Shown here in pieces: positions 1 through 64,000 of a DNA stretch of 64,000 nt (the stretch's first letter is position 1; the number at the start of each line of letters is the position of its first letter). Where the stretch lies: NCBI GenBank assembly GCA_965178125.1, contig OZ237758.1:186001-250000 (forward strand), in the 5' to 3' direction. Made by a program: the position numbers and the translations under genes. The notes under the pieces are model-generated. The model ran no database searches. It was not told the origin of the DNA and saw nothing but the letters and a program-made list of their open reading frames with translations. Source of the stretch: Bilabrum cf. latius (lineage: Eukaryota).

Positions 1-2
1 GG

Positions 3-2645
3 GCAACAAGGATGGAGCAGGCGCAGGGGCAGGCGCAGGCCTCGCCAGCGCCGTCCACGGCAACGTTCGGTGCCGGGCTCGGGCGCACTGCTGATTCGCT
101 CGGATGGCAGCCGACTGGCACCGGCCACTCGTCACACGCTGCCACACTGGCCGAGAGAGTGCTCCATGAAACCAGGCGGCCAGTCCAGCAGCAGCAGCAG
201 CAGCAGCAGTCTACTGGCAGCTAGCTCGAGGGCAAGGGCAAGGGCAGGAGTGAGATTGCAACTGCGGAGGAGAAGCCCTCCGTGACTGTGTGGCTGCTGC
301 AGCGGCGCGTGGAGGCCCTGGAGAGGGAGAAGCAACAGCAACAGCAACTGCACTTCACGCAGAAGGACGAGGCCGCCAGTACCGGCAGCTGGTACGACAG
401 TGCCGACGAACAAGAAGCGGGTGAAGAGGATGACACGCTCGAGGACTTGGTGTCACCCCCGGCGCAGCCGCACCCATCTTCACGCGGTAGCAGGACACGC
501 AAGTCCACGCGGGCACGTGCCGCTTCTTCTTCTTCTTCTTCTGCGTCCAAGGGCAGCCGAGTCCGTGCTGGTTGCTCCTCCCGGAGAGGCGGGTCTGGTC
601 ACAGGCAGCAGCGGATGCGCTCTCAACCAAGTGGCGCAGCGCGTGCCAGGGATACCAGCAGAAAGGGCAGAGGCAGGGACAGGGACAGGGTTAGCCGCAG
701 CCATCGCCGGAGGGTGGCTTCCCTCTCGCCCGCATCTGCAGGGACCAGGGAGCTCGAGGCTGACGTATCGCCGCCAGCACCCGTCGCTGCACGCGGACGC
801 GTTCACAGAGGGTCCAAGGCCCGCAGGGTCTCCACCCGGGCCGCGCGCACTGTCCCTAGCTCTGGTTCTGGGTCTGGCCCCGCCAAGGTGCTTCCCTGGG
901 AGCATGCTGCAGGTTTGCATGCAGCTGGCCACGGCCGCATGGAATCGAGCGCATTTGCGCCCCTTGGGGAGGAGGACGAGACGGGGTCATATGCGGAGGA
1001 GTAGGAGACTGGCAGCTCGATGGTGGATGACTCAGGCGCGCTGAACACCGTGAGTGAGTCAAGGCACTACGTCGTTGAGGAGGAGGAGGAGGAGGACTCG
1101 AGGTTCGGGCCTTCCAATGGTGTCCTGCCAGCCGATTCCACGACTGACATGTCTGCGGCGCTGGACGAGGAGGAGCGCATGAGGATGAGGAGCAAGAGCA
1201 CAGCGGGAGCAGAATACGATGATGAGGAGGAGGAGCAGGAGCAGGAGCAGGAGGATACGTCGAATGGCAGTGACCTGCCAGCCCCGACGGCCCTCGTGTT
1301 CAGAGAGGCAGCCAAGGACCGGAGAGCATTCCCCCTCGCTGGCGCGAGAGCGAGGGGAGCGAGGGCGCCGGAGAACAAGGAGGGGAGGCGGCACGCAGCC
1401 GAGTCTGCCGCGAGGGTGAGGCGGTCCAAGTCTAGGAGCAGGGGCGCCAAGAGGAAGAGCAAGAGCAAGAGCAAGGGCAAGGACAGCGGTCAGCGCGAGG
1501 CCACTGGCGCGGCGATGCCTTGCAAGGCAGGTGGACCGCGACTGGTGGGACACACGCCTATCCGCGGCGCATCGGCGAACGCCCCTGCTCCCGCGTAGAT
1601 GGTGCCATGGGAGGCCCCCGGGCATGCCTCGCGGTCGCGTTCCCTCCCTCGTGGCGTGCATCGCACTGCGGGGCATGCCAGGCCAACGGCTGGGGCAAGC
1701 TCCCTTGGGACGGGGGCCGCCCCTCGGCGGGCAGCTCCCAAGGCCTCCCCGCACAAGGGGCCTGGTCGCAGAGCCGTGTCCACTCCGAGGAAGGACCACA
1801 AGGCGGGTGCTTCCAGGCCAGGGGTCGGGGTCGGGGGAGAGGCAGGGGCGCCTTCCGCTGCCCTCGGTACGACGGGGCCTGGGCGTGCCCCCGCCGGACC
1901 GGTCAGCTGGAACACTCGTCATCTCAGCAGCAACAGTAGTCACACTAGTAGCTCCCGGCCAGTGGGGCCATCTCTTGCTCGGCCGGGAAGCTCGCTACCT
2001 TCGTCTTTGGCGAAGCCGCTCCAGCCCCACCCCCACCAGAGCTCTGGCGCGGTGGCAGCCGAGGTCCAAGCGATGCTCATGAGAGCAGAAAAAGACGCAC
2101 AGCAGGGGCACGGGCAGGCAGCCGCACTAGCGGCCGCGCTGCGCCGGGCCATGGGCGTGGATGGCAGCGGCCCGGTGGCCGGCGGCGCGTCAGTGGCCCA
2201 GTCGAGGGGGCCTTGGCCCAGTGCCGCCAGTGCCATTGCCAGCCACGGACCGGCCTCTCGTTCTAGTGGCCCGTGGAGCAGCTCTGGGAGAAGCATGGGA
2301 CCGTCACTGATGGACGCGAGTTGCTCGCAGCGGGATGCGAGCATGGGCAGAGCGCGTGCCAGCCAGGTCGGCGGCGAGCTGGATGCTTCTGACGGGTTGG
2401 ACGGGTCGTGGGCCGAGGTGCAGGAGCAGGAAGAGGGGGAGGAGCGTCACGAGGGAAAGGGAACAGGCGGGGGTCCCGTGGTACTTGAAGTGAGCGCGAG
2501 TGGGGCGGTCGATGCGGGGGCGGGACCCCAGCTGGGGCGAGGGGCGAGCGTGGGTCAGCAACAGGGTGGCATGAACGAGCTGCCGGCCGCTTCCCGCAGC
2601 AGCGCTCTGTCGCCTATCCCTCGAGCCAATAGATTGCGAGCATGA
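3..2645 (+). CDS. Hypothetical low-complexity protein, probably 5'-truncated by the window edge
   Basis: ORF-track pieces 12-224, 282-1004, 1020-1598 and 1599-2645 share one frame. They are separated only by TAG (222, 1002, 1596) and the frame ends in TGA. Q/S/R/E-rich, with no recognisable domain. Confidence 0.7.
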
Positions 2646-2810
2646 ATACATCTTAGTTCTGAGTGCAATACGACTTGTTTGCTTCGAATTCGAATCGCGT
2701 GAGCCACACTGCGTGCCATAGAGGCCCGTTTGGAGCCGGTCACGATCGATCCGATGGTTTCGAGCCAGCCTTCGCCCGCCGCGTGGCCGCGTTCCTGGCA
2801 CACTTCTGCG

Positions 2811-4352
2811 ATGACAACCATCGATGTAATTGCCGTGGTGGCAATATGGCTGCTAATTTCCATTATTTGGGCAGCAACTGATCTGCTGGTATACTTTGGG
2901 CTGTGCTGCTTGTGCTGTAGAAGCCAAACGGGCGCCGATCCAAACCAGTCTGTAACCAACAACTCTGCAGCCGCGGCCAACGATGCAGATGAGGCGTCAC
3001 GCCCCTTGACTCCAACCAAGGATGAACAAACAGGATCTGGTTATAAGAAGAGCTCCGGCAATGTCGCGGAGGAGGGGCAGGCCAACGTGCTTTGCTGCGG
3101 ACGATTCGGTGGCTGCTGCACCTTGGGGCAGTACCCCCTCTTGCAGCTGCTGTTTCATTTGACCCTATCCTTTCCAATCGGATTTCTGGCAGCGGCTGCA
3201 ATTATCGCAGCGTATGTGGCAGCCACGGCGAACGCGAACAGGTTTCCCGGCGTGGCCTCGGGCGAATGTGAAGACTCTTGCACGCCGGGCGGTGACCAGT
3301 ACTGCTGCAGCTACAACCTGCAGACCCGTAGGTTTGGAATAAATAATTTTACCGGTAGCGCAAACCCTTCAGATGTGTGGTTCTCTTCGGCTTACGCCGA
3401 GGACCGCTTCGGGCCGGGCGGGGCCGTGCTGGTGGATCCCTCCGAGAGCCAGGCCGGCCTGCCGGACGGCACAGACCTGCACGGCTGGTACTTTGTGAAC
3501 GCAACGGACCCCGCCGCCGATAGTCCTGGCTGCAGCACTCCCACGCCGTGGCTAACCATCTTGTACAGCCATGGTTCGGGCTGGAACGTCGGAGTTGAAT
3601 ACCGCAAGTCGCGGTATGAGTGGCTCCTGTCCCTTGGGAGGGTGAGGGTCTTCGTCTACGACTACCCCGGCTACGGCAAGTCCGAGGGCAGTCCCACCCC
3701 AGAGAGCGTGTACACTTCCTCCTTGGCCGCCCTTCGCTGGCTGGAGGCGCGGGCTGCCCTCGAGGAGCCCGGGCGAGACCCCCGGGGGGCGGGGGACCGG
3801 ACCGTGCTGCTGGGCCGCTCCCTGGGGGGCAACCAGGCCGTGCGACTCGGAGCCGAAACGGTACCCCGGGACGGTCCAGCCGAGGAGGCCCTCAAGTCGC
3901 GCGGGGGCCGCGCCAGGGCCGTGCTCTTGTGGAGCAGCTTCACCTCGTGGCGGGAGTCCACGGCCTACATCTACCCATTGCTCGGCTGGGCCATGGGCGG
4001 GCCCCTGCAGCCCAGCGAGGGGTACGACACCGCGGAGCAGATCCAGCCGTACGGCCAGGGGTCTCAGGATGCGGGAGAGGCACCTCCCCCCGCGTGCCTG
4101 TTTTAGTCCCACTCCCCTGACGACGAGTGGGTCAAGTTCCAGGACGCCGAGAGGGTCTTCGAGGAGGCGAGCGACGTGCCGACGGAAGCGATTCCCCCGG
4201 CGCAGTCGGAGTCGTGCCCGGGGAGGCCGAGCGGCCCCGTGGACTGCAAGCGGTTCGTCCGGCTGCCTGCGGGCACGAAGCACGACGACGGCATCACGGC
4301 CGAGGAGGAGCCGCTGCTGCGCGAGTGGCTACAGGCGCAGCGAAACAGGTGA
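2811..4352 (+). CDS. Membrane-anchored alpha/beta hydrolase (ABHD13/ABHD17-like), about 513 aa
   Basis: Two hydrophobic segments, then ILYSHGSG, YDYPGYGKSEGSP and the GRSLGG nucleophile. After the in-frame TAG at 4104 come SHSPDDEWV (Asp) and KHDD (His), then TGA at 4350-4352. The start could alternatively be 2754. Confidence 0.85.
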
Positions 4353-4708
4353 ATTAGGGCCTTCATGTGTGCCGCAGCCCACTTGGCTGCTGGCTTCTGT
4401 CAGAAAAAAGCAAAAATGTCGCATGCAGACGAAAAACATCTTGCGCAAGTGTGGCATGGGATACGCTAACCGATGACATTCGTGGGATGCGTGCGATACA
4501 CCGAAGACTTGCTAACACCGAAGCTATTTGTCGATCCAATGGATCACTACGAGGAGAAAGGGCCGGCGAATAGCGGCGCACCCCAACCCTCACGCAGCTC
4601 TCCACAAGCATGCAACTCCGGCTGATACCACCCCTGAGCAACCGTTCCACAACTGACAGCGACTCGATCAAGTTCGAGACGCCATCAAACCTAACCTATG
4701 TAGCCCAT

Positions 4709-5451
4709 TTACTGCTTGGAAGCAGCGATGGCGCGGGCAAGGTCGTCGTCCTTCTTCTTGGCCCGCTTCTCGCGGCGGCGCTGGGCCTTGGCCTTGGCAA
4801 GCTCGGCCTGGTCAGCGAGGGCCTTGGCGCGGCGGCGCTCATCCTTCTCGTGGTGGATCACCTCCATGAGCTGCTTCTTGCTCTTGTGCTTGTTGCCCTT
4901 GATCTGCATGTAGAGCGCCTGGTACAGGTGCTTGTCAATCTTGCGCTGCTCCCTGTAGCGCTTCAGCATGCGACGCAGCACGCGAAGACGGCGCATCCAG
5001 ATAACCTTAGTAGGCAAGCGAGCCTCGCGGGTACCCTTGCGCTTACCGGGACCGGAGTGGCGACCCAGCTTCTTGGCCTCGGCGCGCTTGTTCACGCGAG
5101 CCCGGGAGTGGATCACGGTCGGCTTCTTCAGGATGAAGCGGTCCTTGATCATCCTCCGGATGTTCTGGCGCGAATGAGCCATGGAGATCTCCTGGATCTC
5201 ACTGGGGTCCAGGTAGACTGCGAAAGCGAAGAGAAAGGTCCGGCCGGATGCCAGTTGCTGTCGAAAGCTCGAGTTTCGGCGTCAGCACCGGCGGCTGCCG
5301 GTGCTACTGCTGCATATCTCGCAGAGAATATGCAGTACAACATAACTAATGCACCTGCTGACATGGTGCGCAATATGCTTGACTTACCCTTGCGCTTGCC
5401 GCACTTCAGCACGGACGCCGCCAGGCGCTTCTGGACGCGAAGGTTTGTCAT
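4709..5451 (-). CDS. RPL19: 60S ribosomal protein eL19, 190 aa, 2 exons (5451-5388, 5217-4709)
   Basis: [21 protein letters not shown] joins [22 protein letters not shown]...[16 protein letters not shown] across a GTAAGT...TCGCAG intron at 5218-5387. Ends in TAA. Confidence 0.97.
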
Positions 5452-5876
5452 GATCCCACCCTGCGAAATCCAGAGGTGCAGGTTAATAACATTTGCGCAG
5501 TATGATCATTACCAAGGCAGTGAGCTTTGCCAAATCACGCATGCGGCCCAGGCACGAGTCTGGAGCAACGAGGTGCAGCAACTGTTGGGTGCTACAGCAT
5601 ATGTACGAGATTCACTGCAGTTTTGCAGTACACAGTGCATTTATTTAGTGACCATATTAACAGGTTCCGAAAGAACAGCAACCTGGATAGACTCCAGCGG
5701 CCTCACCAGTCAATTCAATGGTCTCGGCACCCTGGTGGTTTGGCAGTCGATCCGATCCCGAATAGCACCCAACAATCATTAAAATCCGAATCCAGGTGAA
5801 ACCGATCCGGGCTACATCCTCTTCGCAAGAAGTACTCGTTATAACAAAGATTCGGTAATCAACAGATGGTAGTATA

Positions 5877-8800
5877 ATGAGTCAAACTTCTTCCGAAAGA
5901 CAGCGAGAAAGCAGAAGGAATGTGTCTGACGCGGGGCAGAATGGGTCTCCGGCGGTGACGAGTGCTCTTAAACATGCAACAGGGCCGCGATAGGGGCCTC
6001 TGCAGGTGTCTACCTCAGAGCAGCCTATCAGAGATATGGATTTTGCCCAGACACTGGCTGTGCTGCATCGTATTGCGAGCGAGGGAATAAAAAATAGCGC
6101 TGCAGTGAGGTAGCTGCTTCACCAGGTGATCAGGCTCGCAAAAACAGCTATTAAGGACGGGGAGCCCCAAGATCATGGTGTCGCGCTTGAGGTTTTGTGC
6201 CCTTACTCTGTAGTGCGCGATAGCATGCTGCGGTCGACCTGTTTTCGGGCGCTGCGGTACGTAGTTCACACTCCGGACGCGGCAAGGGCATTCTGCGGGA
6301 CTAGACTTGTGCTTCCAGTGGCGCGCTCGCTGGATCGTGACCACCAGTATCTTTTAGAACGCACAGAGGCCCTAAAGCTAGCTAGGGCAGTGATTCAGCT
6401 AGCCCCGTCCTTCGCCCCTCGAGCACTGGTGCGAAGCATCGTTGTACTGGCTGCCACGCCTGGCGAGCTTTTTCGGATGGCGTGTATTGACACGCTGCTG
6501 CTATGGATAGTTGATGCGCGTACAATGCGCACGGTAGTCTCTTGCAAGGGAATTGACGCGCTGGCAGCCGCGGTGGTGGACCCCGAGTGTGCGAGCAAGT
6601 CGGTTCGCATCGCGCTCACCCTCGTGCTCGCTTCAGACAGCAGGGCCACCCGCAGGCTCGTGGAGCCCTCTCGATGGATCCGAAAGATCGTGGCCGTGTT
6701 CTCTTTGTTTGCTCGTGAGACTGGACGTGGTTCCGGCCGCGTACCACCCCGGACCTGACGATACCTCCACTCTGCTCTGCCCAGTACATCTCCCCAACGC
6801 TCGTGTTGCATGCCTCATCCATCACCCGCGCAGTACAACCCGACCGGAAGCCCACCACGTCAGACCGCCGCCGCTGGGCCCTGGCCCGACAGGCCCTTGT
6901 TACCATCGGCCGCACGTGGCCGGGTCTGCTGCTTCTGTGCGGGTGCCAGGACGGCCTCCCCTTCCTGGCGGCACTGCTGTTCAGGGCAAAGGACCTGGCC
7001 CCCGACTGCGCGCTGGCGGTGATGCGACTTTTGGCAGAGCTCATGGCGCTGCCTGCCTTCCACTGGGCGCACCCCCTCGCCCAGGCCAGGGCACTGGCAG
7101 GGGCGAGGGCCAGGGAGAGGGCAGTGGCCAGGGTCCAGGACCACCAGGCGCTCAGGGCGCACTTGGCCGCAGAGAGAGGCGGCAGGGGCGGCGTAGGGGC
7201 TGGATCCGGGGGGCCGGCCAGCAGCCAGGACGTGTCTGCCAGCCTCTCGGCCAGCTTCGGGGTGGGGGGTGGGTCGGCTGCTGGGCTGGGGCCGGGGCTG
7301 GCGCCTGCTCGGAGCCAGAGGAACGCGAGCGTGGACAGCGAGTCGGCGTCGGAGGCAGGAGACGGAAGGGGTAGCAGTGGTGCCCAGGACGGACCCAGGG
7401 AACACAGGAGGGGGGCAGGGGAGGGCTGGCTTGGAGCACTGCCGGGAGCAGCCCATGGCACCCGTTGGATGCCTGGCCCCCCTGGGCCGATGCCGACCGC
7501 ACCGGCGCGATATGCTTCCCCCCAGCCCTCCGTAGACTCGGCGTCATATTTGGGCCTGCAGCCAGAAATGACGGCGGCGTACTGGGTGAGCGTGGCAGCA
7601 AGAGGCGCCACCGGACCCACCACGCACGGTCAGGCTCTGCGCGCGAGCGCATCGGCGGCGCACCGCCTGCAGAGGCTCGTACAGCGGGCCGCGGGTGGGG
7701 ATGGCGCTGCGCAAGAGGCCGTGCGGAACCGTGGACTTGGGGGTGCCCCCACCTCCCGACAGACCTGGAGGCATGCGGCAGCATACCGGGCGGCTCAGCA
7801 GCACTAGCATCAGCACCAGTAGCATCAGCACGAGCAATCTGATCAGCGGGGCGGCCCTCACCAGGAGCACGAAGGAGGGGAAGGGGGGCAGGGAACAGAC
7901 GGTGCTGGCACTGGAGAGGAGCAGGCTGTGCCCAGGCGGGACTCGGCTGACGGCGCCGGAGCAGCCTGGCGAGCCACCAGGGGGCGTGTGGACAGGGGCT
8001 GGGCGGATGGGTAGGGGGCCGGGTCTGAGCTCTGTGGCGACGACCTCGTGCTGCACTACCGTGCCGTCCTCCTGCAGGCGCTTCTGGGCTGCCGGCTGGT
8101 CCCTGCCCTGTGCCTCGCAGCCACCTCGCAGGACGCACTGGTCGGTCTCGCGGCCGCCTCTTTGCTCAGGGCTGTCGCCACCCAGGCGTTCGGGGTGCTG
8201 CCAGAGGCGCTCGCCGCCAAAGCGCTGGCGGCCCCGGATCTCCTGCAACTGGCGGCACTGGCTAGGACGGGCGAGGCACCCCCGGGACCCCCCGATGCCA
8301 CCGGATTCTTTGGGAAACGGATGACCGGGGCGTCTGCATCGCGGGGAGGGAACAGGGGCGGTGTGCCCCCTGCCCCGTCAGCAGGCACCGATGCCCCAGA
8401 CGATGCTACTCGAGGGCACTCCGGTGCCCTATGGGGCTCTGACCCAGGGAACAACGGTGGGGCCACCCGCCGCAGGAGGGAGCGCGCCGAGAACCGCCTG
8501 ATGCGGGCGAGGAGGGCGGCGTGGATGGAGGCCGAGTCGCCCGTGTCGGTGCAGAGGAGACTCGCCTTCATTCGCAGCGTCATGGGCACGCAGGCAATTG
8601 CGCTAGGCGTGCCCAGGCCTGTCAGGGCGGGGGCACCGGAGGGTGGGGCCTGGGCGGGCGGGGGCTGGTGGGACCAGCCGAGGCCGGTACGAAGGGGGTG
8701 GTCCGCGCGCGGGAGTGGGGCCAGCGGTGCGGGTGCATCGCACGGTGGTGACGCCCCCGGCTTTGCCGCTCCTGCCCCCGAGGACCTTGGCATGCGGACG

Positions 8801-11800
8801 GCACGTCTGGCGGCGCTCTGGGGCTGGGGCCTGCCGGTGCCGGTGGAGCCTGCCAGCCCGTGGGAGAGCGCGATCGAGCCGTACAGGGGGTCGGCGCTGC
8901 TACGGCAGGGTGCAGCGCATGGCGGTGCCGACGAGCACGCCCGCCGCTCCGGGTGGAGCGCGGCCCCTCGGCTGCCCATGTCCACCACGCTGCTGATGGT
9001 GCGTTCCCTCCAGCGGCAGGGGCAAGGGGTCCCCCAGCAGCTGGGTGCAGTCGGGCCGGGCGCGGCTGCCACTGCGACCCTCAAGTTCGCTGACGTCACT
9101 GTAGACCCGCTGCACCCCTTCGTGTCGGGGGGAGGCCTCTCGTTGTTCCCCAAGAGGGCAGAGACGTGGGACGTGGACGTGGTGCCGATGCTGGACGGGA
9201 CCCGGCAGGCAGGGCGTGGGGAACACAAGGTTGGGGAGGAAGCAGCGCCGGGAGCGGGGCTTGCACTGGCGCTGGGGCCCTCCCCGGAGGCACCCGCCAT
9301 CGCAACCCGTCCTGCCATCGCCGGTGTCGTGGGGCAGCAGCGCAAGCACGTGCTCGGTGGCGGTCCTGGCGCACTCGTCACGCGCATGGTGCCGCCCGCG
9401 ACCCCCCGGCACGGCCATGCGGGCATGGACTCGTTCGATGAGATGCACCTGCCTGGATTCGGTGCAGAAATGGGACAGGAAACAGCTGTCTCGGCCGGGG
9501 GCGACCCTGCCTCGGTAGTATTGGGCGGAAGCAGTGGCAGCAGCAGTGGCGTGCAAGGGGGCGCCGGTGCGGGGGCAGATTCGGGGCGCGGCGGCGGCAT
9601 GCTTCGCATCGCGGTTCCAGGCGACGGCAGCAGCCGGGGAGGGGACAGCGAGACCGGGCTCATGCTCTCGCCCGCAGCCGGAGCTCCAGCCATGCCTTCC
9701 AGCTACAGGGACAGCTCCATCCGTCGAGGTTCCGTCGTGATCCCACCTCGCTCCGCGCGGCGCCCCTCCATCCGTCAGAGCCTGGCAGGTCGCAGCGATC
9801 AGGCCGGCATGTTTGCCGGCTGGGGCCCGCGAGGAAGCGGGGCTCCCAGCGAGTCGGGACTGATGGACTCCGCGCACGGCTCACAGGTGGGCACCCCGCC
9901 CTCCTTCCAGGTCGGCGCCGCGCATTTGCAGCGCAGCGGAACCATCTACCACGACCCCTCCGGTGGGTCCTACGGGGAGGACACGCCTAGCGGGCTGGGC
10001 CCTTCCCCTGGAGACGTGAAGATCTCCTCCGAGGTGGCTCGCGCGATGGCACTTGCCCTAGCCGAGGGCGGTGAGGGACCAGAGACCCGGGCAGGGACTG
10101 GCTTCGGGTGGGACGGGACGGACAGGGAACAACGAGCTGCGGGTGGCGTTGATGACCAGGGGGAGGACGTGTGGGCGACCCCTCGAGTGGGCGCTGTGCC
10201 GGCTGGCGAGAAGCTGACCGCTGCAGGAGAGCACGGGCATGATGAAGGTGATGGTACGCTGGGCTCCATGCGAGAGGGGAGTGAGCATGAGAGCGAGGAC
10301 GGGGGATTGGGGAGCCCATTCATGCTTCCAGAGGGCGCGCACAGGGGCGATGAGGAGGATAAGGAGGGTGCCTGGATGCAGGAGGGCCCCAGCACGGGCA
10401 GCACAGCCTTTCACCAGGCCATGGTGTGGCGGGTGCCCTCTGATACGGAGCACCTCACAAGGGGATACTCGCACCAGTACCAGGGGGATACTTGGCAGCA
10501 GACGCATGGAGAGGATATGGTGCAGCTGCAGGGGCTTGCGGCGCGCCGGCGTATCAAGGTCGCCCGGCTGCCCACGCTGGGGTACCACAGCTCTCGATCT
10601 GACGGGCGGGAGGCTTCAATCCGTCACGAGCTCGTGGAGCAGGCAATGGCGCGACTCGTGGATCAGCGGTGGGAGGAGGGAGCGGGCACGCTGGGCGCCT
10701 CTGGTGGGGGCGTGTCTGTGGCAGGGAACTATCTGCACGGTTTCTTTGAGGGCGGCGGGGCGTGGCTCAGGCAGGCACGGGAGGCTGACGAGCAGGCTGC
10801 CGCTGGGGAGCTGGCCGGGGCGGGCGCGTACAACCGCAGCGAATCATTGCACAGCGGTTACGAGGAGGAGGAGGATGAGTACTATGATGATGCGGGCGAG
10901 ATGAAGGATGGGGGGGACGAGAGCAACTGGCAGGCTGCTTCGAGGGTGGCGGGGGGCAGCGAGGGCAGTGCCTATGCAGGAGACCGGGAATGGCGCGCGC
11001 AGATCGAGCCCATGGCGCTGCCCGGTCTGGCCGGGATCTTCAGCGGGAGCAGTGGGTCCGGGAGGGGCGGTCTCAGGGTGGGTCACCATGGGCCCACTGA
11101 GGAGGAAGCCGGGCTGGCGCACGTTCTGTCCATAGGTGAGAGCGGTCCCACGGGGTTCATGGGCACGGGCATGCTGCTGCGGCGAGAGATCGCGCAGGCC
11201 GCCACGCGTGCTTCTGACCTTCTCATGGCCCTTGATGCGCACCTCGAGGCGCTCATGGACTCGGCCCAGGCCGCGTCCCAGGCTCTCCTCGCCTCTGTCG
11301 TGGACCAGGCCGTGGCCGAGGCAGGTGACGCTGCGGGGTCAGCGGAGGGCATGGCGGGTGGTGATGGGCCCAGCGCGGAGCACCTGGCCGCCTCCGCTGC
11401 GGCGGGTGTCACTGCCGGCACGAAGAGGCGGGGCGGCAGCGGAACAAGGGCAGAGGGCGGAGTGTCCGGCGGGTCCGAGAGAGCCGGCTCGGGCGGACCT
11501 GGCGGGAGTGCGGCACCGGCCTCCATGGCGGGTCACCTCCCCGCAGGCGGTGACGTGGAGCGACAGGCCGATGCGGAATCGGAGCTGCTGGCGACGGACC
11601 GGGCGCGGCTCGTGTCTGCGTATGCCGGGAGGTAGCTGAACGATGCTTTTGCAGCCGACGGGGAGAGGCAGGCCGCTCTCAAGAGGCAGGGCGCCTCTGC
11701 AGATGCGATCGGGCAGGCGCCGCCGGAGGGGCTTCAAGTGGCGGCCAGGACGGCGGCCGAGCGCAGCAGGCTAGGGGCCGCCCGGCTCTCCCTTCGGCAG

Positions 11801-14800
11801 CGGCTGCGGGACGCGTCGACCGGTGGGATTTTTGGCGCCGAGTCGGCCGCGTGGGGCGTGCAGGAGGCCTGGTCCCCTGGGGTGCCCACCAGCGCCCACG
11901 GCCTGTCGGCAGCCGTGTACCTGTCCGTGGGCTGGCAGAGCGTGGGGCACGCCCCTTCGGATCACGCGGTGTACTCGATGGTGCGTGCGTGGGTGGAGGC
12001 GGATGAGGACCGTAGAGACGCGATGGATGCGCACGGCAGCGAGTGGGCGGGCTCCGGGCACGGCCGGCAGGCCAGCTCCGGCGATCCTGTCATATGTGCG
12101 ATCGAGGAGGAGAGCAAACGGGAGGCGGGCGATGAAGACCCCGCGATGCAGGCGTTCGAGGACGATGCCGGGGTGGAGGGCGGTGCCTGGGCGGAGTTTG
12201 AGGTGGAGGACGATGACACGAGCGTTGACAGCGAGGAGCTGCTGGACATGGACGTGCAGGAGGCAGCGGACCTGGTACTGCGGAGGGCGGGCGAGGGGGA
12301 CGGCATGGGAGGGGCCGCTGACCACGAGCACGAGAACGTCGTTGGGATCCAGCGTGAGTCAAGCAACGCCAGTCGGTGGTCGGATAGGGAGCGGGAGGAT
12401 GGGAGCAGCCGTGGGTCTGAGAGTGGCGGCTTGGGGCGGGCGGGCGGTGAGACCTCGTCCACAGGGCTCATATCCCCGAGGGGACCCACCGCCAGCCAGG
12501 ACGGCAGCTCCAAAGGGGGCCAGCTGCCACACGCGGGCACAGCCTCTGTGCGGACGGACCGGCTGCCTTCATCTGCCACGGTCGGCGGGACTCCCCGCCT
12601 GGAGGGGAGCAAGGGAAGGGAGAGCGGGGGCAGGCTGCAGTCTCGCGCCACGGACGCAGAGCTGGGCCCTTCCTCCGGGTCGCTGCAGGCCAGCTTCCAG
12701 CTGGACGCGAGGCATCTGTCCAGGGGCAGCCAGCTGGAGGACGAGGACGAGGGAGAAAGAGGACAAGACGAAGAAGGAGGGAAGCACCGCGCCGGCGGAG
12801 CTGACGCGGTGGGTAGGACTGAGGACGGCTCCAACGGGCGCATGGGGGACGATGAGGTAGAGGACGTGCTACGGGGCCTGCCTGCGGGACTTGCACAGAT
12901 ACCTGACGGCAGGCGACGCTCGCTATCTGCGGATCCCTCCCAGCTCAAGCCCGCTGGCGCGAGACAGGCGGGTGCAGTAGGAGCGGTTGGAAGCGGCATG
13001 CCGGGTAGCAGGCTAAGCCAGGGAACAGCCTCCGGTTTACCGCTCGCGTCACCACCGAGACCCTCATCGCACGGCTCGGGTGCTCGCACGCCAACCGGAT
13101 TCAAGACCCCGCCGGGGAGCGAGGCTTCCCCTGCTGCATCCTCAGCGCAGGGCAGCCCCGGCAGAGGCGGGGGCGGCGACGGAGACGCCACCCCACGCAC
13201 CCCGATTGCGATGCGGAGCACCCCCAGGCGAAGAAGGAGCTCCTCACTGGACGCGTTCGGGGCCTCTGGGGCGGCCCACGTGGCGCTGCGGGCCGCTGCC
13301 GCCGCGACCGCCCGCGCCACCATGAAGCGAGAGGCTGGCGAAGCTGCAACCGCGGGCGAGGGCAAGGAGCAGTTGCAACAGCAGGAGCGCAGCTCTCCAG
13401 ACATGAAGAATTCCGCCGGGCCCCCGCGGCCGCTTCCCAGCATACCACCTCTCGTGATCGAATCGATCCGATCGCAGGACGAGGAGAGCTCTCCAGGCCG
13501 ACGTGGTTCAGAGCCCGTGAAGCGGCGCACCTCGCTGCTGACTGGAGAGGGTGACGACGAGGAAGATGAAATCGAGCGTGACAATGGTAGCAGACAGCTG
13601 GGCGTTTCTCCTCGGAGCTCCCCACATGGTGGCGGGGGTACTCCTGGGGGAGCAGAGGGGTCAGGCTCCGCCCAATCTGGCAGCGCTTCGGTTGGTGCGG
13701 GTGCCAGCGGCAGCATGCCCGCCAGCCGTGGGACCCAGGGAACAGGGCAGAGGCCACGGTGGAACGACGCGCAGCTGGCGGCGCGAGCGAAACTGCGCCG
13801 TTGTTCCCTTGTTGTGGCAGCCGCTGTGCTTGAGGTGCTCAGCGTGCGCGCGCAGGCTCAGGGCAGCGGGACTGACGGCCGCGAGCTGACAGCCATGGCG
13901 CTGTGGAGGGCGGGCGTGGGGCCTCTGGTGCAGTCGGCCGCGCAGCTGAACGGCGATGCCGCTCTGTTCGCTGCCTGTCTCACGCCCGAAGCCCGCAGGG
14001 GCGTGCTAGAGGCGGCTCTGAGCCTGCCTTTCTTGCCCGGTGATTTCTAGCAAGGAGCCAGTCGCGCGCCAAGAGGGGCTAAGGCTGCAACGGCCGGGCT
14101 TGGCCAGCACGCAGCACCGGGTGCCCCTGAATTCTTCTTTGAGCAGGCTCTCGAGGGCGAGTCGTCCGCAGCGGCAGCGGCTGCCAGTACCCAAGGCGGC
14201 TCCGAGGGCGGCACCGGCGACGGATCTCGGCCTGCGGCACCCACCGATGTGGCACTCGCGGCGTGGATGGACGGCTTGCACAGGCGCGCGATCACCGAGG
14301 AGGGCGGCATGGCCGACTTTCTGGCCGAGTCGGATGACGAGTGGGCGCTGCTGCTGGGCTCGGGGCAGGGCCATGGGCAGGAAGGCTAGCGCGGAGGGAA
14401 CCGGATCCTTAGCCTGGAGGAGACCGTGCTGCGGGACGCTTCAGCCCTGGCCTCCGGCTGCCTGACCCGGGCCCAGAGCAGACACATCGAGTCGCTGCCC
14501 AGCCCCGCCCTGCGAGTGGCCCTGCGGCGGGTGCTGGAGAGAAGGAAGGCCTCGGGGAAGGCGTTCCTCGCGGCGGGGTCCATGCAGCGGATCCGGTGGT
14601 CGCAGGCTGTGCTGGGAGGACTGCCCGCCAGCACGTACTCCTCGGAGGCGCTGGTGGACGTGGTGGCGGCCGGTAGGAAGCTGGTGTCGCTCTCCCAGAC
14701 GGTCGGGCTGCACGCCAGAGAGATGCTCGCGGAGCAGACCGTGCGGCTGTTCACCGGGGCTGCGCATGGTGCGGGCAACGGCAAGGGGCGCGGAAATCGT

Positions 14801-17800
14801 CAGGGCAAGGGTCCGCATGCCGCCATCCTGGAGCAGCTGTTCCGGAGCGGGGAGGCAGCGGGAGGGCTGGCCGGCGCTCTGCATGGGCCAGATGCACCCG
14901 CGCATGGGTTGGATCTAGCCCTCGTTTCTGCGGCTGCCAGCCGGGCGCTGTCACCTCTCAACGAGATCGGAGAGCCCGCCGTGCTGCCCTTTGTGCTGGC
15001 ATACTCGGCTGCGTTCGCTGCCGGGCGGTGTGGGGCCCCGTCCATACCCTTGCTGCCGAGGCACCCTGCCTCCGTGTTCTTCCCGTCACTGGGCCCCAGC
15101 GATCTCGGGAACGCCGGTGCGCAGTCCGCCGAGCTCCTGGCCAAGCTGAGGCGGGCGGACCTTGCCATCCCAAGGCCCGCCCGCGTGGGAGCGATCGCGA
15201 GGAGGATCCCGGGTGACGTGCGGTGGGTGCCGGGGCAGAGGGAGGAGGAGGTATCTGCCATCCGAACCGATGCAGTGGGTATGCCAGGGGGTGCGGCGGG
15301 CGGCGGGCTGGTCCCGGCCGGTATGGCCATGGACGACGAGGAGGGCCTGGTGCAGCACGGGGGTGATGCCGCTCTCATGGCCCACCTAGAGGCGGCGCAC
15401 GGCCGGCGGGGCAAGCCGCAGGCGATGTCGGTGATCGAGCGGTGGTCCATCGGGGAGCAGGAGGACGAGGATGACGAAGAGGACGAGCTGCTGCGGGGCA
15501 TGGCCCGGGCGGGCGCGGGCTTTAGGGGCAGAGGGGCCTCTCGGCAGCGGCCGGTGGCGGCTGCTGCTGCTAGGGTGCTACGCAGGGGCGACGCCGCGAT
15601 GCTGGAGGGAGACGCGGTGGCTGTGGGCGGGGCGAGGGAGGCTCCCGTGGGCCCCGGGGGCAGCCTGGTGAGACTGTCGCTGTGGAGGGCAGGAGATTCG
15701 CTGCGCGTGTGGCCGCAGGTTCAGGTGGAGCCGGGTGAGGACGTGAATGGCGCCGGAGATGGCACACTGCTGCTGCTGGACGGCGGTGCCATCGCGGCAG
15801 CGAGTGCTGTGGTGGGCTCTGCCGAGGGCATCGGACTGCACAGCGGGGGAGGGGCAGTGGCGGCATCGGCGTGTGCTCCCGCGGGCGCAGGGGCCGGCGG
15901 TGCGGGAGACGCCTGGCTGGTGGCACACCTGACCATTGCTGACGTGGCGCCTTCTAGGGTCCGCAGCGGTTTCGCTGCCGCCGCCCTTCGCCCCTGGCTG
16001 CTGTCGGGGCGGCAGGCCAGGCGGCTGGAGGCCCAGAAAAACGCAGAGAAGGAAGCGGCTGCCGCGGCCCGCAGCGTGGAGGGCAGCGCCAGTGGGGACG
16101 GGGACGGGGACTCTGCATCTGGCTCGGGCCCACGCGCCAGACGAGCATCGGACGCAAGCGCGGCTCGCGCGGGGGTGACGTCCAAGGCCAGGGCACTGCT
16201 GGGGGCAGGTGTCGCGACTGGTCCCGCGGCTCTGCAGTAGAGCGGGGCCTCGGCTGCAGGGTCTCAGGGCTCCGGTGACAAGGCCAGCGGGGCCGGGACC
16301 GCTGTGCATGCCGCTGTGCAGCGGGCGCGGTGGCAGGGCGTAGAGGTGCGAGCCACCACCAAGCAGCTCGCCGCCCTGCTGGTGGCGCTGGCGGCAAGTG
16401 GACGGGCGGGACATGCATTGCCGCGCGTTGGATTTGGGAGAGCAGAAGGCTCTGCTGCTGCTACTGAATCGTCCGTGTAGCCCGACTTCCTGATCCAGAT
16501 GCACGACGTGCTGGCAGGGGGCATCGCAGCGGCGCGAGACCTCGTCCAGGCAGCGGCGGGCGCGCAGATCGACGACGTGAACCTGGACAGGCAGGGCGAC
16601 CCTCTCAGGGTGGACGTGGAGGTGCAGCGGGCGCTTCAGGCGGCAGGGGACCACGTCAAGCGGCTGCTGGGGCTCAAGTCCATGACGCACGCGAGCGGTC
16701 GCATGGCGGATGCCTCCAGCAGCCACGCTGTGGTGCGCTTCGGCTTCGCCGTGCCGCCTCCTCAGCTGCGCGTCACTCCCCTCGTGCTGACCGCCTTCCC
16801 CATGCCACGTGTCGCAGCAGCCGGGCTGGCCGCTGGCGGGCTGCTTGGCACCGGCCTAGACGCCTTGGGGAGCTCTGCCGAGGTGCTTCACACCAGCAAC
16901 ATGGCCACGCTGCTCGGGTGGGTGTCGGGGTCTGCGGGGGGCTCTGCCGCGGGCTCCCTCCTGGCCTCGCCCCCCACGGGAAAAGCTGCCACGGTGGCCC
17001 CCGGGCACCACAGCATCGGCATGCTGACGGGACCCGCTGGGTTCGGCGGAGGTCACTCGGGAGGGGGGGCCGCGGGGGGTGGCCTGCCCGGGTCGCCTGC
17101 CGCGGGCGCTGCCACCGGCGGGACGGGCGGCTCCGGGTCCGGCTTGTTCGGTACGCAGGGCAGGGGCCGGCGGCTGGGGCGGCTGGTGCGGCACTGTCTG
17201 CGGCAGGTGGAGGAACAGGCCAGGGTGGAGCACATGGCGCAGGCCGCGCCCAGCCGTGGGCGGTCCGTGCTGCAGTTCCTCGGGGCCTCCTCCAGCGACA
17301 CAGGGTCCCGGGCCCGTGTGGGCCGCGCGTCCATCTCTGCCCTGCCTCGGTCCATGGGCTCCACCGCGGGGCAGTCACACGCCTCGTGTGAGGGAGGCGA
17401 CGCGCCCGGGCGGGAGGCAGCGGCTGCCGCCGCGCAGGCCGCCAAGAAGCGCGCCCTCGCCGTGGTGTTGGAGTCTCGTGTGACGAGTGACCCCGACTGG
17501 CGGGCGTGGGACTGGCACCTGGTCGCCCTGCTGCTGGACACGATGCTGCCCTCGCCGGCCGTGCTGGAGGCCGTGCTGGGCGAGACGGTGTTCATGCAGC
17601 GGCTCGGGCGGGCCTTTCTGCTCGGAGAGGCGGGGCTGGAGCTGCCCTCCGAGTCGCAGTGGGAAGGGTACAGCAAGCAGCTGTTCGAGGAGCAAACGAG
17701 CAGCGGGCTGTTCGGCCTGTTCTCTGGCAGGCAGCGGTCGGCCTCCACCGCCGCTGGGGCCCTTCAGCGGCCCTCCTCGGTTGCGACCATGGCGGCCGGA

Positions 17801-20800
17801 GGCAGGCCGGTGGTGCGGGCCACCTCTGACTCGGCGCCTTCAGGGGAGGACAAGGGCGCCGCGCAGATCTCGAGGGTGCCCTGGACGGCGGCTTCCCTGC
17901 GATTCGCCAGATGCGCGAGGCAGTGGCTGGTGCTGCTGCTGCACCACCCCATGGGTCGGCGCGCCCTGCTGGACACGGATGCAGGGGCCAAGGCGGCCGC
18001 ATCCGCGAGCGAGACGAGGCCCGGGGACGTCCTGCGAGAGCTCGTCCTGGCTTTGCTGCGGCAGTCGCTGCCGGGCGGTGGCACCAACCCGTGGCACGTG
18101 TTCGCAGGCGAGGACTCGATGAAGGAGCTGGCGGCGAACCATGCAGCGGCCGCGTGCCCCTCGGGTCCCCCCACGGCGAGCAAGGTGGAGTACGCTTCCA
18201 GTGCCTTGATCCGGTGGCGGTTCGAGCGGTGCGTCGCGCGAGAGATCGTGACTGCCATGCTGGGCGCGATGACTGCCTCGGAGCAGGGGCGGGCCGTGCT
18301 GCTGGAGCTGGGCAGGGACGACTGGGGCCGCAACGCGAGGGTCGGTCCGGGCAAGTCATCCTCCACTCTGGCACTGCGGAGGAGCACAGCGATGAGTGGG
18401 AGGGCGGGGGGTGCGACCCCCAGTGATTTGGGGTCGTCCCCGAGGGACGGCAAGGCAAGGCGGGGTTCGGTCCTGTCGGACGAGCGGAAGCAATCGAAGG
18501 CGGGCCAGGGCAAGGACGAGCGGTCACCTTCGTCGGCTTCGTCTTAGCCATCGCAAGGAGGGGCGCAGGCGGAAGGCGCAGGGATGGGTGCCCGGGCACG
18601 TGGCAGCACCGGGGCGGGAAAGACCCCGTCGACTTCCCGTGCCCGCCGAGCCAGCTCGCGCCGCGGCCGCGCCTCTCTCACCTTCGGCCGGAAGGAGCCG
18701 GACGCTGTAAAGGCGCTAGCTACGGCGCTGCTGCAGCTTGGGGAGGCGTCTTCACAGAGAGGCGCCGCTGGGGGCGCGCGAAGCAGCCTGCCCTCGGGTA
18801 CCCCCCTGGCGCGCAGGCCCACGAGCAGCTCGCCCAGCGGTTTCGGCCGCGCCGCTTCCCCCGCGCCTGTTTTCTCCTTTGGGGGACAGGCAGGCACGGA
18901 CACAGGCGCGGCAGCGGCAGTGGCAGCGTCAGCGTCAGCGTCAGCGTCAGGTCCCGCCCTGGGCTCTGCCGAGGCGCAGCCCAGGGCCACGCTGCTGCCC
19001 GGTAGTGTGGCGCGTGCGCCCCCCGGCAGCATCTTGCTGGGCGTGCAGGCCGTGTTTGGCCACTGGGCCACCCCCGCCCTGGCCGCCTCCATGGCCTACT
19101 GCCTCAAGCAGCCCGACGAGTCGCACCCGATCGGGGGCATGGTCCGGATGGGCCTCAGCGCGCAGCGGGACTACCTGTCGAGAGTGGTGGTGGGCGCGCT
19201 GAACCCGGGGGCATGCCAGCACTCTCGTTCCCTAGTGGCCACGTGGCTGGTCATGGGCAGCCGGCAGCTGAGGTCCCACGTGCTGCTCTGGATGCGAGTG
19301 TGGCTGCGCCGAGGCATGCCGCTGTACCAGCAGTGGGGGCTCCCTCTCCTCGTGGCGGTGGCCATGGCAGAGACCAGGGAACAAGGAGGGGACATGCAGC
19401 TGGCGGTGCAGGCGCTCTCGATCCTCACAGAGGCAGCAACCCTCAGCCCTGCCTACCGGCGCACCATCGTGGCGCTGGGTATCAGGCTCGCGCTGTTCCC
19501 TGCGCAGGCATGGGTCCCTCTTGCCATGGCCCTCGCGGCGGGTTGGGACGGAGAAGATGGGGGGGAGGGCGTGGCGATGCTGGCCGAGCAGGGCTTGCTG
19601 GCACCGCTGCTAGGGCAATGGAGGCTCCTTCGGCAGGTGGAGTGGGTGGCGCACTGCGACGCGTTGGCTGCAGATAGCCTGTCCGCCGGTGGTGTCGGCC
19701 TGCAGGGGCTGGAGGATCCCGCAGGTGCAACGGCCAGCGAGTCGGGCGGTGCCTCTGCCGTGCTGGAGTCACTGCGGGAGGCAGCTCGCATGCAGATGGC
19801 GGGCGTGAAGAGCGGGCTGGGCGGGCCAGGCGTGGGGCTGCAGGTGGCGGGTGGGTCCGTGGGCCCCGCCAGTACTGCGAGTGCTGGTGCTGGTGCCGGT
19901 GGCCCGGGCTCGGGCTCTGGCTCGGAAGCCGGGCGCGGGGGACCGGGGTCGGCTGTTGACCCAGGCACCCCCACGGCGGGGGCGCAACGGGGTGCCCCTA
20001 CTGGCGCTGCGTGGTTCCGTGGGCGGGATAAGGCAGGGCGGCGAGGCACTGCCACGACCGCGGAGAGCGGGCCGGGGAGAGCTGTTGAGGAGGAGGAGGA
20101 CGAGGAAGGACAGCACCCCCTCGGGGGTCCCGGCAGGGGGGTGTTCCGAGCTTGGACGCAGATCCAGGGGTTGGGTGCTCCCGCGGAGCCCGAGCCCGTG
20201 CCCGTGCCCATTTGGGCTCCGAGTCCGCAGTCCGCGGGCGGGATGGCGGGACAGACAGGAGATGGGCCCACCGGTGCATCGGCCTGGGGGGAGGGCTGGT
20301 CCCTGGAGGGGCTGGCCAGGCTGCCGTGGCGCGTGGAGGTCTGGGCCGAGTGGCCGCTGGAGACCGCCGTGGGTGGTGGTAACAGTGGTGAGGGAGGAGG
20401 GGGTGGCAGCGGCTCGACTGCTGGGGCCACTCCTGGTTTCTCCCGCGCCGTGCTCACGATGGACGCTCAGCTGGACGCGGGGCAGTACCACCCCGAGGTG
20501 GTGGATGTCCCCCTGGTGGGGTCAGGGGAGGAGGGCCAGGGGATCTCGCGCGCGGGGGGCATCCGATCGGGCCGATCCTCCCGCGCATCCTCCGTGGCCC
20601 TGCCCCCGGGGAACAGCAACAACAACAGGGGCAGGGGCAGCAGGGACAAGGTGCGGCGAGGGTCGGGGACATCCGTCGCGAGTGGGGCTCCTCACGGGGC
20701 TGGACCTGGACCACAGGGCGGGTCTGCTGCTAGCGGTGGCGCCGGCGGCACATCAGCTTCTTCGTCTCCATCCTCGCGCTTCGCTAGGGACCCGCGCGTG

Positions 20801-23773
20801 CCGCCGACGGGCGCCTGTGCCTCTGCCCGCAGCACGCCCCGCGGCTCCCTCCGGGTGGTGGCCCGGTGCATCAACAGCGCGGGGCAGCCCCAGCCCGTCG
20901 AGCTGCCGGCCACTGCGGTGGTGAAGGCGGCTCTCATCGTGGGCTCGCACGTTGTTGATTTAGGCTCCGGATCCGTGCCGTTTGGGGCCAGGCGCCCCAG
21001 CGCTCGGTCGCACGAGGCACTGGCGGCAGCGAGCAGCTCCCTTCCTGGCGTTGTAAACGAGGAGAAAACCGACGGGGCCGGGAGCCCGGGGCGGGGACTG
21101 GCGACGGGCTCGGGCTCTGGAGTCCCTGCCGCGCTGGCCGGGTCCGTCCGGGGCGCCCGTGCGGCAGCAGCATCGGCCGGGCAGCCATACCCGCAGTCTG
21201 CCCTGGGGGCGGGCTTCTACGAGGTGGAGCCAAGCCGCAGCCTCAACGATGCGGTGGACACGCAGCACTCCCGCGTGCAGGCCACGGGGGACCGGGCCAC
21301 GTACCAGGCCAGGGCAGGCGTCAGCGCTATGCTGCCTCCCCCCAGGTTTCGGTCGGCGCTGGAGTGGAGCAAGGACGCGGGCCTCCTGCGAATCGACCCC
21401 AGCACCTCTGTGAGCGCGGCAGCATCGTCCTCGTCGGGGGAGTGGGGCGCCCCGGGGGCCCCCAGCGGCACGGGCCGGGGAGGGGTGTCGCCCACTTCCG
21501 GGGGGGGGCAGGGGGGGGTCCCGAGGGCCTCCGTGGGTCCGTCCGCCGCTGCTGTTCCCCAGGCCCGCTCCACGGACCCCAAGCCGGTGGCAGGGGCGGG
21601 CGGCACGGCCTCTGAGGCGCGGGGCAGTGGCGTGCTGCACACGGTGGCAGAGACCGTCACCGCCAAGCTGAGGCCCTCCGAGGCGCACGCATAGCTCAAC
21701 AAGCTCGAGGCGAGGACCGCGAGCTGGTGCGCCGCCGGTGTGATGAGTGTGCTGGACCGGGCCGTGAGGGTATCCAAGAGGAAGGGGGCGGCGGGGCACT
21801 CGTCACACCGCCGGGCGGCCTCATCTCTGTCTCGGCCCTCCCTCGCTGCGGCGCTGCGGGCCCCAGTGGCTTCGCCTCGAGCCATCGATTCCCCGGTCGG
21901 GGATGTGGCGCGGTTCCGGTTTGACGGCGCGGCACGCTGGGGCGATATCCCGCCTTCGGCTGCTGCAGGGAACAACAAGGGCGGGGCTGACAGCGCCAGC
22001 GCGGACGGGGCTGGCAGCGCGCACAGCGGGCAGCTGGGGACAGGCGCCGGGCAGCGGGGCGGGGCCGCCTCTTTCAGGGGCGAAGCCGCCCTTGTCCGGC
22101 AGCAAGCACTCAGGTGCGCGCACACCATCCTGGATGCCGTCCCTGAGCTGCCGGGGCCCGCCTGCCCCGTGCCCGTGCCCGAGCCCGAGCCGACTCCGCG
22201 CGCCGTCCGCATGGCCGGCGGGCTAGGGGCGGAGGGGGCGCGGCTGCCCGGCTGCAAGCTCGTCTTCACGGAGTCCATGCTGGTTCCCGGCGCCGCGCAA
22301 TTGCACTCCGTCGAGTTCCGCATCCGCCCCCTCCCCGAGCGCCGCACCCGCCGCCCTGCCCCGCCACACCTGGTGGGCGCCCTCAGCAGGACCAAGCTCG
22401 GGAGGAGGCTGCTCCTGCGCTCGGGGCTGGTGCACGACGCGGCTCTGGCGGCGATGGACGGGCAGCTGAGCGACCTCCGCAGGCGGGCTGCGGTGTGGAC
22501 GCTGGGGCACTGCGGGAGCTGTCCCGCGGGGCTGGCGCTGCTGCTGAAGCACGTCAGTCCGGACATCGTGGTGCGGATGGACTACCTCGCGAGAGACAGC
22601 TCCAGCCTGGCGCTCAGGTGCACTGCACTGCAGGCCATGTCGCTCATGGCGCGGTCGGGCCGCGGGCGGGCCATGCTGCAGGGGCTCGGGTGGGTCACCT
22701 GCGACAGGGACGGGGCCTCGGCGGGGCTGGCGCCCGGGGTGCCGGGGCAGGCATTCCGGCCGCATATCCCCGTGCAAGCCGCCCTCTTCCCCACGGAAGT
22801 GCGCGGCGCCGGCGGAACCTCCGGGGGCGCCTCCTCGGCAGCCCGGGACAGCTCCCGCACCGGGGTACCCCTGTGCCCCGACCTTCCCGCTGGGTCCTCC
22901 GTGGCCGTTGTTCCCTCGGCCGCCTCGCAGCTGTTCACGCTGCCTGCGCGGAAGCAGGGGCAGGGCACTGCAGCGCTGGGGCAGGACGTACCACAGGTCC
23001 GGGTCGTGGAAGAGGAGGACGAGAAGAGGGGGGACGACAAGGGGTAGTCATCTGGGCAGTAGGGTAGTGGCAAGGGCTAGGGCAGGGGCAAGGGCCCGGA
23101 AGCAGCGGCCGAGGATACGGACGGCATCGGGTGCGCCCTCAGGGGCGTGCCCCGCATGTCGGGGCCCCCGGTGCACCACCGTGCAGTGCGGGCCAGCAAG
23201 TCGCTGCTCAGAGGCGTTGCCGCTGCCGGTGTGACGAGTGCGGACGGCAGTCCCGTGGCGGAGCTGGACGACGTTTTGGACGTGCGGGACGGTTTCTCCC
23301 ACCAGCGCCTGCCGCCCGTGAAGCCACGGTGGGAGCCAGTGCTGCGGGCCATCTCCGGCCTGCCGGTGCCGTTCATGGCGCGCAAGTGCAGGCGTGTGCT
23401 GGCGCGGGCGGCTCGCGGGGAGGAGGGGCGACGCCTGTTTCAAGAGGCTGGCCTGTACTGGCACGCGCACCACATCTTGGCCGAGAGTGGGTGCGGGCTG
23501 GCGGAACGGAGGGTGGTGCATTCCCTGTTCGATAACGTGCTGTTCCATGCCAAGGATTGGGAGGAGGAGCTGGGGACTGGGGAGCTGGAACAGGCGGGTG
23601 GGGTGAGGGGGCAGGCGAGATCGGGTGATGGGTCGAACGCGTCTCCGGCGGGGAGCGCAAGCGCGGCGAGCGAGCACGGGATCGGGGAGGACAGGCAAGT
23701 GCTCCTGCGGCGCATCGAGGACATGTGCGAGGAAGTCTAGAGGGCCAAAGGTGCTTCAAATGGGACCACTTGA
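5877..23773 (+). CDS. RICTOR: Giant Rictor (TORC2 subunit), about 5,925 aa, 2 exons (5877-6714, 6834-23773), 16 in-frame TAG
   Basis: Rictor-like blocks appear in the expected order: ERTEALKLAR...PRALVRSIV...FRMACIDTL (N-term); GRTWPGLL; HYRAVLLQAL; WDWHLV; WGLPLLV; HLVGALSRTKLGRRLL; AVWTLGHCGS...LRCTALQAMSLMARSGRGRAML..LGW (domain V); LYWHAHHIL...RRVVHSLF (C-term). All pieces after the predicted intron 6715-6833 (GTGAGA...CGCAG) share one frame, broken only by TAG. Ends in TGA at 23771. Confidence 0.88.
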
Positions 23774-23925
23774 AGCATCACTGCAGGCGATGCAAGCTAA
23801 GTGGCGGCGGTTCGCTGTGCCACACCTGGTTTTTAGCTGGGCCTAAGCAAGTGATCAGATCGATCCGGAATTGAATTTTAGGCAGAATCGCCACGCACAT
23901 TAACTTTATTTGCCAGAATACGTCA

Positions 23926-26358
23926 ATGCAATGTATCGCTCGACCGAACAGATCCCGCTCCGCATTTGCTTGCATTAGAACCTTGCAGCACCGACTACTA
24001 GCACGGAAGGCAGTGGCTAACAGTCCGGGCGCATCGTGGATGCAACGTCGGCTTATCAGTGCACGCTCGCACAATCTATCTGACGCATCTGCTCAAGTTA
24101 GGTCGAGCTCTCCCCGGGAAATAGAAAATTTACAGTGGTGGAAGCACGGTTTGACTGCATCAGTCCCTTCTCAGGCGGACACTGAGCGGTTAGTGGACTT
24201 GTGGCGACCGTACACGTCAATCGATCCAATCCAGGCCCACGGCGATGGCTTGCAATCGATATCCGTCTAGTGCCGGCGCTTTTCTGCTACATCTGCTATT
24301 GATGCCGGCGTGACTACGGCGAGGGCTCTGCTGCTGCAAAGTGGAGCAAAGGTGGACGAGCTAGCGTTTGTCTGCCTAGTGCAAGCATCCGAGAAAGAGC
24401 GCGAAGCCGTGCAGGAACTCTTGAACACAATACGATAGCCAGCTATGATATGCAGTGCATTGATGCAAGGATTTGGTCACAACGAGAGCGATAAATTCAC
24501 CTCTGGTGCGCTGGTGATCGGGATCCGCCTTCCGCCGGGCGCATCGGCGCACCCAATCGAGCTGCACGGCTGGGAGGGCTCCTTGCCCTCCATCCAGGGC
24601 GGGTGGATGTCCCGCATGCAGCAAGACCACTCAAGCCTCATGGTGGCCATGCATCCTCGGCTAGTGAGCGAATCTGTGCGTGATTTCATGCAGCGGCTTG
24701 AGACGGTGCTGCCCTCGGTGCACGTGGCGGGCATTGTCGGGATGCCCCCCAGCCAGGGCGGCGCCTCGGGCCATGCCAGGGCCAGGGCACAGATGCAGGC
24801 CATGATGGAAGGGGATGACGAGGACCAGCCGGCCCCTATCCTGCTGTCCAATCACAGGGCACTGCTCAAGGGTGCTGGCAGCGTGAAGGTTCCCGCGAGT
24901 GGGGCGCAACCCGAGGCCGAGGGTAAGCCAGAGGCGCTGCGTAAGGATCACAGGGATGCGTCAAGAGAAGGAGACACAGGGAGTAGAGAGGTGATATCTT
25001 GCGTGGGGCTTGTGTTCGACGGGGTGGGCGGGCGGAGCCCCGACGGGTCTGTTGCTGGCAGCGCTGCATCTACGGGTGGGGCCCATGCCTCTGCTCCAGC
25101 TTCTGCTCCCATCTCCCACTCCAGTTTCTCCAGCCTGGTACCCCGGATGGGAGACGCAGTCGCCTCTGTGCTGATCAACTCTGCCATGGACCAGTCGCAG
25201 CTGGGCCTGGAGCAGGCCGGGGTGTAGAGGCCCGGTCACGTGGCCGATCTAGAAGAAAGGCTTTACGTCGCTGGCACGATAGAGAGGCCGGGGCACTGGG
25301 AATGCGAGCAACACGATGGAGGCAATACCAGTTCCACCGCGAGCGAGGGGACGGGAGGCGAGAAGGGAGCAGCCGGTGCTGACGGTGGGGCGGACGATCT
25401 CAACATCTCGGAGCTGGCTCGGCGCGCCTTCGAGAAGCAGGCCAGGCGGCGGGAGGTCGAGGCCAGGCTAAGGAAGCGCTTCGGGCGAGATGCAGTCAGC
25501 TGCGGGTGGACGCACATGGCCCCTTCGGCGCACGACATTAGGCACTACGATGAATTCCTGGCACGATGCCACGAGCTGAAGGGTACCGAGCCTGGCAGCG
25601 CGATGGCAGAAGTAACGACAGTCGGCCAGCCGACTTGGAACGGCGTCCCGCTGGTGCATTCGATGCTGTTTATGCTCGAGAATGCGCCCAGGGTGGGTGA
25701 GGTCCAGAGCTACCGTCTGTTCGAGCCCAGATACCGGCTGATGCTGGCCCGTCATTTCAGAGAGGGCGCTCTCATCAGCATCGCGCCCATCCCCTACATC
25801 TCGAGCTCGGTCAACTCGGGCGTTCTCACGGCCCAGCGAGCCCTCGTGCAGGGAACAGATCTGCCACAGGAGGCGAGGGACGCCCTTCTTAGCAGTGAAC
25901 CGCCACTGGAGGAGGTTGAACGCGCCGTGCTGGAGGACGGGGCGGCCGAGTACCTGAGTCGCATGCCGGCAGGCGAACTGGATGAGTGGGCCGAGATGGG
26001 CCAGGGGTGGAGGAGGATGGTGGATCAGGGGCGGAAGCCCCCCACCGAGGCGATGTGCGTGGCGGTGCGCAGCGTGCTAGGGCACGAGGTCGTGGCTGGG
26101 AACCGATTCGTGAACGTGGAGCTGGAAGGGGTCAGGCCTCTGTCCCTGCTTGACGGGCGTGCGGCTGGGGGATGCTACGGGATGATCGAAGTGCTGGGCA
26201 CGTGGGCGGAAGACAAGCAAGGTGAGGAGGGCATCCAGAATCTGGCTAGAGGAGAAGAAGAACAAGTAGTCGCGGGTGGTTCGAGCGATGTAGAGCAGGA
26301 CACTGCTGGGGAGGAGGATGTCGATGAGGAGGGCAGCGACCACGAGCAGAGAAGATGA
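23926..26358 (+). CDS. Protein with a Lon N-terminal (substrate-binding)-like domain, about 810 aa, possible mitochondrial presequence
   Basis: One frame with TAG at 24268, 24436 and 25225. The motif YRLFEPRYRLML resembles the Lon_substr_bdg/LONRF signature. The N-terminus is Arg/Ser/Ala-rich. Ends in TGA. Confidence 0.65.
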
Positions 26359-26427
26359 GCGTGATTGAGCAAGACAGAGGAATGACTGACGAGCCATACA
26401 GCTTGTCCTAGCACTCGTCACACTTTA

Positions 26428-27935
26428 TCAAGTCAGGTCGATGATCTCGGCCCCCTGTGCTGCTTGTGCGGCGGTACCATTGTCTGCTTTGCGAGCGCCT
26501 CGGCTTTGCTTGTCCGCGCCACTACTACCCATCCCGCCCAGGCCGATTCCCGGTTGCCCCTCCAGCTTTCTATGTCCTACATCTATGTGCGATGAGGACC
26601 TTGCACTGCCATGCTCGGGCACCCCAGCCGGTGACCGCAGCTTTTCGGCTCCTGCACCACGCGCGAGCTCGGCAGAGCCACTGGCAGCCAGGCTACTGCT
26701 ACTAACAGTCCTTGCACTACTCTCTCCGCATCCCCTGTCACTGCTGCTTGCACTCGCCTTCGACTCGATAAACACGTCGTGCATGACAACCCCGCAGAAG
26801 TCCGTCCGCAGCCTGCTGTTCTTCTTGATGGCCGCGATCACCCGGCTGTGGCACACCACGGCGATGCGACCGACCCACGGGGGCAGGTGCTCCAAGCTTG
26901 CCACGAACTGCGCAAGCCGAGCGTCCACGTCTTGTGGCGACTCTCGCACGAGATCAGTGCTACGGACTTCCGTATGGCTTTGGATCGGCGGGCGGTGTGT
27001 GGGCTGTATCATAGACCCGCTTGAGGCCTAGGCAGCCCGAGCCCCGCCGGCAGCAATCGACCCTCTTTCTGCTACGGGAGTGGCACTGGACGAGGATGAG
27101 GCTCGAATGGAGCCACCTGATCCCATTGCAACTGGTAGTTGTGTTACAGGTGCGCTCTACCCGCCTGCGGTGGGTTTAGTCTCGCTCGTGCTTCTCTCGG
27201 ACTCGAGCAGGTGCACGGCGTGGATTCGGTCTCTTCTGGTGCTCGCTCGCAGCCTCCACCACCCCCGCGGCATGCATGCCGCCAAAGGTATCATATTGCG
27301 GTACAACTCTGCCGCCTGCTTGCTGGTTTGTGCATCTGCCGTAGCCCTGGGGGCTGAGGGCACTGGCACTGATGTCGTGAGCTCGGAGCTGCCTGTGTCT
27401 GCTTGTTGGCCGCCTTGCAATATGCAAGCACTGGCAGGACCAGCTGGCTCGACACGTCGTTTCGGACCACCAAATGTACGTTTTACTGCATCATGACCTA
27501 CAGGATGAATTGGATTCAGCTTGATTCCCCTAGCAAGGCTTGCTCTCCTCAGCGAGGCAGATTCCCAATCGGTTGGCACGTCCCCCGGCGTGCTTCGCCA
27601 CTCCGCTAGGTACGGCGATAGCAAGATGGAAAGTGCACTATAACGCATCTGTTCTGATGCGAGGGCGCCGTCATCGCACAAATACCCGCGCGGCACGCTG
27701 CCGGGGAAAATCTGGGACGCAGATTGCAGGGCGCGTCTCAACGGGCTCACAATGACTACGTCCGGATTGAAAGAAGCAGCCCACTTGGAACGAAGCTGCT
27801 GGCACTGAATATGCCCACGCTGTCCTAAGATTGTGTCTCTGACGTGGTAGCCAACTGTCTCGCCGTGTCGAACCAGCGCAAGTTGAATTCTCCTCGGTCT
27901 GGCTCGTTTCTGCCCCCTTCTTTCTCTTCCCCCAG
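26428..27935 (-). CDS. Histidine phosphatase (phosphoglycerate mutase family); start not determined
   Basis: LALVRHGET (about 27860-27880), VIVSPLRRALQSA, LAEW, and ESPQDVDARL..IAVVCHSRVI are all in one frame. TAGs at 27157 and 27028 lie between the RHG motif and the second catalytic His. Ends in TGA. Confidence 0.8.
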
Positions 27936-28091
27936 CCTACCCACCCCGCTGTAGAAACTCAACGAGGGTTCCCTACGTTTTATTCCTATTCCTTCCGATT
28001 GCGTGCTAAATCCAGTTGATGGAGCCTAATGTGCCGTGTTCCGGTGTGGATCCTCTAGTGCAACTGCTGCACGCATCGTCAGACTCACCCA

Positions 28092-29324
28092 ATGCATCGG
28101 CAATGCATTGCATCGATGCGATGTATCACAGCTAAACCAAAGCTTTGGGGGTGTCTGGGCCGTGTGCATCGCAGTGTTGGGGGCGTGCGAGCCTTCGGCA
28201 CCACCAGCCCGCAGATTCAAGACTTTGTCGATAGGAATTTCTCAGTGACGCCCGACCAGATACAAGAATACAGGCAGAACGGATACATCGTTTTGCGCAA
28301 TTTCGTAAAGGAGCCACAGCTGCAGGCCTGGCGGGCGGCTGTGGATGCTGCGGTGGAAGATCGCGGTGACCAGAGATTCGCAACGGGCGAAGAAGACAAG
28401 ACGAACGTAGACGAAGACTATTACCAAACAGTATTCACATAGAGAGTAAACCTCTGGCAGACGAGCGCGGCAGTGGCCGACTTATGGGAAAGCGCCGGTC
28501 CGACGATCGGCCGCGTTGCATGCGACCTGGAGGGCTGCGAGGGCATGCGGGTGTGGCACGACCAGGCGCTTATCAAGCAGCCACACGCAAGCGCCACGAG
28601 CCCGCACACCGACAATCCCTACTGGTCCTTCTCTAGTTTCCACGCCATCAGCCTGTGGGTGGCCCTGGACGACGCCACCGCCGAGAACGGCGCGCTCTAC
28701 TTCGAGCCCGGCTCGCACAGGATGCTCGCTTCGGGCCTGGGGGCCGGAGCAAGTGCTCGGGCCGACTGCGACCCCTTCGAGGAAGTCAAGATAGGCGCCG
28801 ATACGGAGGCGATCTATCGCCGGTTTCCGGGGCTCAGATCACTTGGTGGCAGTGGTGGGGGAGGACAGGCGTGCGTCAAGGCGAGTCCAAGGGAGATGAA
28901 GGCGGGTGACGTGTCCTTCCACAATGGCCTCACCGTGCACGGGGCAGGCCCCAACCGGACAGGGAACACCCGCCGCGCCATGACTCTGCAGATGATGCCA
29001 GCGGGGAGGAGAGTACCCATGCTAGACGGGGCGGGCAATGATGTGCCCATCGCGCCCCGCTGGCTCGAACGGGACGCGACACGGCTCTCGGGACGGCTGT
29101 CCCAGGTGGCCTTCGAGGGCGTGTTCAACGGCAAGCAGAACATCCTGTCGGACCGAACGTTCGCGAACCTGGAGGTCGGTGACCCGCTCATTCCGGAGGA
29201 CTTCCACGGGGCTGAGTTCGTCGCCGGCCGGGAGGATGGCGCGCGGCGCCGGTTCCGCACGATGAGTCCGAAGGAGATCGAGGCGGCTGCGCCAGGTGAC
29301 TTGCACCCGCTATTGCATTTTTGA
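28092..29324 (+). CDS. Phytanoyl-CoA dioxygenase (PhyH) family Fe/2OG dioxygenase, 410 aa
   Basis: QIQEYRQNGYIVLRNF, VFT[TAG 28440]RVNLW, WHDQALIK, PHTDNPYW (HxD), WVALDDATAENGAL, FHNGLTVHGAGPN, RRAMT. The N-terminus is presequence-like. Ends in TGA. Confidence 0.9.
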
Positions 29325-29507
29325 CCAGCAACCGCACCATCTTGCTGCTGTCCAGGCGCGTGAAGTCCAAGTGGCGCGAATCTCCAGTGCTCAATTTCGC
29401 GGCTTTTAAATGCGCCAACACTGAATACTGGTAGCTGCGTCGGCTCTCGCAAACACCCCGCCGGGACAAGACCACCTCGCTTAGCCGTCATCCATCGCTT
29501 CCTATCC

Positions 29508-31067
29508 TTGGCCCACCCGTGATGCGGAGCCCCTAGTGCCATCACTGCTCCGCGAGATATTGGCCCACCCGTGATACGGAGCCCCTAGTGCCTTCACTGC
29601 TCCGCGAGATATTGGCCCACCCGTGATACGGAGCCCCTAGTGCCTTCACTGCTCCGCGAGATATTGGCCCACCCGTGATGCGGAGTCCCTAGTGCCTTCA
29701 CTGCTCCGCGAGATATTGGCCCACCCGTGATGCGGAGTCCCTAGTGCCTTCACTGCTCCGCGAGATATTGGCCCACCCGTGATACGGAGTCCCTAGTGCC
29801 TTCACTGCTCCGCGAGATATTGGCCCACCCGTGATACGGAGCCCCTAGTGCTTTCACTGCTCCGCGAGATATTGGCCCACCCGTGATGCGGAGTCCCTAG
29901 TGCCTTCACTGCTCCGCGAGATATTGGCCCACCCGTGATACGGAGCCCCTAGTGCTTTCACTGCTCCGCGAGATATTGGCCCACCGGTGATACGGAGTCC
30001 CTAGTGCCTTCACTGCTCCGCGAGATATTGGCCCACCCGTGATACGGAGTCCCTAGTGCCTTCACTGCTCCGCGAGATATTGGCCCACCCGTGATACGGA
30101 GTCCCTAGTGCCTTCACTGCTCCGCGAGATATTGGCCCACCCGTGATACGGAGTCCCTAGTGCTTTCACTGCTCCGCGAGATATTGGCCCACCCGTGATA
30201 CGGAGTCCCTAGTGCTTTCACTGCTCCGCGAGATATTGGCCCACCCGTGATACGGAGCCCCTAGTGCCTTCACTGCTCCGCGAGATATTGGCCCACCCGT
30301 GATACGGAGTCCCTAGTGCCTTCACTGCTCCGCGAGATATTGGCCCACCCGTGATACGGAGTCCCTAGTGCCTTCACTGCTCCGCGAGATATTGGCCCAC
30401 CCGTGATGCGGAGTCCCTAGTGCCTTCACTGCTCCGCGAGATATTGGCCCACCCGTGATGCGGAGCCCCTAGTGCCTTCACTGCTCCGCGAGATATTGGC
30501 CCACCCGTGATACGGAGCCCCTAGTGCCTTCACTGCTCCGCGAGATATTGGCCCACCCGTGATACGGAGCCCCTAGTGCCTTCACTGCTCCGCGAGATAT
30601 TGGCCCACCCGTGATGCGGAGTCCCTAGTGCTTTCACTGCTCCGCGAGATATTGGCCCACCCGTGATACGGAGTCCCTAGTGCCTTCACTGCTCCGCGAG
30701 ATATTGGCCCACCCGTGATACGGAGCCCCTAGTGCCTTCACTGCTCCGCGAGATATTGGCCCACCCGTGATACGGAGTCCCTAGTGCCTTCACTGCTCCG
30801 CGAGATATTGGCCCACCCGTGATACGGAGTCCCTAGTGCCTTCACTGCTCCGCGAGATATTGGCCCACCCGTGATGCGGAGTCCCTAGTGCCTTCACTGC
30901 TCCGCGAGATATTGGCCCACCCGTGATACGGAGTCCCTAGTGCCTTCACTGCTCCGCGAGATATTGGCCCACCCGTGATACGGAGTCCCTAGTGCTTTCA
31001 CTGCTCCGCGAGATATTGGCCCACCCGTGATACGGAGTCCCTAGTGCCTTCACTGCTCCGCGAGATA
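29508..31067. repeat. Minisatellite: 30 tandem copies of a 52-bp unit TTGGCCCACCCGTGAT(A/G)CGGAG(T/C)CCCTAGTGC(C/T)TTCACTGCTCCGCGAGATA
   Basis: 1560 bp = 30 x 52, head-to-tail with no spacers. Variation is almost confined to three biallelic positions. Confidence 0.97.
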
Positions 31068-32230
31068 AAACCATTTGTATTGCTGCTAGCACCATTCGCA
31101 GAGATCGCCTCCTGGCCGGCTTCATCTTCGTACCCGTCGCTTGCAGAAGCATCGTCGCTTGGGCCCGACCCCGACCCTAATCCTGATCCTGATCCTGATC
31201 CTGATCCTGATCCAGTCTGTACGATCCCACCCGAGGCAGGGGCAGGGGCAGGGGCAGGGGCAGGGGCAGCCTCACCGTCCTCACCGTCCATTCCCTGAGC
31301 TCCAGTACCTGCTGCTAGCTGCAACGATGCACCTCCCGCCACGTGCCCCGCTCCGATTTCCCCAGCTCCCTCGCCCCTACTGCTATTGCAACTGCTACTG
31401 GCCCCGCCGGCTGGAGCGCCGGCTGGAGCGCCGTGCAAGGGCGCGAGGAGATCATCGTACCGCGGGAAGGTGCGGTCTCCTCTAGGCAGGTGGGAGGGCC
31501 AGTCGGGCCCGCACCAGCACAGGTAGTACGCTTCCTGCTGCAGGATCGGCTCGAATCGGCGGGCCAATACTGCCAGTTGCTGCATGCGGCTGTGGCTCTG
31601 TGGATGCAGGGGGCCGAGGTCCGGCACCGCCTCGGTGCAGACCGACTGCAGCTGGCGCACTCGGCTCAGCACAGGGTCGGCCTGCACGTGCTCCCACCGT
31701 CGACGAACCAGTTCATCCAGCGAGTTTGGTGCATTTGCCTGGTCAGCCTCTACATTGCTGCTGCCGCTTGTTGTCGCAGTCGATGGCGAGTCGTCGGGCG
31801 GGGATGGTCCCCGTGGACGGCTGCTGCCAGAGCTGACACGCCTTCGTTTGGAGGCGCGCTCCCTACCACTTCCTGCCAGTGACGAACCGAGCGGTGAGCT
31901 TGCATCTTCTTGTGCAAGCTCGGGGAAAATCTCGCAAACGTCCGGAGCCTCCACGGCCTGCCCGCACTGGTCTGCCAGTCTAGCGAGCAAATGCAAATTG
32001 TAGTGCAGTGCCTGGGAGGTAGCTCGTATAGCTGCCTCATGCGTGGTCCTGGTACCCATACAACTGGGAAGCTGGGCAGCAATATTCAGAAGCTCCAGTT
32101 GCTGCAACAGGCTCGCATTTTCCTTCAAAATTTCGTCTACGTCTGCATGACTCAGGATTGGGGTCCCTCCTAAGGCTGCTGGAAGGGCACATATATGCTT
32201 TCCGCAGCTTGGCAAGTCAACACTCGCCAT
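30998..32230 (-). CDS. Protein with an SSXT/SS18 N-terminal (SNH)-like domain, 410 aa; 3' end runs into the tandem array
   Basis: VDEILKENASLLQQL...SQALHYNLHLLARLADQ resembles the SS18/GIF motif (MLDEN..LI...QQ.LH.NL.YLA.IAD). The remainder is low complexity. Confidence 0.6.
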   Translation of the reverse strand: MASVDLPSCGKHICALPAALGGTPILSHADVDEILKENASLLQQLELLNIAAQLPSCMGTRTTHEAAIRATSQALHYNLHLLARLADQCGQAVEAPDVCEIFPELAQEDASSPLGSSLAGSGRERASKRRRVSSGSSRPRGPSPPDDSPSTATTSGSSNVEADQANAPNSLDELVRRRWEHVQADPVLSRVRQLQSVCTEAVPDLGPLHPQSHSRMQQLAVLARRFEPILQQEAYYLCWCGPDWPSHLPRGDRTFPRYDDLLAPLHGAPAGAPAGGASSSCNSSRGEGAGEIGAGHVAGGASLQLAAGTGAQGMDGEDGEAAPAPAPAPAPASGGIVQTGSGSGSGSGSGLGSGSGPSDDASASDGYEDEAGQEAISANGASSNTNGFISRSSEGTRDSVSRVGQYLAEQ

Positions 32231-32855
32231 GATTGATTGTTGGCAGACAATTTTGCTCCTAAACTAGAATTCGCTTTAGTGACGTGTAGTTTGACACCGA
32301 GAACTGCATTCTCATCGGTCGGTGGGGGTGGTCGTTCACGAAGAAGCGGCTGACAAGCGAGCTTCTATCGGTTCTTCTTCGGCTGGATGGTCGAATTCGC
32401 TATCGTAGGGGTAGCTGGCACAGTATCGTTCGCTCACGTATCCCGAATAGGCCAGCTGCTCGCATCGACACTGCCGCAGTGCTCAATCGCTTTGCTACCT
32501 GTCCATCCGTCTCGTTGGGACAGAGAAGCCGAGAGGATCGCAGCAGAGACTAAGTGAGACTATTTTGTTTGCAATCAATCCTTTTTGGTAGGCTGTCGCC
32601 GACAGTGCTTGCCAATCACGCAGCGAATGTTTCTGGTTTCCGTTCAGACCATTTGATGTCACTACCACCCTACTTATATCCTTCGCCCACCGGTCGTGCA
32701 GGACCCCAGTATCTGAGTTAAAGCCCCCGGTCGTCTACATTCCAGGCGGTCGCTTGATCGGAGGGGAGTGGGAGTTCCTAGAGCTAGCAGCAACTAGGTA
32801 CGGCGTTCGCTGCGACTTGGACCCCCACGAATTAAGGGCACACGCAAGAAAGCAC

Positions 32856-33737
32856 ATGGCAGAAGCAAGTAGAGTAGAAAGCTAGCGAGCTCTCGCCGCG
32901 GATTTGATGTCAAGGCGAGGGAAGAAAGCTCTAATCATTGTTGACGTACAGAACGACTTCTGCGATGGTGGTGCCCTCGCAGTCCCTGGTGGTAGCGAGG
33001 TGGTGCCTGTGGTAAATACTCTTAGGCATGCTGTAGGATGGGATTTAGTCGTGTTAACGTAGGACTTCCATCCTCCGGATCACGTTTCGTTTGCTAGCAA
33101 TAACGACGGAGCGAAGCTCTTTGAGACACGAACCCTGCCTTCTGTGGGCGAGCAAGTCATGTGGCCGAACCACTGCGTGCAAGGTACCGACGGCTGCAAG
33201 TTTCACCCTGATTTGGAGCGCGCGGGCAGCGACGTCATCGTGCAGAAGGGAAAGGTGCGCGAGGTGGATTCCTACAGCGGCTTTGGAGACGCCTCAGAGG
33301 GGCACGAGAAGGAGAAGACCGAGCTTGAGCACGTGCTTCGAGAGAAGGGAGTGACCGACGTGTTTGTGGCGGGCCTGGCTGCGGATTTTTGCGTCGCGTT
33401 TACCGCGAAGGACGCGGCCAAGGCGGGGTTCCGGACGTACCTGGTGCGGGATGGCACGCGGGGCATCACGGAGGACGGCACCGAGAAGGAGTGGTCTGAG
33501 GCGAAGGGGCTCGGCGTGCAGCTGATCGATAGCTCGGAGGTGCCGTCCACCGCTGTGGATGCGCTGGTAAAGGCCGAGGTGGGCGGTGAAGGGCTGGGGG
33601 AAGGGGTGGAAGTTGGGGAAACAGAATCTGCAGCAGCTACCGGTGGAGCGGCGAGCAAATCGGGTGCCAGCATGGAGGAAGGGAAGGAGGCAGCTAATAG
33701 TGGTTCTGGCGAGGCTTCAAAGGAGGAATCAACGTAA
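32856..33737 (+). CDS. PNC1: Nicotinamidase/pyrazinamidase (isochorismatase family), 293 aa
   Basis: ALIIVDVQNDFCDGGALAV, VVLT[TAG 33060]DFHPPDHVSFAS, WPNHCVQGT, QKG...DSYSGF, GLAADFCVAFTAKDA. There is a further TAG at 32883, with an alternative ATG at 32907. Ends in TAA. Confidence 0.93.
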
Positions 33738-34107
33738 GGTGACTTGAAAGCTCCCTGTAGCCTATGCTCCACATGTGTCCGCTCGCGCTGCACTTGAAGC
33801 GAAGTCATAGTCTCGCCCCGCTCGCATCGAACCTTTTTAGTGCCACAACAAGCCGAATCAATCACTGCTATTCTCTCGTGGCATGTCGGAGTGACAGGCG
33901 CTGAATGCCTTGAAAAAAAACGGAAATGAAAGAGCCCCTGATTCGATTTCGCAACCACCAACACGGAACGAGGCCAGACCTGCATTTTGCAGGCAGTTCG
34001 CTCGCCCCTGCTGCTCCCATTTGCGAACAGCGAGACCTTTTCACTCGATCGCGTTGGCGCATGCTAGCTATAGCGCCTCTGCAAACAAGCCACGTGCCAG
34101 ACCCAGC

Positions 34108-34882
34108 TCAGGCACCCTCCTCATCCTCCTCCTCCTCCTCCTCCTCGTCGGCGCCGGCGGCAGAGCCAGTGGCGGCCTCGATCTTGGCAAGAGCCTTGGC
34201 GGCAGCGGCCCGGGCGATCCGGTCCAGGTCCCTCTTTCCCTGGTTGGTCAAGTAGCGGCCCAACTTGATGGCGCCGAACTCCTCCTGGTCCTCCTCGTCC
34301 TCGCGGTCCTCCTCCTTCATGGCAAGCACGCCGGCGCTCTGCAGGGCATGCAGAGCGTCGCGGATCACCTTTCGCGAGGCGCGCACGGTGCGCGGCCTGT
34401 GCGTGTCCCCGTGCTTCTGGCCGCCGAACTTGCGGGCCAGGGCGCCAACACCGCTGCCAGGGTTGATGTACATCTGGCGAGCGACGGCAGCGACGCGCGT
34501 GTAGAACCAATCACCATCCAAAGGAGCAAGTTCCTTGTGGTGCCCGGTCTTGGCGTACTCAACATACTTGGGGAGCTCCACGGCCGCAGTCTCCTTCAAG
34601 TGGGCGGCGTACTCAGCAATGAACTCGGCGGCAGACACGTCCTTGACGCTGGTTCCGGCCGGGCGAATAGGGGCACCTGCAATTTAGTACAAAGCGCGAA
34701 AAAATGTTGGCATATTTGATCCAAGTCACACGATCAGGTACAGTTCGCAACAGCAACCACGCCGCTCGTGCAGCCTTCATGTCTTTTTGCAGCCGTGTAT
34801 GCATCTTGCACGAAAACCAAATCCAGAAACTAAGCATTAAGTTCAATATGTTGTGCTCACCCTCGTAGTGGTATGCCTCCAT
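34108..34882 (-). CDS. RPS19: 40S ribosomal protein eS19, 196 aa, 2 exons (34882-34861, 34676-34108), acidic tail
   Basis: SVKDVSAAEFI..YAAHLK...KTGHHKELAP...WFYTRVAAVARQMY...GVGAL..KFGG...GRYLTNQGKRDLDRIA. GTGAGC...TTGCAG intron at 34677-34860. Ends in TGA. Confidence 0.95.
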
Positions 34883-35200
34883 GATGTATAACCTCCTCGA
34901 AACGTGAATTTCGAGCCGCTGGCCGGCTGGTGGTTGCACGGATCGGATCCGCTGTCGCCGCGCACAAAGCGGAACCTCATGACCAACCAGGCTTGACTCT
35001 CGTTGGAGCCCGCAACACACAATCCTGTACAGTAGCCGGAAGAAATCGAATTACTGTAGCATACATTAGGGCGCTAGCTTCCCGATTGCTTACTGCACCG
35101 CTGATTTCTTGCCGAAATTCACGCTGTTTCCCTTGACTAGCAACTGTACAACACCCAATCTGGACCAAAGCGACCGATTCGTCCAACATACGCTCAGCTG

Positions 35201-38200
35201 ATGGACGCGATTGACTGGGAACCTAGAAAAGGCGGCAATGCAGCCTCCGGATCACCAAGCGGGGTCGCACCGACGGGTGGTGAGTATATTCGCTTTTGTC
35301 AACGGTAGCATGCGCTCGCTCAGTCCTGTCCCACCACAACCGCACCAGCGATGTTTCACACTTTTATGTATCGTTTGTTGCAGGAGTGGTATCACCGTCT
35401 GCGGCGGAACCTTCGGACGGCCCGCAGAGCTAGGACGGCGCGAGTCCGGCTGCAGGTGCAACTGTGCAGCAGTCCTTTGCGCAGATAGATTCGGAGCACG
35501 ACCCAGACGACCCCAACGACAGCTTTCAGAGAACTAAGCTTGCAGAGCAACAGCTGGAGCAGGATGACCTGGATGCCGCCGCCCGCGTGGTTGACGAGCT
35601 CACGGAGCAGCTCGCTTCCGAGATCGGCCAGATCAAGACTCTGACTGCGGTCATGCGAGCACGGCAGGCAGACAGGAGCCAGCAAACGGAGTAGACCGGC
35701 ACTCACGGACCTCTTTTGCGAGTTGCGGAGCAGCAGTTCGTGCAGATGCAGCAGCACCTCGCGGCCGAGGCGCAGGCCCGCACGGAGGCCATGACACCCG
35801 TGCGTCCAGACGCTCTGGCACGGGAACAGCAGCAGCAGCAGCAGTACACGGGGCCGGGACCACAGGACAGTGTGAGCAGGGCCTAGAGCCCGGTGCCCGA
35901 CAACGAAGTGCACTATGTGTTCCTCCCCGACGGCACGCGCCTGACCCTGTACAACAACATGCTGTTTGATGAGCTGGGCAACGACGTGCCGTGGGAGACG
36001 CTGGGCCCGGGAGCTGGGCCTCACTTGCTGGTGCAGGTGGGAGGGCCCCCGGCAGAGGGCGAGGAGGGAGCCACAGAGGGGGGCGACGAGGCTGTAGATG
36101 ATGACGAGGAGGAGAACAAGTAGGGGTAGGGTAGAGAGGGCGCGCGTGCTGATGAGATTAGAGTGCAGGGAGGGGGCGCTGGGGAGGGCGATCCCGCGCG
36201 CGGCAGTGCGGTGCATCCTCCCATGCCTCGGCCTCAGCCTCAGCAGAGACAAGACGGCGACGATGCTACGAGCCAGTACGACTCGGACACTGACGTGGTG
36301 GGCCAGCGAAGAGCCGGCGGTGGAACAGGAACAGGAACAGGGCCGGGGGCAAAGGCCGTGACCAGGGCCAGGCCAGCAGCCCTGTAGTCACCCTTTGCCA
36401 ATACTGCTGCCGCAGCAGCAGCAGCAGCAGCAGCAGACCCCTCTGTGGCGGACAGGGAGTAGGACTAGGCTGGCAGTGGGGGCGTGCTCGAGTCGAAAAC
36501 CAGCGACGAAGACGAAGGTGCTGATGCAGACGCAGACGCAAGCAAGGCCAAGGGCAAGGGGTCGCAACCATCATCCGCCGCTGCTGCCTCGCCCAGCCCC
36601 AGCTCGAGCTTTCAGCGGATGCGGCTCGCTCGCAGGCCAACCGAGGTCAGGATGCAGTTCACTGCGCTGCAGGACAGCACCATGAGCCTGCACCGGCAGA
36701 TCTAGGAGGAAAACCGGAAGATAGCGCAGGCAGCCGGCACTGAGCATGAGCAGGACCAGCAAGGCCCAAGCGTAGGAGGCAGCCCATGCTCGGCCTCGTC
36801 CAGACAAGCAGCACTGGAAGCGGGCGGCAGGGCGGTCCAGGGAGGCGGGGTCCGGGCAGTGGATGGTACCGGGCGGGAACGGGGCACAGCGGAGGGGCTA
36901 GGGGCGGGCAACACCGGATCTAGGCGTCATCGGCGCCGGCGCCGCGCCGCCAATGTCAGCTCCATGCGCCCTTCCAAGATCCTGTCCACGGCGGTGAGGG
37001 CCATGCGGACAGCCATGAGGTCGGGGTCGGGGCAAGCGGTGAGTGGGCTGGTGGTCCCCCCCATGCACGCGCCTCACGAGGGCGACGGGTCCCGTCCAGC
37101 GCATGCGTCTGGGTCTGGCTCAGTGTCGCCGGGGCACAAGGGGCAGGGCATCGATAGGAAGCAGGCTGAGCTGGAGCGGCTGCAGCAGCACAGGGCCATG
37201 CTGGAGGTAGGCCATGTCCGTGAGCAGCAGCAGCAGCAGCAGCAGCAGGGGACGCGTGGGGGAAGCGGCGGGGGCGTACCTCCTCACAGGAGAGGGAGTA
37301 GGTCCAGGGAACAGCAGGGGCCTGGTGCGTCATTCGCATTTGTGGACGTGGAGGGCGAGGGCGAGGGCGAGGTTGGCGTGGAGGAGGAGGAGTCCGGCAT
37401 GGACACCGATCTTGGGCTGATGGAGGGTGACGGGGAGGGGTTGGAGGGGGAGGGCGGGGACATGCACGTGGACCAGTTCAGGATGGTATCGGAGGAGGAA
37501 GAGGACGAAGAGGAGGGGGGGCAGGTTGGCCGCCATGGGTACCACCACCGGCCCCGGCCTCCCGGGGCGGGTCGGGGCCGTGCCCCCGGCAGCAGCATGG
37601 ATTTCAGCTCTGGATCCGACCTCGGGATGGGGGGCGTCGCTATGCCTGACGGGACCCGTGGCGATGTTCCCCCGGAGCAGCACGGCGCCGAGGCTGCCCT
37701 TGTGGGGATCGGCATGAAGGGCGACCGTGCGCGTAGGCAGCAGCCGGGACAGGGCAGGGGGTGGAGCCGGGGATAGGGGCGAGGCCACGGTATGCAGGGG
37801 CAGGAGTTCCCTGGGCATGCCTCCGTGATGAGCGGGAGTCGCATGACGGGAGAGGGTGAGGCGAGCACAATCAGCGGTTCGGCGTCCATGGTCAGCGGGG
37901 CTGGAGGACGCGGAGGAACTGCGATGGGACGGGACGAGGAGGAGGAGGAGGATGAGGACGATGAGGGCTTCAAGCATTTCGGGGCAGGGAAGGACGGGGC
38001 GGGAGAGGGGACCGGCGAAGGTCATGAGGAAGGGGAGGATGGGCGGGGCGACCACCAGAGAGTGGCGAGGGAGGGGCAGCTGTGGAAGGCCGACAGACAC
38101 GGGGCCAAATGGAGGAAGCGGTGGGCCTGCGTGTGCCCGGAGAAGCTGTACTACTTCTCTAGCGACACGCAGGCTCGCGAAGCCAAGGCAGAGGGCAACA

Positions 38201-38427
38201 TGACTCTCTACAAGGCCGGGATTGACCTTCACATGTGCACCGTGGTAATCCAGAGGAAGCAGCCTAGGGACGCGCCCCCCAAGGGGACGTACCCGTTCAC
38301 GCTGCAGTGCGGCGGGAGGAAGTTCTGGTTTGCGGCGACCTCCGCAGACGAGCGGAGAGTGTGGGTCACCATGCTGTGCGAGATCACACAAGAGAGCCCC
38401 GAGGTAGTGCTGGAGGGGTTCGAGTGA
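35201..38427 (+). CDS. Low-complexity protein with a C-terminal PH domain, about 1,040 aa, intron 35280-35383, 10 in-frame TAG
   Basis: PH domain: REGQLWK...WRKRWACV..EKLYYF...YPFTLQ...FWFAATSADERRVWV. The upstream fragments are all in frame, joined by TAG at 35431, 35692, 35884, 36121, 36127, 36385, 36460, 36466, 36703 and 37774. Intron reads GTGAGT...TTGCAG. Ends in TGA. Confidence 0.8.
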
Positions 38428-38670
38428 GGTCGATGGATACCTCAAGCACCGGGTTTCTTCGTGCGTTCGCAGTGCTGAAAATCAATGTTGTCGATGTTTT
38501 GCTCAGCTATGATTCATATTTGATTGCAAACCAACCTCATGGCCGCCGTGCGGCTCTGCCCACCCCTGCGGCCGAAGGCAGGCAGCGGGAGCCGGATCTG
38601 GCACCCGATCCAACCACTTGGATGCGACATAGGGAACCAGTCGTCCTACAGATTAGATGAAGATTCCTTT

Positions 38671-40147
38671 TCAGGTCGTCTTCACTCCTCGCTGCTCGAG
38701 CCAATCCCGCATCTTGTCGTTATATCGCATGCGCCACCTCTCCAGCGCCCTCTCGCCGCTCGTCGCTGCCGCCTCCCGCTAGTCTCCCAGCAGGAAGCGA
38801 TCTCGGTAGTCAGCCGACTTGCGATAAAGCGTCTCTTCATCGCTCTCAATGTCGCTCTCTCTGTCCCGACTGTCTTGGGATGCGCCCTTGCCATCTCCCG
38901 CCTTGTCCTCCTCCTCCTCCTCGTCCTCGTCATCGTCCGAGTCCGAGTCCGAGTCCGAGCCGGAAGAAGACCCCGAGGAGCTGCTCCCATCAGAACCTGA
39001 GCCCGATCCATGACCACTCGTGCTGCTACTTCTGCGACCTCCGCGGCTTTTTCGACTCTTGTTGGACACACCTCCAGCAGGCCTATGTTCATGCACCTCC
39101 AGCTGACCGCGTTCGCGTGCTCGGCTACCCATCGATCTGTGGCGGCTCCCCGCCCCGACAGCAAGCCCCTGGCGTGCAGCAACACCGCCGTCACCCTCGT
39201 CTTCGTCTTCATCATTATCGCTTTCATCTTCGCTACTGCTGCTACTGCCGCTGCTGCTGCTGCTGCTGGGCCTCCTCCTTCTAGTGCCAGTCCTGGCACC
39301 CCTCCCCTTGGAAGCCTCACGACTCTCCTCCTCGCAGTCCTCCTACCTGCCTTTTTCATTTCCTTCGAGCCTGCCCGGTGATTCAGAATCGGAATCCGGG
39401 ACAGACGGGCGCAAGAGGGGCCCAGCGTGAGCCATCTGCCTCGACGGTGCTCGAATTGAGGCTGAAGCAACAATCTGGGGGCCTTTGCGCTTCGCCCTGG
39501 GATCAGTCTGCATCTTGCTCGCATGACGGCTACTGGAAAGAATGCGCGACATGCCCTTCGATTTCGATCCGGTCTCTTTGCGCGCCCTGGTCGACTGCTT
39601 GGCAGGTGCTCGCACAGCTCTCTCATGCTCGCTTTCGTCGCTCGAGTCTGTGCTCCTTGTTGGGCTGGCGCTTCCTAATTCAGCCCCCTATGGTGATTCA
39701 TAGCTGCTAGATGAATGCCTGTGCCTTGCGGCCGGATCTGACGGCGATTTCCGCTTCCGTTTCGGTTGCACAGCTCCATGAGATTGGGCGAGACCCGAGG
39801 CTACCCGTCCTTTGCTGCCACTCGCCGCCAGCTATGATTTTGACTTGCCGTACTTTGTCGTCTTGGAGTATTTGCTAAATGCATGTGGTGCTTCGTCCAT
39901 GCCCTGGCCAGGCTCATCCAGCCTTTGGCTATCGTCTCGAGAGGACATGCTATCGTCAAGCAACTCCGATGCCCAGTTCATATTAGGTGCTGGGGAGTTA
40001 TTTTCGGTAAGCTTTAATATATCATCTGCTGTCCGTTTCTTGGCAGCTTCTCGAGCTCCTCGCTTTGACTTCTTCTTTGGGCGAGCACCAGCTTCGGTAT
40101 CCAGCACCTGCTCCCGCTTCCGTACTCTGCCAAGTTTCTCGCGCCGC
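38671..40147 (-). CDS. Hypothetical Ser/Asp/Glu/Arg-rich protein (last exon; first exon not located)
   Basis: A single frame with TAG at 39832, 39688, 39343 and 38779, ending ...WLEQRGVKTT-TGA. It is preceded by a TTTTCTGCAG acceptor-like site. Confidence 0.55.
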
Positions 40148-40480
40148 TGCAGAAAATTGATTGAAATAAATACGCAGAAAGCAATAGAAGCAGGCGAATG
40201 CAGGCAGGCATGGCAGGAGAAAAAAAAACTAACCGGTTGCATTTGGAAATCAATGTAGGCTGAACTAGAGCTTTGTACTGGCCTTCGCAGCGGGAATCAC
40301 CACAGATCAGCAGAACAAACAATGAAACGCATCAATGCCTCGCGCAAGTAGACATGCTCTTGCGGATGCGAACGGTTGCGGCGATGACATGCCGACTCGG
40401 AAGGAAAGTTCTCTCCTCGGAGCAAATCAAACCGCCAGTGGGGTCCCGCAAACAACCGCTGCAGCTCCCCTTCGCTGACA

Positions 40481-43400
40481 TCACTGGGGCCGTCCACCGG
40501 TGGCCAGCAGCGCGTTCTCCACAGAGGCATCGATCACGCGCTCGTCGCCCACCAGACGGGCCACCGCGCTCGCCACCTGGTCCACACCGTTGGTGGCCTC
40601 CAGCACGTAGGTGCCGGGGCACGCCACCGTGCGCCCAGTCCCTCGCCGAGGCATGGCCAGCGTATCGGAGTCCACGTTGAAGGTCACCGTGGTGGACTCG
40701 CCGGCCTTGAGGTGCACCCTCTGGAAGCCCGCCAGCTGCTTGATGAGGGGCAGGTCCCCAGGGTCACCACCGTCGGGGTGAGGCCCGTGCACAGCGTCCA
40801 CGTCCTCCTGCGGCTTCACAAAGAGGAACACCACCTCGTCGCCCTCTCTGTCCCCCGTGTTGGTCACTTTGGCCGTGTAGGTCTTGGACAGCGAGGACAC
40901 ATGGCCCCCCGCAGACATGGGCCCCACGCCGGTCCACAGCTGGGTCTCCTCCTGGCCCACCTGCTCGCTGTCCCATGACACTGTGAAAGTCGTGTACGAC
41001 AGGCCGTGCGCGAAGGCGAAGGAAGGCTTCCCCGTGTAGAAGCGGTAGGTGCGTCCGGGCGGGTGGGCGATGTCCATATCAAGGAAGTTGGCCTGGTCCA
41101 CGATGCTCGACTCGTACATGGTGACGGGCATCTTGCCGCCGGGGTTGTAGTCCCCCATCAGCACGCTGGCCAGGGCAGGGGCGCCAAAGAAGCCCGGGTA
41201 GAAGGCCTCCACGATGGCAGGCACCTCCGTGGCAAGCCCGTCAATGGCCACCGAGCCGCCGTTGATCAGCACCAGCACAGTTGGAGTGCCCGTGGCCAGC
41301 ACGGCACGGATGAACTCGGGCTGCACGCCGGGCAGCGAGATGTTCACGCGGTCGTATCCCTCCCTCTCCACCTCCTGGCTCAGCCCGGCGAAGATCACCG
41401 CCACGTCCGCCTCCTTGGCGGCCTGCACAGCGGCTGCAAACCCGCTCGTGTCCTGCGAGTCCACGTCGCAACCGTGCTCGAAGGTGACGGAGCCACCGGG
41501 GTTGGCCTTCTGCAGCTCCACGTACGGCTGGGGCACGCAGTTGTACCCCTCAAGGGGGCAGATCTGGCCCAGATAGTTGCCCAGGAGCTCCTTGTTGGCA
41601 TCAGCGTGGGGGCCCACAGCCGCGATCTTGGCCCCCTTCTTGATCGGGAGGATGCTGCCCTCGTTCCGCAGGAGCACGGTGCTCTGCTGGGCGGCGAACA
41701 GGCTCAGCTCCCTCGAGTAGGTCGTGTTCACGTCCTGCTCGCTCACGTGCCAGTAGGGCTGCCCCTCATGCGAGTCGAACAGGCCCATCTCGAAGCGCAG
41801 CCGCAGCGAGTTGTTCAGGGCACGGTTCACGTCTTCCATGCTGCAGAGCCCGTCAGCCACGCCCTGCAGAAGGGCGTCATTGTACACGCTACCGCTGTTG
41901 ATGTCCGTGACGCCGTCTTTGATGGCCACGCAGGCGGCCTCCTCGGCAGTGGCGACGTAGTGGTGCTCCGCGTAGATGTCCCTGATGGCCCCGCTGTCAG
42001 AGGTAACGTAGCCTGCGATACACGAAAAGTGAAGGAGAACGAGCGGAGATAAGGATGGTATGGAGAGAGGGGCATCCAGGGGTTGAAAAATGAGCGTTCC
42101 GTCTCTGCATGCATGGTCGCGGGCATGGAATGGAATGCGAAGCGGTGCTCGTCTGAGACTTCCTAGCTCATCAACGATCGCACTGGCAAGAGGTGTCTTG
42201 CCAGAAAGAAATATCGTGCCTTGCGCCCATGGTCTCACCGGTGAATCCCCACTCGTCCCTCAGGATGTTGGCCAGGAAGGGAGAGGCGCACGTGGGCACG
42301 CCAGGCCCGAAATCGGTCGAGTTGTCACCCTTCTGCAGCGCGATGGCGTTGTACGAGCACATCAGCGACTGCGCGTTGCCCTTGGTCACGGCCTCCTTGA
42401 AGGCAGGCAGGTACACGGCGGCCAGCATGTAGTCGGACACGTTGGCCACGAAGTTGTGCCTCGTGTGGCCGTTGTAGTTCTCCAGCGAGTACGCCGCCCA
42501 GTGCTTGAGGCACGTCACTCCGCGGTAGTACCGGTCATCGTCCCCGTTCTGCAGCCCGAGGGTGTACCTGAGACCGTACTTGCCATTGACGAAGGAAGAC
42601 TCGCTGGGCACCTCCTGGCAGCGGCCCCACCTCGGGTCCCTGCACACGTTGATGTTGGGACTCCACGTGTTGAGGCCTGTGAGGTGGGGGGGTCGAGGTG
42701 GGACTCGACTTGGGGGGATGGGGTGGGCCAGCAGTAACAAGGTAGCAGCTTGCGTGCTTGTTATCAGCGCGACGGACCCATGCACAGCAAAACGGCGGAT
42801 AGGCAACATGATCCATAACCGCCCGCGTGGGTGGAGCAATTCACTTTGCCTCGCCCCGCTCATCCTGTCGCACGATTGCATGTCAAAACGCAAACCAGGT
42901 CACCAAAACCGTACAAAAGCTCTGCTATACCTCTCTCTCTCTTTTTCTTTCTCACCGATGTGTGGCAGCCCGTTGCCGTGGTTCTCCCCGACGCCCTGCA
43001 GCCAGAGGGACCTCATCTCGTGCCCGATCACATCGGTCATGGCCTCCCACAGGGTCTCGTTGAAGGCGCAGCCCAGCATGTTGGGAGACGGGAAGGAAGT
43101 GGGACAGTTGGCGATCAAGTTACCGTCCCAGTTCTTCTTGCTCCCGCACCTGGACTGCACACCATGCACCGCGTTAAGACCGTAATCATATTCTACGAGC
43201 CCGATGCGGCTCACGTTGCCCTTTGGGCTCTCGCGGGCCGTGAGCAGAGGGGGCTTCTCGACGTCATGCAATAGCGAGATTAGAGACTGGGAGCGGGTCT
43301 CCACGGGCAGCGACATGTTGCAATAGTCGAAGTGGTCGTTTGGGGGCACGCAGGAGGCCGGGATGGGCACCGGTGTCGGGGGCTTCGGCGGGGGCGGAAA

Positions 43401-43785
43401 TGGGGCGCTGCGGTTGCCTGACACGCGATTCGGCGTCGGCACGTATGAATTCGTATTGTCCTTCAAGAAACAGGCCTTGGAGCTGCGTGGTGCGGTCAGA
43501 GGAGCTGGCATAAAATCCCGATCTTGTCATTGCCACGTCAATACTTCAACTTTTCATTAGCTTAGAAACATCAGACCCTTACTCGGTATCGTACGTAAAT
43601 GCAAAGCATCCGTACTGGTCGTTGCACTGCGTGCAGCAATCGCTTGCAGAGGTTGCAGTGGTCTGCTGTCCGCCAGTGCCCACGATGACGTTTTCTACCG
43701 TGCTGCACCCAGCGTCGCACACCTTTGCAGTGACGACAGAAGCTGATGCAAGGACTGCAAGCATTCCAAGCTGAGAGAGTACCAT
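40481..43785 (-). CDS. Secreted GH3 beta-xylosidase/glucosidase with an N-terminal PAN/apple-like module and C-terminal Fn3-like domain, 899 aa, 4 exons
   Basis: Signal peptide; DCCTQC...CFAFTY..SKACFLK; TSFPSP; WSPNINVCRDPRWGRCQEVPSE; KHWAAY; MCSYNAI; WGFTGYVTSDSGAI; EREGYDR; YNPGGKMPVT; GRTYRFY; QLAGFQRV. GT-AG introns at 43483-43582, 42677-42955 and 42013-42238 restore the frame. Confidence 0.93.
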
Positions 43786-43966
43786 TGTGGACCGCCTTTA
43801 CAGCGAAATCCGAGAAATGGTTAAGTGCAACTCTTCCGACGCGCCGTGATTGCCAAAAATCATTTTTGGCACGCAACCCACCCGCGCCGGGCCGGCTCCA
43901 GACTCGGTTAATAGGCTAGCGGTCACATCAACGAAGGTACTATATAATAACACAAATGTACAATAT

Positions 43967-44524
43967 TCAAGTCCCCTGTCCTTCTTCTCCACTCGGAGCA
44001 ATCCCGCTAGCAGTGCCGCCAGAATCAGCATCCCCACTGGGCTTCGCTGCCTTGCCCCCAGAAATGGCAGCACTGGGGTCCTTCCCGGCTCCACCAAGCA
44101 TGTCTCGGAAGTCTGCGAGAGAGATCTTTCCGTCGCCGTCCACGTCAGCGGCCTGCATGACCACCTCCATATCCTCCTTGCCCAAGTCCTCGAAGCCCAG
44201 CCTATGAAACACGTCGGCTAGGACAGCTGGGTCCGCCATACCCTTACCTTGCGGGTCAAACACTCGAAAGGCCTCCGCCACTGGGTCAAACACCAGATCA
44301 TTGTCCTCCAGTAGTGACAGCACATCAGCCTCTGTGACCTCGTCCTGCCCTCCCATTAGAAATCGAAGCTCTTTCAGCGGCATGTCGCGGTAGAATGGGG
44401 CTAGTCTAGATCTCAAATCCTTTAGGGAAACGGAACCCTTGTCTTCTACATCTAAGAACCGGAAGGCTGCGCGAACTTCCTCCGGATCAACAAAGACGCC
44501 CCCACTCTTGCTCGTGCGAGCCAT
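43967..44524 (-). CDS. Calmodulin/centrin-like EF-hand protein
   Basis: AAFRFLDVEDKGSVSLKDL, EAFRVFDPQGKG, AADVDGDGKISLADF. Ends in TGA. Confidence 0.85.
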   Translation of the reverse strand: MARTSKSGGVFVDPEEVRAAFRFLDVEDKGSVSLKDLRSRLAPFYRDMPLKELRFLMGGQDEVTEADVLSLLEDNDLVFDPVAEAFRVFDPQGKGMADPAVLADVFHRLGFEDLGKEDMEVVMQAADVDGDGKISLADFRDMLGGAGKDPSAAISGGKAAKPSGDADSGGTASGIAPSGEEGQGT

Positions 44525-44767
44525 ACTTGCGATCTCCAATACGTGGCTAAATGCAATCTATAATTAGTATGTAGACCAGATCGCCAGATGTTTGTGACAC
44601 AATCCTTGATATAAATGGTGCACGGAAGCAGCCGTAACGGGTAGGTCTAGGTCGCCATGTGACCAGTGCGATTCGGCGTTTGGTCGCATGCACCAGCAGC
44701 ACGAGCAGCACGCTGTTCGAACTGGAAAGTAGGCCGCATGGTTGCTGTGCACATTAATCCTAGACAA

Positions 44768-46336
44768 TCACGCCCTCCCTTCCAGCTTGTCGTCCACAAG
44801 GGCGCATATCCTGCACTCGGCATAGTGCGCGCACCGGTCCACTCGCTCGGCGAAATTAGAGAACCGCTCGGCAGCCCGCAGGTCCTCCTCATGCGCGCCC
44901 TTCCCCTCCCACTCTCCACCCCCACCTGAACCTTGACTCCCACTTGCACTCCCACTCTCGCTCTCGGTATCACCCTCGGCCTGCACTCCCTCCGCCACGC
45001 CCAGAGCCTGCCTCCGCCACGCCAGCCTCCCCCAGTACTCCTCCTCCCCCTTGCTGTTCCCCAGCTCGTCCTTCACCGCCTCCCACACATCCTTCCCGCT
45101 CCCCGTGGCGCGGGCATCCACCCCCGCCGCCCTGGAAGGCAGCCACTGCCACAGGTTCTCTGGGCCCCACACGATGGGCACGGCCCCAGCCACCAGCGCG
45201 TGGCTCAGCTCCGGCTCCACCCAGTCCCAGTCCAGAGAGCTCTGCGCCACGATCACGAACCGATAGGTCTTGAGGAGCGCCAGGCGAGTGGGCAGGTGCT
45301 CCAGGGCGCGGCTAAACTATGGGCCGGGCGGTGCTCCCGTGTTCTTCACAGGGCCCGTGTAGGCGTGCACGAGGCCCTCCATCCCGTCGGCCTTTGCCGC
45401 CGCCATAAACTCCCGGAGGCCTTTCATTGCAGTGCCGTGCACCCCTCTGTCGCTGAACATGGCGATGCCCCTCCCGGGGGACTTGTCCCCGGGGCCCACG
45501 GGGGATAGGTAGGGGGCAGCCAGGGGTCCGTAGGTTGCAACCGCTGCGTCCGATGCGGGCGGCTGTCCCCAGGGGCACATCAGGCTGACGGGGATGGTGG
45601 CCTCCTGCGGCGCCGCCGCGCTGAAATCGAACCTCTCCCTCATCTCCTGGCTCCTGAGGGTGTGCCCTGGGTATGCGCCCTCTGGTTCCATGTAGAACAT
45701 GCCCAGCACCGGTCGCCCGTCCTGCCCCTTACCCGGCTGTCTCTTCAGCATCTCGTCCTCCTTCCCGTGCCAGGGCCACTGGAAGCCCCCTTGCACGCCG
45801 AACTTGGGCACGTTCACGGACTCGACAACGATCGCGTCAGGCGCGGCGTCGCCCTCCGTGGGTACGGCTCCACCCTGCTGGTGCTGGAACACGCAATCGA
45901 GGCCGGGGCACGGCTTGTCCACGTGCACGCCGGCCGCTGCCCACATGAGCTCGGCCGAATGCTGGCTCGGGCCTCCCCAGCCCGGCCAGACGCCAGTGTT
46001 GATCTTGCCGCCACCGTCGCCGCCGGTGTACAAAACAATGCGTCGCTTCGTAGGGGGTGATCTCCGTACGATTGGTGGCGGCGTCGGATGAAACTTGCGC
46101 ACGACTGCTGGTGCAGGAGCTGCTGATTGAGGAGCCGGATCAACCATACCAGTTTCAAGCTACTGATGCGAATCTGGCTGCCGAGCTTGGTCATTCGCTT
46201 GAGGCTAAAGAGAGTTTTCAACCTGCTGTTCAGGCGATGTGTCTCTATTCCAGTAGTACAAGGCAACAGATAGCAAGATCGCGACGACAAGAACTATAGC
46301 CATCACTTCCCGGCAAGCAAGGGGGAAATACCGCAT
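44768..46336 (-). CDS. Type II membrane GT10 (alpha-1,3-fucosyltransferase-like) protein with a degenerate catalytic motif, about 522 aa
   Basis: N-terminal TM segment (VMAIVLVVAILLSVALYYW), FYMEPEG, and YRFVIVAQSSLDWDWVEPELSHALVAGAVPIVWG. Joined through TAG at 46205, 46160 and 45317. Ends in TGA. Confidence 0.7.
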
Positions 46337-46626
46337 AATTCCGCCGGGTCTTCCCTTCTTGCCATGTTTGCCGCCATCATATCGCTGAGGCCTTCTGCCT
46401 AACCCCCCGGGTCGCGGCAACGGCATGCTTGAATGCTTTTTTGTCCGTGGTCACAGGTGTGACTACTAGTGTATTAAAACGTGATAATTTAGCTTGAATC
46501 TGGTATTCCTCTGTATCATCACATCGCTTCACGACAAGGCTCTTCTATCAGCAACATCCTAGAATTCCCGTAGTATTTGCCACCATTTCGTTTGTTTAAA
46601 GTGCTGAGCCTGCCTGAAGTGGATTA

Positions 46627-49600
46627 ATGTCCGGGAATTGGGGACAAGGGGGACCGTCAGGGAACGGCAACGGGCCAAGGCCAGGTTTGGGCCATGGATC
46701 CCAACTGCCACCTCATCTGGCGGGCGCTCGAGGCCCTCCAGTCGGCGGAATGCAGCAGTAGTTCGGTATTAATCCAATGGGCGGCGGTGCACGGCCGGGA
46801 TTTGGGCTTGGTGGGGGAGGGCTGCCTCCGCACATGCAAGCCATGGGCCGGCCTGGCATGCCGATGCCTGGCTTTCCAATGGGAGGTATGCCGGGGATGC
46901 AAGGGCGTCCAGGCATGCCAGGTATGGGACCTGGTGCCCCGGGTGGATTTGCAGGTCGCCCAATGCCTGGCATGGGCTTGCCTCCGCACATGCTCGGAGT
47001 CCCGGGTGCTCGCCCCATGCCCATGGGAGGGCATCCGGGGGGAATGATGTCTGCCCGCCCCGCCATGGGCTCGGTACCCCCGCGACTACCCCCCGGGGTG
47101 TTGCCGCCTGGTGCTGGGGGCGCTCTTCCCCCAGGTGTAACGAGGGGCCACGCCCAAGGCGGATCGAGCGGGGCAGGAGCAGGAGCTGGCCTGCAGGTTC
47201 GCTTCGCGGGCGGGAGTGTCCCTATGTCGGACGATGGAAGCGGCCCTTCCATGCAGGAAGTGGCCTCCTCCAGCCACTTCGTCTCCCAGACCACCGGGGC
47301 GGGGGGCGGCGCAGTGCTCGCCGCGCCGAGGCGGCAGAAAACGATCGTGAGACACACGAGAACCATGCCGCAGCCAAGAATCACATTGAGACATCCTCGC
47401 CGCAGCCCCTTAGGCTCGATCGCCCGGGAATCTCATGTTCAACTCCTGCCTGCCCCTCGACTGCAGCCGTCCCACGACCATAGCTCCGCCTGTTTGCCCC
47501 CTTACTTGTCCCCGCAGCAACAGCAGAGGGAGGAGAGACTCCGGGCCTGGAAGCGGGCCACCAAGGCCAGGCACTCCCAGAGAGCGTCCTCCTCCGCGGG
47601 GGGTCACGCCGGAGGTGACGCGGGTCAGAAGGAGGAGATGCCGCCCGAGCACGTCCGCAAGACGGTGCGGGACCACGGGGACATGTCCGCCAAGAAGTTC
47701 CAGAAGGAGAAGAGGGTCTACCTGGGCGCCCTCAAGTACGTGCCCCACGCCATCCTGAAGCTGCTGGAGAACATGCCCATGCCCTGGGAGTCCGAGCGCA
47801 AGGTCAAGGTGCTCTACCACGTCACCGGCGCCATCACCTTCGTCAACGAGGTGCCACGGGTGATCGAGCCAGTGTACCAGGCGCAGTGGGCCTCCATGTG
47901 GGTCATGATGCGCAAGGAGAAGACCGACCGCAGGCACTTCAAGCGCATCCGGTTTCCCATCTTCGACGACGAGGAGCCCCCCATCGACTACCAGGAGAAC
48001 ATCCTGGAGATCGAGCCCCCGGAGCCGATCCGCATGGTGCTGGACCCAGAAGACGACGCGGCGGTGGCCGACTGGTTCTACGACCACAAGCCCTTGCAAT
48101 ACGACCGGACCGCCACGAACGGCCCCTCGTACCGCCGCTGGCGGCTCACCGTGGCGCAGCTGACTGCCCTCCACCGGCTGGCCTCCCCCTTGCTGAGCGA
48201 TGCCGAGGTGGACAAGAACAGCAAGCACCTCTTCGACCTGCGGTCCTTCTACACCGCAAAGGCCCTCAACGTGGCCATCCCTGGCGGGCCCAAGTTCGAG
48301 CCGCTCTTCCCAGACACCAAGGAGGACGACATGGACTGGACCGAGTTCAACGACATCCGCAAGATCATCGTGCGCTCCCCCATCCGCACAGAGTACAGGG
48401 TGGCTTACCCGCACCTGTACAACTCCAGGCCCCGCGCCGTGCACCCCCCTCACTTCCACTACCCCGCTTCCGTGTACATCAAGGCAGAGGACATCGACCA
48501 GCCGGCCTTCTACTGGGACCCTGTCCTGAACCCCATCACCATGTACTCGCACAAGGTGCAGTAGGACGCTGAGGACAAGCGGAGGCTCGAGGCGGCCAGG
48601 AGGGCGGCACGCAGGGGGCGGGGCCTGCTGCGTGCCGAGGACGCCAGGAGGACTGGCTGGGGCACGGCGGGGGACGTGGCCCAGGCCATGGCGCAGGACC
48701 AGGAGACCAGGGCCGCGGTGGACTCGGCCGGCGGGGATCCCCTGGCCGTTGCGAGGCGCAGGCGGCTCGCGAGAGAGGCGGAGGAGGAGCGGATGGGCGC
48801 GGGGGCGGCCGGCGGGTCTGCGTCCTCCTTCGGCATGGCTGGGTTTGGCATGGCCGGGACTGGGCGGGGCGCCAGCACGGGCTCCCTGCGAGGGGGCAAG
48901 CATCGCTTCGACCGGTCGGATCCCGCGCGGTGGGAGCCGTCGCTGCGGGCCGCTGCTGACGTGGAGGAGGACCAGGAGCCTCTCAGCATGGCGGGGCGGG
49001 GCGCGCTGGGGGTGCCTCTGCTGGCCCGGGTGCACATCTCGAACGAGCTGACGGCAGATGCCATCGCCCTGTACCACGCCTAGGCCCCTTTCAACCAGAG
49101 GAGCGGGTACACGCGGCGGGCCATCGACGTGCCGCTGGTGCAGAGCTGGTACCAGGAGAGGTGTCCCCCCGGCATGCCGGTCAAGGTGCGCGTCTCATAC
49201 CAGAAGCTGCTCAAGGGCTGGGTCCTGAACGCGCTCAAGAAGAAGGCCATCCGGCCCACAAGCAAGCGCAGCCTGCTCAAGGAGCTCAAGAAGACCAAGT
49301 TCTTTCAGTGCACGCAGCTCGACTGGGTGGAGGCCGGCCTGCAGGTGTGCCGCCAGGGCTACAACATGCTCAACCTGCTCATCCAGAGGAAGCGGCTGTA
49401 CTACCTGCACCTGGACTACAACTTCAACCTCAAGCCCACCAAGACGCTCACCACGAAAGAGCGGAAGAAGGGCCGGTTCGGGAACGCCTTCCACCTCATC
49501 AGGGAGATCCTTCGTCTCACCAAGCTCGTGGTGGACGCACACGTTCAGTTCCGCATGGGCAACATCGACGCGTACCGGCTGGCGGACGGGCTGCAGTACA

Positions 49601-52600
49601 CGTTCGCGCACGTGGGCCAGCTCACGGGCATGTACCGGTACAAGTACCGGCTCATGCGGCAGATCCGCATGTGCAAGGACCTCAAGCACCTCATCTACTA
49701 CCGGTTTAACACGGGACCGGTGGGCAAGGGGCCTGGCGTCGGGTTCTGGGCCCCGGGGTGGCGCGTGTGGATCTTCTTCTTGCACGGCATGGTGCCCCTC
49801 CTGGAGAAGTGGCTCGGCAGCTTGCTGGCCCGTCAGTTCCAGGGCAGGGGCAACCGGCAGAAGAGCATCACGCTGACCAAACAGAGGGTGGAGAGCCACT
49901 ACGACCTGGAGCTGAGGGCGGCCGTCTTCCACGACATCGTGGACATGATGCCCGAGGGCATCCGCAGGACCAAGGCCCGGGTCATCCTGCAGCACCTCAG
50001 CGAGGCCTGGAGGTGCTGGAAGGCCAACGTGCCATGGAAGGTGCCTGGGATGCCCGTGCCCGTGGAGAACATGATCCTGCGCTACGTCAAGGCCAAGGCG
50101 GACTGGTGGACGAACGTCGCCCACTATAACCGCGAGAGGATCGCGAGAGGCGCCACGGTGGACAAGACCGTCGCGAGGAAGAACCTCGGGCGGCTGACCC
50201 GGCTGTGGCTCAAGGCCGAGCAGGAGCGGCAGCACAACTACCTCAAGGATGGACCCTACCTGTCCAAGGAGGAGGCAGTGGCGATCCACGCCACCACGGT
50301 GCACTGGCTCGAGTCCCGGCGGTTCGTGCCCATCCCTTTGCCCCCAATCAACTACAAGCACGACACCAAGCTGCTGATCCTGGCCCTGGAGAGGCTCAAG
50401 GAGGGCTTCATCAACAAGATCAAGCTGAACCAGTCCGAGCGGGAGCAGCTGGGCCTCGTGGAGCAGGGCTTCGACAACCCGCACGAGACCCTGACCATGA
50501 TCAAGCGCAGCCTCCTGCGGCAGCAGGCATTCAAGGAGGTGGGCATCGAGTTCTTCGACCACTTCAGCTACATCAGCCCCGTGTACGCCATCGAGCCGAG
50601 AGAGAAGCTCACGGACGCCTACTTGGACCAGTACCTCTGGTACGAGGCCACCAAGAGGAGGCTCTTCCCGAACTGGGTCAAGCCATCGGACGCGGAGCCC
50701 CCTCCGCTGCTCGTGTACAAGTGGTGCGAGGGTGTGAACAACCTGAGGGGCGTGTGGGAGACGGGCCAGGGGCAGTGCGTGGTGATGCTGCAGACCAAGC
50801 TGGAGCAGCTGCACGAGAAGATGGACCTCATGGTCTTCAACAGCCTGCTCAAGCTCGTGGTGGACCACAACATGGCCAACTACATGACAGGCAAGACCAA
50901 TGTGCAGCTGGCCTACAAGGACATGCAGCACGTCAACCACTTTGGTCTCATCCGCGGGCTGTCCTTCTCCTCCTTCATGTACCAGTACTACTCGCTCATC
51001 GTGGACCTGCTGCTGCTGGGCCTCACTAGGGCATCGGACATTGCGGGCACCCCGCAGCGGCCCAACCCCTTCCTGACCTTCGCTGACGACGACACGGAGA
51101 AGAGGCACCCCATCCGGCTGTACATGCGCTACCTGGACAAGGTCTACATGCTGCTGATGCTGTCGGCGGACGAGAGCAGGGACCTCATCCAGAGGTACCT
51201 CACGGAGCACCCGGACCCCAACAGCGAGAGCTACGTGGGCTACAAGAACAAGCGGTGCTGGCCCAGGGACGCTCGCATGCGGCTCATGAAGCACGACGTG
51301 AACCTGGGGAGGGCGGTCTTCTGGGAGATGAAGAACCGGCTGCCGCGTGCCATCACCACGCTGGAGTGGGACAACTCGTTCGTCAGCGTGTACAGCAAGG
51401 ACAATCCCAACCTGCTGCTCGACATGGCCGGCTTCGAGGTGAGAATCCTGCCCAAGTGCCGCGTGGCGCAGGGCGAGTTCCAGCACAAGGACGGGGTGTG
51501 GAATCTGCAGGACGAGGTGACCAAGGAGCGTACCGCGCAGGCGTTCCTCCGCGTCGAGGAGCGGGCCATCCGCGAGTTCGAAAACCGGATCAGGTACGTG
51601 CTCATGTCCTCGGGCAGCGCGACCTTCACCAAGATCGCAAACAAGTGGAACACGAGCCTCATCAGCCTGATGGCCTACTACAGGGAGGCCGTCGTGCACA
51701 CGCAGGAGCTGCTGGACCTCCTTGTCAAGTGCGAGAACAAGATCCAGACCAGGGTGAAGATCGCGCTCAACTCCAAGATGCCTAACCGGTTTCCCCCCGT
51801 GGTGTTTTACACCCCCAAGGAGCTGGGCGGGCTCGGCATGCTGTCCATGGGACACATCCTCATCCCGCAGAGCGACCTGCGGTACAGCAAGCAGACCGAG
51901 ACGGGCGTGACCCATTTCCGCGCAGGGATGTCGCACGACGAGGACACGCTCATCCCTAACCTCTACAGGTACATTCTGCCCTGGGAGTCGGAGTTTCTGG
52001 ACAGCCAAAGGGTGTGGGCAGAGTACGCAGGCAAGCGGGAGGAAGCCACCCGGCAGAACCGCCGGCTCACGGTGGAGGACCTCGATGACGCCTGGGACCG
52101 CGGCATCCCTCGGATCAACACGCTGTTCCAGAAGGACAGGCACACGCTGGCCTACGACAAGGGCTGGCGCATCCGCACGGAATTCCGCCAGTTCCAGGTG
52201 ATGCGGTCTGACCCCTTCTGGTGGACGTAGGTGCGCCACGACGGAAAGCTCTGGAACCTGAACAACTACAGGACGGATGTGATCCAGGCGCTGGGCGGCG
52301 TAGAGACCATTTTGGAGCACACGATGTTCAAGGGGACGTACTTTCCCACGTGGGAGGGGCTCTTCTGGGAGAGGGCAAGCGGCTTCGAGGAGGCCATGAA
52401 GTACAAGAAGATCACGCAGGCGCAGAGGTCCGGGCTCAACCAGATCCCCAACCGGCGCTTCACGCTGTGGTGGAGCCCCACGATCAACCGCGCCAACGTG
52501 TACATCGGATTCCAGGTCCAGCTGGACCTGACGGGCATCTTTATGCACGGCAAGATCCCCACGCTCAAGATCAGCCTGATCCAGATCTTCAGGGCGCATC

Positions 52601-54993
52601 TGTGGCAGAAGATCCACGAGGGCATCGTGATGGATCTGTGCCAGGTCTTCGACCAGGAGCTGGACACGCTGCAGCTGGAGACGGTGCAGAAGGAGACCAT
52701 CCACCCGAGGAAGAGCTACAAGATGAACAGCTCCTGCGCCGACATGCTGCTCTTCGCCAGCTACAAGTGGAGGGTCAGCGACACGTCGCTCCTGCACGAC
52801 GCCAACGACACCTTCGACGGCACCACGACCAACAAGTACTGGGTCGACGTGCAGCTGAGGTGGGGCGACTACGACTCGCACGACATCGAGAGGTACTGCC
52901 GGGCCAAGTTCCTCGACTACACCACGGACAGCACCTCCATCTACCCCTCCCCGACCGGGGTGCTGCTGGGCGTGGACCTGTGCTACAACCAGTACAGCGG
53001 ATACGGGCAGTGGTTCCCCGGCTGCAAGCCCCTCATGCAGCAGGCCATGGCCAAGATCATGCAGGCCAACCCCGCGCTGTTCGTCCTCCGCGAGAGGGTG
53101 CGCAAGAGCCTGCAGCTCTTCTCCTCTGAGCCCACGGAGCCCAACCTCTCGAGCCAGAACTTCACGGACCTGTTCACGGACCAGATCATCTGGTTCGTGG
53201 ACGACACGAACGTGTACCGGGTGAGCATCCACAAGACGTTCGAGGGCAACACCACGAGCAAGCCCATCAACGGCGCGGTCCTCATCCTCAACCCCAAGGA
53301 CGGCACGCTCTTCATGCGGATCATCCACACGGACACGTGGAAGGGGCAGAAGCGGCTCTCCTCCCTCGCGAAGTGGAAGACCTCGGAGGTGGTGGCCGCG
53401 CTCATCCGCAGCCTCCCGGTGACGGAGCACCCCAAGCAGATCATCATCACGCGTCGGTCCCTCATGCCCTCGCTCGAGATCAACATGCTGGACTTCCCCA
53501 ACATCATCCTCAAGAGCTCCGACCTGCAGCTGCCCTTCCAGGCTCTCCTCTCGGTGGAGCTGCTGGGCGACAGGGTTATCCGCGCCCCCAAGGCGGAGAT
53601 GGTCATCTGCAGCGCCTACGACGACTGGCGCAACAGCATCAAGTCGCACACGGCCTTCTCCAGGCTGATGCTGATCCTGCGCGCCCTCCACGAGTCCATC
53701 GAGGAGGCGAGGGCCATCCTCAAGCCGGACAAGACCGTGATCACGGAGCCGGGGCACCTCTGGCCCACCCTGTCGGACGAGGAATGGGCCAAGGTGGAGA
53801 TCCAGCTCAAGGACCTCATCCTGCAGATGTACGGCCGCAAGAACAACGTCAACGTGGCGTCGCTGACCAACTCGGAGATCAGGGACATCATCCTGGGCGC
53901 GGACATCGCGCCGCCTTCCCAGCAGAGGCAGCAGATCGCGGAGATCGAGAAGCAGGCCAAGCAGCAGACGCAGATGACCGAGACCACGACCAAGAGCTTC
54001 AACATCCACGGGGACGAGATCGTCGTTGCCACGCAGTCCAACTACGAGCAGGACGCGTTCGCCTCCCGCACGGACTGGAGGCGTAGGGCCCTCCTGGCTG
54101 GCTCGCTGCACCAGCGAACCAGGAACGTGTACGTCACGGGGGCGGATCTCGAGGACGAGGGCACCACGTACGTGCTGCCCAACAACGTCCTGCGCAAGTT
54201 TGTGGCCGCCAGCGACCTGAGGACGCAGATCGCGGGGTTCTTGTACGGTTCCTCTCCCGAGGGCAGCACCACGATCAAGGACGTGCAGTACATCGCCATG
54301 CCCCCGCAGACGGGCACTCACCAGAACGTGACGCTCCCCGAGCAGCTGCCCCGGCCGGACCCCCTCACGGAGGGCTTGGAGCTGCTGGGCTGGATCCACA
54401 CGCAGCCGGCCGAGGCCCCCTTCTTGAGCTCGTTCGATGTGGTGACGCACGCCAAGCTCATGGAGTCCCACGGGAGCTCCTTCCCACGCGACCCCGTGGT
54501 GGTGACGTGCAGCTTCGCGCCTGGCTCGGTGTCTCTCAGCGCGTACACGGTGACGGAGGAGGGGCTCAAGTGGGGCAGGGCCAACAGGGACAAGGGCGGG
54601 CAGGACCCGACAGGGTTCTCGGGTCCGGCCATGTGCAGCAAGGCACAGGTGCACCTCAGCGACGCGTTCCGGGGCGCTTTCCTGCTCCCAGCGGAGGGCG
54701 TGTGGAACTACAACTTCATGGGTACGAGGTTCGCCCCAGGGGAGCCGTATGGCCTGCGGCTGGGCAACCCCGAGCCGTTCTACCACGCCTCCCACCGACC
54801 GACGCACTTTTTGCAGTTTACACAAGCGGCGGGGGGCAAGTCGGGCGGTGGCGGAGGCAGCGGCAGCGGGCGGGGCCCTGCCCAGGCCGCCGGTGGCTCC
54901 GACGGCGAGGACTCAACGACGGAGGAGGACCTTATCGCCAAGGTGGGTCGCATGATGGACACCGAGGCTGATATGGAGGACTTTTTCGCGTGA
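46627..54993 (+). CDS. PRPF8: Pre-mRNA-processing factor 8, about 2,730 aa; 4 in-frame TAG; probable in-frame intron 47347-47517
   Basis: Unmistakable Prp8 sequence: [89 protein letters not shown] at 46759, 48562, 49081 and 52228. Ends in TGA. Confidence 0.97.
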
Positions 54994-55129
54994 TGCACTG
55001 CACTGCACTGCACTGCACCGGGTGCTCCACGTGCGCACGGACCCTACCCCTCGATGGCTGGCCCTCCCGTTGAGGAGGGCTGGGAGGAAGTGGGGGAAGG
55101 GAAGGGAAGGGAAGGGAAGGGAAGGGAAG
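54994..55129. repeat. Microsatellites (CTGCA)n and (GGGAA)n between the convergent Prp8 and esterase genes
   Basis: tgcactgcactgcactgcactgcac immediately after the Prp8 stop, and about 7 copies of gggaa at about 55094-55129. Confidence 0.8.
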
Positions 55130-55193
55130 AATATGTCTCAGCGGTCAAGTTGTGGTCGCTTGATTCTAGACCATCATTGTCAAAGTGACAGTC

Positions 55194-56186
55194 TCATGAA
55201 AGTACACTCGCTAGGAATTCGGCCGCGTATTTGGCGGCCCCCTCCGGCACGGCGTGGTCGAGCTTGCCGAACGTCTTGAGCTCCACCTTGCTGCCTCCCT
55301 CCGCGCTGCTTGCCTCTGGCAGGCCCGCCGCTTGTTTCCAGCATTCTGCTTGCCCCTGTGCCCGCTTCGCCCAGTCCCACGGCACGATGTTGTCTGCGCC
55401 GCCGTGCACGAACACGAGCGGTGTTTGAACACCAGCAGGGAGCGGTGAGTGGTCCCCTGCTGTCCCACTTTTCCCTCTCTCCTACTCCTTGGAGACAGGT
55501 CGTTTGTCACCAGTAAATAGTCCTTTTCCTTTCCAGTAGGTATCATTCTAGTCCATTGGCAAGTACCCGCCGAGCACGGCGGCGCCGCCAAGCGGGCAGG
55601 CTCCCGACCAGGTCATGCTGCTCGCAAGCGTCATTGCGCCGCCCATTGAGAATCCAATGAGCCCGCATTTCGTAGCAGGCAGCTTGAGTGCGTCCAGCTA
55701 CTCCCGAATGAGACTTTGCACGGCCTCGATGGCATCATCAAAGCCAACACATTTTTCGTCTACTCGATCTTTCCAAGATTTGCCCCCGCTAGTGTCTACC
55801 TACCGATCGTACCACGCTGGTACAGTTTTTGACATACCATCAATATCGACTATGCCCATCTTCCCAGACTTCGGGACTAATATTCTTGCTGTTGGAAACA
55901 AAATGCGCACAGCATCGTGCATTGACTTGCAGCTCTTAGACGAATCGTAGACATCTGACCCGAGCCCATGCAAAATCAAGACAACTAGATCTGGCGTGGT
56001 ATCAGCAGGGTCAAGTTGAAGGAACTGCAACCATCGTTTTGCGGCGAGGCACTCGTGATTTCCAAAATGAGCTGCGCAACTGAAATATGCGAAGCGATCA
56101 CTCCATTCCTTAGAAATTCGGTTCTAGTCAGCTTCGGAATACTCATGTCCTTTACCAGACAAAATTTCACTTGGGACGCCGGCCAT
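55194..56186 (-). CDS. Acyl-protein thioesterase / phospholipase-carboxylesterase, about 330 aa, 5 in-frame TAG
   Basis: VLILHGLGSD, RILFPTA, PAWYD, LIGFSMGGAM, GGYLP, VFVHGGADNIVP, KTFGKLDHAV, all in one frame. TAG at 56124, 55800, 55698, 55548 and 55482. Ends in TGA. Confidence 0.88.
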
Positions 56187-56817
56187 ACTTAAGCCGTAAT
56201 TTGAATCATTTGCCAGTTGCTCATCAAACCCCGGAACCCGGAAATGTAAGCAGCACGACAGCCCGGGACGGGCCCCGGGGCCCCGGGGCCCGGCCGCGGC
56301 GCGGTTACCGCGCTCCCCATAAGCCAGGCATGCTTTCACGGTTGCTGGGATGGTATATGATACAGCCGCATGCAACATCTTTGCAATTCACGAGCACTAC
56401 TGCATGCATCGCTGCTTCCAGAGGTAGGCTCGCTTGTGACACTTTGTGCTGCAGTGGCCCGGGTGTGATGACGAATGGCGCGAGTGGGGTGTCTGTCGGG
56501 TCGTTGGGTGCAGCTCCTGCGGGACGCCCTCTTTGCTGGTGTGACGAGTGAGCTCCCCGCGGACGGGTCCTATCCCGATGGACAGGGGCTGCTTGCCGAG
56601 ATTCATTGGGCGACTGTACTGCTGGCGGGAACGGCGCGGGAGTTGCGCACTGGATGCCTCGGCGGTGTGACATATGAAATGGTGCGATGAGTGGTGACAG
56701 CCAAGTGGGCTTTGAATGTCACGCGGGTGCTTGGGCGGGGTCACGATCGTGGTGCAGTGCTCGTGCGTCGTGCGGTTCGTGCTGCCTAACTACGCGATGG
56801 ACCAGAATGTTGCACCG

Positions 56818-56899
56818 GTGGAGCAGATGCAGGGGTGCAGTGGAGCAGATGCAGGGGTGCAGTGGAGCAGATGCAGGGGTGCAGTGGAGCAGATGCAGG
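56818..56899. repeat. 22-bp tandem repeat, about 3.7 copies (GTGGAGCAGATGCAGGGGTGCA)
   Basis: Exact copies start at 56818, 56840 and 56862, with a partial copy at 56884. Confidence 0.9.
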
Positions 56900-57071
56900 A
56901 GGGGCTGAGAAGTGAGGTCATCATGATGCGCCTCAGAACTTGACGAGGATGGACCCAGGCAGTGCCTGTGGTCAGGCCGAAGGTTCCGAGCCTCCAAGCG
57001 CCTCTCACACCCACAGCCCCGTTATGTTGAACAATTGCAAACACACGCCAATTTTTATTATTCATTATTTT

Positions 57072-57413
57072 TCATTCTTGCATTGCAAGGTACCCGCCCC
57101 GCAGGTTCAGCACCTCTTCGAAACCAAGCGCAACCATTACCTCTGCCGCTCGCAAGCTCCTGCCTCCTGACTTGCAGCTTAGAACGAGCACGTCAGTCTT
57201 TCCGGGCTTTGCGAATCCGTACCGCTCCTCAAATTCCTTTTCACGAAGGGATAAAGCCTCCGAGATCTCAGGAAGAGGCACGTTGAAGCTTCGCTCGGAT
57301 GTCAAGAGGCCAGTAGCCGCGATCTCGTCTTTGTTACGTACATCGATATTCGTGAACGCCTTGCCTTCCAAACCCATCTTTCGGAAATCATCAGGTTCAA
57401 TGGTCTTGACCAT
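57072..57413 (-). CDS. Single-domain rhodanese/thiosulfate sulfurtransferase, 113 aa
   Basis: IDVRNKDE, FNVPL, active-site loop SCKSGGRS, NLRGGY. Ends in TGA. Confidence 0.88.
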   Translation of the reverse strand: MVKTIEPDDFRKMGLEGKAFTNIDVRNKDEIAATGLLTSERSFNVPLPEISEALSLREKEFEERYGFAKPGKTDVLVLSCKSGGRSLRAAEVMVALGFEEVLNLRGGYLAMQE

Positions 57414-58082
57414 GCGATTTGACTGTGTCGCTGTGAGTGAGCATCACTGGCAGCTTCTCGGTTCCAGATGGATCAGCTGACCCGGTGGGCCAACGCGGAT
57501 CCGGAATCCGGATCATTTCGCAGAGGCCACGCCACGCAAGGGCTCGCATGCAAATGGCTTGCATTCATTTCCACCCATGCGTTGGCTACTCTTGCTCGTG
57601 CAATCTGCTCTCGTGGCACTTAGTAAGCGTCAATACCTCCCGTGGTACTAGATCTAGCAGCCTCGAGCAGCCTGCTTGCTGCTCTGTGTGCTCCGCCCCG
57701 CCCGCCGGCCCCTGCCACACCCGCACCTAGCACCGCTTGCACAGCCCAGACCAGCCCCCTTGCGGCACGTCTCGTCCCTTCTCCGTGCATGCCGCAATGC
57801 AATGCCGCTGAGCGCCCGCTCCATCCGGTTCCGCAACCTCACTGGCAGTCAGACTGGCCCAACCGGTTCGCCAAGGTGACACACCCAAGGATAAACGGGT
57901 CTGTATATGAATGCGCAGCCTAGGATTTCTCCCGTGGTTGCCCCGCTTACCCCGTAACCACCTTTAGACCACCCGATCACGCCAGACCGGAACACGGTCG
58001 CCTTTCTCCACTGGAGCAAACTATCAGTCCGTGTACTTTATCACAAAGTGTATACTAGTACACGCAGAATCAGGACACAATT

Positions 58083-60452
58083 ATGTCGGAACCAGTTGAA
58101 GCCGCTGAAATTTGCATCTGCGCCGCGCCGTGGACGAGGCGGACAGAGCATGCAGAGGATTTGAGATTCGAGACATGCAACGACTTGCTCCTCGAGTCGA
58201 TGCCGATGGTTTCGCCGGACACCCAAGTCAAAGTAATTTGCGTACAAGGCCCCGCTCGTGTTGGGAAGAGCACGACAATGAACCTCATTGTGCTTTGGCT
58301 GCTTGCAACCATGGGAAAAAGCGGCTGGAACGACGCAGATGTCCGTGAAAAGCTCAAATTCCACGGCTCAAGTCGCTCCAAAATCGACTGGGTGAAGTGT
58401 AGGGTAACTGGACTGTGGGTTCCTCTCTGCTTCCAGACGGGAGACACGACCGATGCGTGCACGGAAGGATGCGACGCTGCCGTGGTTCTGATCCCCAAGG
58501 GCTGCTTCGGACGCTCCAAGGACCTTCTTCTCACGATCGTCGACACAGAGGGCCAGGGTGACAGGAGTGGAGACTACGATCACAAAGTCATGCTCCCGGC
58601 GCTTCTGCTGTCTAGTGGTGGGCTCACCATCAGCCACGCCGGACAAGCAGTCCCGCAGCAGGCCGCCACTCTGGATCGGCTGCAGCAAATGGCCGATCTT
58701 GTCACCCTGTTCGCCTGCGCCAAAGAGGATGATAGCATGGAGGCCTCAGAGAGCACCGCAGCTTCGGACCAGCGCATCGGCCTGGGCCCAGTGGTCGTGA
58801 TGCAGCGAGACGCGGGCGACGACCCCGACACTATGGCAGACGACAAGGCATTCCTGCATGAGAGAATCTTTGGCACTGGCGCCACTGATGAAAACGGAGA
58901 AATCAAAGAGGCTGCCGGGGGAGGAGCTGCATCAGCTGCATCTGCAAGTGAAGGGAGCAAAAGTGAAGCAGATCACGGAGAAGACGAAGACGAGGATGGG
59001 GGCCTGGTGGCGCAGAGGCGCGCTGCCTTCCGACGCACATTCGAGCGCGGCACGGTGGAGCTCCTTCCCACGGTGCAGCTCAAGGCGGGCGATGAAGAAC
59101 TCAAGCAGTCGAGAATGGACTTCATGAAGGCGCTCGAGGCATTCTGCGACACCCACATTGTGCCTTGCATCCAGGACGAGACTCCCCGTTGCATGCCGGG
59201 AGGAGTGCCCATGCAGGCAGGTGCCATCGCCCGCATCCTCCCCGAGGTGGTGGAGCACTGCGACCAGAAAGGCGCGCAGATCCCAGGGTTGCTGGAGCGG
59301 TACAACCAGAGGGCACTGACGGCAGCCAAGGACGGAATCGAGCAGTTTGCAAGCAGCGTCATCGAGTCGCCAGGAGTGCTGGCTCGCTGCGATGCAGCCA
59401 TCGAGACCACTCGGCTGCAGTTGCCGGGTCTCCTTCGTCTGGTGGCATCTCGCGCACTTGGCCCGACCACCATGAGTGTCGAGGAGGCGCTGGCCCACAA
59501 AGACCTCGCCTCTGCGCTCAAGGACAAGCAGACCGCCATCGTGCAGGGGCTCCAGGCAGCGCTTGAGTCCAGGAGGTCAGGCGCAAGGGAGGCACTCATC
59601 ATGAAAAGCCCTGAGATCCTGCGGAGGTTCGCCGATAGGCACAAGCGGAGGGAGCAGGAAACACTCGATGCGCTCAAGCAGAGGGAGGGCCAGGCGGGGA
59701 GCTCGAGCCAGAAGCACGCCCTGGCTGCCGAGCTGGACGCCTTCGCAGGAGCCGTCCACAACATTGCCGAGCAAGCCAACGTAGACGCAACCGAGGATAT
59801 CAAGAAGCTGTGCACTGGTGTTATGGAAGCAACGAGGCGGCAGGCAACGAATTTGGGATACCTAGCTCCAGGGCGTGCCTTCATTCGAATGAAGAGAAGC
59901 AACGGTTGGGGGGCCGCTAGCAGTGCGACAGCAGCTGGATGCAGACCGCAGGGCGCATCGGCAGGAGTGCGACAGCTGTGCAGCCTATTGTTTGAGTGCA
60001 GTGTGCAGTGGTCTGGATCCGGGTCGGGTCGCCAGTGTGCCCCGACCCTCACAGTGGACGACGTGGTCTCAGACGTGGCTGCCTCGCCAGCAGAGGGCAA
60101 GGAGTCAATCATGAAGCAACTGAGGGATGAAGCCAGCAGGCTGTCGCTGGAGGCCCGACAGACGTCCGCAAAGCTGATCGGAGATGATGCAGCGCGCGCT
60201 CACCTCGAGCAGCTGGCGGCGACTGAGCGGGCAGCGAGGGAGCAGGCGAGAAAGGCGCAGGCTGACCTAGACAGACAGCGGCCAGCGCTGGAGGCCGCAG
60301 CGAGACAGGCGAGAGTGTTGGCAGCAGCAGCGGCAAGGGACGAAGAGTTGCGCCAGAAAGAGCGCAGGGAAATGCAAGATCGGGTGCGCCAGGCGCAGCG
60401 TGACGCCAATTCTCGTGGCTCAGGCGGAGGAGGCGGTTGTGTGGTATCGTGA
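58083..60452 (+). CDS. Guanylate-binding protein (GBP)/atlastin-like large GTPase with a C-terminal CaaX box, 789 aa, intronless
   Basis: G1 GPARVGKST, G2 ACTEG, G3 DTEG, G4 QRD. A long helical/coiled-coil C-terminus ends GGGGGCVVS-TGA. Confidence 0.85.
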   Translation: MSEPVEAAEICICAAPWTRRTEHAEDLRFETCNDLLLESMPMVSPDTQVKVICVQGPARVGKSTTMNLIVLWLLATMGKSGWNDADVREKLKFHGSSRSKIDWVKCRVTGLWVPLCFQTGDTTDACTEGCDAAVVLIPKGCFGRSKDLLLTIVDTEGQGDRSGDYDHKVMLPALLLSSGGLTISHAGQAVPQQAATLDRLQQMADLVTLFACAKEDDSMEASESTAASDQRIGLGPVVVMQRDAGDDPDTMADDKAFLHERIFGTGATDENGEIKEAAGGGAASAASASEGSKSEADHGEDEDEDGGLVAQRRAAFRRTFERGTVELLPTVQLKAGDEELKQSRMDFMKALEAFCDTHIVPCIQDETPRCMPGGVPMQAGAIARILPEVVEHCDQKGAQIPGLLERYNQRALTAAKDGIEQFASSVIESPGVLARCDAAIETTRLQLPGLLRLVASRALGPTTMSVEEALAHKDLASALKDKQTAIVQGLQAALESRRSGAREALIMKSPEILRRFADRHKRREQETLDALKQREGQAGSSSQKHALAAELDAFAGAVHNIAEQANVDATEDIKKLCTGVMEATRRQATNLGYLAPGRAFIRMKRSNGWGAASSATAAGCRPQGASAGVRQLCSLLFECSVQWSGSGSGRQCAPTLTVDDVVSDVAASPAEGKESIMKQLRDEASRLSLEARQTSAKLIGDDAARAHLEQLAATERAAREQARKAQADLDRQRPALEAAARQARVLAAAAARDEELRQKERREMQDRVRQAQRDANSRGSGGGGGCVVS

Positions 60453-60864
60453 GCACTATCATCCAAGGTGTCCGGCTTTTTGCATGTCTTTTATCCAAAT
60501 CAACGACTTTATCGGTGAACTTAGTGTCACTGGTGTTGTGACACGCTGTTGTATTTAGCGAGACACGCGGCACACAAGGTCTTGATCAAGCTCGTAATTT
60601 TCCATCTTGCGCAATTGATACCAGACGAATGCATGCAACATGGATAAATAAATACGGCGATGCTGCATAGGCCTGCCGACATGATTCTGGAAGCACTACA
60701 GGCCAGCGGTTGCACTTGGAGCAATTTGTCCGGTATTGCGTGAAGCGTAAACCACACGTTACCCTAGGGCACGCACACTTTTCTCGCACGACGATTTACT
60801 CAAGTTCGACTCATCTTGAACAACTTTATTCGCATAGTTTTATTGTTCCTATTATACAGAAGTC

Positions 60865-63800
60865 ATGGAGGAAGCGCTGTCTAGGTTTGAGGCAGCAGTA
60901 GCTGTGGCTGCCGGTGTCCCCCCGGATGCTGAAAGTGCAAGTCCTGATGTTCTGCGGCGCTACCAGCAGGCTGTAGAGTTTGTGAACAATATTGGAAGGA
61001 GCCCTGATCATGCACAGATGTGCGTGATTGCCCTTAGCCGAGCGAAAGAACCTGCATCTAGGCACATGGCGCTGACTGGTCTGCAGACGCTGCTGGGTGA
61101 TGCCAGGCTGAGCCAAGATTTGCTCCGCAAGCTGCAGCAAGGAGTCTTGGCGTGGTTACGTGATCATTTCGTGAAAGGCGGTGCCTCTAGAGAACCGTCT
61201 CACGTCCTCCGCAAGGCCTCCCACATGCTCGCTGTTCTCGTGCGGCGGACCTACCCGACCAACTGGAGCTCTGCCTGGAGGGACATATCTAGCCTTCTCT
61301 GCCCCACGACGGCCACACGCATGCGACCAGCACTGGCCAGCCTCGCTGAAGCACGCGGCAACCCGGAGGGCCTGGCGCGGGCGGAGCAGAGGGTGCGGGC
61401 GTGCGCCGTGTCGGCGCTGGCCCCCGGGTCCCCCGACGCGCCGCGATTCTCCTCCGCGGCCGAGGCGTCCGACAGGCAGCGCCTGGCATGTCACGTGTGC
61501 TTCCTTGGCCTGGTGCAGGAGATTGACGCGGAGATTGCATCGAGGGAGGCGCTCAGGGGCACCCTCCGGCACGAGATCAACAAGGAGGAGAGGGAAGCGG
61601 GGAGGGCAACTGCGGGGGCGGTGTCTCTGGGGGGGGCGGGAGGGGGGGCCGCCTCGGCGGCGTCGGCGGGGGAACGCAAGCGCGAGGAGCTAAACAGGGT
61701 GAAGGACGCGATGCGATCCGACGGTTCCCTGGCCCTAGCATGCGCTGCGTGCGCGGACGCTCTGGCCCTGGTCCCTGCCGTGCTCCGGATGGCCCCGGGA
61801 GCCTTCGGCGCTGGGGATACCCCGCTGGCGGCTGTGGTGCGCCAGGGGGCGCAGGTGCTGGCGCAGGTGACGCCCTGGGCGGATGCAAAGCTAGTATCTG
61901 CCCCTCCCCTGCTCAAGTTCCACGACAACGTGCTTCGAGCCGGAGCCGCAGCAGCAGCGGGTTCGTCGTCGTCGTCGGCTGCTGGTGCTGGGGCATCCGC
62001 CGCAGGGTCTTCCCCTCCATCGGCGCCGCCCTCATCATCGCTGGCACCCGCGTGGCTGCGGCTGGGCTGCATGCAGTGCCTGCGGGCGGCAGTGCGGAAG
62101 GGCATGCCGGTGCCGCAGCGACTTGCCATGGTGGTGCAGTCGGGCATGCACTCGCTCGCTGCAGGCCAGCGCCCGCCTGCCTGCGACATGCGCGCCACGA
62201 GGCGCAGGAGGAGGGCACTCTCGGGGCGGGCGCTGGGAGGAGAGCGTCCCTCCATCGGACACCGCGTGGTGTTCGAGCAGGTAGCCCCTGACGGCGCCAG
62301 GCCAGAGGCGTTCCTTGACCTCACGCAGCAGGGCGAGCTGGCGGTGGCCCGCGAGACGTGCGCCCTGGCCGCCCTGCTGCTGCAGCTGGGGCTAGAGGCA
62401 GCGAGGGAGCCCGCCGTGAGGTCTTCAGAGCCGGCCACGGCGGCCTGCGTTTCGCTCCTCCGAGCGGTTGTTCCCTGGGCCCTGGACCTGTTCGCGGGGT
62501 CGCCCCCCGAGGCGGCCCTGGAGCTAGGCGGCAGCATCCGGGCACTTGCAAACGAGGCGAGGCCACCTCCCGGGGCTCCAAGCGCCGCGGATGCGATTTT
62601 CGGCGGGGCTGCATCGGCCACAGGGAGGACGCGAGCCGGTGACAGGCCGGGGATCGCGCAGCTGCCCGGCTTTGCAGGCCGATAGATCGTTGAGCCGCTC
62701 GCGGACAGCCTTTTGGTTGCTGGACAGTACCCTCCTGGGTGGGAATACCGGGAGCCGGAGGGTGACGAGGACTACGACGGGGAAGGCAGCGACAGCGATA
62801 GCGAGGACGAGGGCGGTGGGGCGGCGGAGAGCAAGGGGGGCGGGGGCGGAGGCTCGGCAAGGTTCGCTGCATACGCCGACACCGTGCCCGCAGGCGCGGA
62901 CGCGGTGAGGCTGGAGGTGGCCAAAGCAGCGAGGGACGCGGGGCGGTTCTTCCCGGCGGAAACGCTGGGCAAGATCCTGACCCACCTGACCGGCTGGTCC
63001 GTGGCCGCGCCGGGTGCCGCAGAGCCAGCCGCGGCCGTCCTGGCTGCGCTGAAATCCGGGCAGTCTTCCCTGCCCGCCGCCCCCTTACGGGCGATGGCCG
63101 ATGCCGCCAACCGGGCAGACGGGGCTCACTGGAGAGGCAAGGCCTACGAGTGGGACGGGCTGGAGTCCGCGATGATGCTGCTGTACTGGTCCGGGGAAGG
63201 TATCGTCAAGCACCAGGGGACCACCGCGCAGCAGCTCGCAGCCATCTGCCAGCTCGTCGCGTCGGCCCCGTGGACCCACCCGCAGGTTGAGGTGGTGATG
63301 CAGTTCATGGACATCTGCCAGCGGTTCTCCCGCGTGTTTGGGACCGTGCCCGCCCTCTTCGAACCGGTGGTGCGGGCCCTTCAGGGCAAGCACGGCATCG
63401 CCAGCCCGAGCGTAGCGGTGCGGGAGCGGGCAGCGTACGTGCTGCTGGACACGGTCAAGCAGGCCGCGAAACTCCCCCGCAAGGCGGGCCAGCCGGCCGT
63501 GGGGGCTGCCGCCAAGCCACTCCTCGCCAGCCTCAGGCAGCGCCTCGCGCCCGCCCGACTGCCCTCGGTGCTCATGAGGGCGGCGCAGGGGGGAGACGCG
63601 AGCGCACGGGCGGCGGTCGCCAAGGTGCAGAAGGCCGCGCCGTCGTGCGTTGCACCCCCGGACCGACGGGCCCCCGCGCTCAGCGTGTCCGCCCAGGGCC
63701 ACATCCTGGAGCTGTGCGGCTTTCTGCTCAAGCAGCCGTGGGTGCCCGCCGCCGTGCGGGGGGGCTTCACCTCGGAGGCCCTCAAGCCCATGGGATCGGC

Positions 63801-64000
63801 CGTGGCCGCGGCTCAGGGGGCCCTCGTGGAGGCACTCAACCGGGCTGCGGCCGCTCGGCTGCAGAGAGGTGGCGGCGGGCCGCCCCCCTCGCTGCCCGCT
63901 AGCGCGCACGAAGCACTTCGGAGCCCGGCCGTGGACACTCCCCCGTGGGCTATTTCCCTGTGCAGATACACTGCGGATCTCATGCGCGGCGTGGCGTCGC
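60865..64000 (+). CDS. XPOT: Exportin-T (tRNA exportin, Los1/XPOT), runs off the window
   Basis: LRKASHMLAVLVRRTYPTNW, EIDAEI, NRVKDAMR, PWAD, AVRKGMP. Past the TAG at 62683 the frame continues with LESAMMLLYWSGEG, MDICQRF and GIASPSVAVRERAAY. Confidence 0.82.

Follow-up and report, generated by a model that had tools for sequence, protein, structure and literature searches.

UAG as a probable glutamine codon in the nuclear DNA of a GC-rich eukaryote

UAG lies inside most genes of the GC-rich eukaryote sampled by the 64-kb stretch of DNA analyzed here (the window) and almost certainly encodes glutamine (Gln), a type of nuclear code change that is seldom met. The window, of which the GC content per 4 kb ranges from 0.576 to 0.721, is very probably nuclear DNA in which UAG is an ordinary Gln codon, UGA provides nearly all stops, and UAA is probably still a stop. 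The alignment blocks, the transcript and DNA contigs, and a syntenic relative agree with one another in supporting UAG as a sense codon in the window.

In-frame TAG codons in genes and mature transcripts

Over 16,611 codons in 18 segments, representing 16 genes backed by Pfam, homology, synteny or transcripts (Table 1), we counted 52 TAG, 618 CAG and 100 CAA in frame, while both TAA and TGA were at zero. TAG comprises 52 of the 770 putative Gln codons (6.8%) and occurs in 12 of the 16 supported genes, confirming the observation in an earlier note of about 55 in-frame TAGs in 13 of about 20 genes. The counts given there for Prp8 (four), Rictor (16) and exportin-T (one) were right, and the TAG/CAG tract at 7796-7831 and the stretch at 46750 read as quoted. 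TAG acts as a minor synonym of CAG; the base 3' of TAG (G20 C16 A10 T6) matches that 3' of CAG (G240 C192 A116 T68), and the share of TAG drops with rising GC3, being zero in eS19 and GH3, 3% in Prp8, and 29-42% in the two enzymes with the lowest GC3. The TAGs at 28008, 27975 and 27939 (N-terminal histidine-phosphatase ORF) and three in the ORF at 3-2645 lack support as coding.

A codon-usage score, which is partly circular because it was trained on the same ORFs, found coding-like flanks on both sides of 24 of the 741 TAG, 0 of the 265 TAA and 1 of the 1,399 TGA triplets at a threshold of 0.15. At a threshold of 0.25, eight of the nine TAGs listed fell in annotated genes and one was antisense to Prp8.

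The standard code splits Prp8 into 46762-48564, 49084-52230 and 52231-54993, while reading TAG through yields one frame of 2,791 codons with four TAGs (46618-54993) carrying eight Prp8 Pfam domains. The match to human PRPF8 (3,847 bits) aligned query positions 800-2738 as one stretch, colinear across two TAGs, and TAGs fall within ungapped Prp8 alignment blocks. The Rictor-like frame at 6719-23773 spans 5,684 codons with 14 TAGs, to which the upstream exon adds two, and no TAA or TGA was found in 5,941 codons.

In the part of the window compared with contigs of sequencing runs, all of the 19 coding TAGs lay within DNA contigs of two studies (X1 and X5) with no difference, and thus the C-to-T artefact, which the earlier note named as a finding that would overturn its reading, was not borne out. 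Fourteen of the 19 were also within spliced or polyadenylated transcript contigs of two further studies (X6 and X8; recognized by GT..AG joints or poly(A)) with no other letter at these positions, being therefore unedited and unspliced, albeit contigs lose rare variants and low-level editing could escape them. Altogether, in-frame UAG is found in conserved, expressed genes and is retained in mature mRNA, as a code with UAG alone reassigned to Gln demands. It is barely credible that the TAGs are untranslated, whether as sequencing or assembly errors, pseudogenes, targets of RNA editing or tiny introns, and this explanation is largely refuted: the TAGs recur across the four studies, are unaccompanied by TAA or TGA, and stand at the same two places of the nicotinamidase gene in a relative in which synonymous sites are saturated (200 of 537 identical residues share the codon). 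The transcript contigs evidenced six introns of 87-279 nt. In the long nicotinamidase ORF, the TAG at 32589 is intronic, and those at 32406, 32412 and 32448 do not share the reading frame of the real exon 1.

Table 1. Genes of the window, with TAG positions read as sense codons
Gene	Coordinates	Strand	Exons and introns	TAG	Stop	Matches and transcripts
Alpha/beta-hydrolase	2703..4352	+		4104	TGA	Abhydrolase_6 E 1.8e-05, slightly below curated cut-off; coding-like on both sides of TAG
Rictor-like, ~5,900 codons	5877..23773	+	Exon 1 5877-6713; putative short GT..AG intron near 6715-6783; main exon to TGA at 23771	5991, 6111, 7805, 7820, 8012, 11633, 14048, 14387, 16238, 16478, 18545, 21692, 23045, 23060, 23078, 23738	TGA	RICTOR_N E 1.3e-23 (upstream exon); RICTOR_V E 3.6e-12
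Protein without Pfam match	23926..26358	+		24268, 24436, 25225	TGA	ORF and codon counts; C-terminal part possibly LON-substrate-binding-like
Histidine phosphatase	26428..27891	-		27159, 27030	TGA	His_Phos_1 E 1.1e-11; syntenic with L001, N-terminal alignment poor
PhyH-family dioxygenase	28200..29324	+		28440	TGA	PhyH E 1.5e-30
Nicotinamidase	32375..33737	+	Exon 1 to 32553; intron 32554-32701; exon 2 from 32702	32883, 33060 only	TAA	Isochorismatase E 1.5e-26; Acinetobacter nicotinamidase 2wt9 173 bits; GT..AG joint in X6 and X8; poly(A) loose end, ~33820
Ribosomal protein eS19, last exon	34111..34650	-		None	TGA	Homologues carry PF01090; depth 2,320 in X6, deepest transcript cover in the stretch compared
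Low-complexity protein, C-terminal PH domain	35383..38427	+	Intron 35279-35382 upstream	35431, 35692, 35884, 36121, 36127, 36385, 36460, 36466, 36703, 37774	TGA	PH E 1.4e-13; X6 contig 35010-35278 + 35383-36397, 0 differences, retains six TAGs
Ser/Asp/Glu-rich protein	38671..40296	-	Intron 40147-40233	39834, 39690, 39345, 38781	TGA	Spliced X6 and X8 contigs, 0 differences
Glycoside hydrolase family 3 (GH3)	40481..43600 (upstream end approximate)	-	Introns 42012-42237, 42676-42954, 43483-43582	None in last exon (GC3 0.89)	TGA	Glyco_hydro_3_C E 4e-46; CT..AC joints in X6
Protein without Pfam family	44768..46345	-		46207, 46162, 45319	TGA	X6 contig 45040-46424, 0 differences; C-terminal part possibly fucosyltransferase-like
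Prp8	46750..54993	+	One uninterrupted frame, 2,747 codons from ATG	46759, 48562, 49081, 52228	TGA	Human PRPF8, see text; GC3 0.91
Phospholipase/carboxylesterase-type hydrolase	55194..56180	-		56126, 55802, 55700, 55550, 55484	TGA	Abhydrolase_2 E 5.8e-16; PDB alignments; GC3 0.57
Exportin-T-like, runs off window	60862..63999	+		62683		Exportin-T E 3.1e-08

Glutamine as the probable residue

Gln is the best-supported residue for UAG, as judged from homologue columns, log-odds, and TAG/CAG exchanges with a relative, an evidence base of eight deep columns and one 4.7-kb metagenome sequence (L001). The log-odds summed over the eight columns were +5.1 bits for Gln, against -8.1 for His, -14.8 for Glu, -17.6 for Ser, -18.4 for Lys, -25.5 for Leu and -28.5 for Tyr. 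Two of the TAGs from which Gln had been proposed, that of PhyH at 28440 (VFT[TAG]RVNLW) and that of nicotinamidase at 33060, fall on columns with Gln in 118 of 133 representative homologues and in 63 of 80 loci, respectively, in agreement with that proposal. Against Gln, the two UAG columns in conserved Prp8 blocks face Pro (118/118) and His (120/121) in other eukaryotes. The weight of these two columns is mitigated by the general divergence of the window Prp8, which departs at 221 of the 1,523 columns conserved at 95% or more; of the 100 CAG codons that could be aligned, only 63 fall on columns with a Gln majority.

L001 is syntenic with the window (amino-acid identity 82% in nicotinamidase and 61% in PhyH) and also bears in-frame TAGs; it has CAG at the PhyH TAG column and TAG at both nicotinamidase places. 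Of the well-aligned columns, ten carry TAG in the window, in L001 or in both, with the partner being CAG in five, TAG in two, and GAA, CTA and AGC in one each. Thus CAG makes up five of the eight non-TAG partners, when Gln codons are merely ~4-5% of the aligned codons. It is highly improbable that UAG stands for another amino acid such as Leu, Ser, Glu, Lys or Tyr: the single L001 TAGs opposite CTA (Leu) and GAA (Glu), together with the Pro and His columns of Prp8, point that way, and both the log-odds and the prevalence of CAG among the informative pairs speak against it.

Termination and decoding

Among the 15 complete genes, 14 end in TGA, one in TAA and none in TAG. The earlier statement that TAG closes no gene is thus true, in part by construction, since TAG was treated as sense when the gene ends were set. 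The role of UAA as a stop rests on its in-frame absence, in ORFs partly delimited by TAA. The lone TAA stop, that of nicotinamidase, is followed 19 codons further by an in-frame TGA ahead of the poly(A) site, and so is no proof of termination at TAA. This fact and the scarcity of CAA itself (100 versus 618 CAG) leave some room for a code in which both UAR codons encode Gln (NCBI table 6 type), the high GC content making TAA so scarce that it escapes notice. Such a code is reported for Amoeboaphelidium, hexamitids and many ciliates; A. protococcarum resembles the window in the change from stop to Gln, and differs from it in that the window has no in-frame TAA. We consider this alternative very unlikely and rejected table 6 on the absence of in-frame UAA. 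If TAA stood to CAA as TAG does to CAG, the window should contain ~8 TAAs (100 x 52/618) and L001 ~3.5; none was found in either, the L001 alignments containing 13 CAA, 30 CAG, eight TAG and zero TAA. Likewise, Prp8 and Rictor, of which the frames are fixed by homology, had no TAA in 8,688 codons, and no TAA triplet had coding-like flanks.

Ambiguous stop/sense codons are known, namely UAA in Blastocrithidia, and also in Condylostoma. The TAG at 23738, 11 codons 5' of the Rictor TGA and followed by sequence resembling non-coding DNA, could be a stop, and another at 38781 precedes its TGA by 36 codons. It is nevertheless quite unlikely that UAG is sense within genes and stop near their 3' ends, since none of the 15 complete genes needs TAG as a stop, the sequence 3' of TAG 38781 is coding by score, and the base following TAG is the same as that following CAG.

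If UAG is an ordinary Gln codon, it would be decoded by a tRNA-Gln(CUA) derived from tRNA-Gln(CUG), and UAG recognition by eRF1 would have been lost or weakened, as suggested by other lineages (PMC5304391). The CUA anticodon would be unable to pair with UAA. A search of the window, L001, L002, L003 and L019 turned up no tRNA gene, and no eRF1 gene was within the 64-kb window. Alternatively, but in our view unlikely, UAG is read under a weakened eRF1 by a standard near-cognate tRNA, e.g., tRNA-Gln(CUG), with no dedicated CUA tRNA. According to PMC5304391, the decoding tRNAs remain unidentified for most nuclear variant codes, which favors the alternative, but tRNA-Gln(CUA) is present in sequenced lineages with UAG or UAR reassigned to Gln, e.g., Tetrahymena and Spironucleus (PMC5304391). 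Furthermore, an enzyme of 328 codons with five TAGs, and Rictor with 16, would need efficient decoding.

Environmental relatives and known codes

The UAG change appears to extend to two or more environmental relatives. The gene call P0182 (65 residues, 94% identity to the window PhyH) stops exactly before the TAG column, and both P0182 and P0136 look like standard-code fragments of TAG-containing genes. No close named relative was found in our sequence comparisons, including a Prp8 tree with no ciliate among its rows. We tentatively suggest that a poorly sampled, deep-branching clade of GC-rich aerobes, with at least three members (the window, L001, and the relative of 91-94% identity from which P0136 and P0182 come), may have changed UAG to Gln clade-wide and independently of ciliates, Iotanema and aphelids. 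If so, it would be one of few cases outside ciliates for which public runs contain both genomic DNA and transcripts. The CUA tRNA and the eRF1 change would then be open to direct inspection, and one could study how UAG reassignment originates in a genome with UGA instead of UAA as the dominant stop.

UAG alone is also reassigned in the rhizarian exLh (to Leu) and Scotinosphaera (to Ser), both of which keep UAA and UGA; the window differs from them in the residue (Leu -25.5 and Ser -17.6 versus Gln +5.1 bits). Rictor is not known from green plants and algae, and the window has a Rictor gene, a further difference. A 64-kb stretch with 58-72% GC and introns of 87-279 nt is, we assume, unlike ciliate macronuclear DNA. 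Nuclear code changes have been described in only a few dozen lineages, and those in which UAG and UAA differ in meaning are rarer, according to PMC11687900 and PMC5304391. The change of UAG alone to Gln has been published for Iotanema spirale, Protocruzia tuzeti and two phyllopharyngean ciliate lineages (PMC11687900), of which the ciliates (NCBI table 15 type) have the same codon table as the window. As this kind of code is already known, the window probably represents a new lineage carrying it. I. spirale (Fornicata) uses UAG for Gln and keeps UAA and UGA as stops (PMC5304391, PMC9161772), with the same predicted mechanism of tRNA-Gln(CUA) and an eRF1 change. It is described as an anaerobe living as an endobiont, was obtained from gecko faeces and is represented by a transcriptome, in contrast to the window with its 58-72% GC, a gene of an O2-dependent dioxygenase family, and UGA instead of UAA as the dominant stop. 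In our full-text literature searches, no GC-rich lineage outside ciliates was described as having UAG alone reassigned to Gln.

The apparently non-ciliate lineage would be a further, independent case from which to learn how UAG loses its role as a stop, offering genomic DNA, transcripts, environmental relatives, a strong GC bias and mainly UGA stops. If this genome and those of its relatives are annotated under the standard code, most genes will be split or truncated, and the protein databases and completeness estimates for the clade will be misleading unless table 15 is applied.

The window shares sequence, in small shares, with runs labelled as algae, protist and marine metagenomes. Amoeboaphelidium is a parasite of algae and could have explained the algae-labelled runs. 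We rejected it as the source, as its genomes have a GC content of ~40% (40.5% and 39.9%; Table 1 of PMC10608142), far from that of any 4-kb segment of the window.

In-Frame TAG Codons and the Status of the Other Stop Codons

The window represents nuclear DNA of a eukaryote; genes are packed densely on both strands, and its GC content ranges between 0.58 and 0.72 per 4 kb. Under the standard code, the Prp8 gene was split into pieces, whereas reading through TAG yielded a single frame of 2,791 codons with four TAGs. The translated frame matched human PRPF8 with 3,847 bits, and query residues 800-2738 aligned as one stretch spanning two of the TAGs. As the two lie inside an unbroken alignment, they are neither introns nor frameshifts. 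The Rictor frame comprised 5,684 codons with 14 TAGs but neither TAA nor TGA.

Features of the window and the TAG codons found in cDNA-bearing contigs
Feature	Position(s)	Strand	Basis or remark
Prp8	46750-54993		All eight Pfam domains
Rictor-like, very long	5877-23773		RICTOR_N, E 1.3e-23 (upstream exon); RICTOR_V, E 3.6e-12
Nicotinamidase			Pfam-named
PhyH-family dioxygenase			Pfam-named
GH3 glycosidase			Pfam-named
Two alpha/beta hydrolases			Pfam-named
Histidine phosphatase			Pfam-named
PH-domain protein			Pfam-named
Exportin-T-like protein			Pfam-named
Ribosomal protein eS19	34111-34650	-	Named from translation and homologues
TAGs in cDNA-bearing contigs	32883, 33060; 35431, 35692, 35884, 36121, 36127, 36385
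TAGs in cDNA-bearing contigs, continued	39345, 39690, 39834; 45319, 46162, 46207

Codons were counted exclusively in the segments backed by a family match, homology, synteny, or transcripts. Eighteen segments qualified, representing 16 genes and 16,611 codons. The in-frame totals were 52 for TAG, zero for both TAA and TGA, 618 for CAG, and 100 for CAA. TAG was present in 12 of the 16 genes, and those free of it were eS19, the last GH3 exon, and the genes at 31001-32230 and 58059-60449. The earlier note, made from the sequence alone, had counted about 55 in-frame TAGs, which agrees with our total, and its counts for individual genes were reproduced as well (16 for Rictor after the upstream exon was added). 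Some TAGs were excluded: 32589 is located in an intron, three (32406, 32412, and 32448) do not share the frame of the genuine exon 1 of nicotinamidase, and six have no coding backing (three upstream in the phosphatase ORF and three in the ORF at 3-2645). By a codon-usage score, 24 of the 741 TAG triplets were coding-like on both flanks, together with none of the 265 TAA and one of the 1,399 TGA triplets. As its training had used these very ORFs, and one of the nine TAGs listed at a stricter threshold was antisense to Prp8, we regard the score as supporting evidence only.

UGA is plainly the main stop, terminating 14 of the 15 genes that end within the window, the remaining one being terminated by TAA. 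If the TAA:CAA ratio equalled the TAG:CAG ratio, TAA would be expected in frame about 8 times in the window, the ORFs of which are partly delimited by TAA, and about 3.5 times in the syntenic metagenome contig L001, but none was found. The single gene ending at TAA possesses an in-frame TGA downstream, before the poly(A) site. UAA likely terminates translation. UAG may also be able to terminate, for instance at 23738, 11 codons upstream of the TGA of the Rictor gene.

The Rictor-like gene has approximately 5,900 codons; its recognizable parts are confined to the N-terminus and domain 5, and the remainder of the protein is low-complexity sequence rich in Ala, Gly, and Ser. At 4711-5780 on the minus strand, codon usage suggests a gene that terminates with a TAA near 4711 and runs antisense to the long plus-strand ORF at 4574-5782, of which the plus-strand reading received no Pfam match.

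TAG Codons in DNA and Transcript Contigs

The region 28001-38000 occurs in sequencing runs of four studies, deposited under four coded organism labels. We compared 31101-46600 with the contigs (not the reads) assembled from four runs, X1, X5, X6, and X8. All 19 coding TAGs of this region were within X1 and X5 contigs, with no other letter at any of them; the window itself may derive from X1, while X5 belongs to a different study. The run types of X6 and X8 are guesses, X6 being additionally flagged as probably DNA. The contigs of these two runs skip six intervals bounded by GT..AG (or CT..AC), some X6 contigs terminate in poly(A) or poly(T) (33820 and 33923), and depth ranges from below 5 to 2,320. 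The skipped introns, the poly(A)/poly(T) ends, and the uneven depth show that cDNA is present in both runs. The cDNA-bearing contigs contained 14 of the 19 TAGs, again with no other letter, while 36460, 36466, 36703, 37774, and 38781 were not covered by the transcript pieces among the matches listed (268 further pieces exist).

The lack of any other letter at these sites in the DNA and cDNA contigs indicates that the TAGs did not arise as errors of assembly and are not removed by splicing. The cDNA contigs, which are blind to rare variants, also indicate that the TAGs are unedited in the bulk of the transcripts. The earlier note had called for transcripts in which TAG is retained, and transcript contigs of this kind were found for the 14 codons.

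The deepest transcript cover within 31101-46600 was observed for the TAG-free eS19 gene. After 35740, an additional CAA (Gln) occurs in a single contig from each of X1, X6, and X8, alongside contigs without the insertion; a Gln-rich tract of the PH-domain protein is thus polymorphic in length. Across the GH3 gene (40497-43120), short contigs of higher depth, 90-99% alike to the window, were found in X1 alone; they could stem from another allele, from a paralogue, or from a related strain. The differences shown in these contigs hit no TAG.

The Amino Acid Assigned to UAG

Most genes use UAG as a sense codon, for which Gln is the best fit. The TAG at 28440 of the PhyH gene (VFT_RVNLW) corresponds to Q in 118 of the 133 sequences aligned among the best 150 representatives of a full HMMER search. 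For the TAG at 33060 of the nicotinamidase gene (VVLT_DFHP), 80 metagenome loci displayed Q in 63, R in 10, K in four, S in two, and a stop in one, the last being L001. Both motifs had been taken as cues for Gln in the earlier note, and the homologues bear this out. We further summed log-odds in the manner of Codetta, which the note had suggested for the whole assembly. The sum covered the eight columns represented by 20 or more homologues, including three in which the TAG is that of L001. Q ranked first with +5.1 bits, followed by H (-8.1), R (-14.5), E (-14.8), and L (-25.5).

Two TAGs in conserved blocks of Prp8 are opposite Pro (118/118) and His (120/121). The Prp8 of the window is divergent in general, deviating at 221 of the 1,523 columns with a conservation of 95% or more among 117 other eukaryotes, and of its 100 CAG codons that could be aligned, only 63 fall on Q-majority columns. 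Missing Q twice is thus unremarkable (about 0.14). The TAG columns of the Abhydrolase_2 hydrolase were discarded as uninformative because PDB alignments placed them at unconserved positions (K/M and T/E), and a homologue search with this protein returned no match. The structures aligned with PhyH in the PDB were too distant to be used for its TAG column.

L001 (4,718 bases; 56% GC), found in a metagenome scan with nicotinamidase, is syntenic with 27.5-33.3 kb of the window, covering the phosphatase, PhyH, the 31-32 kb gene, and exons 1 and 2 of nicotinamidase. At the amino acid level, nicotinamidase is 82% identical, PhyH 61%, and the 31-32 kb gene 41%, and only 200 of the 537 identical residues share a codon, synonymous sites being saturated. 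Its in-frame codons include eight TAG, 30 CAG, and 13 CAA but no TAA. In the well-aligned genes, ten columns contain TAG in at least one of the two sequences, and the partner codon is CAG in five, TAG in two, and GAA, CTA, and AGC in one each, while Gln codons account for approximately 4-5% of the codons in the alignment. The exchanges between the two include TVFT[TAG/CAG]RVNLW, GD[CAG/TAG]RFATGE, and STLP[CAG/TAG]CS. CAG codons of the window are opposite Gln-type codons of L001 in 17 of 32 cases, a rate about equal to that of TAG. Where the phosphatase aligns poorly, in its N-terminal part, TAG is opposite CAG, GGA, TCT, and GGG.

TAG and CAG were followed by G, C, A, and T in the same distribution (20, 16, 10, and 6 for TAG; 240, 192, 116, and 68 for CAG), indicating that TAG lacks a particular read-through context. 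Among the three codons CAG, CAA, and TAG, the proportion of TAG was lowest where GC3 bias is strongest (3% in Prp8; none in GH3 and eS19) and highest in the two enzymes with the lowest GC3, nicotinamidase (2/7) and the Abhydrolase_2 hydrolase (5/12), in which CAA is common too. Such a pattern is what mutation pressure on a synonymous C/T site would give.

Both coding TAGs of nicotinamidase (32883 and 33060) are TAG in L001 (4329 and 4506) despite the saturation of synonymous sites. This is somewhat above expectation, as TAG comprises 7-16% of Gln codons, but with two sites it could be chance. Between PhyH and the 31-32 kb gene, the window carries 30 tandem copies of a 52-bp unit with 97% matches (29508-31067); only about 340 bp separate these genes in L001, where the array appears to be absent.

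Relatives, Lineage, and Proposed Mechanism of the Code

Two proteins of the representative library reveal another relative. P0182 (65 residues; 94% identical to the window PhyH) ends right before the TAG column, and P0136 (91% identical) corresponds to the part following the next Met. The two are the products expected of a standard-code gene caller meeting the same TAG and point to a second relative besides L001. No in-frame use of TAG was demonstrable in the metagenome contig L019, of which nicotinamidase is 71% identical to that of the window with Q at the motif column. Two eukaryote-like metagenome contigs of 66-67% GC, L002 and L003, bear two tandem nicotinamidase paralogues that are 54% identical to the window's, with an intron-like insert and Q instead of TAG at the motif column.

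The full-length Prp8 shared at best 74% identity with the library sequences searched. In a FastTree phylogeny of 31 rows, hand-chosen from 120 matches without fungi, alveolates, rhizarians, amoebozoans, or excavates, the window and an environmental sequence paired on a long branch outside the named rows of oomycetes, ochrophytes, green plants, and animals. The top match, P0001, carries a contaminant label from a sturgeon assembly and was rejected as a relative, being an animal-type Prp8 with duplicated pieces. A scan of prokaryote genome contigs recovered only generic eukaryotic Prp8 of 56-78% identity. For eS19, one environmental relative was found at 86%, followed by the next best at 53% and the best named sequence, from a diatom transcriptome, at 46%; an Atlas search with eS19 returned archaeal clusters only. 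Parts of the window are shared, in small shares, with runs labelled as algae, protist, and marine metagenomes (X9-X20), which are no evidence on habitat.

The long GC-rich contig of the window, with introns of 87-279 nt, does not resemble ciliate macronuclear DNA. Reassignment of UAG alone to Gln is already known from Iotanema, Protocruzia tuzeti, and two phyllopharyngean lineages (PMC11687900). Iotanema is described as an anaerobic endobiont of a gecko (PMC9161772), whereas the window encodes a member of an O2-dependent dioxygenase family. We rejected an origin from the aphelid Amoeboaphelidium, as its genome has 40% GC (PMC10608142) in contrast to 58-72% in the window; in addition, Amoeboaphelidium reportedly uses TAA besides TAG (PMC6299283), unlike the window with no in-frame TAA. 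Full-text searches of a literature library covering few subscription journals, some of them directed at aphelids, found no GC-rich non-ciliate lineage with the UAG-only-to-Gln code. The organism is probably a further lineage with this already known code, common to a small clade.

UAG is probably decoded by a tRNA-Gln(CUA), one anticodon change from tRNA-Gln(CUG), which would read UAG but not UAA, together with a weakened recognition of UAG by eRF1. Both changes have likewise been proposed for Iotanema, and tRNAs of the tRNA-Gln(CUA) type have been found in Tetrahymena and Spironucleus (PMC5304391; PMC9161772). Neither the 64-kb window nor L001 contained a tRNA gene.

Prp8 is encoded by one intron-free frame with a GC3 of 0.91, and bears an N-terminal extension of approximately 290 residues rich in Gly, Pro, and Met, as well as an insert of approximately 150 residues (about residues 650-800 of the ORF) between the N-terminal domain and PROCN. 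The eS19 protein, 46-53% identical to every non-relative found, ends with an acidic C-terminal tail comprising a run of Glu and Asp.

Follow-up and report, generated by a model that had tools for sequence, protein, structure and literature searches.

We found that the nuclear genes of this organism probably read UAG as glutamine, with UGA ending about nine genes in ten and UAA about one in ten, a code of the type of Iotanema (NCBI table 15). The DNA analysed was one stretch of 64,000 nucleotides (the window). The preliminary description had proposed that UAG and UAA are decoupled. Two results support that proposal: the eL19 gene ends at a TAA that is conserved in a related species, and TAA is missing from the CAA-rich sequence of that species (L001, a syntenic metagenome contig). 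The proof nevertheless comes from little data.

The window is nuclear DNA from a GC-rich eukaryote (G+C 58-72%; 75-90% at third codon positions) and holds about 19 genes, one of which encodes an oxygen-dependent PhyH dioxygenase. Codons were counted in frame in 20 ORF segments (18,212 codons), and TAG occurred 60 times. Between 26 and 35 of the TAG codons in the window are in stretches with a clear coding signal. The earlier estimate of about 55 differs slightly from these counts, 60 over all ORF models and 26-35 where the coding signal is clear.

Several of these codons are inside long, recognizable genes. The PRP8 frame (46618..54993, plus strand; PDB PRP8 matches to its translation at E = 0) runs uninterrupted for 2,791 codons to a TGA stop and contains four TAG (at 46759, 48562, 49081 and 52228) and no TAA. 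A giant RICTOR-like gene of approximately 5,900 codons (5877..23773, plus strand; Pfam RICTOR_N, E 1.3e-23) contains 16 in-frame TAG and no TAA, and it also stops at TGA; it has an intron near 6717-6833, placed, like the other splice sites given here, by reading the sequence. One in-frame TAG is present in an EF-hand protein gene (43967..44563, minus strand; Pfam EF-hand_7, E 1e-13; stop TGA). UAG is thus a sense codon within conserved, clearly functional genes.

Three orthologous segments of the window and L001 were aligned by codon, and the columns that contain TAG were compared. The first 840 residues of the RICTOR-like protein can be aligned to L001. The alpha/beta-hydrolase gene (2703..4352, plus strand; Pfam Abhydrolase_6; stop TGA) has an L001 ortholog that is 62.5% identical over 518 residues, with a TGA stop at the aligned last residue. 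The single TAG of the window gene (4104-4106) is opposite CAG in L001, and three TAG codons of L001 are opposite CAG in the window. Over the three segments, CAG or CAA was found opposite TAG in 7 of 14 columns. The other seven columns had AAG (twice), AAC, GGC, GGG, CTG and GCG. Because half of the TAG columns face a glutamine codon in the other species, we conclude that TAG means glutamine.

The TAG columns of PRP8 are uninformative for glutamine: one is histidine in 120/120 homologs, one is proline in 95/98, and one is variable. That TAG is on histidine and proline columns, and not on glutamine columns, counts as a point against the glutamine reading. This PRP8 does depart from consensus at many near-invariant columns (130 of 1,143), and one of these departures is a further change of histidine to glutamine.

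We found 18 complete gene ends in the window: 16 at TGA, two at TAA and none at TAG. The preliminary description had listed 17 TGA and two TAA ends; both TAA ends stand, and the TGA count is 16. One TAA (4709..4711, minus strand) is the final codon of the eL19 gene (4709..5451, minus strand; exon 1 5451-5388, exon 2 5217-4709; Pfam Ribosomal_L19e_C, E 7.7e-33), and the other (33735-33737, plus strand) is the final codon of a nicotinamidase/isochorismatase frame (32295..33737, plus strand; Pfam Isochorismatase, E 1.5e-26, residues 212-414 of 480). As had been cautioned, these are just two ends, and both follow poorly conserved tails. The nicotinamidase tail is of low complexity, and its frame meets the next TGA 20 codons past the TAA. 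A further, weak hint comes from a histidine-phosphatase gene (26428-28125, minus strand), in which the TGA stop is followed directly by an in-frame TAA (26425..26430, minus strand). Within 10 codons past the 16 TGA stops, TAA was found three times in frame versus zero and one time in the other frames, numbers too small to count.

The eL19 end is shared between species. In L001, eL19 also stops at TAA in the homologous place (3187-3189), and the two proteins end ...SKQ-TAA (window) and ...SKTQ-TAA (L001). Over the last 120 nt ahead of the stop, the two sequences have a nucleotide identity of 0.82; past the stop, identity falls to 0.59, which is the background level (0.56 for shuffled sequence). 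The motifs that the two sequences have in common past the TAA fall in different reading frames, which argues that there is no conserved exon downstream. The predicted eL19 of a third strain (P0123, 99% identical) has the same final residue. Protein length cannot pick out the true end, because the C-termini of eL19 homologs (n=119) differ from ours by -15 to +85 residues (median +15). Three other metagenome loci (L002-L004) came from ordinary GC-rich eukaryotes with eL19 60-66% identical and were uninformative.

Both TAA codons might instead mark the start of a 3' intron (G/GTAAR), with UAA unused in coding regions and the true UGA in an unseen last exon. The contexts of the TAA ends, GTAAAT (eL19, window), GTAAGC (eL19, L001) and GTAAGG (nicotinamidase, where the TAA is within the splice-donor-like ACGTAAGG), resemble the donors of this genome, GTAAGT (that of the eL19 intron), GTGAGC and GTGAGA. 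There are also acceptor-like pyrimidine-AG sites approximately 180 nt past the eL19 TAA in both species. However, a codon ending in G followed by TAA and a purine produces a donor-like string by itself, the peptides read from those acceptors are unrelated between the species, and the motif that they have in common is in different frames. Nor did a codon-usage scan detect a coding segment on the plus strand at 33600-34096 or on the minus strand in the spacer that follows eL19. We consider these introns improbable, although the nicotinamidase gene may have an unseen last exon, and regard UAA as a probable terminator.

We looked for TAA as a sense codon throughout the window. There was no in-frame TAA, and no in-frame TGA, in the 18,212 codons of the 20 ORF segments; the off frames of the same segments contained 31 and 38 TAA. 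We then screened all 141 TAA inside TGA-bounded ORFs of at least 100 codons, and none (0/141) had coding signal on both sides in the frame of a gene. This flank test is valid only for genes with strongly biased codon usage, because PRP8 gives a coding score in its shadow frames, too. The 141 TAA are in shadow frames, 5' leaders, the eS19 intron and the two gene ends. Examples are the TAA at 34684-34686 (minus strand), which is within TACTAAATTGCAG in the intron of the eS19 gene (exon 2 34108..34725, minus strand; Pfam Ribosomal_S19e, E 1.4e-41; stop TGA), and the in-frame TAA at 44564-44566 (minus strand), which by the ORF bounds belongs to the 5' leader of the EF-hand gene. The earlier statement that genes contain no internal in-frame TAA is confirmed by both the codon count and the flank test.

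The absence of TAA had been set against a regular use of CAA, and this overrated the argument. CAA makes up only 7-16% of CAR codons in the window (CAA:CAG 0.08-0.19). If TAA were a sense codon, 2.0-4.2 TAA would be expected by scaling TAA/TAG as CAA/CAG, and 2.6-4.9 from the pooled NAA/NAG ratio. The probability of finding none is 0.008-0.14. Because CAA is rare and only about 2-5 TAA are expected, absence from the window by itself is a weak argument and barely goes beyond chance.

L001 is richer in CAA. Its 1,368 codons include 11 TAG, 31 CAG, 14 CAA and no in-frame TAA; 5.0 TAA would be expected by CAA/CAG scaling and 2.8 from the pooled NAA/NAG ratio. In the window and L001 together there were no TAA in 19,580 codons, in contrast to approximately 5-10 expected (probability of none roughly 0.008 to 0.0001). 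Once the two are summed, the absence of internal UAA exceeds what codon bias explains.

These numbers bear on a code in which UAA and UAG both specify glutamine (NCBI table 6), UAA is too rare to be seen, all genes end at UGA, and eL19 and nicotinamidase continue for tails of 8 and 20 residues. Coordinated reassignment of UAR is the commoner event, with at least 13 independent cases reported (PMC5304391), few TAA are expected at the CAA:CAG ratio of the window, a UGA is indeed 8 and 20 codons past the two TAA, and eL19 homologs are often longer. Yet no in-frame UAA was found at a glutamine position, even in L001 with its frequent CAA, and the joint chance of this is small, as given above. A very rare codon would also have to be present at the homologous eL19 site in two species, precisely where conservation ends. 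The supposed eL19 tails, QMGYIGQV and QAACSLQLG, show no relation to each other, and the common downstream motifs are out of frame. We therefore judge a table 6 code to be quite unlikely, and prefer a code in which only UAG is reassigned.

It is very unlikely that UAG is ambiguous (sense inside genes, terminator near mRNA ends, so that some genes end before their modelled stop): a TAG is 10 codons ahead of the TGA in the RICTOR-like gene, and context-dependent codes, in which the reassigned codon ends genes, are documented in Condylostoma, karyorelicts, Blastocrithidia and Amoebophrya ex K. veneficum, but TAG is needed at 0/18 gene ends of the window, a small sample, and an L001 TAG four codons before TGA faces CAG in the window and is followed by a conserved tail.

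Reassignment of UAG only has already been described in several nuclear lineages (PMC5304391, PMC11687900). The background given in the preliminary description, which presented the split as unusual against coupled UAA and UAG, is therefore outdated. The code is probably of a kind already known from a handful of eukaryote lineages, with this organism as a further case. Iotanema spirale (Fornicata) is reported to have the same codon table, with UAG as glutamine and UAA and UGA as stops, and its eRF1 carries T32G in the GTS motif (PMC5304391). Phyllopharyngean ciliates and Protocruzia tuzeti likewise reassigned only UAG, to glutamine or leucine, and kept UAA as a stop; codes of this kind are reported to have arisen independently several times (PMC11687900). 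Nuclear UAG and UAA are also decoupled in the rhizarian exLh (UAG as leucine) and the green alga Scotinosphaera (UAG as serine) (PMC11687900). In contrast to these two, TAG in our alignments with L001 is opposite CAG or CAA (7/14), opposite CTG only once and never opposite a serine codon. Many ciliates, hexamitin diplomonads and some Ulvophyceae read UAG as glutamine, as the window does, but they read UAA as glutamine also.

The window differs from Iotanema and the UAG-only ciliates in its stops. Genes in those lineages are reported to end mainly at UAA (PMC5304391, PMC11687900). UAA is the primary stop in Iotanema (PMC5304391) and makes up 87-98% of stops in the UAG-only ciliates, in which UGA is rare (PMC11687900); the window shows the reverse, with UGA at 16/18 ends and UAA at 2/18. 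Its G+C content of 58-72% and genes such as that for the oxygen-dependent PhyH dioxygenase further set it apart from Iotanema. In the literature that we searched, a UAG-only code was reported neither for stramenopiles nor for any GC-rich lineage.

The affiliation of the organism was assessed mainly with PRP8, which is 82-85% identical to all of its top matches. In a FastTree phylogeny that contained no metamonads, PRP8 grouped with no named sequence; it formed a branch of 0.39 beside an unnamed sequence, next to stramenopiles, and this placement is unreliable. For eL19, identity to the best matches does not go beyond 66-69%, and one of these matches carries the label Symbiodinium. A search of genome contigs with eS19 returned only an archaeal homolog, and a search of viral contigs with PRP8 returned no match. 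Two candidates were ruled out: Amoebophrya ex K. veneficum, the third codon positions of which are reported to be A/U-biased, and Amoeboaphelidium, since A. protococcarum is reported to read both TAG and TAA as glutamine (PMC6299283). Tentatively, the window and L001 may represent an undescribed clade of GC-rich protists that comprises at least two species plus one more strain, branches beside stramenopiles with a long branch in the PRP8 tree, reads only UAG as glutamine and ends its genes almost always at UGA.

A likely mechanism can be proposed for a code in which only UAG is reassigned. A glutamine tRNA carrying a CUA anticodon would pair with UAG and not with UAA; a single mutation would separate it from the CUG isoacceptor, which would serve the dominant CAG codon. 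The release factor eRF1 would have lost its grip on UAG and kept its recognition of UAA and UGA. We propose that nothing would push UAA to follow UAG, because at 75-90% G+C in third positions CAA and its UUG tRNA are marginal. The combination of an eRF1 blind to UAG and a CUA-only tRNA, put forward in the preliminary description, is reasonable and matches a discussion by Panek et al. 2017 (PMC5304391). We detected tRNA genes neither in the window nor in L001-L004, Rfam gave no matches in the window, and the eRF1 gene is absent from the window and L001.

Standard gene callers truncate the proteins of this organism at every TAG. Public protein sets therefore probably contain this lineage in fragments; a search of 5.8 billion proteins gave no near full-length PRP8 of this organism among its matches. 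Nuclear codes that split UAG from UAA are few, and they are natural tests of how eRF1 discriminates between stop codons and of whether one reassignment forces the other. A GC-rich organism with mainly UGA ends would widen the known conditions for such a split, and its eRF1 would be of interest to efforts to engineer readthrough that is specific to UAG. If the window and L001 do belong to an undescribed clade, they would represent an independent origin of a UAG-only code, in a lineage and a base-composition regime without a reported case, and GC pressure that marginalizes CAA, UAA and their tRNA could by itself uncouple UAG from UAA.

We found that TAG is a sense codon in the window. Reading through TAG lengthened the longest open frames from 1,905 codons to 5,684 and 2,791 codons. 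Reading through TAA left open-frame lengths almost unaltered. Twenty ORF segments (18,212 codons) contained 60 in-frame TAG, no TAA and no TGA; their two off frames contained 95 and 112 TAG, 31 and 38 TAA, and 251 and 276 TGA. The count of about 55 TAG in the preliminary description was essentially right. Only 26-35 of the 60 lie in clear codon-usage signal; the others are in stretches of these frames that have low complexity or weak bias. PRP8 (46618-54993), with four in-frame TAG, matched solved PRP8 structures from end to end (E = 0). This gene is apparently intron-free and has an N-terminal extension of ~330 residues rich in Gly, Pro and Met, and an insert of ~150 residues (query 649-799) without a match in solved structures.

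The 64-kb window (58-72% G+C) is eukaryotic nuclear DNA with ~19 genes, distributed over the two strands. Besides PRP8, we recognised genes for an alpha/beta hydrolase, eL19, a PhyH dioxygenase, a nicotinamidase-type isochorismatase, a PH-domain protein, a family-3 glycosidase, an EF-hand protein, a histidine phosphatase, eS19, a second hydrolase and an exportin-T-like protein, and a giant RICTOR-like gene (5877-23773) opened by a RICTOR_N domain. The RICTOR-like frame (~5,900 codons) is mainly Ala/Gly/Ser-rich and of low complexity, and may be exceptionally long for a RICTOR homolog. Introns were present in the eL19, eS19 and RICTOR-like genes, with donors GTAAGT, GTGAGC and GTGAGA. The spacer from the PhyH gene to the next gene is occupied by 30 head-to-tail copies of a 52-bp unit (29508-31067; 97% matches). 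We found no tRNA genes and no matches to Rfam families in the 64-kb window.

A scan of metagenome contigs with an eL19 exon as query identified L001, a contig from a related species (5,409 bp, 58% GC) that is syntenic with window positions 3171-7140. The two are 89% identical in eL19 DNA, 62.5% identical over 518 residues of the convergent hydrolase protein, and 53-67% identical where the RICTOR-like gene begins. L001 shares its code with the window: it has TAG in the hydrolase frame (6) and in the RICTOR segments (5). A protein cluster look-up found a third eL19 variant (P0123), 99% identical to that of the window, in other public assemblies.

Codon alignments between the window and L001 show that TAG means glutamine. 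Fourteen columns had TAG in one species. The partner codon specified glutamine in 7/14 (CAG in five, CAA in two); the others were AAG (twice) and AAC, GGC, GGG, CTG and GCG (once each). A TAG/CAG pair at window position 7194 was left out because the alignment of that frame is no longer homologous there. Several pairs are in well conserved context, for example LF-TAG-SHSPDD and MY-CAG-SHSPDD. The PRP8 TAG columns give no help with the meaning of TAG: among 120 database homologs, one is His (120/120), one is Pro (95/98) and one is variable. These residues are less odd than they look, because PRP8 of the window is off consensus at 130 of 1,143 near-invariant columns (120 homologs), including another His-to-Gln change, and is on a long branch in the tree.

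We found no internal in-frame TAA in the 18,212 codons, as the preliminary description had claimed. It had also claimed regular use of CAA; CAA is in fact scarce, with a CAA:CAG ratio of 0.19 in all ORF models and 0.08-0.12 in clear coding signal. If TAA were a sense codon and tracked TAG as CAA tracks CAG, 2.0-4.2 TAA would be expected in the window (2.6-4.9 using the pooled NAA/NAG ratio), and the chance of seeing none is 0.008-0.14. On its own, the window is therefore a weak argument: the coordinates and counts described earlier were essentially right, but their statistical weight is small. L001, with its weaker GC bias, is the more informative of the two. Its 1,368 codons include 11 TAG, 31 CAG, 14 CAA and no TAA, with 5.0 TAA expected from the CAA/CAG ratio (2.8 using the pooled ratio). 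For the window and L001 together, ~5-10 TAA were expected and none was seen (chance roughly 0.008 to 0.0001).

As a check for circularity, we listed every TAA within ORFs bounded by TGA alone. None of the 141 was in a gene frame with coding sequence on both sides. They were located in antisense shadow frames, in 5' leaders (of the RICTOR-like, EF-hand, G8 and G17 genes), in the eS19 intron (within TACTAAATTGCAG), and at the ends of eL19 (4709-4711, minus strand) and nicotinamidase (33735-33737, plus strand). The pattern of table 6, in which UAA and UAG both encode glutamine, is unlikely: internal TAA, its defining test, was not found in the codons of the window or L001.

Those two gene ends had been reported as TAA, essentially correctly. 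Among 18 complete 3' ends we counted 16 TGA (one fewer than previously described), the same two TAA, and no TAG. The hydrolase gene stops at TGA in the window and in L001 alike, and the last residues align.

The eL19 end is the most important of three lines of evidence that TAA is probably a stop. The gene ends ...AAG CAG TAA in the window and ...AAG ACC CAG TAA in L001. Over the 120 nt upstream of TAA the two sequences have an identity of 0.82, against 0.59 downstream (shuffled, 0.56). Readthrough would give eight extra residues and then TGA in both species, and the putative tails (QMGYIGQV and QAACSLQLG) are unrelated. Among homologs, the C-terminal length of eL19 is too variable to decide the end. 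The TAA ends have G before and a purine after (GTAAAT, in L001 GTAAGC; and GTAAGG), and so resemble genuine splice donors of the organism. In the case of eL19, comparison of the window with L001 argues against a further exon: the two motifs common to both species, GTTAGGTT and, ~180 nt on, CCAYTGGATCGACAA, are in different reading frames, so the spacer is probably non-coding, with no conserved downstream exon. The spacer between eL19 and the hydrolase (window 4353-4708; L001 3190-3585) is otherwise unalignable. GTTAGGTT lies directly past the eL19 stop, and a pyrimidine-AG string precedes each motif; possible roles are in 3'-end processing, as signals, or as a small RNA. The putative TAA stop of nicotinamidase, seen in the window only, follows a low-complexity tail, and the next TGA is only 20 codons past it. 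An in-frame TAA soon after the TGA stop was found in 3/16 genes (suggestive, not significant), including the histidine-phosphatase gene, where it follows directly (26425-26430). Given the related contig, the earlier proposal that UAG is sense and UAA still a stop is probably correct.

From the code itself and the discussion by Panek et al. (PMC5304391), we would expect a tRNA-Gln with anticodon CUA, pairing with UAG only, and an eRF1 blind to UAG that still reads UAA and UGA. CUA is one change from CUG, the anticodon for the dominant CAG codon. Since CAA is rare, a derivative of tRNA-Gln(UUG) with a UUA anticodon would have little opportunity or use, which would account for UAA not having changed along with UAG.

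UAG-only nuclear codes are described for Iotanema spirale (Gln) and the rhizarian exLh (Leu) (PMC5304391), and for several phyllopharyngean ciliates and Protocruzia (PMC11687900), which also cites Scotinosphaera (Ser). The codon table of Iotanema equals that of the window organism, but stop usage in Iotanema and the ciliates is opposite; here UGA is dominant and UAA minor. PRP8 of the window shows roughly the same distance to every named eukaryote; a quick tree placed its long branch beside one unnamed sequence, adjoining stramenopiles. For eL19, the best matches reach 66-69% identity. Window positions 28000-37900 were nearly whole in public runs of four organism labels (shares of 0.96, 0.83, 0.77 and 0.38 of sampled words) and at small shares in algae, protist and marine metagenome runs. 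As a lead only, these shares suggest that the source organism may occur in other cultures as a companion, contaminant or parasite. The literature searched contained no GC-rich or stramenopile lineage with a UAG-only code, and the organism may have been published before. The code of this organism probably belongs to a rare type already described in other lineages.
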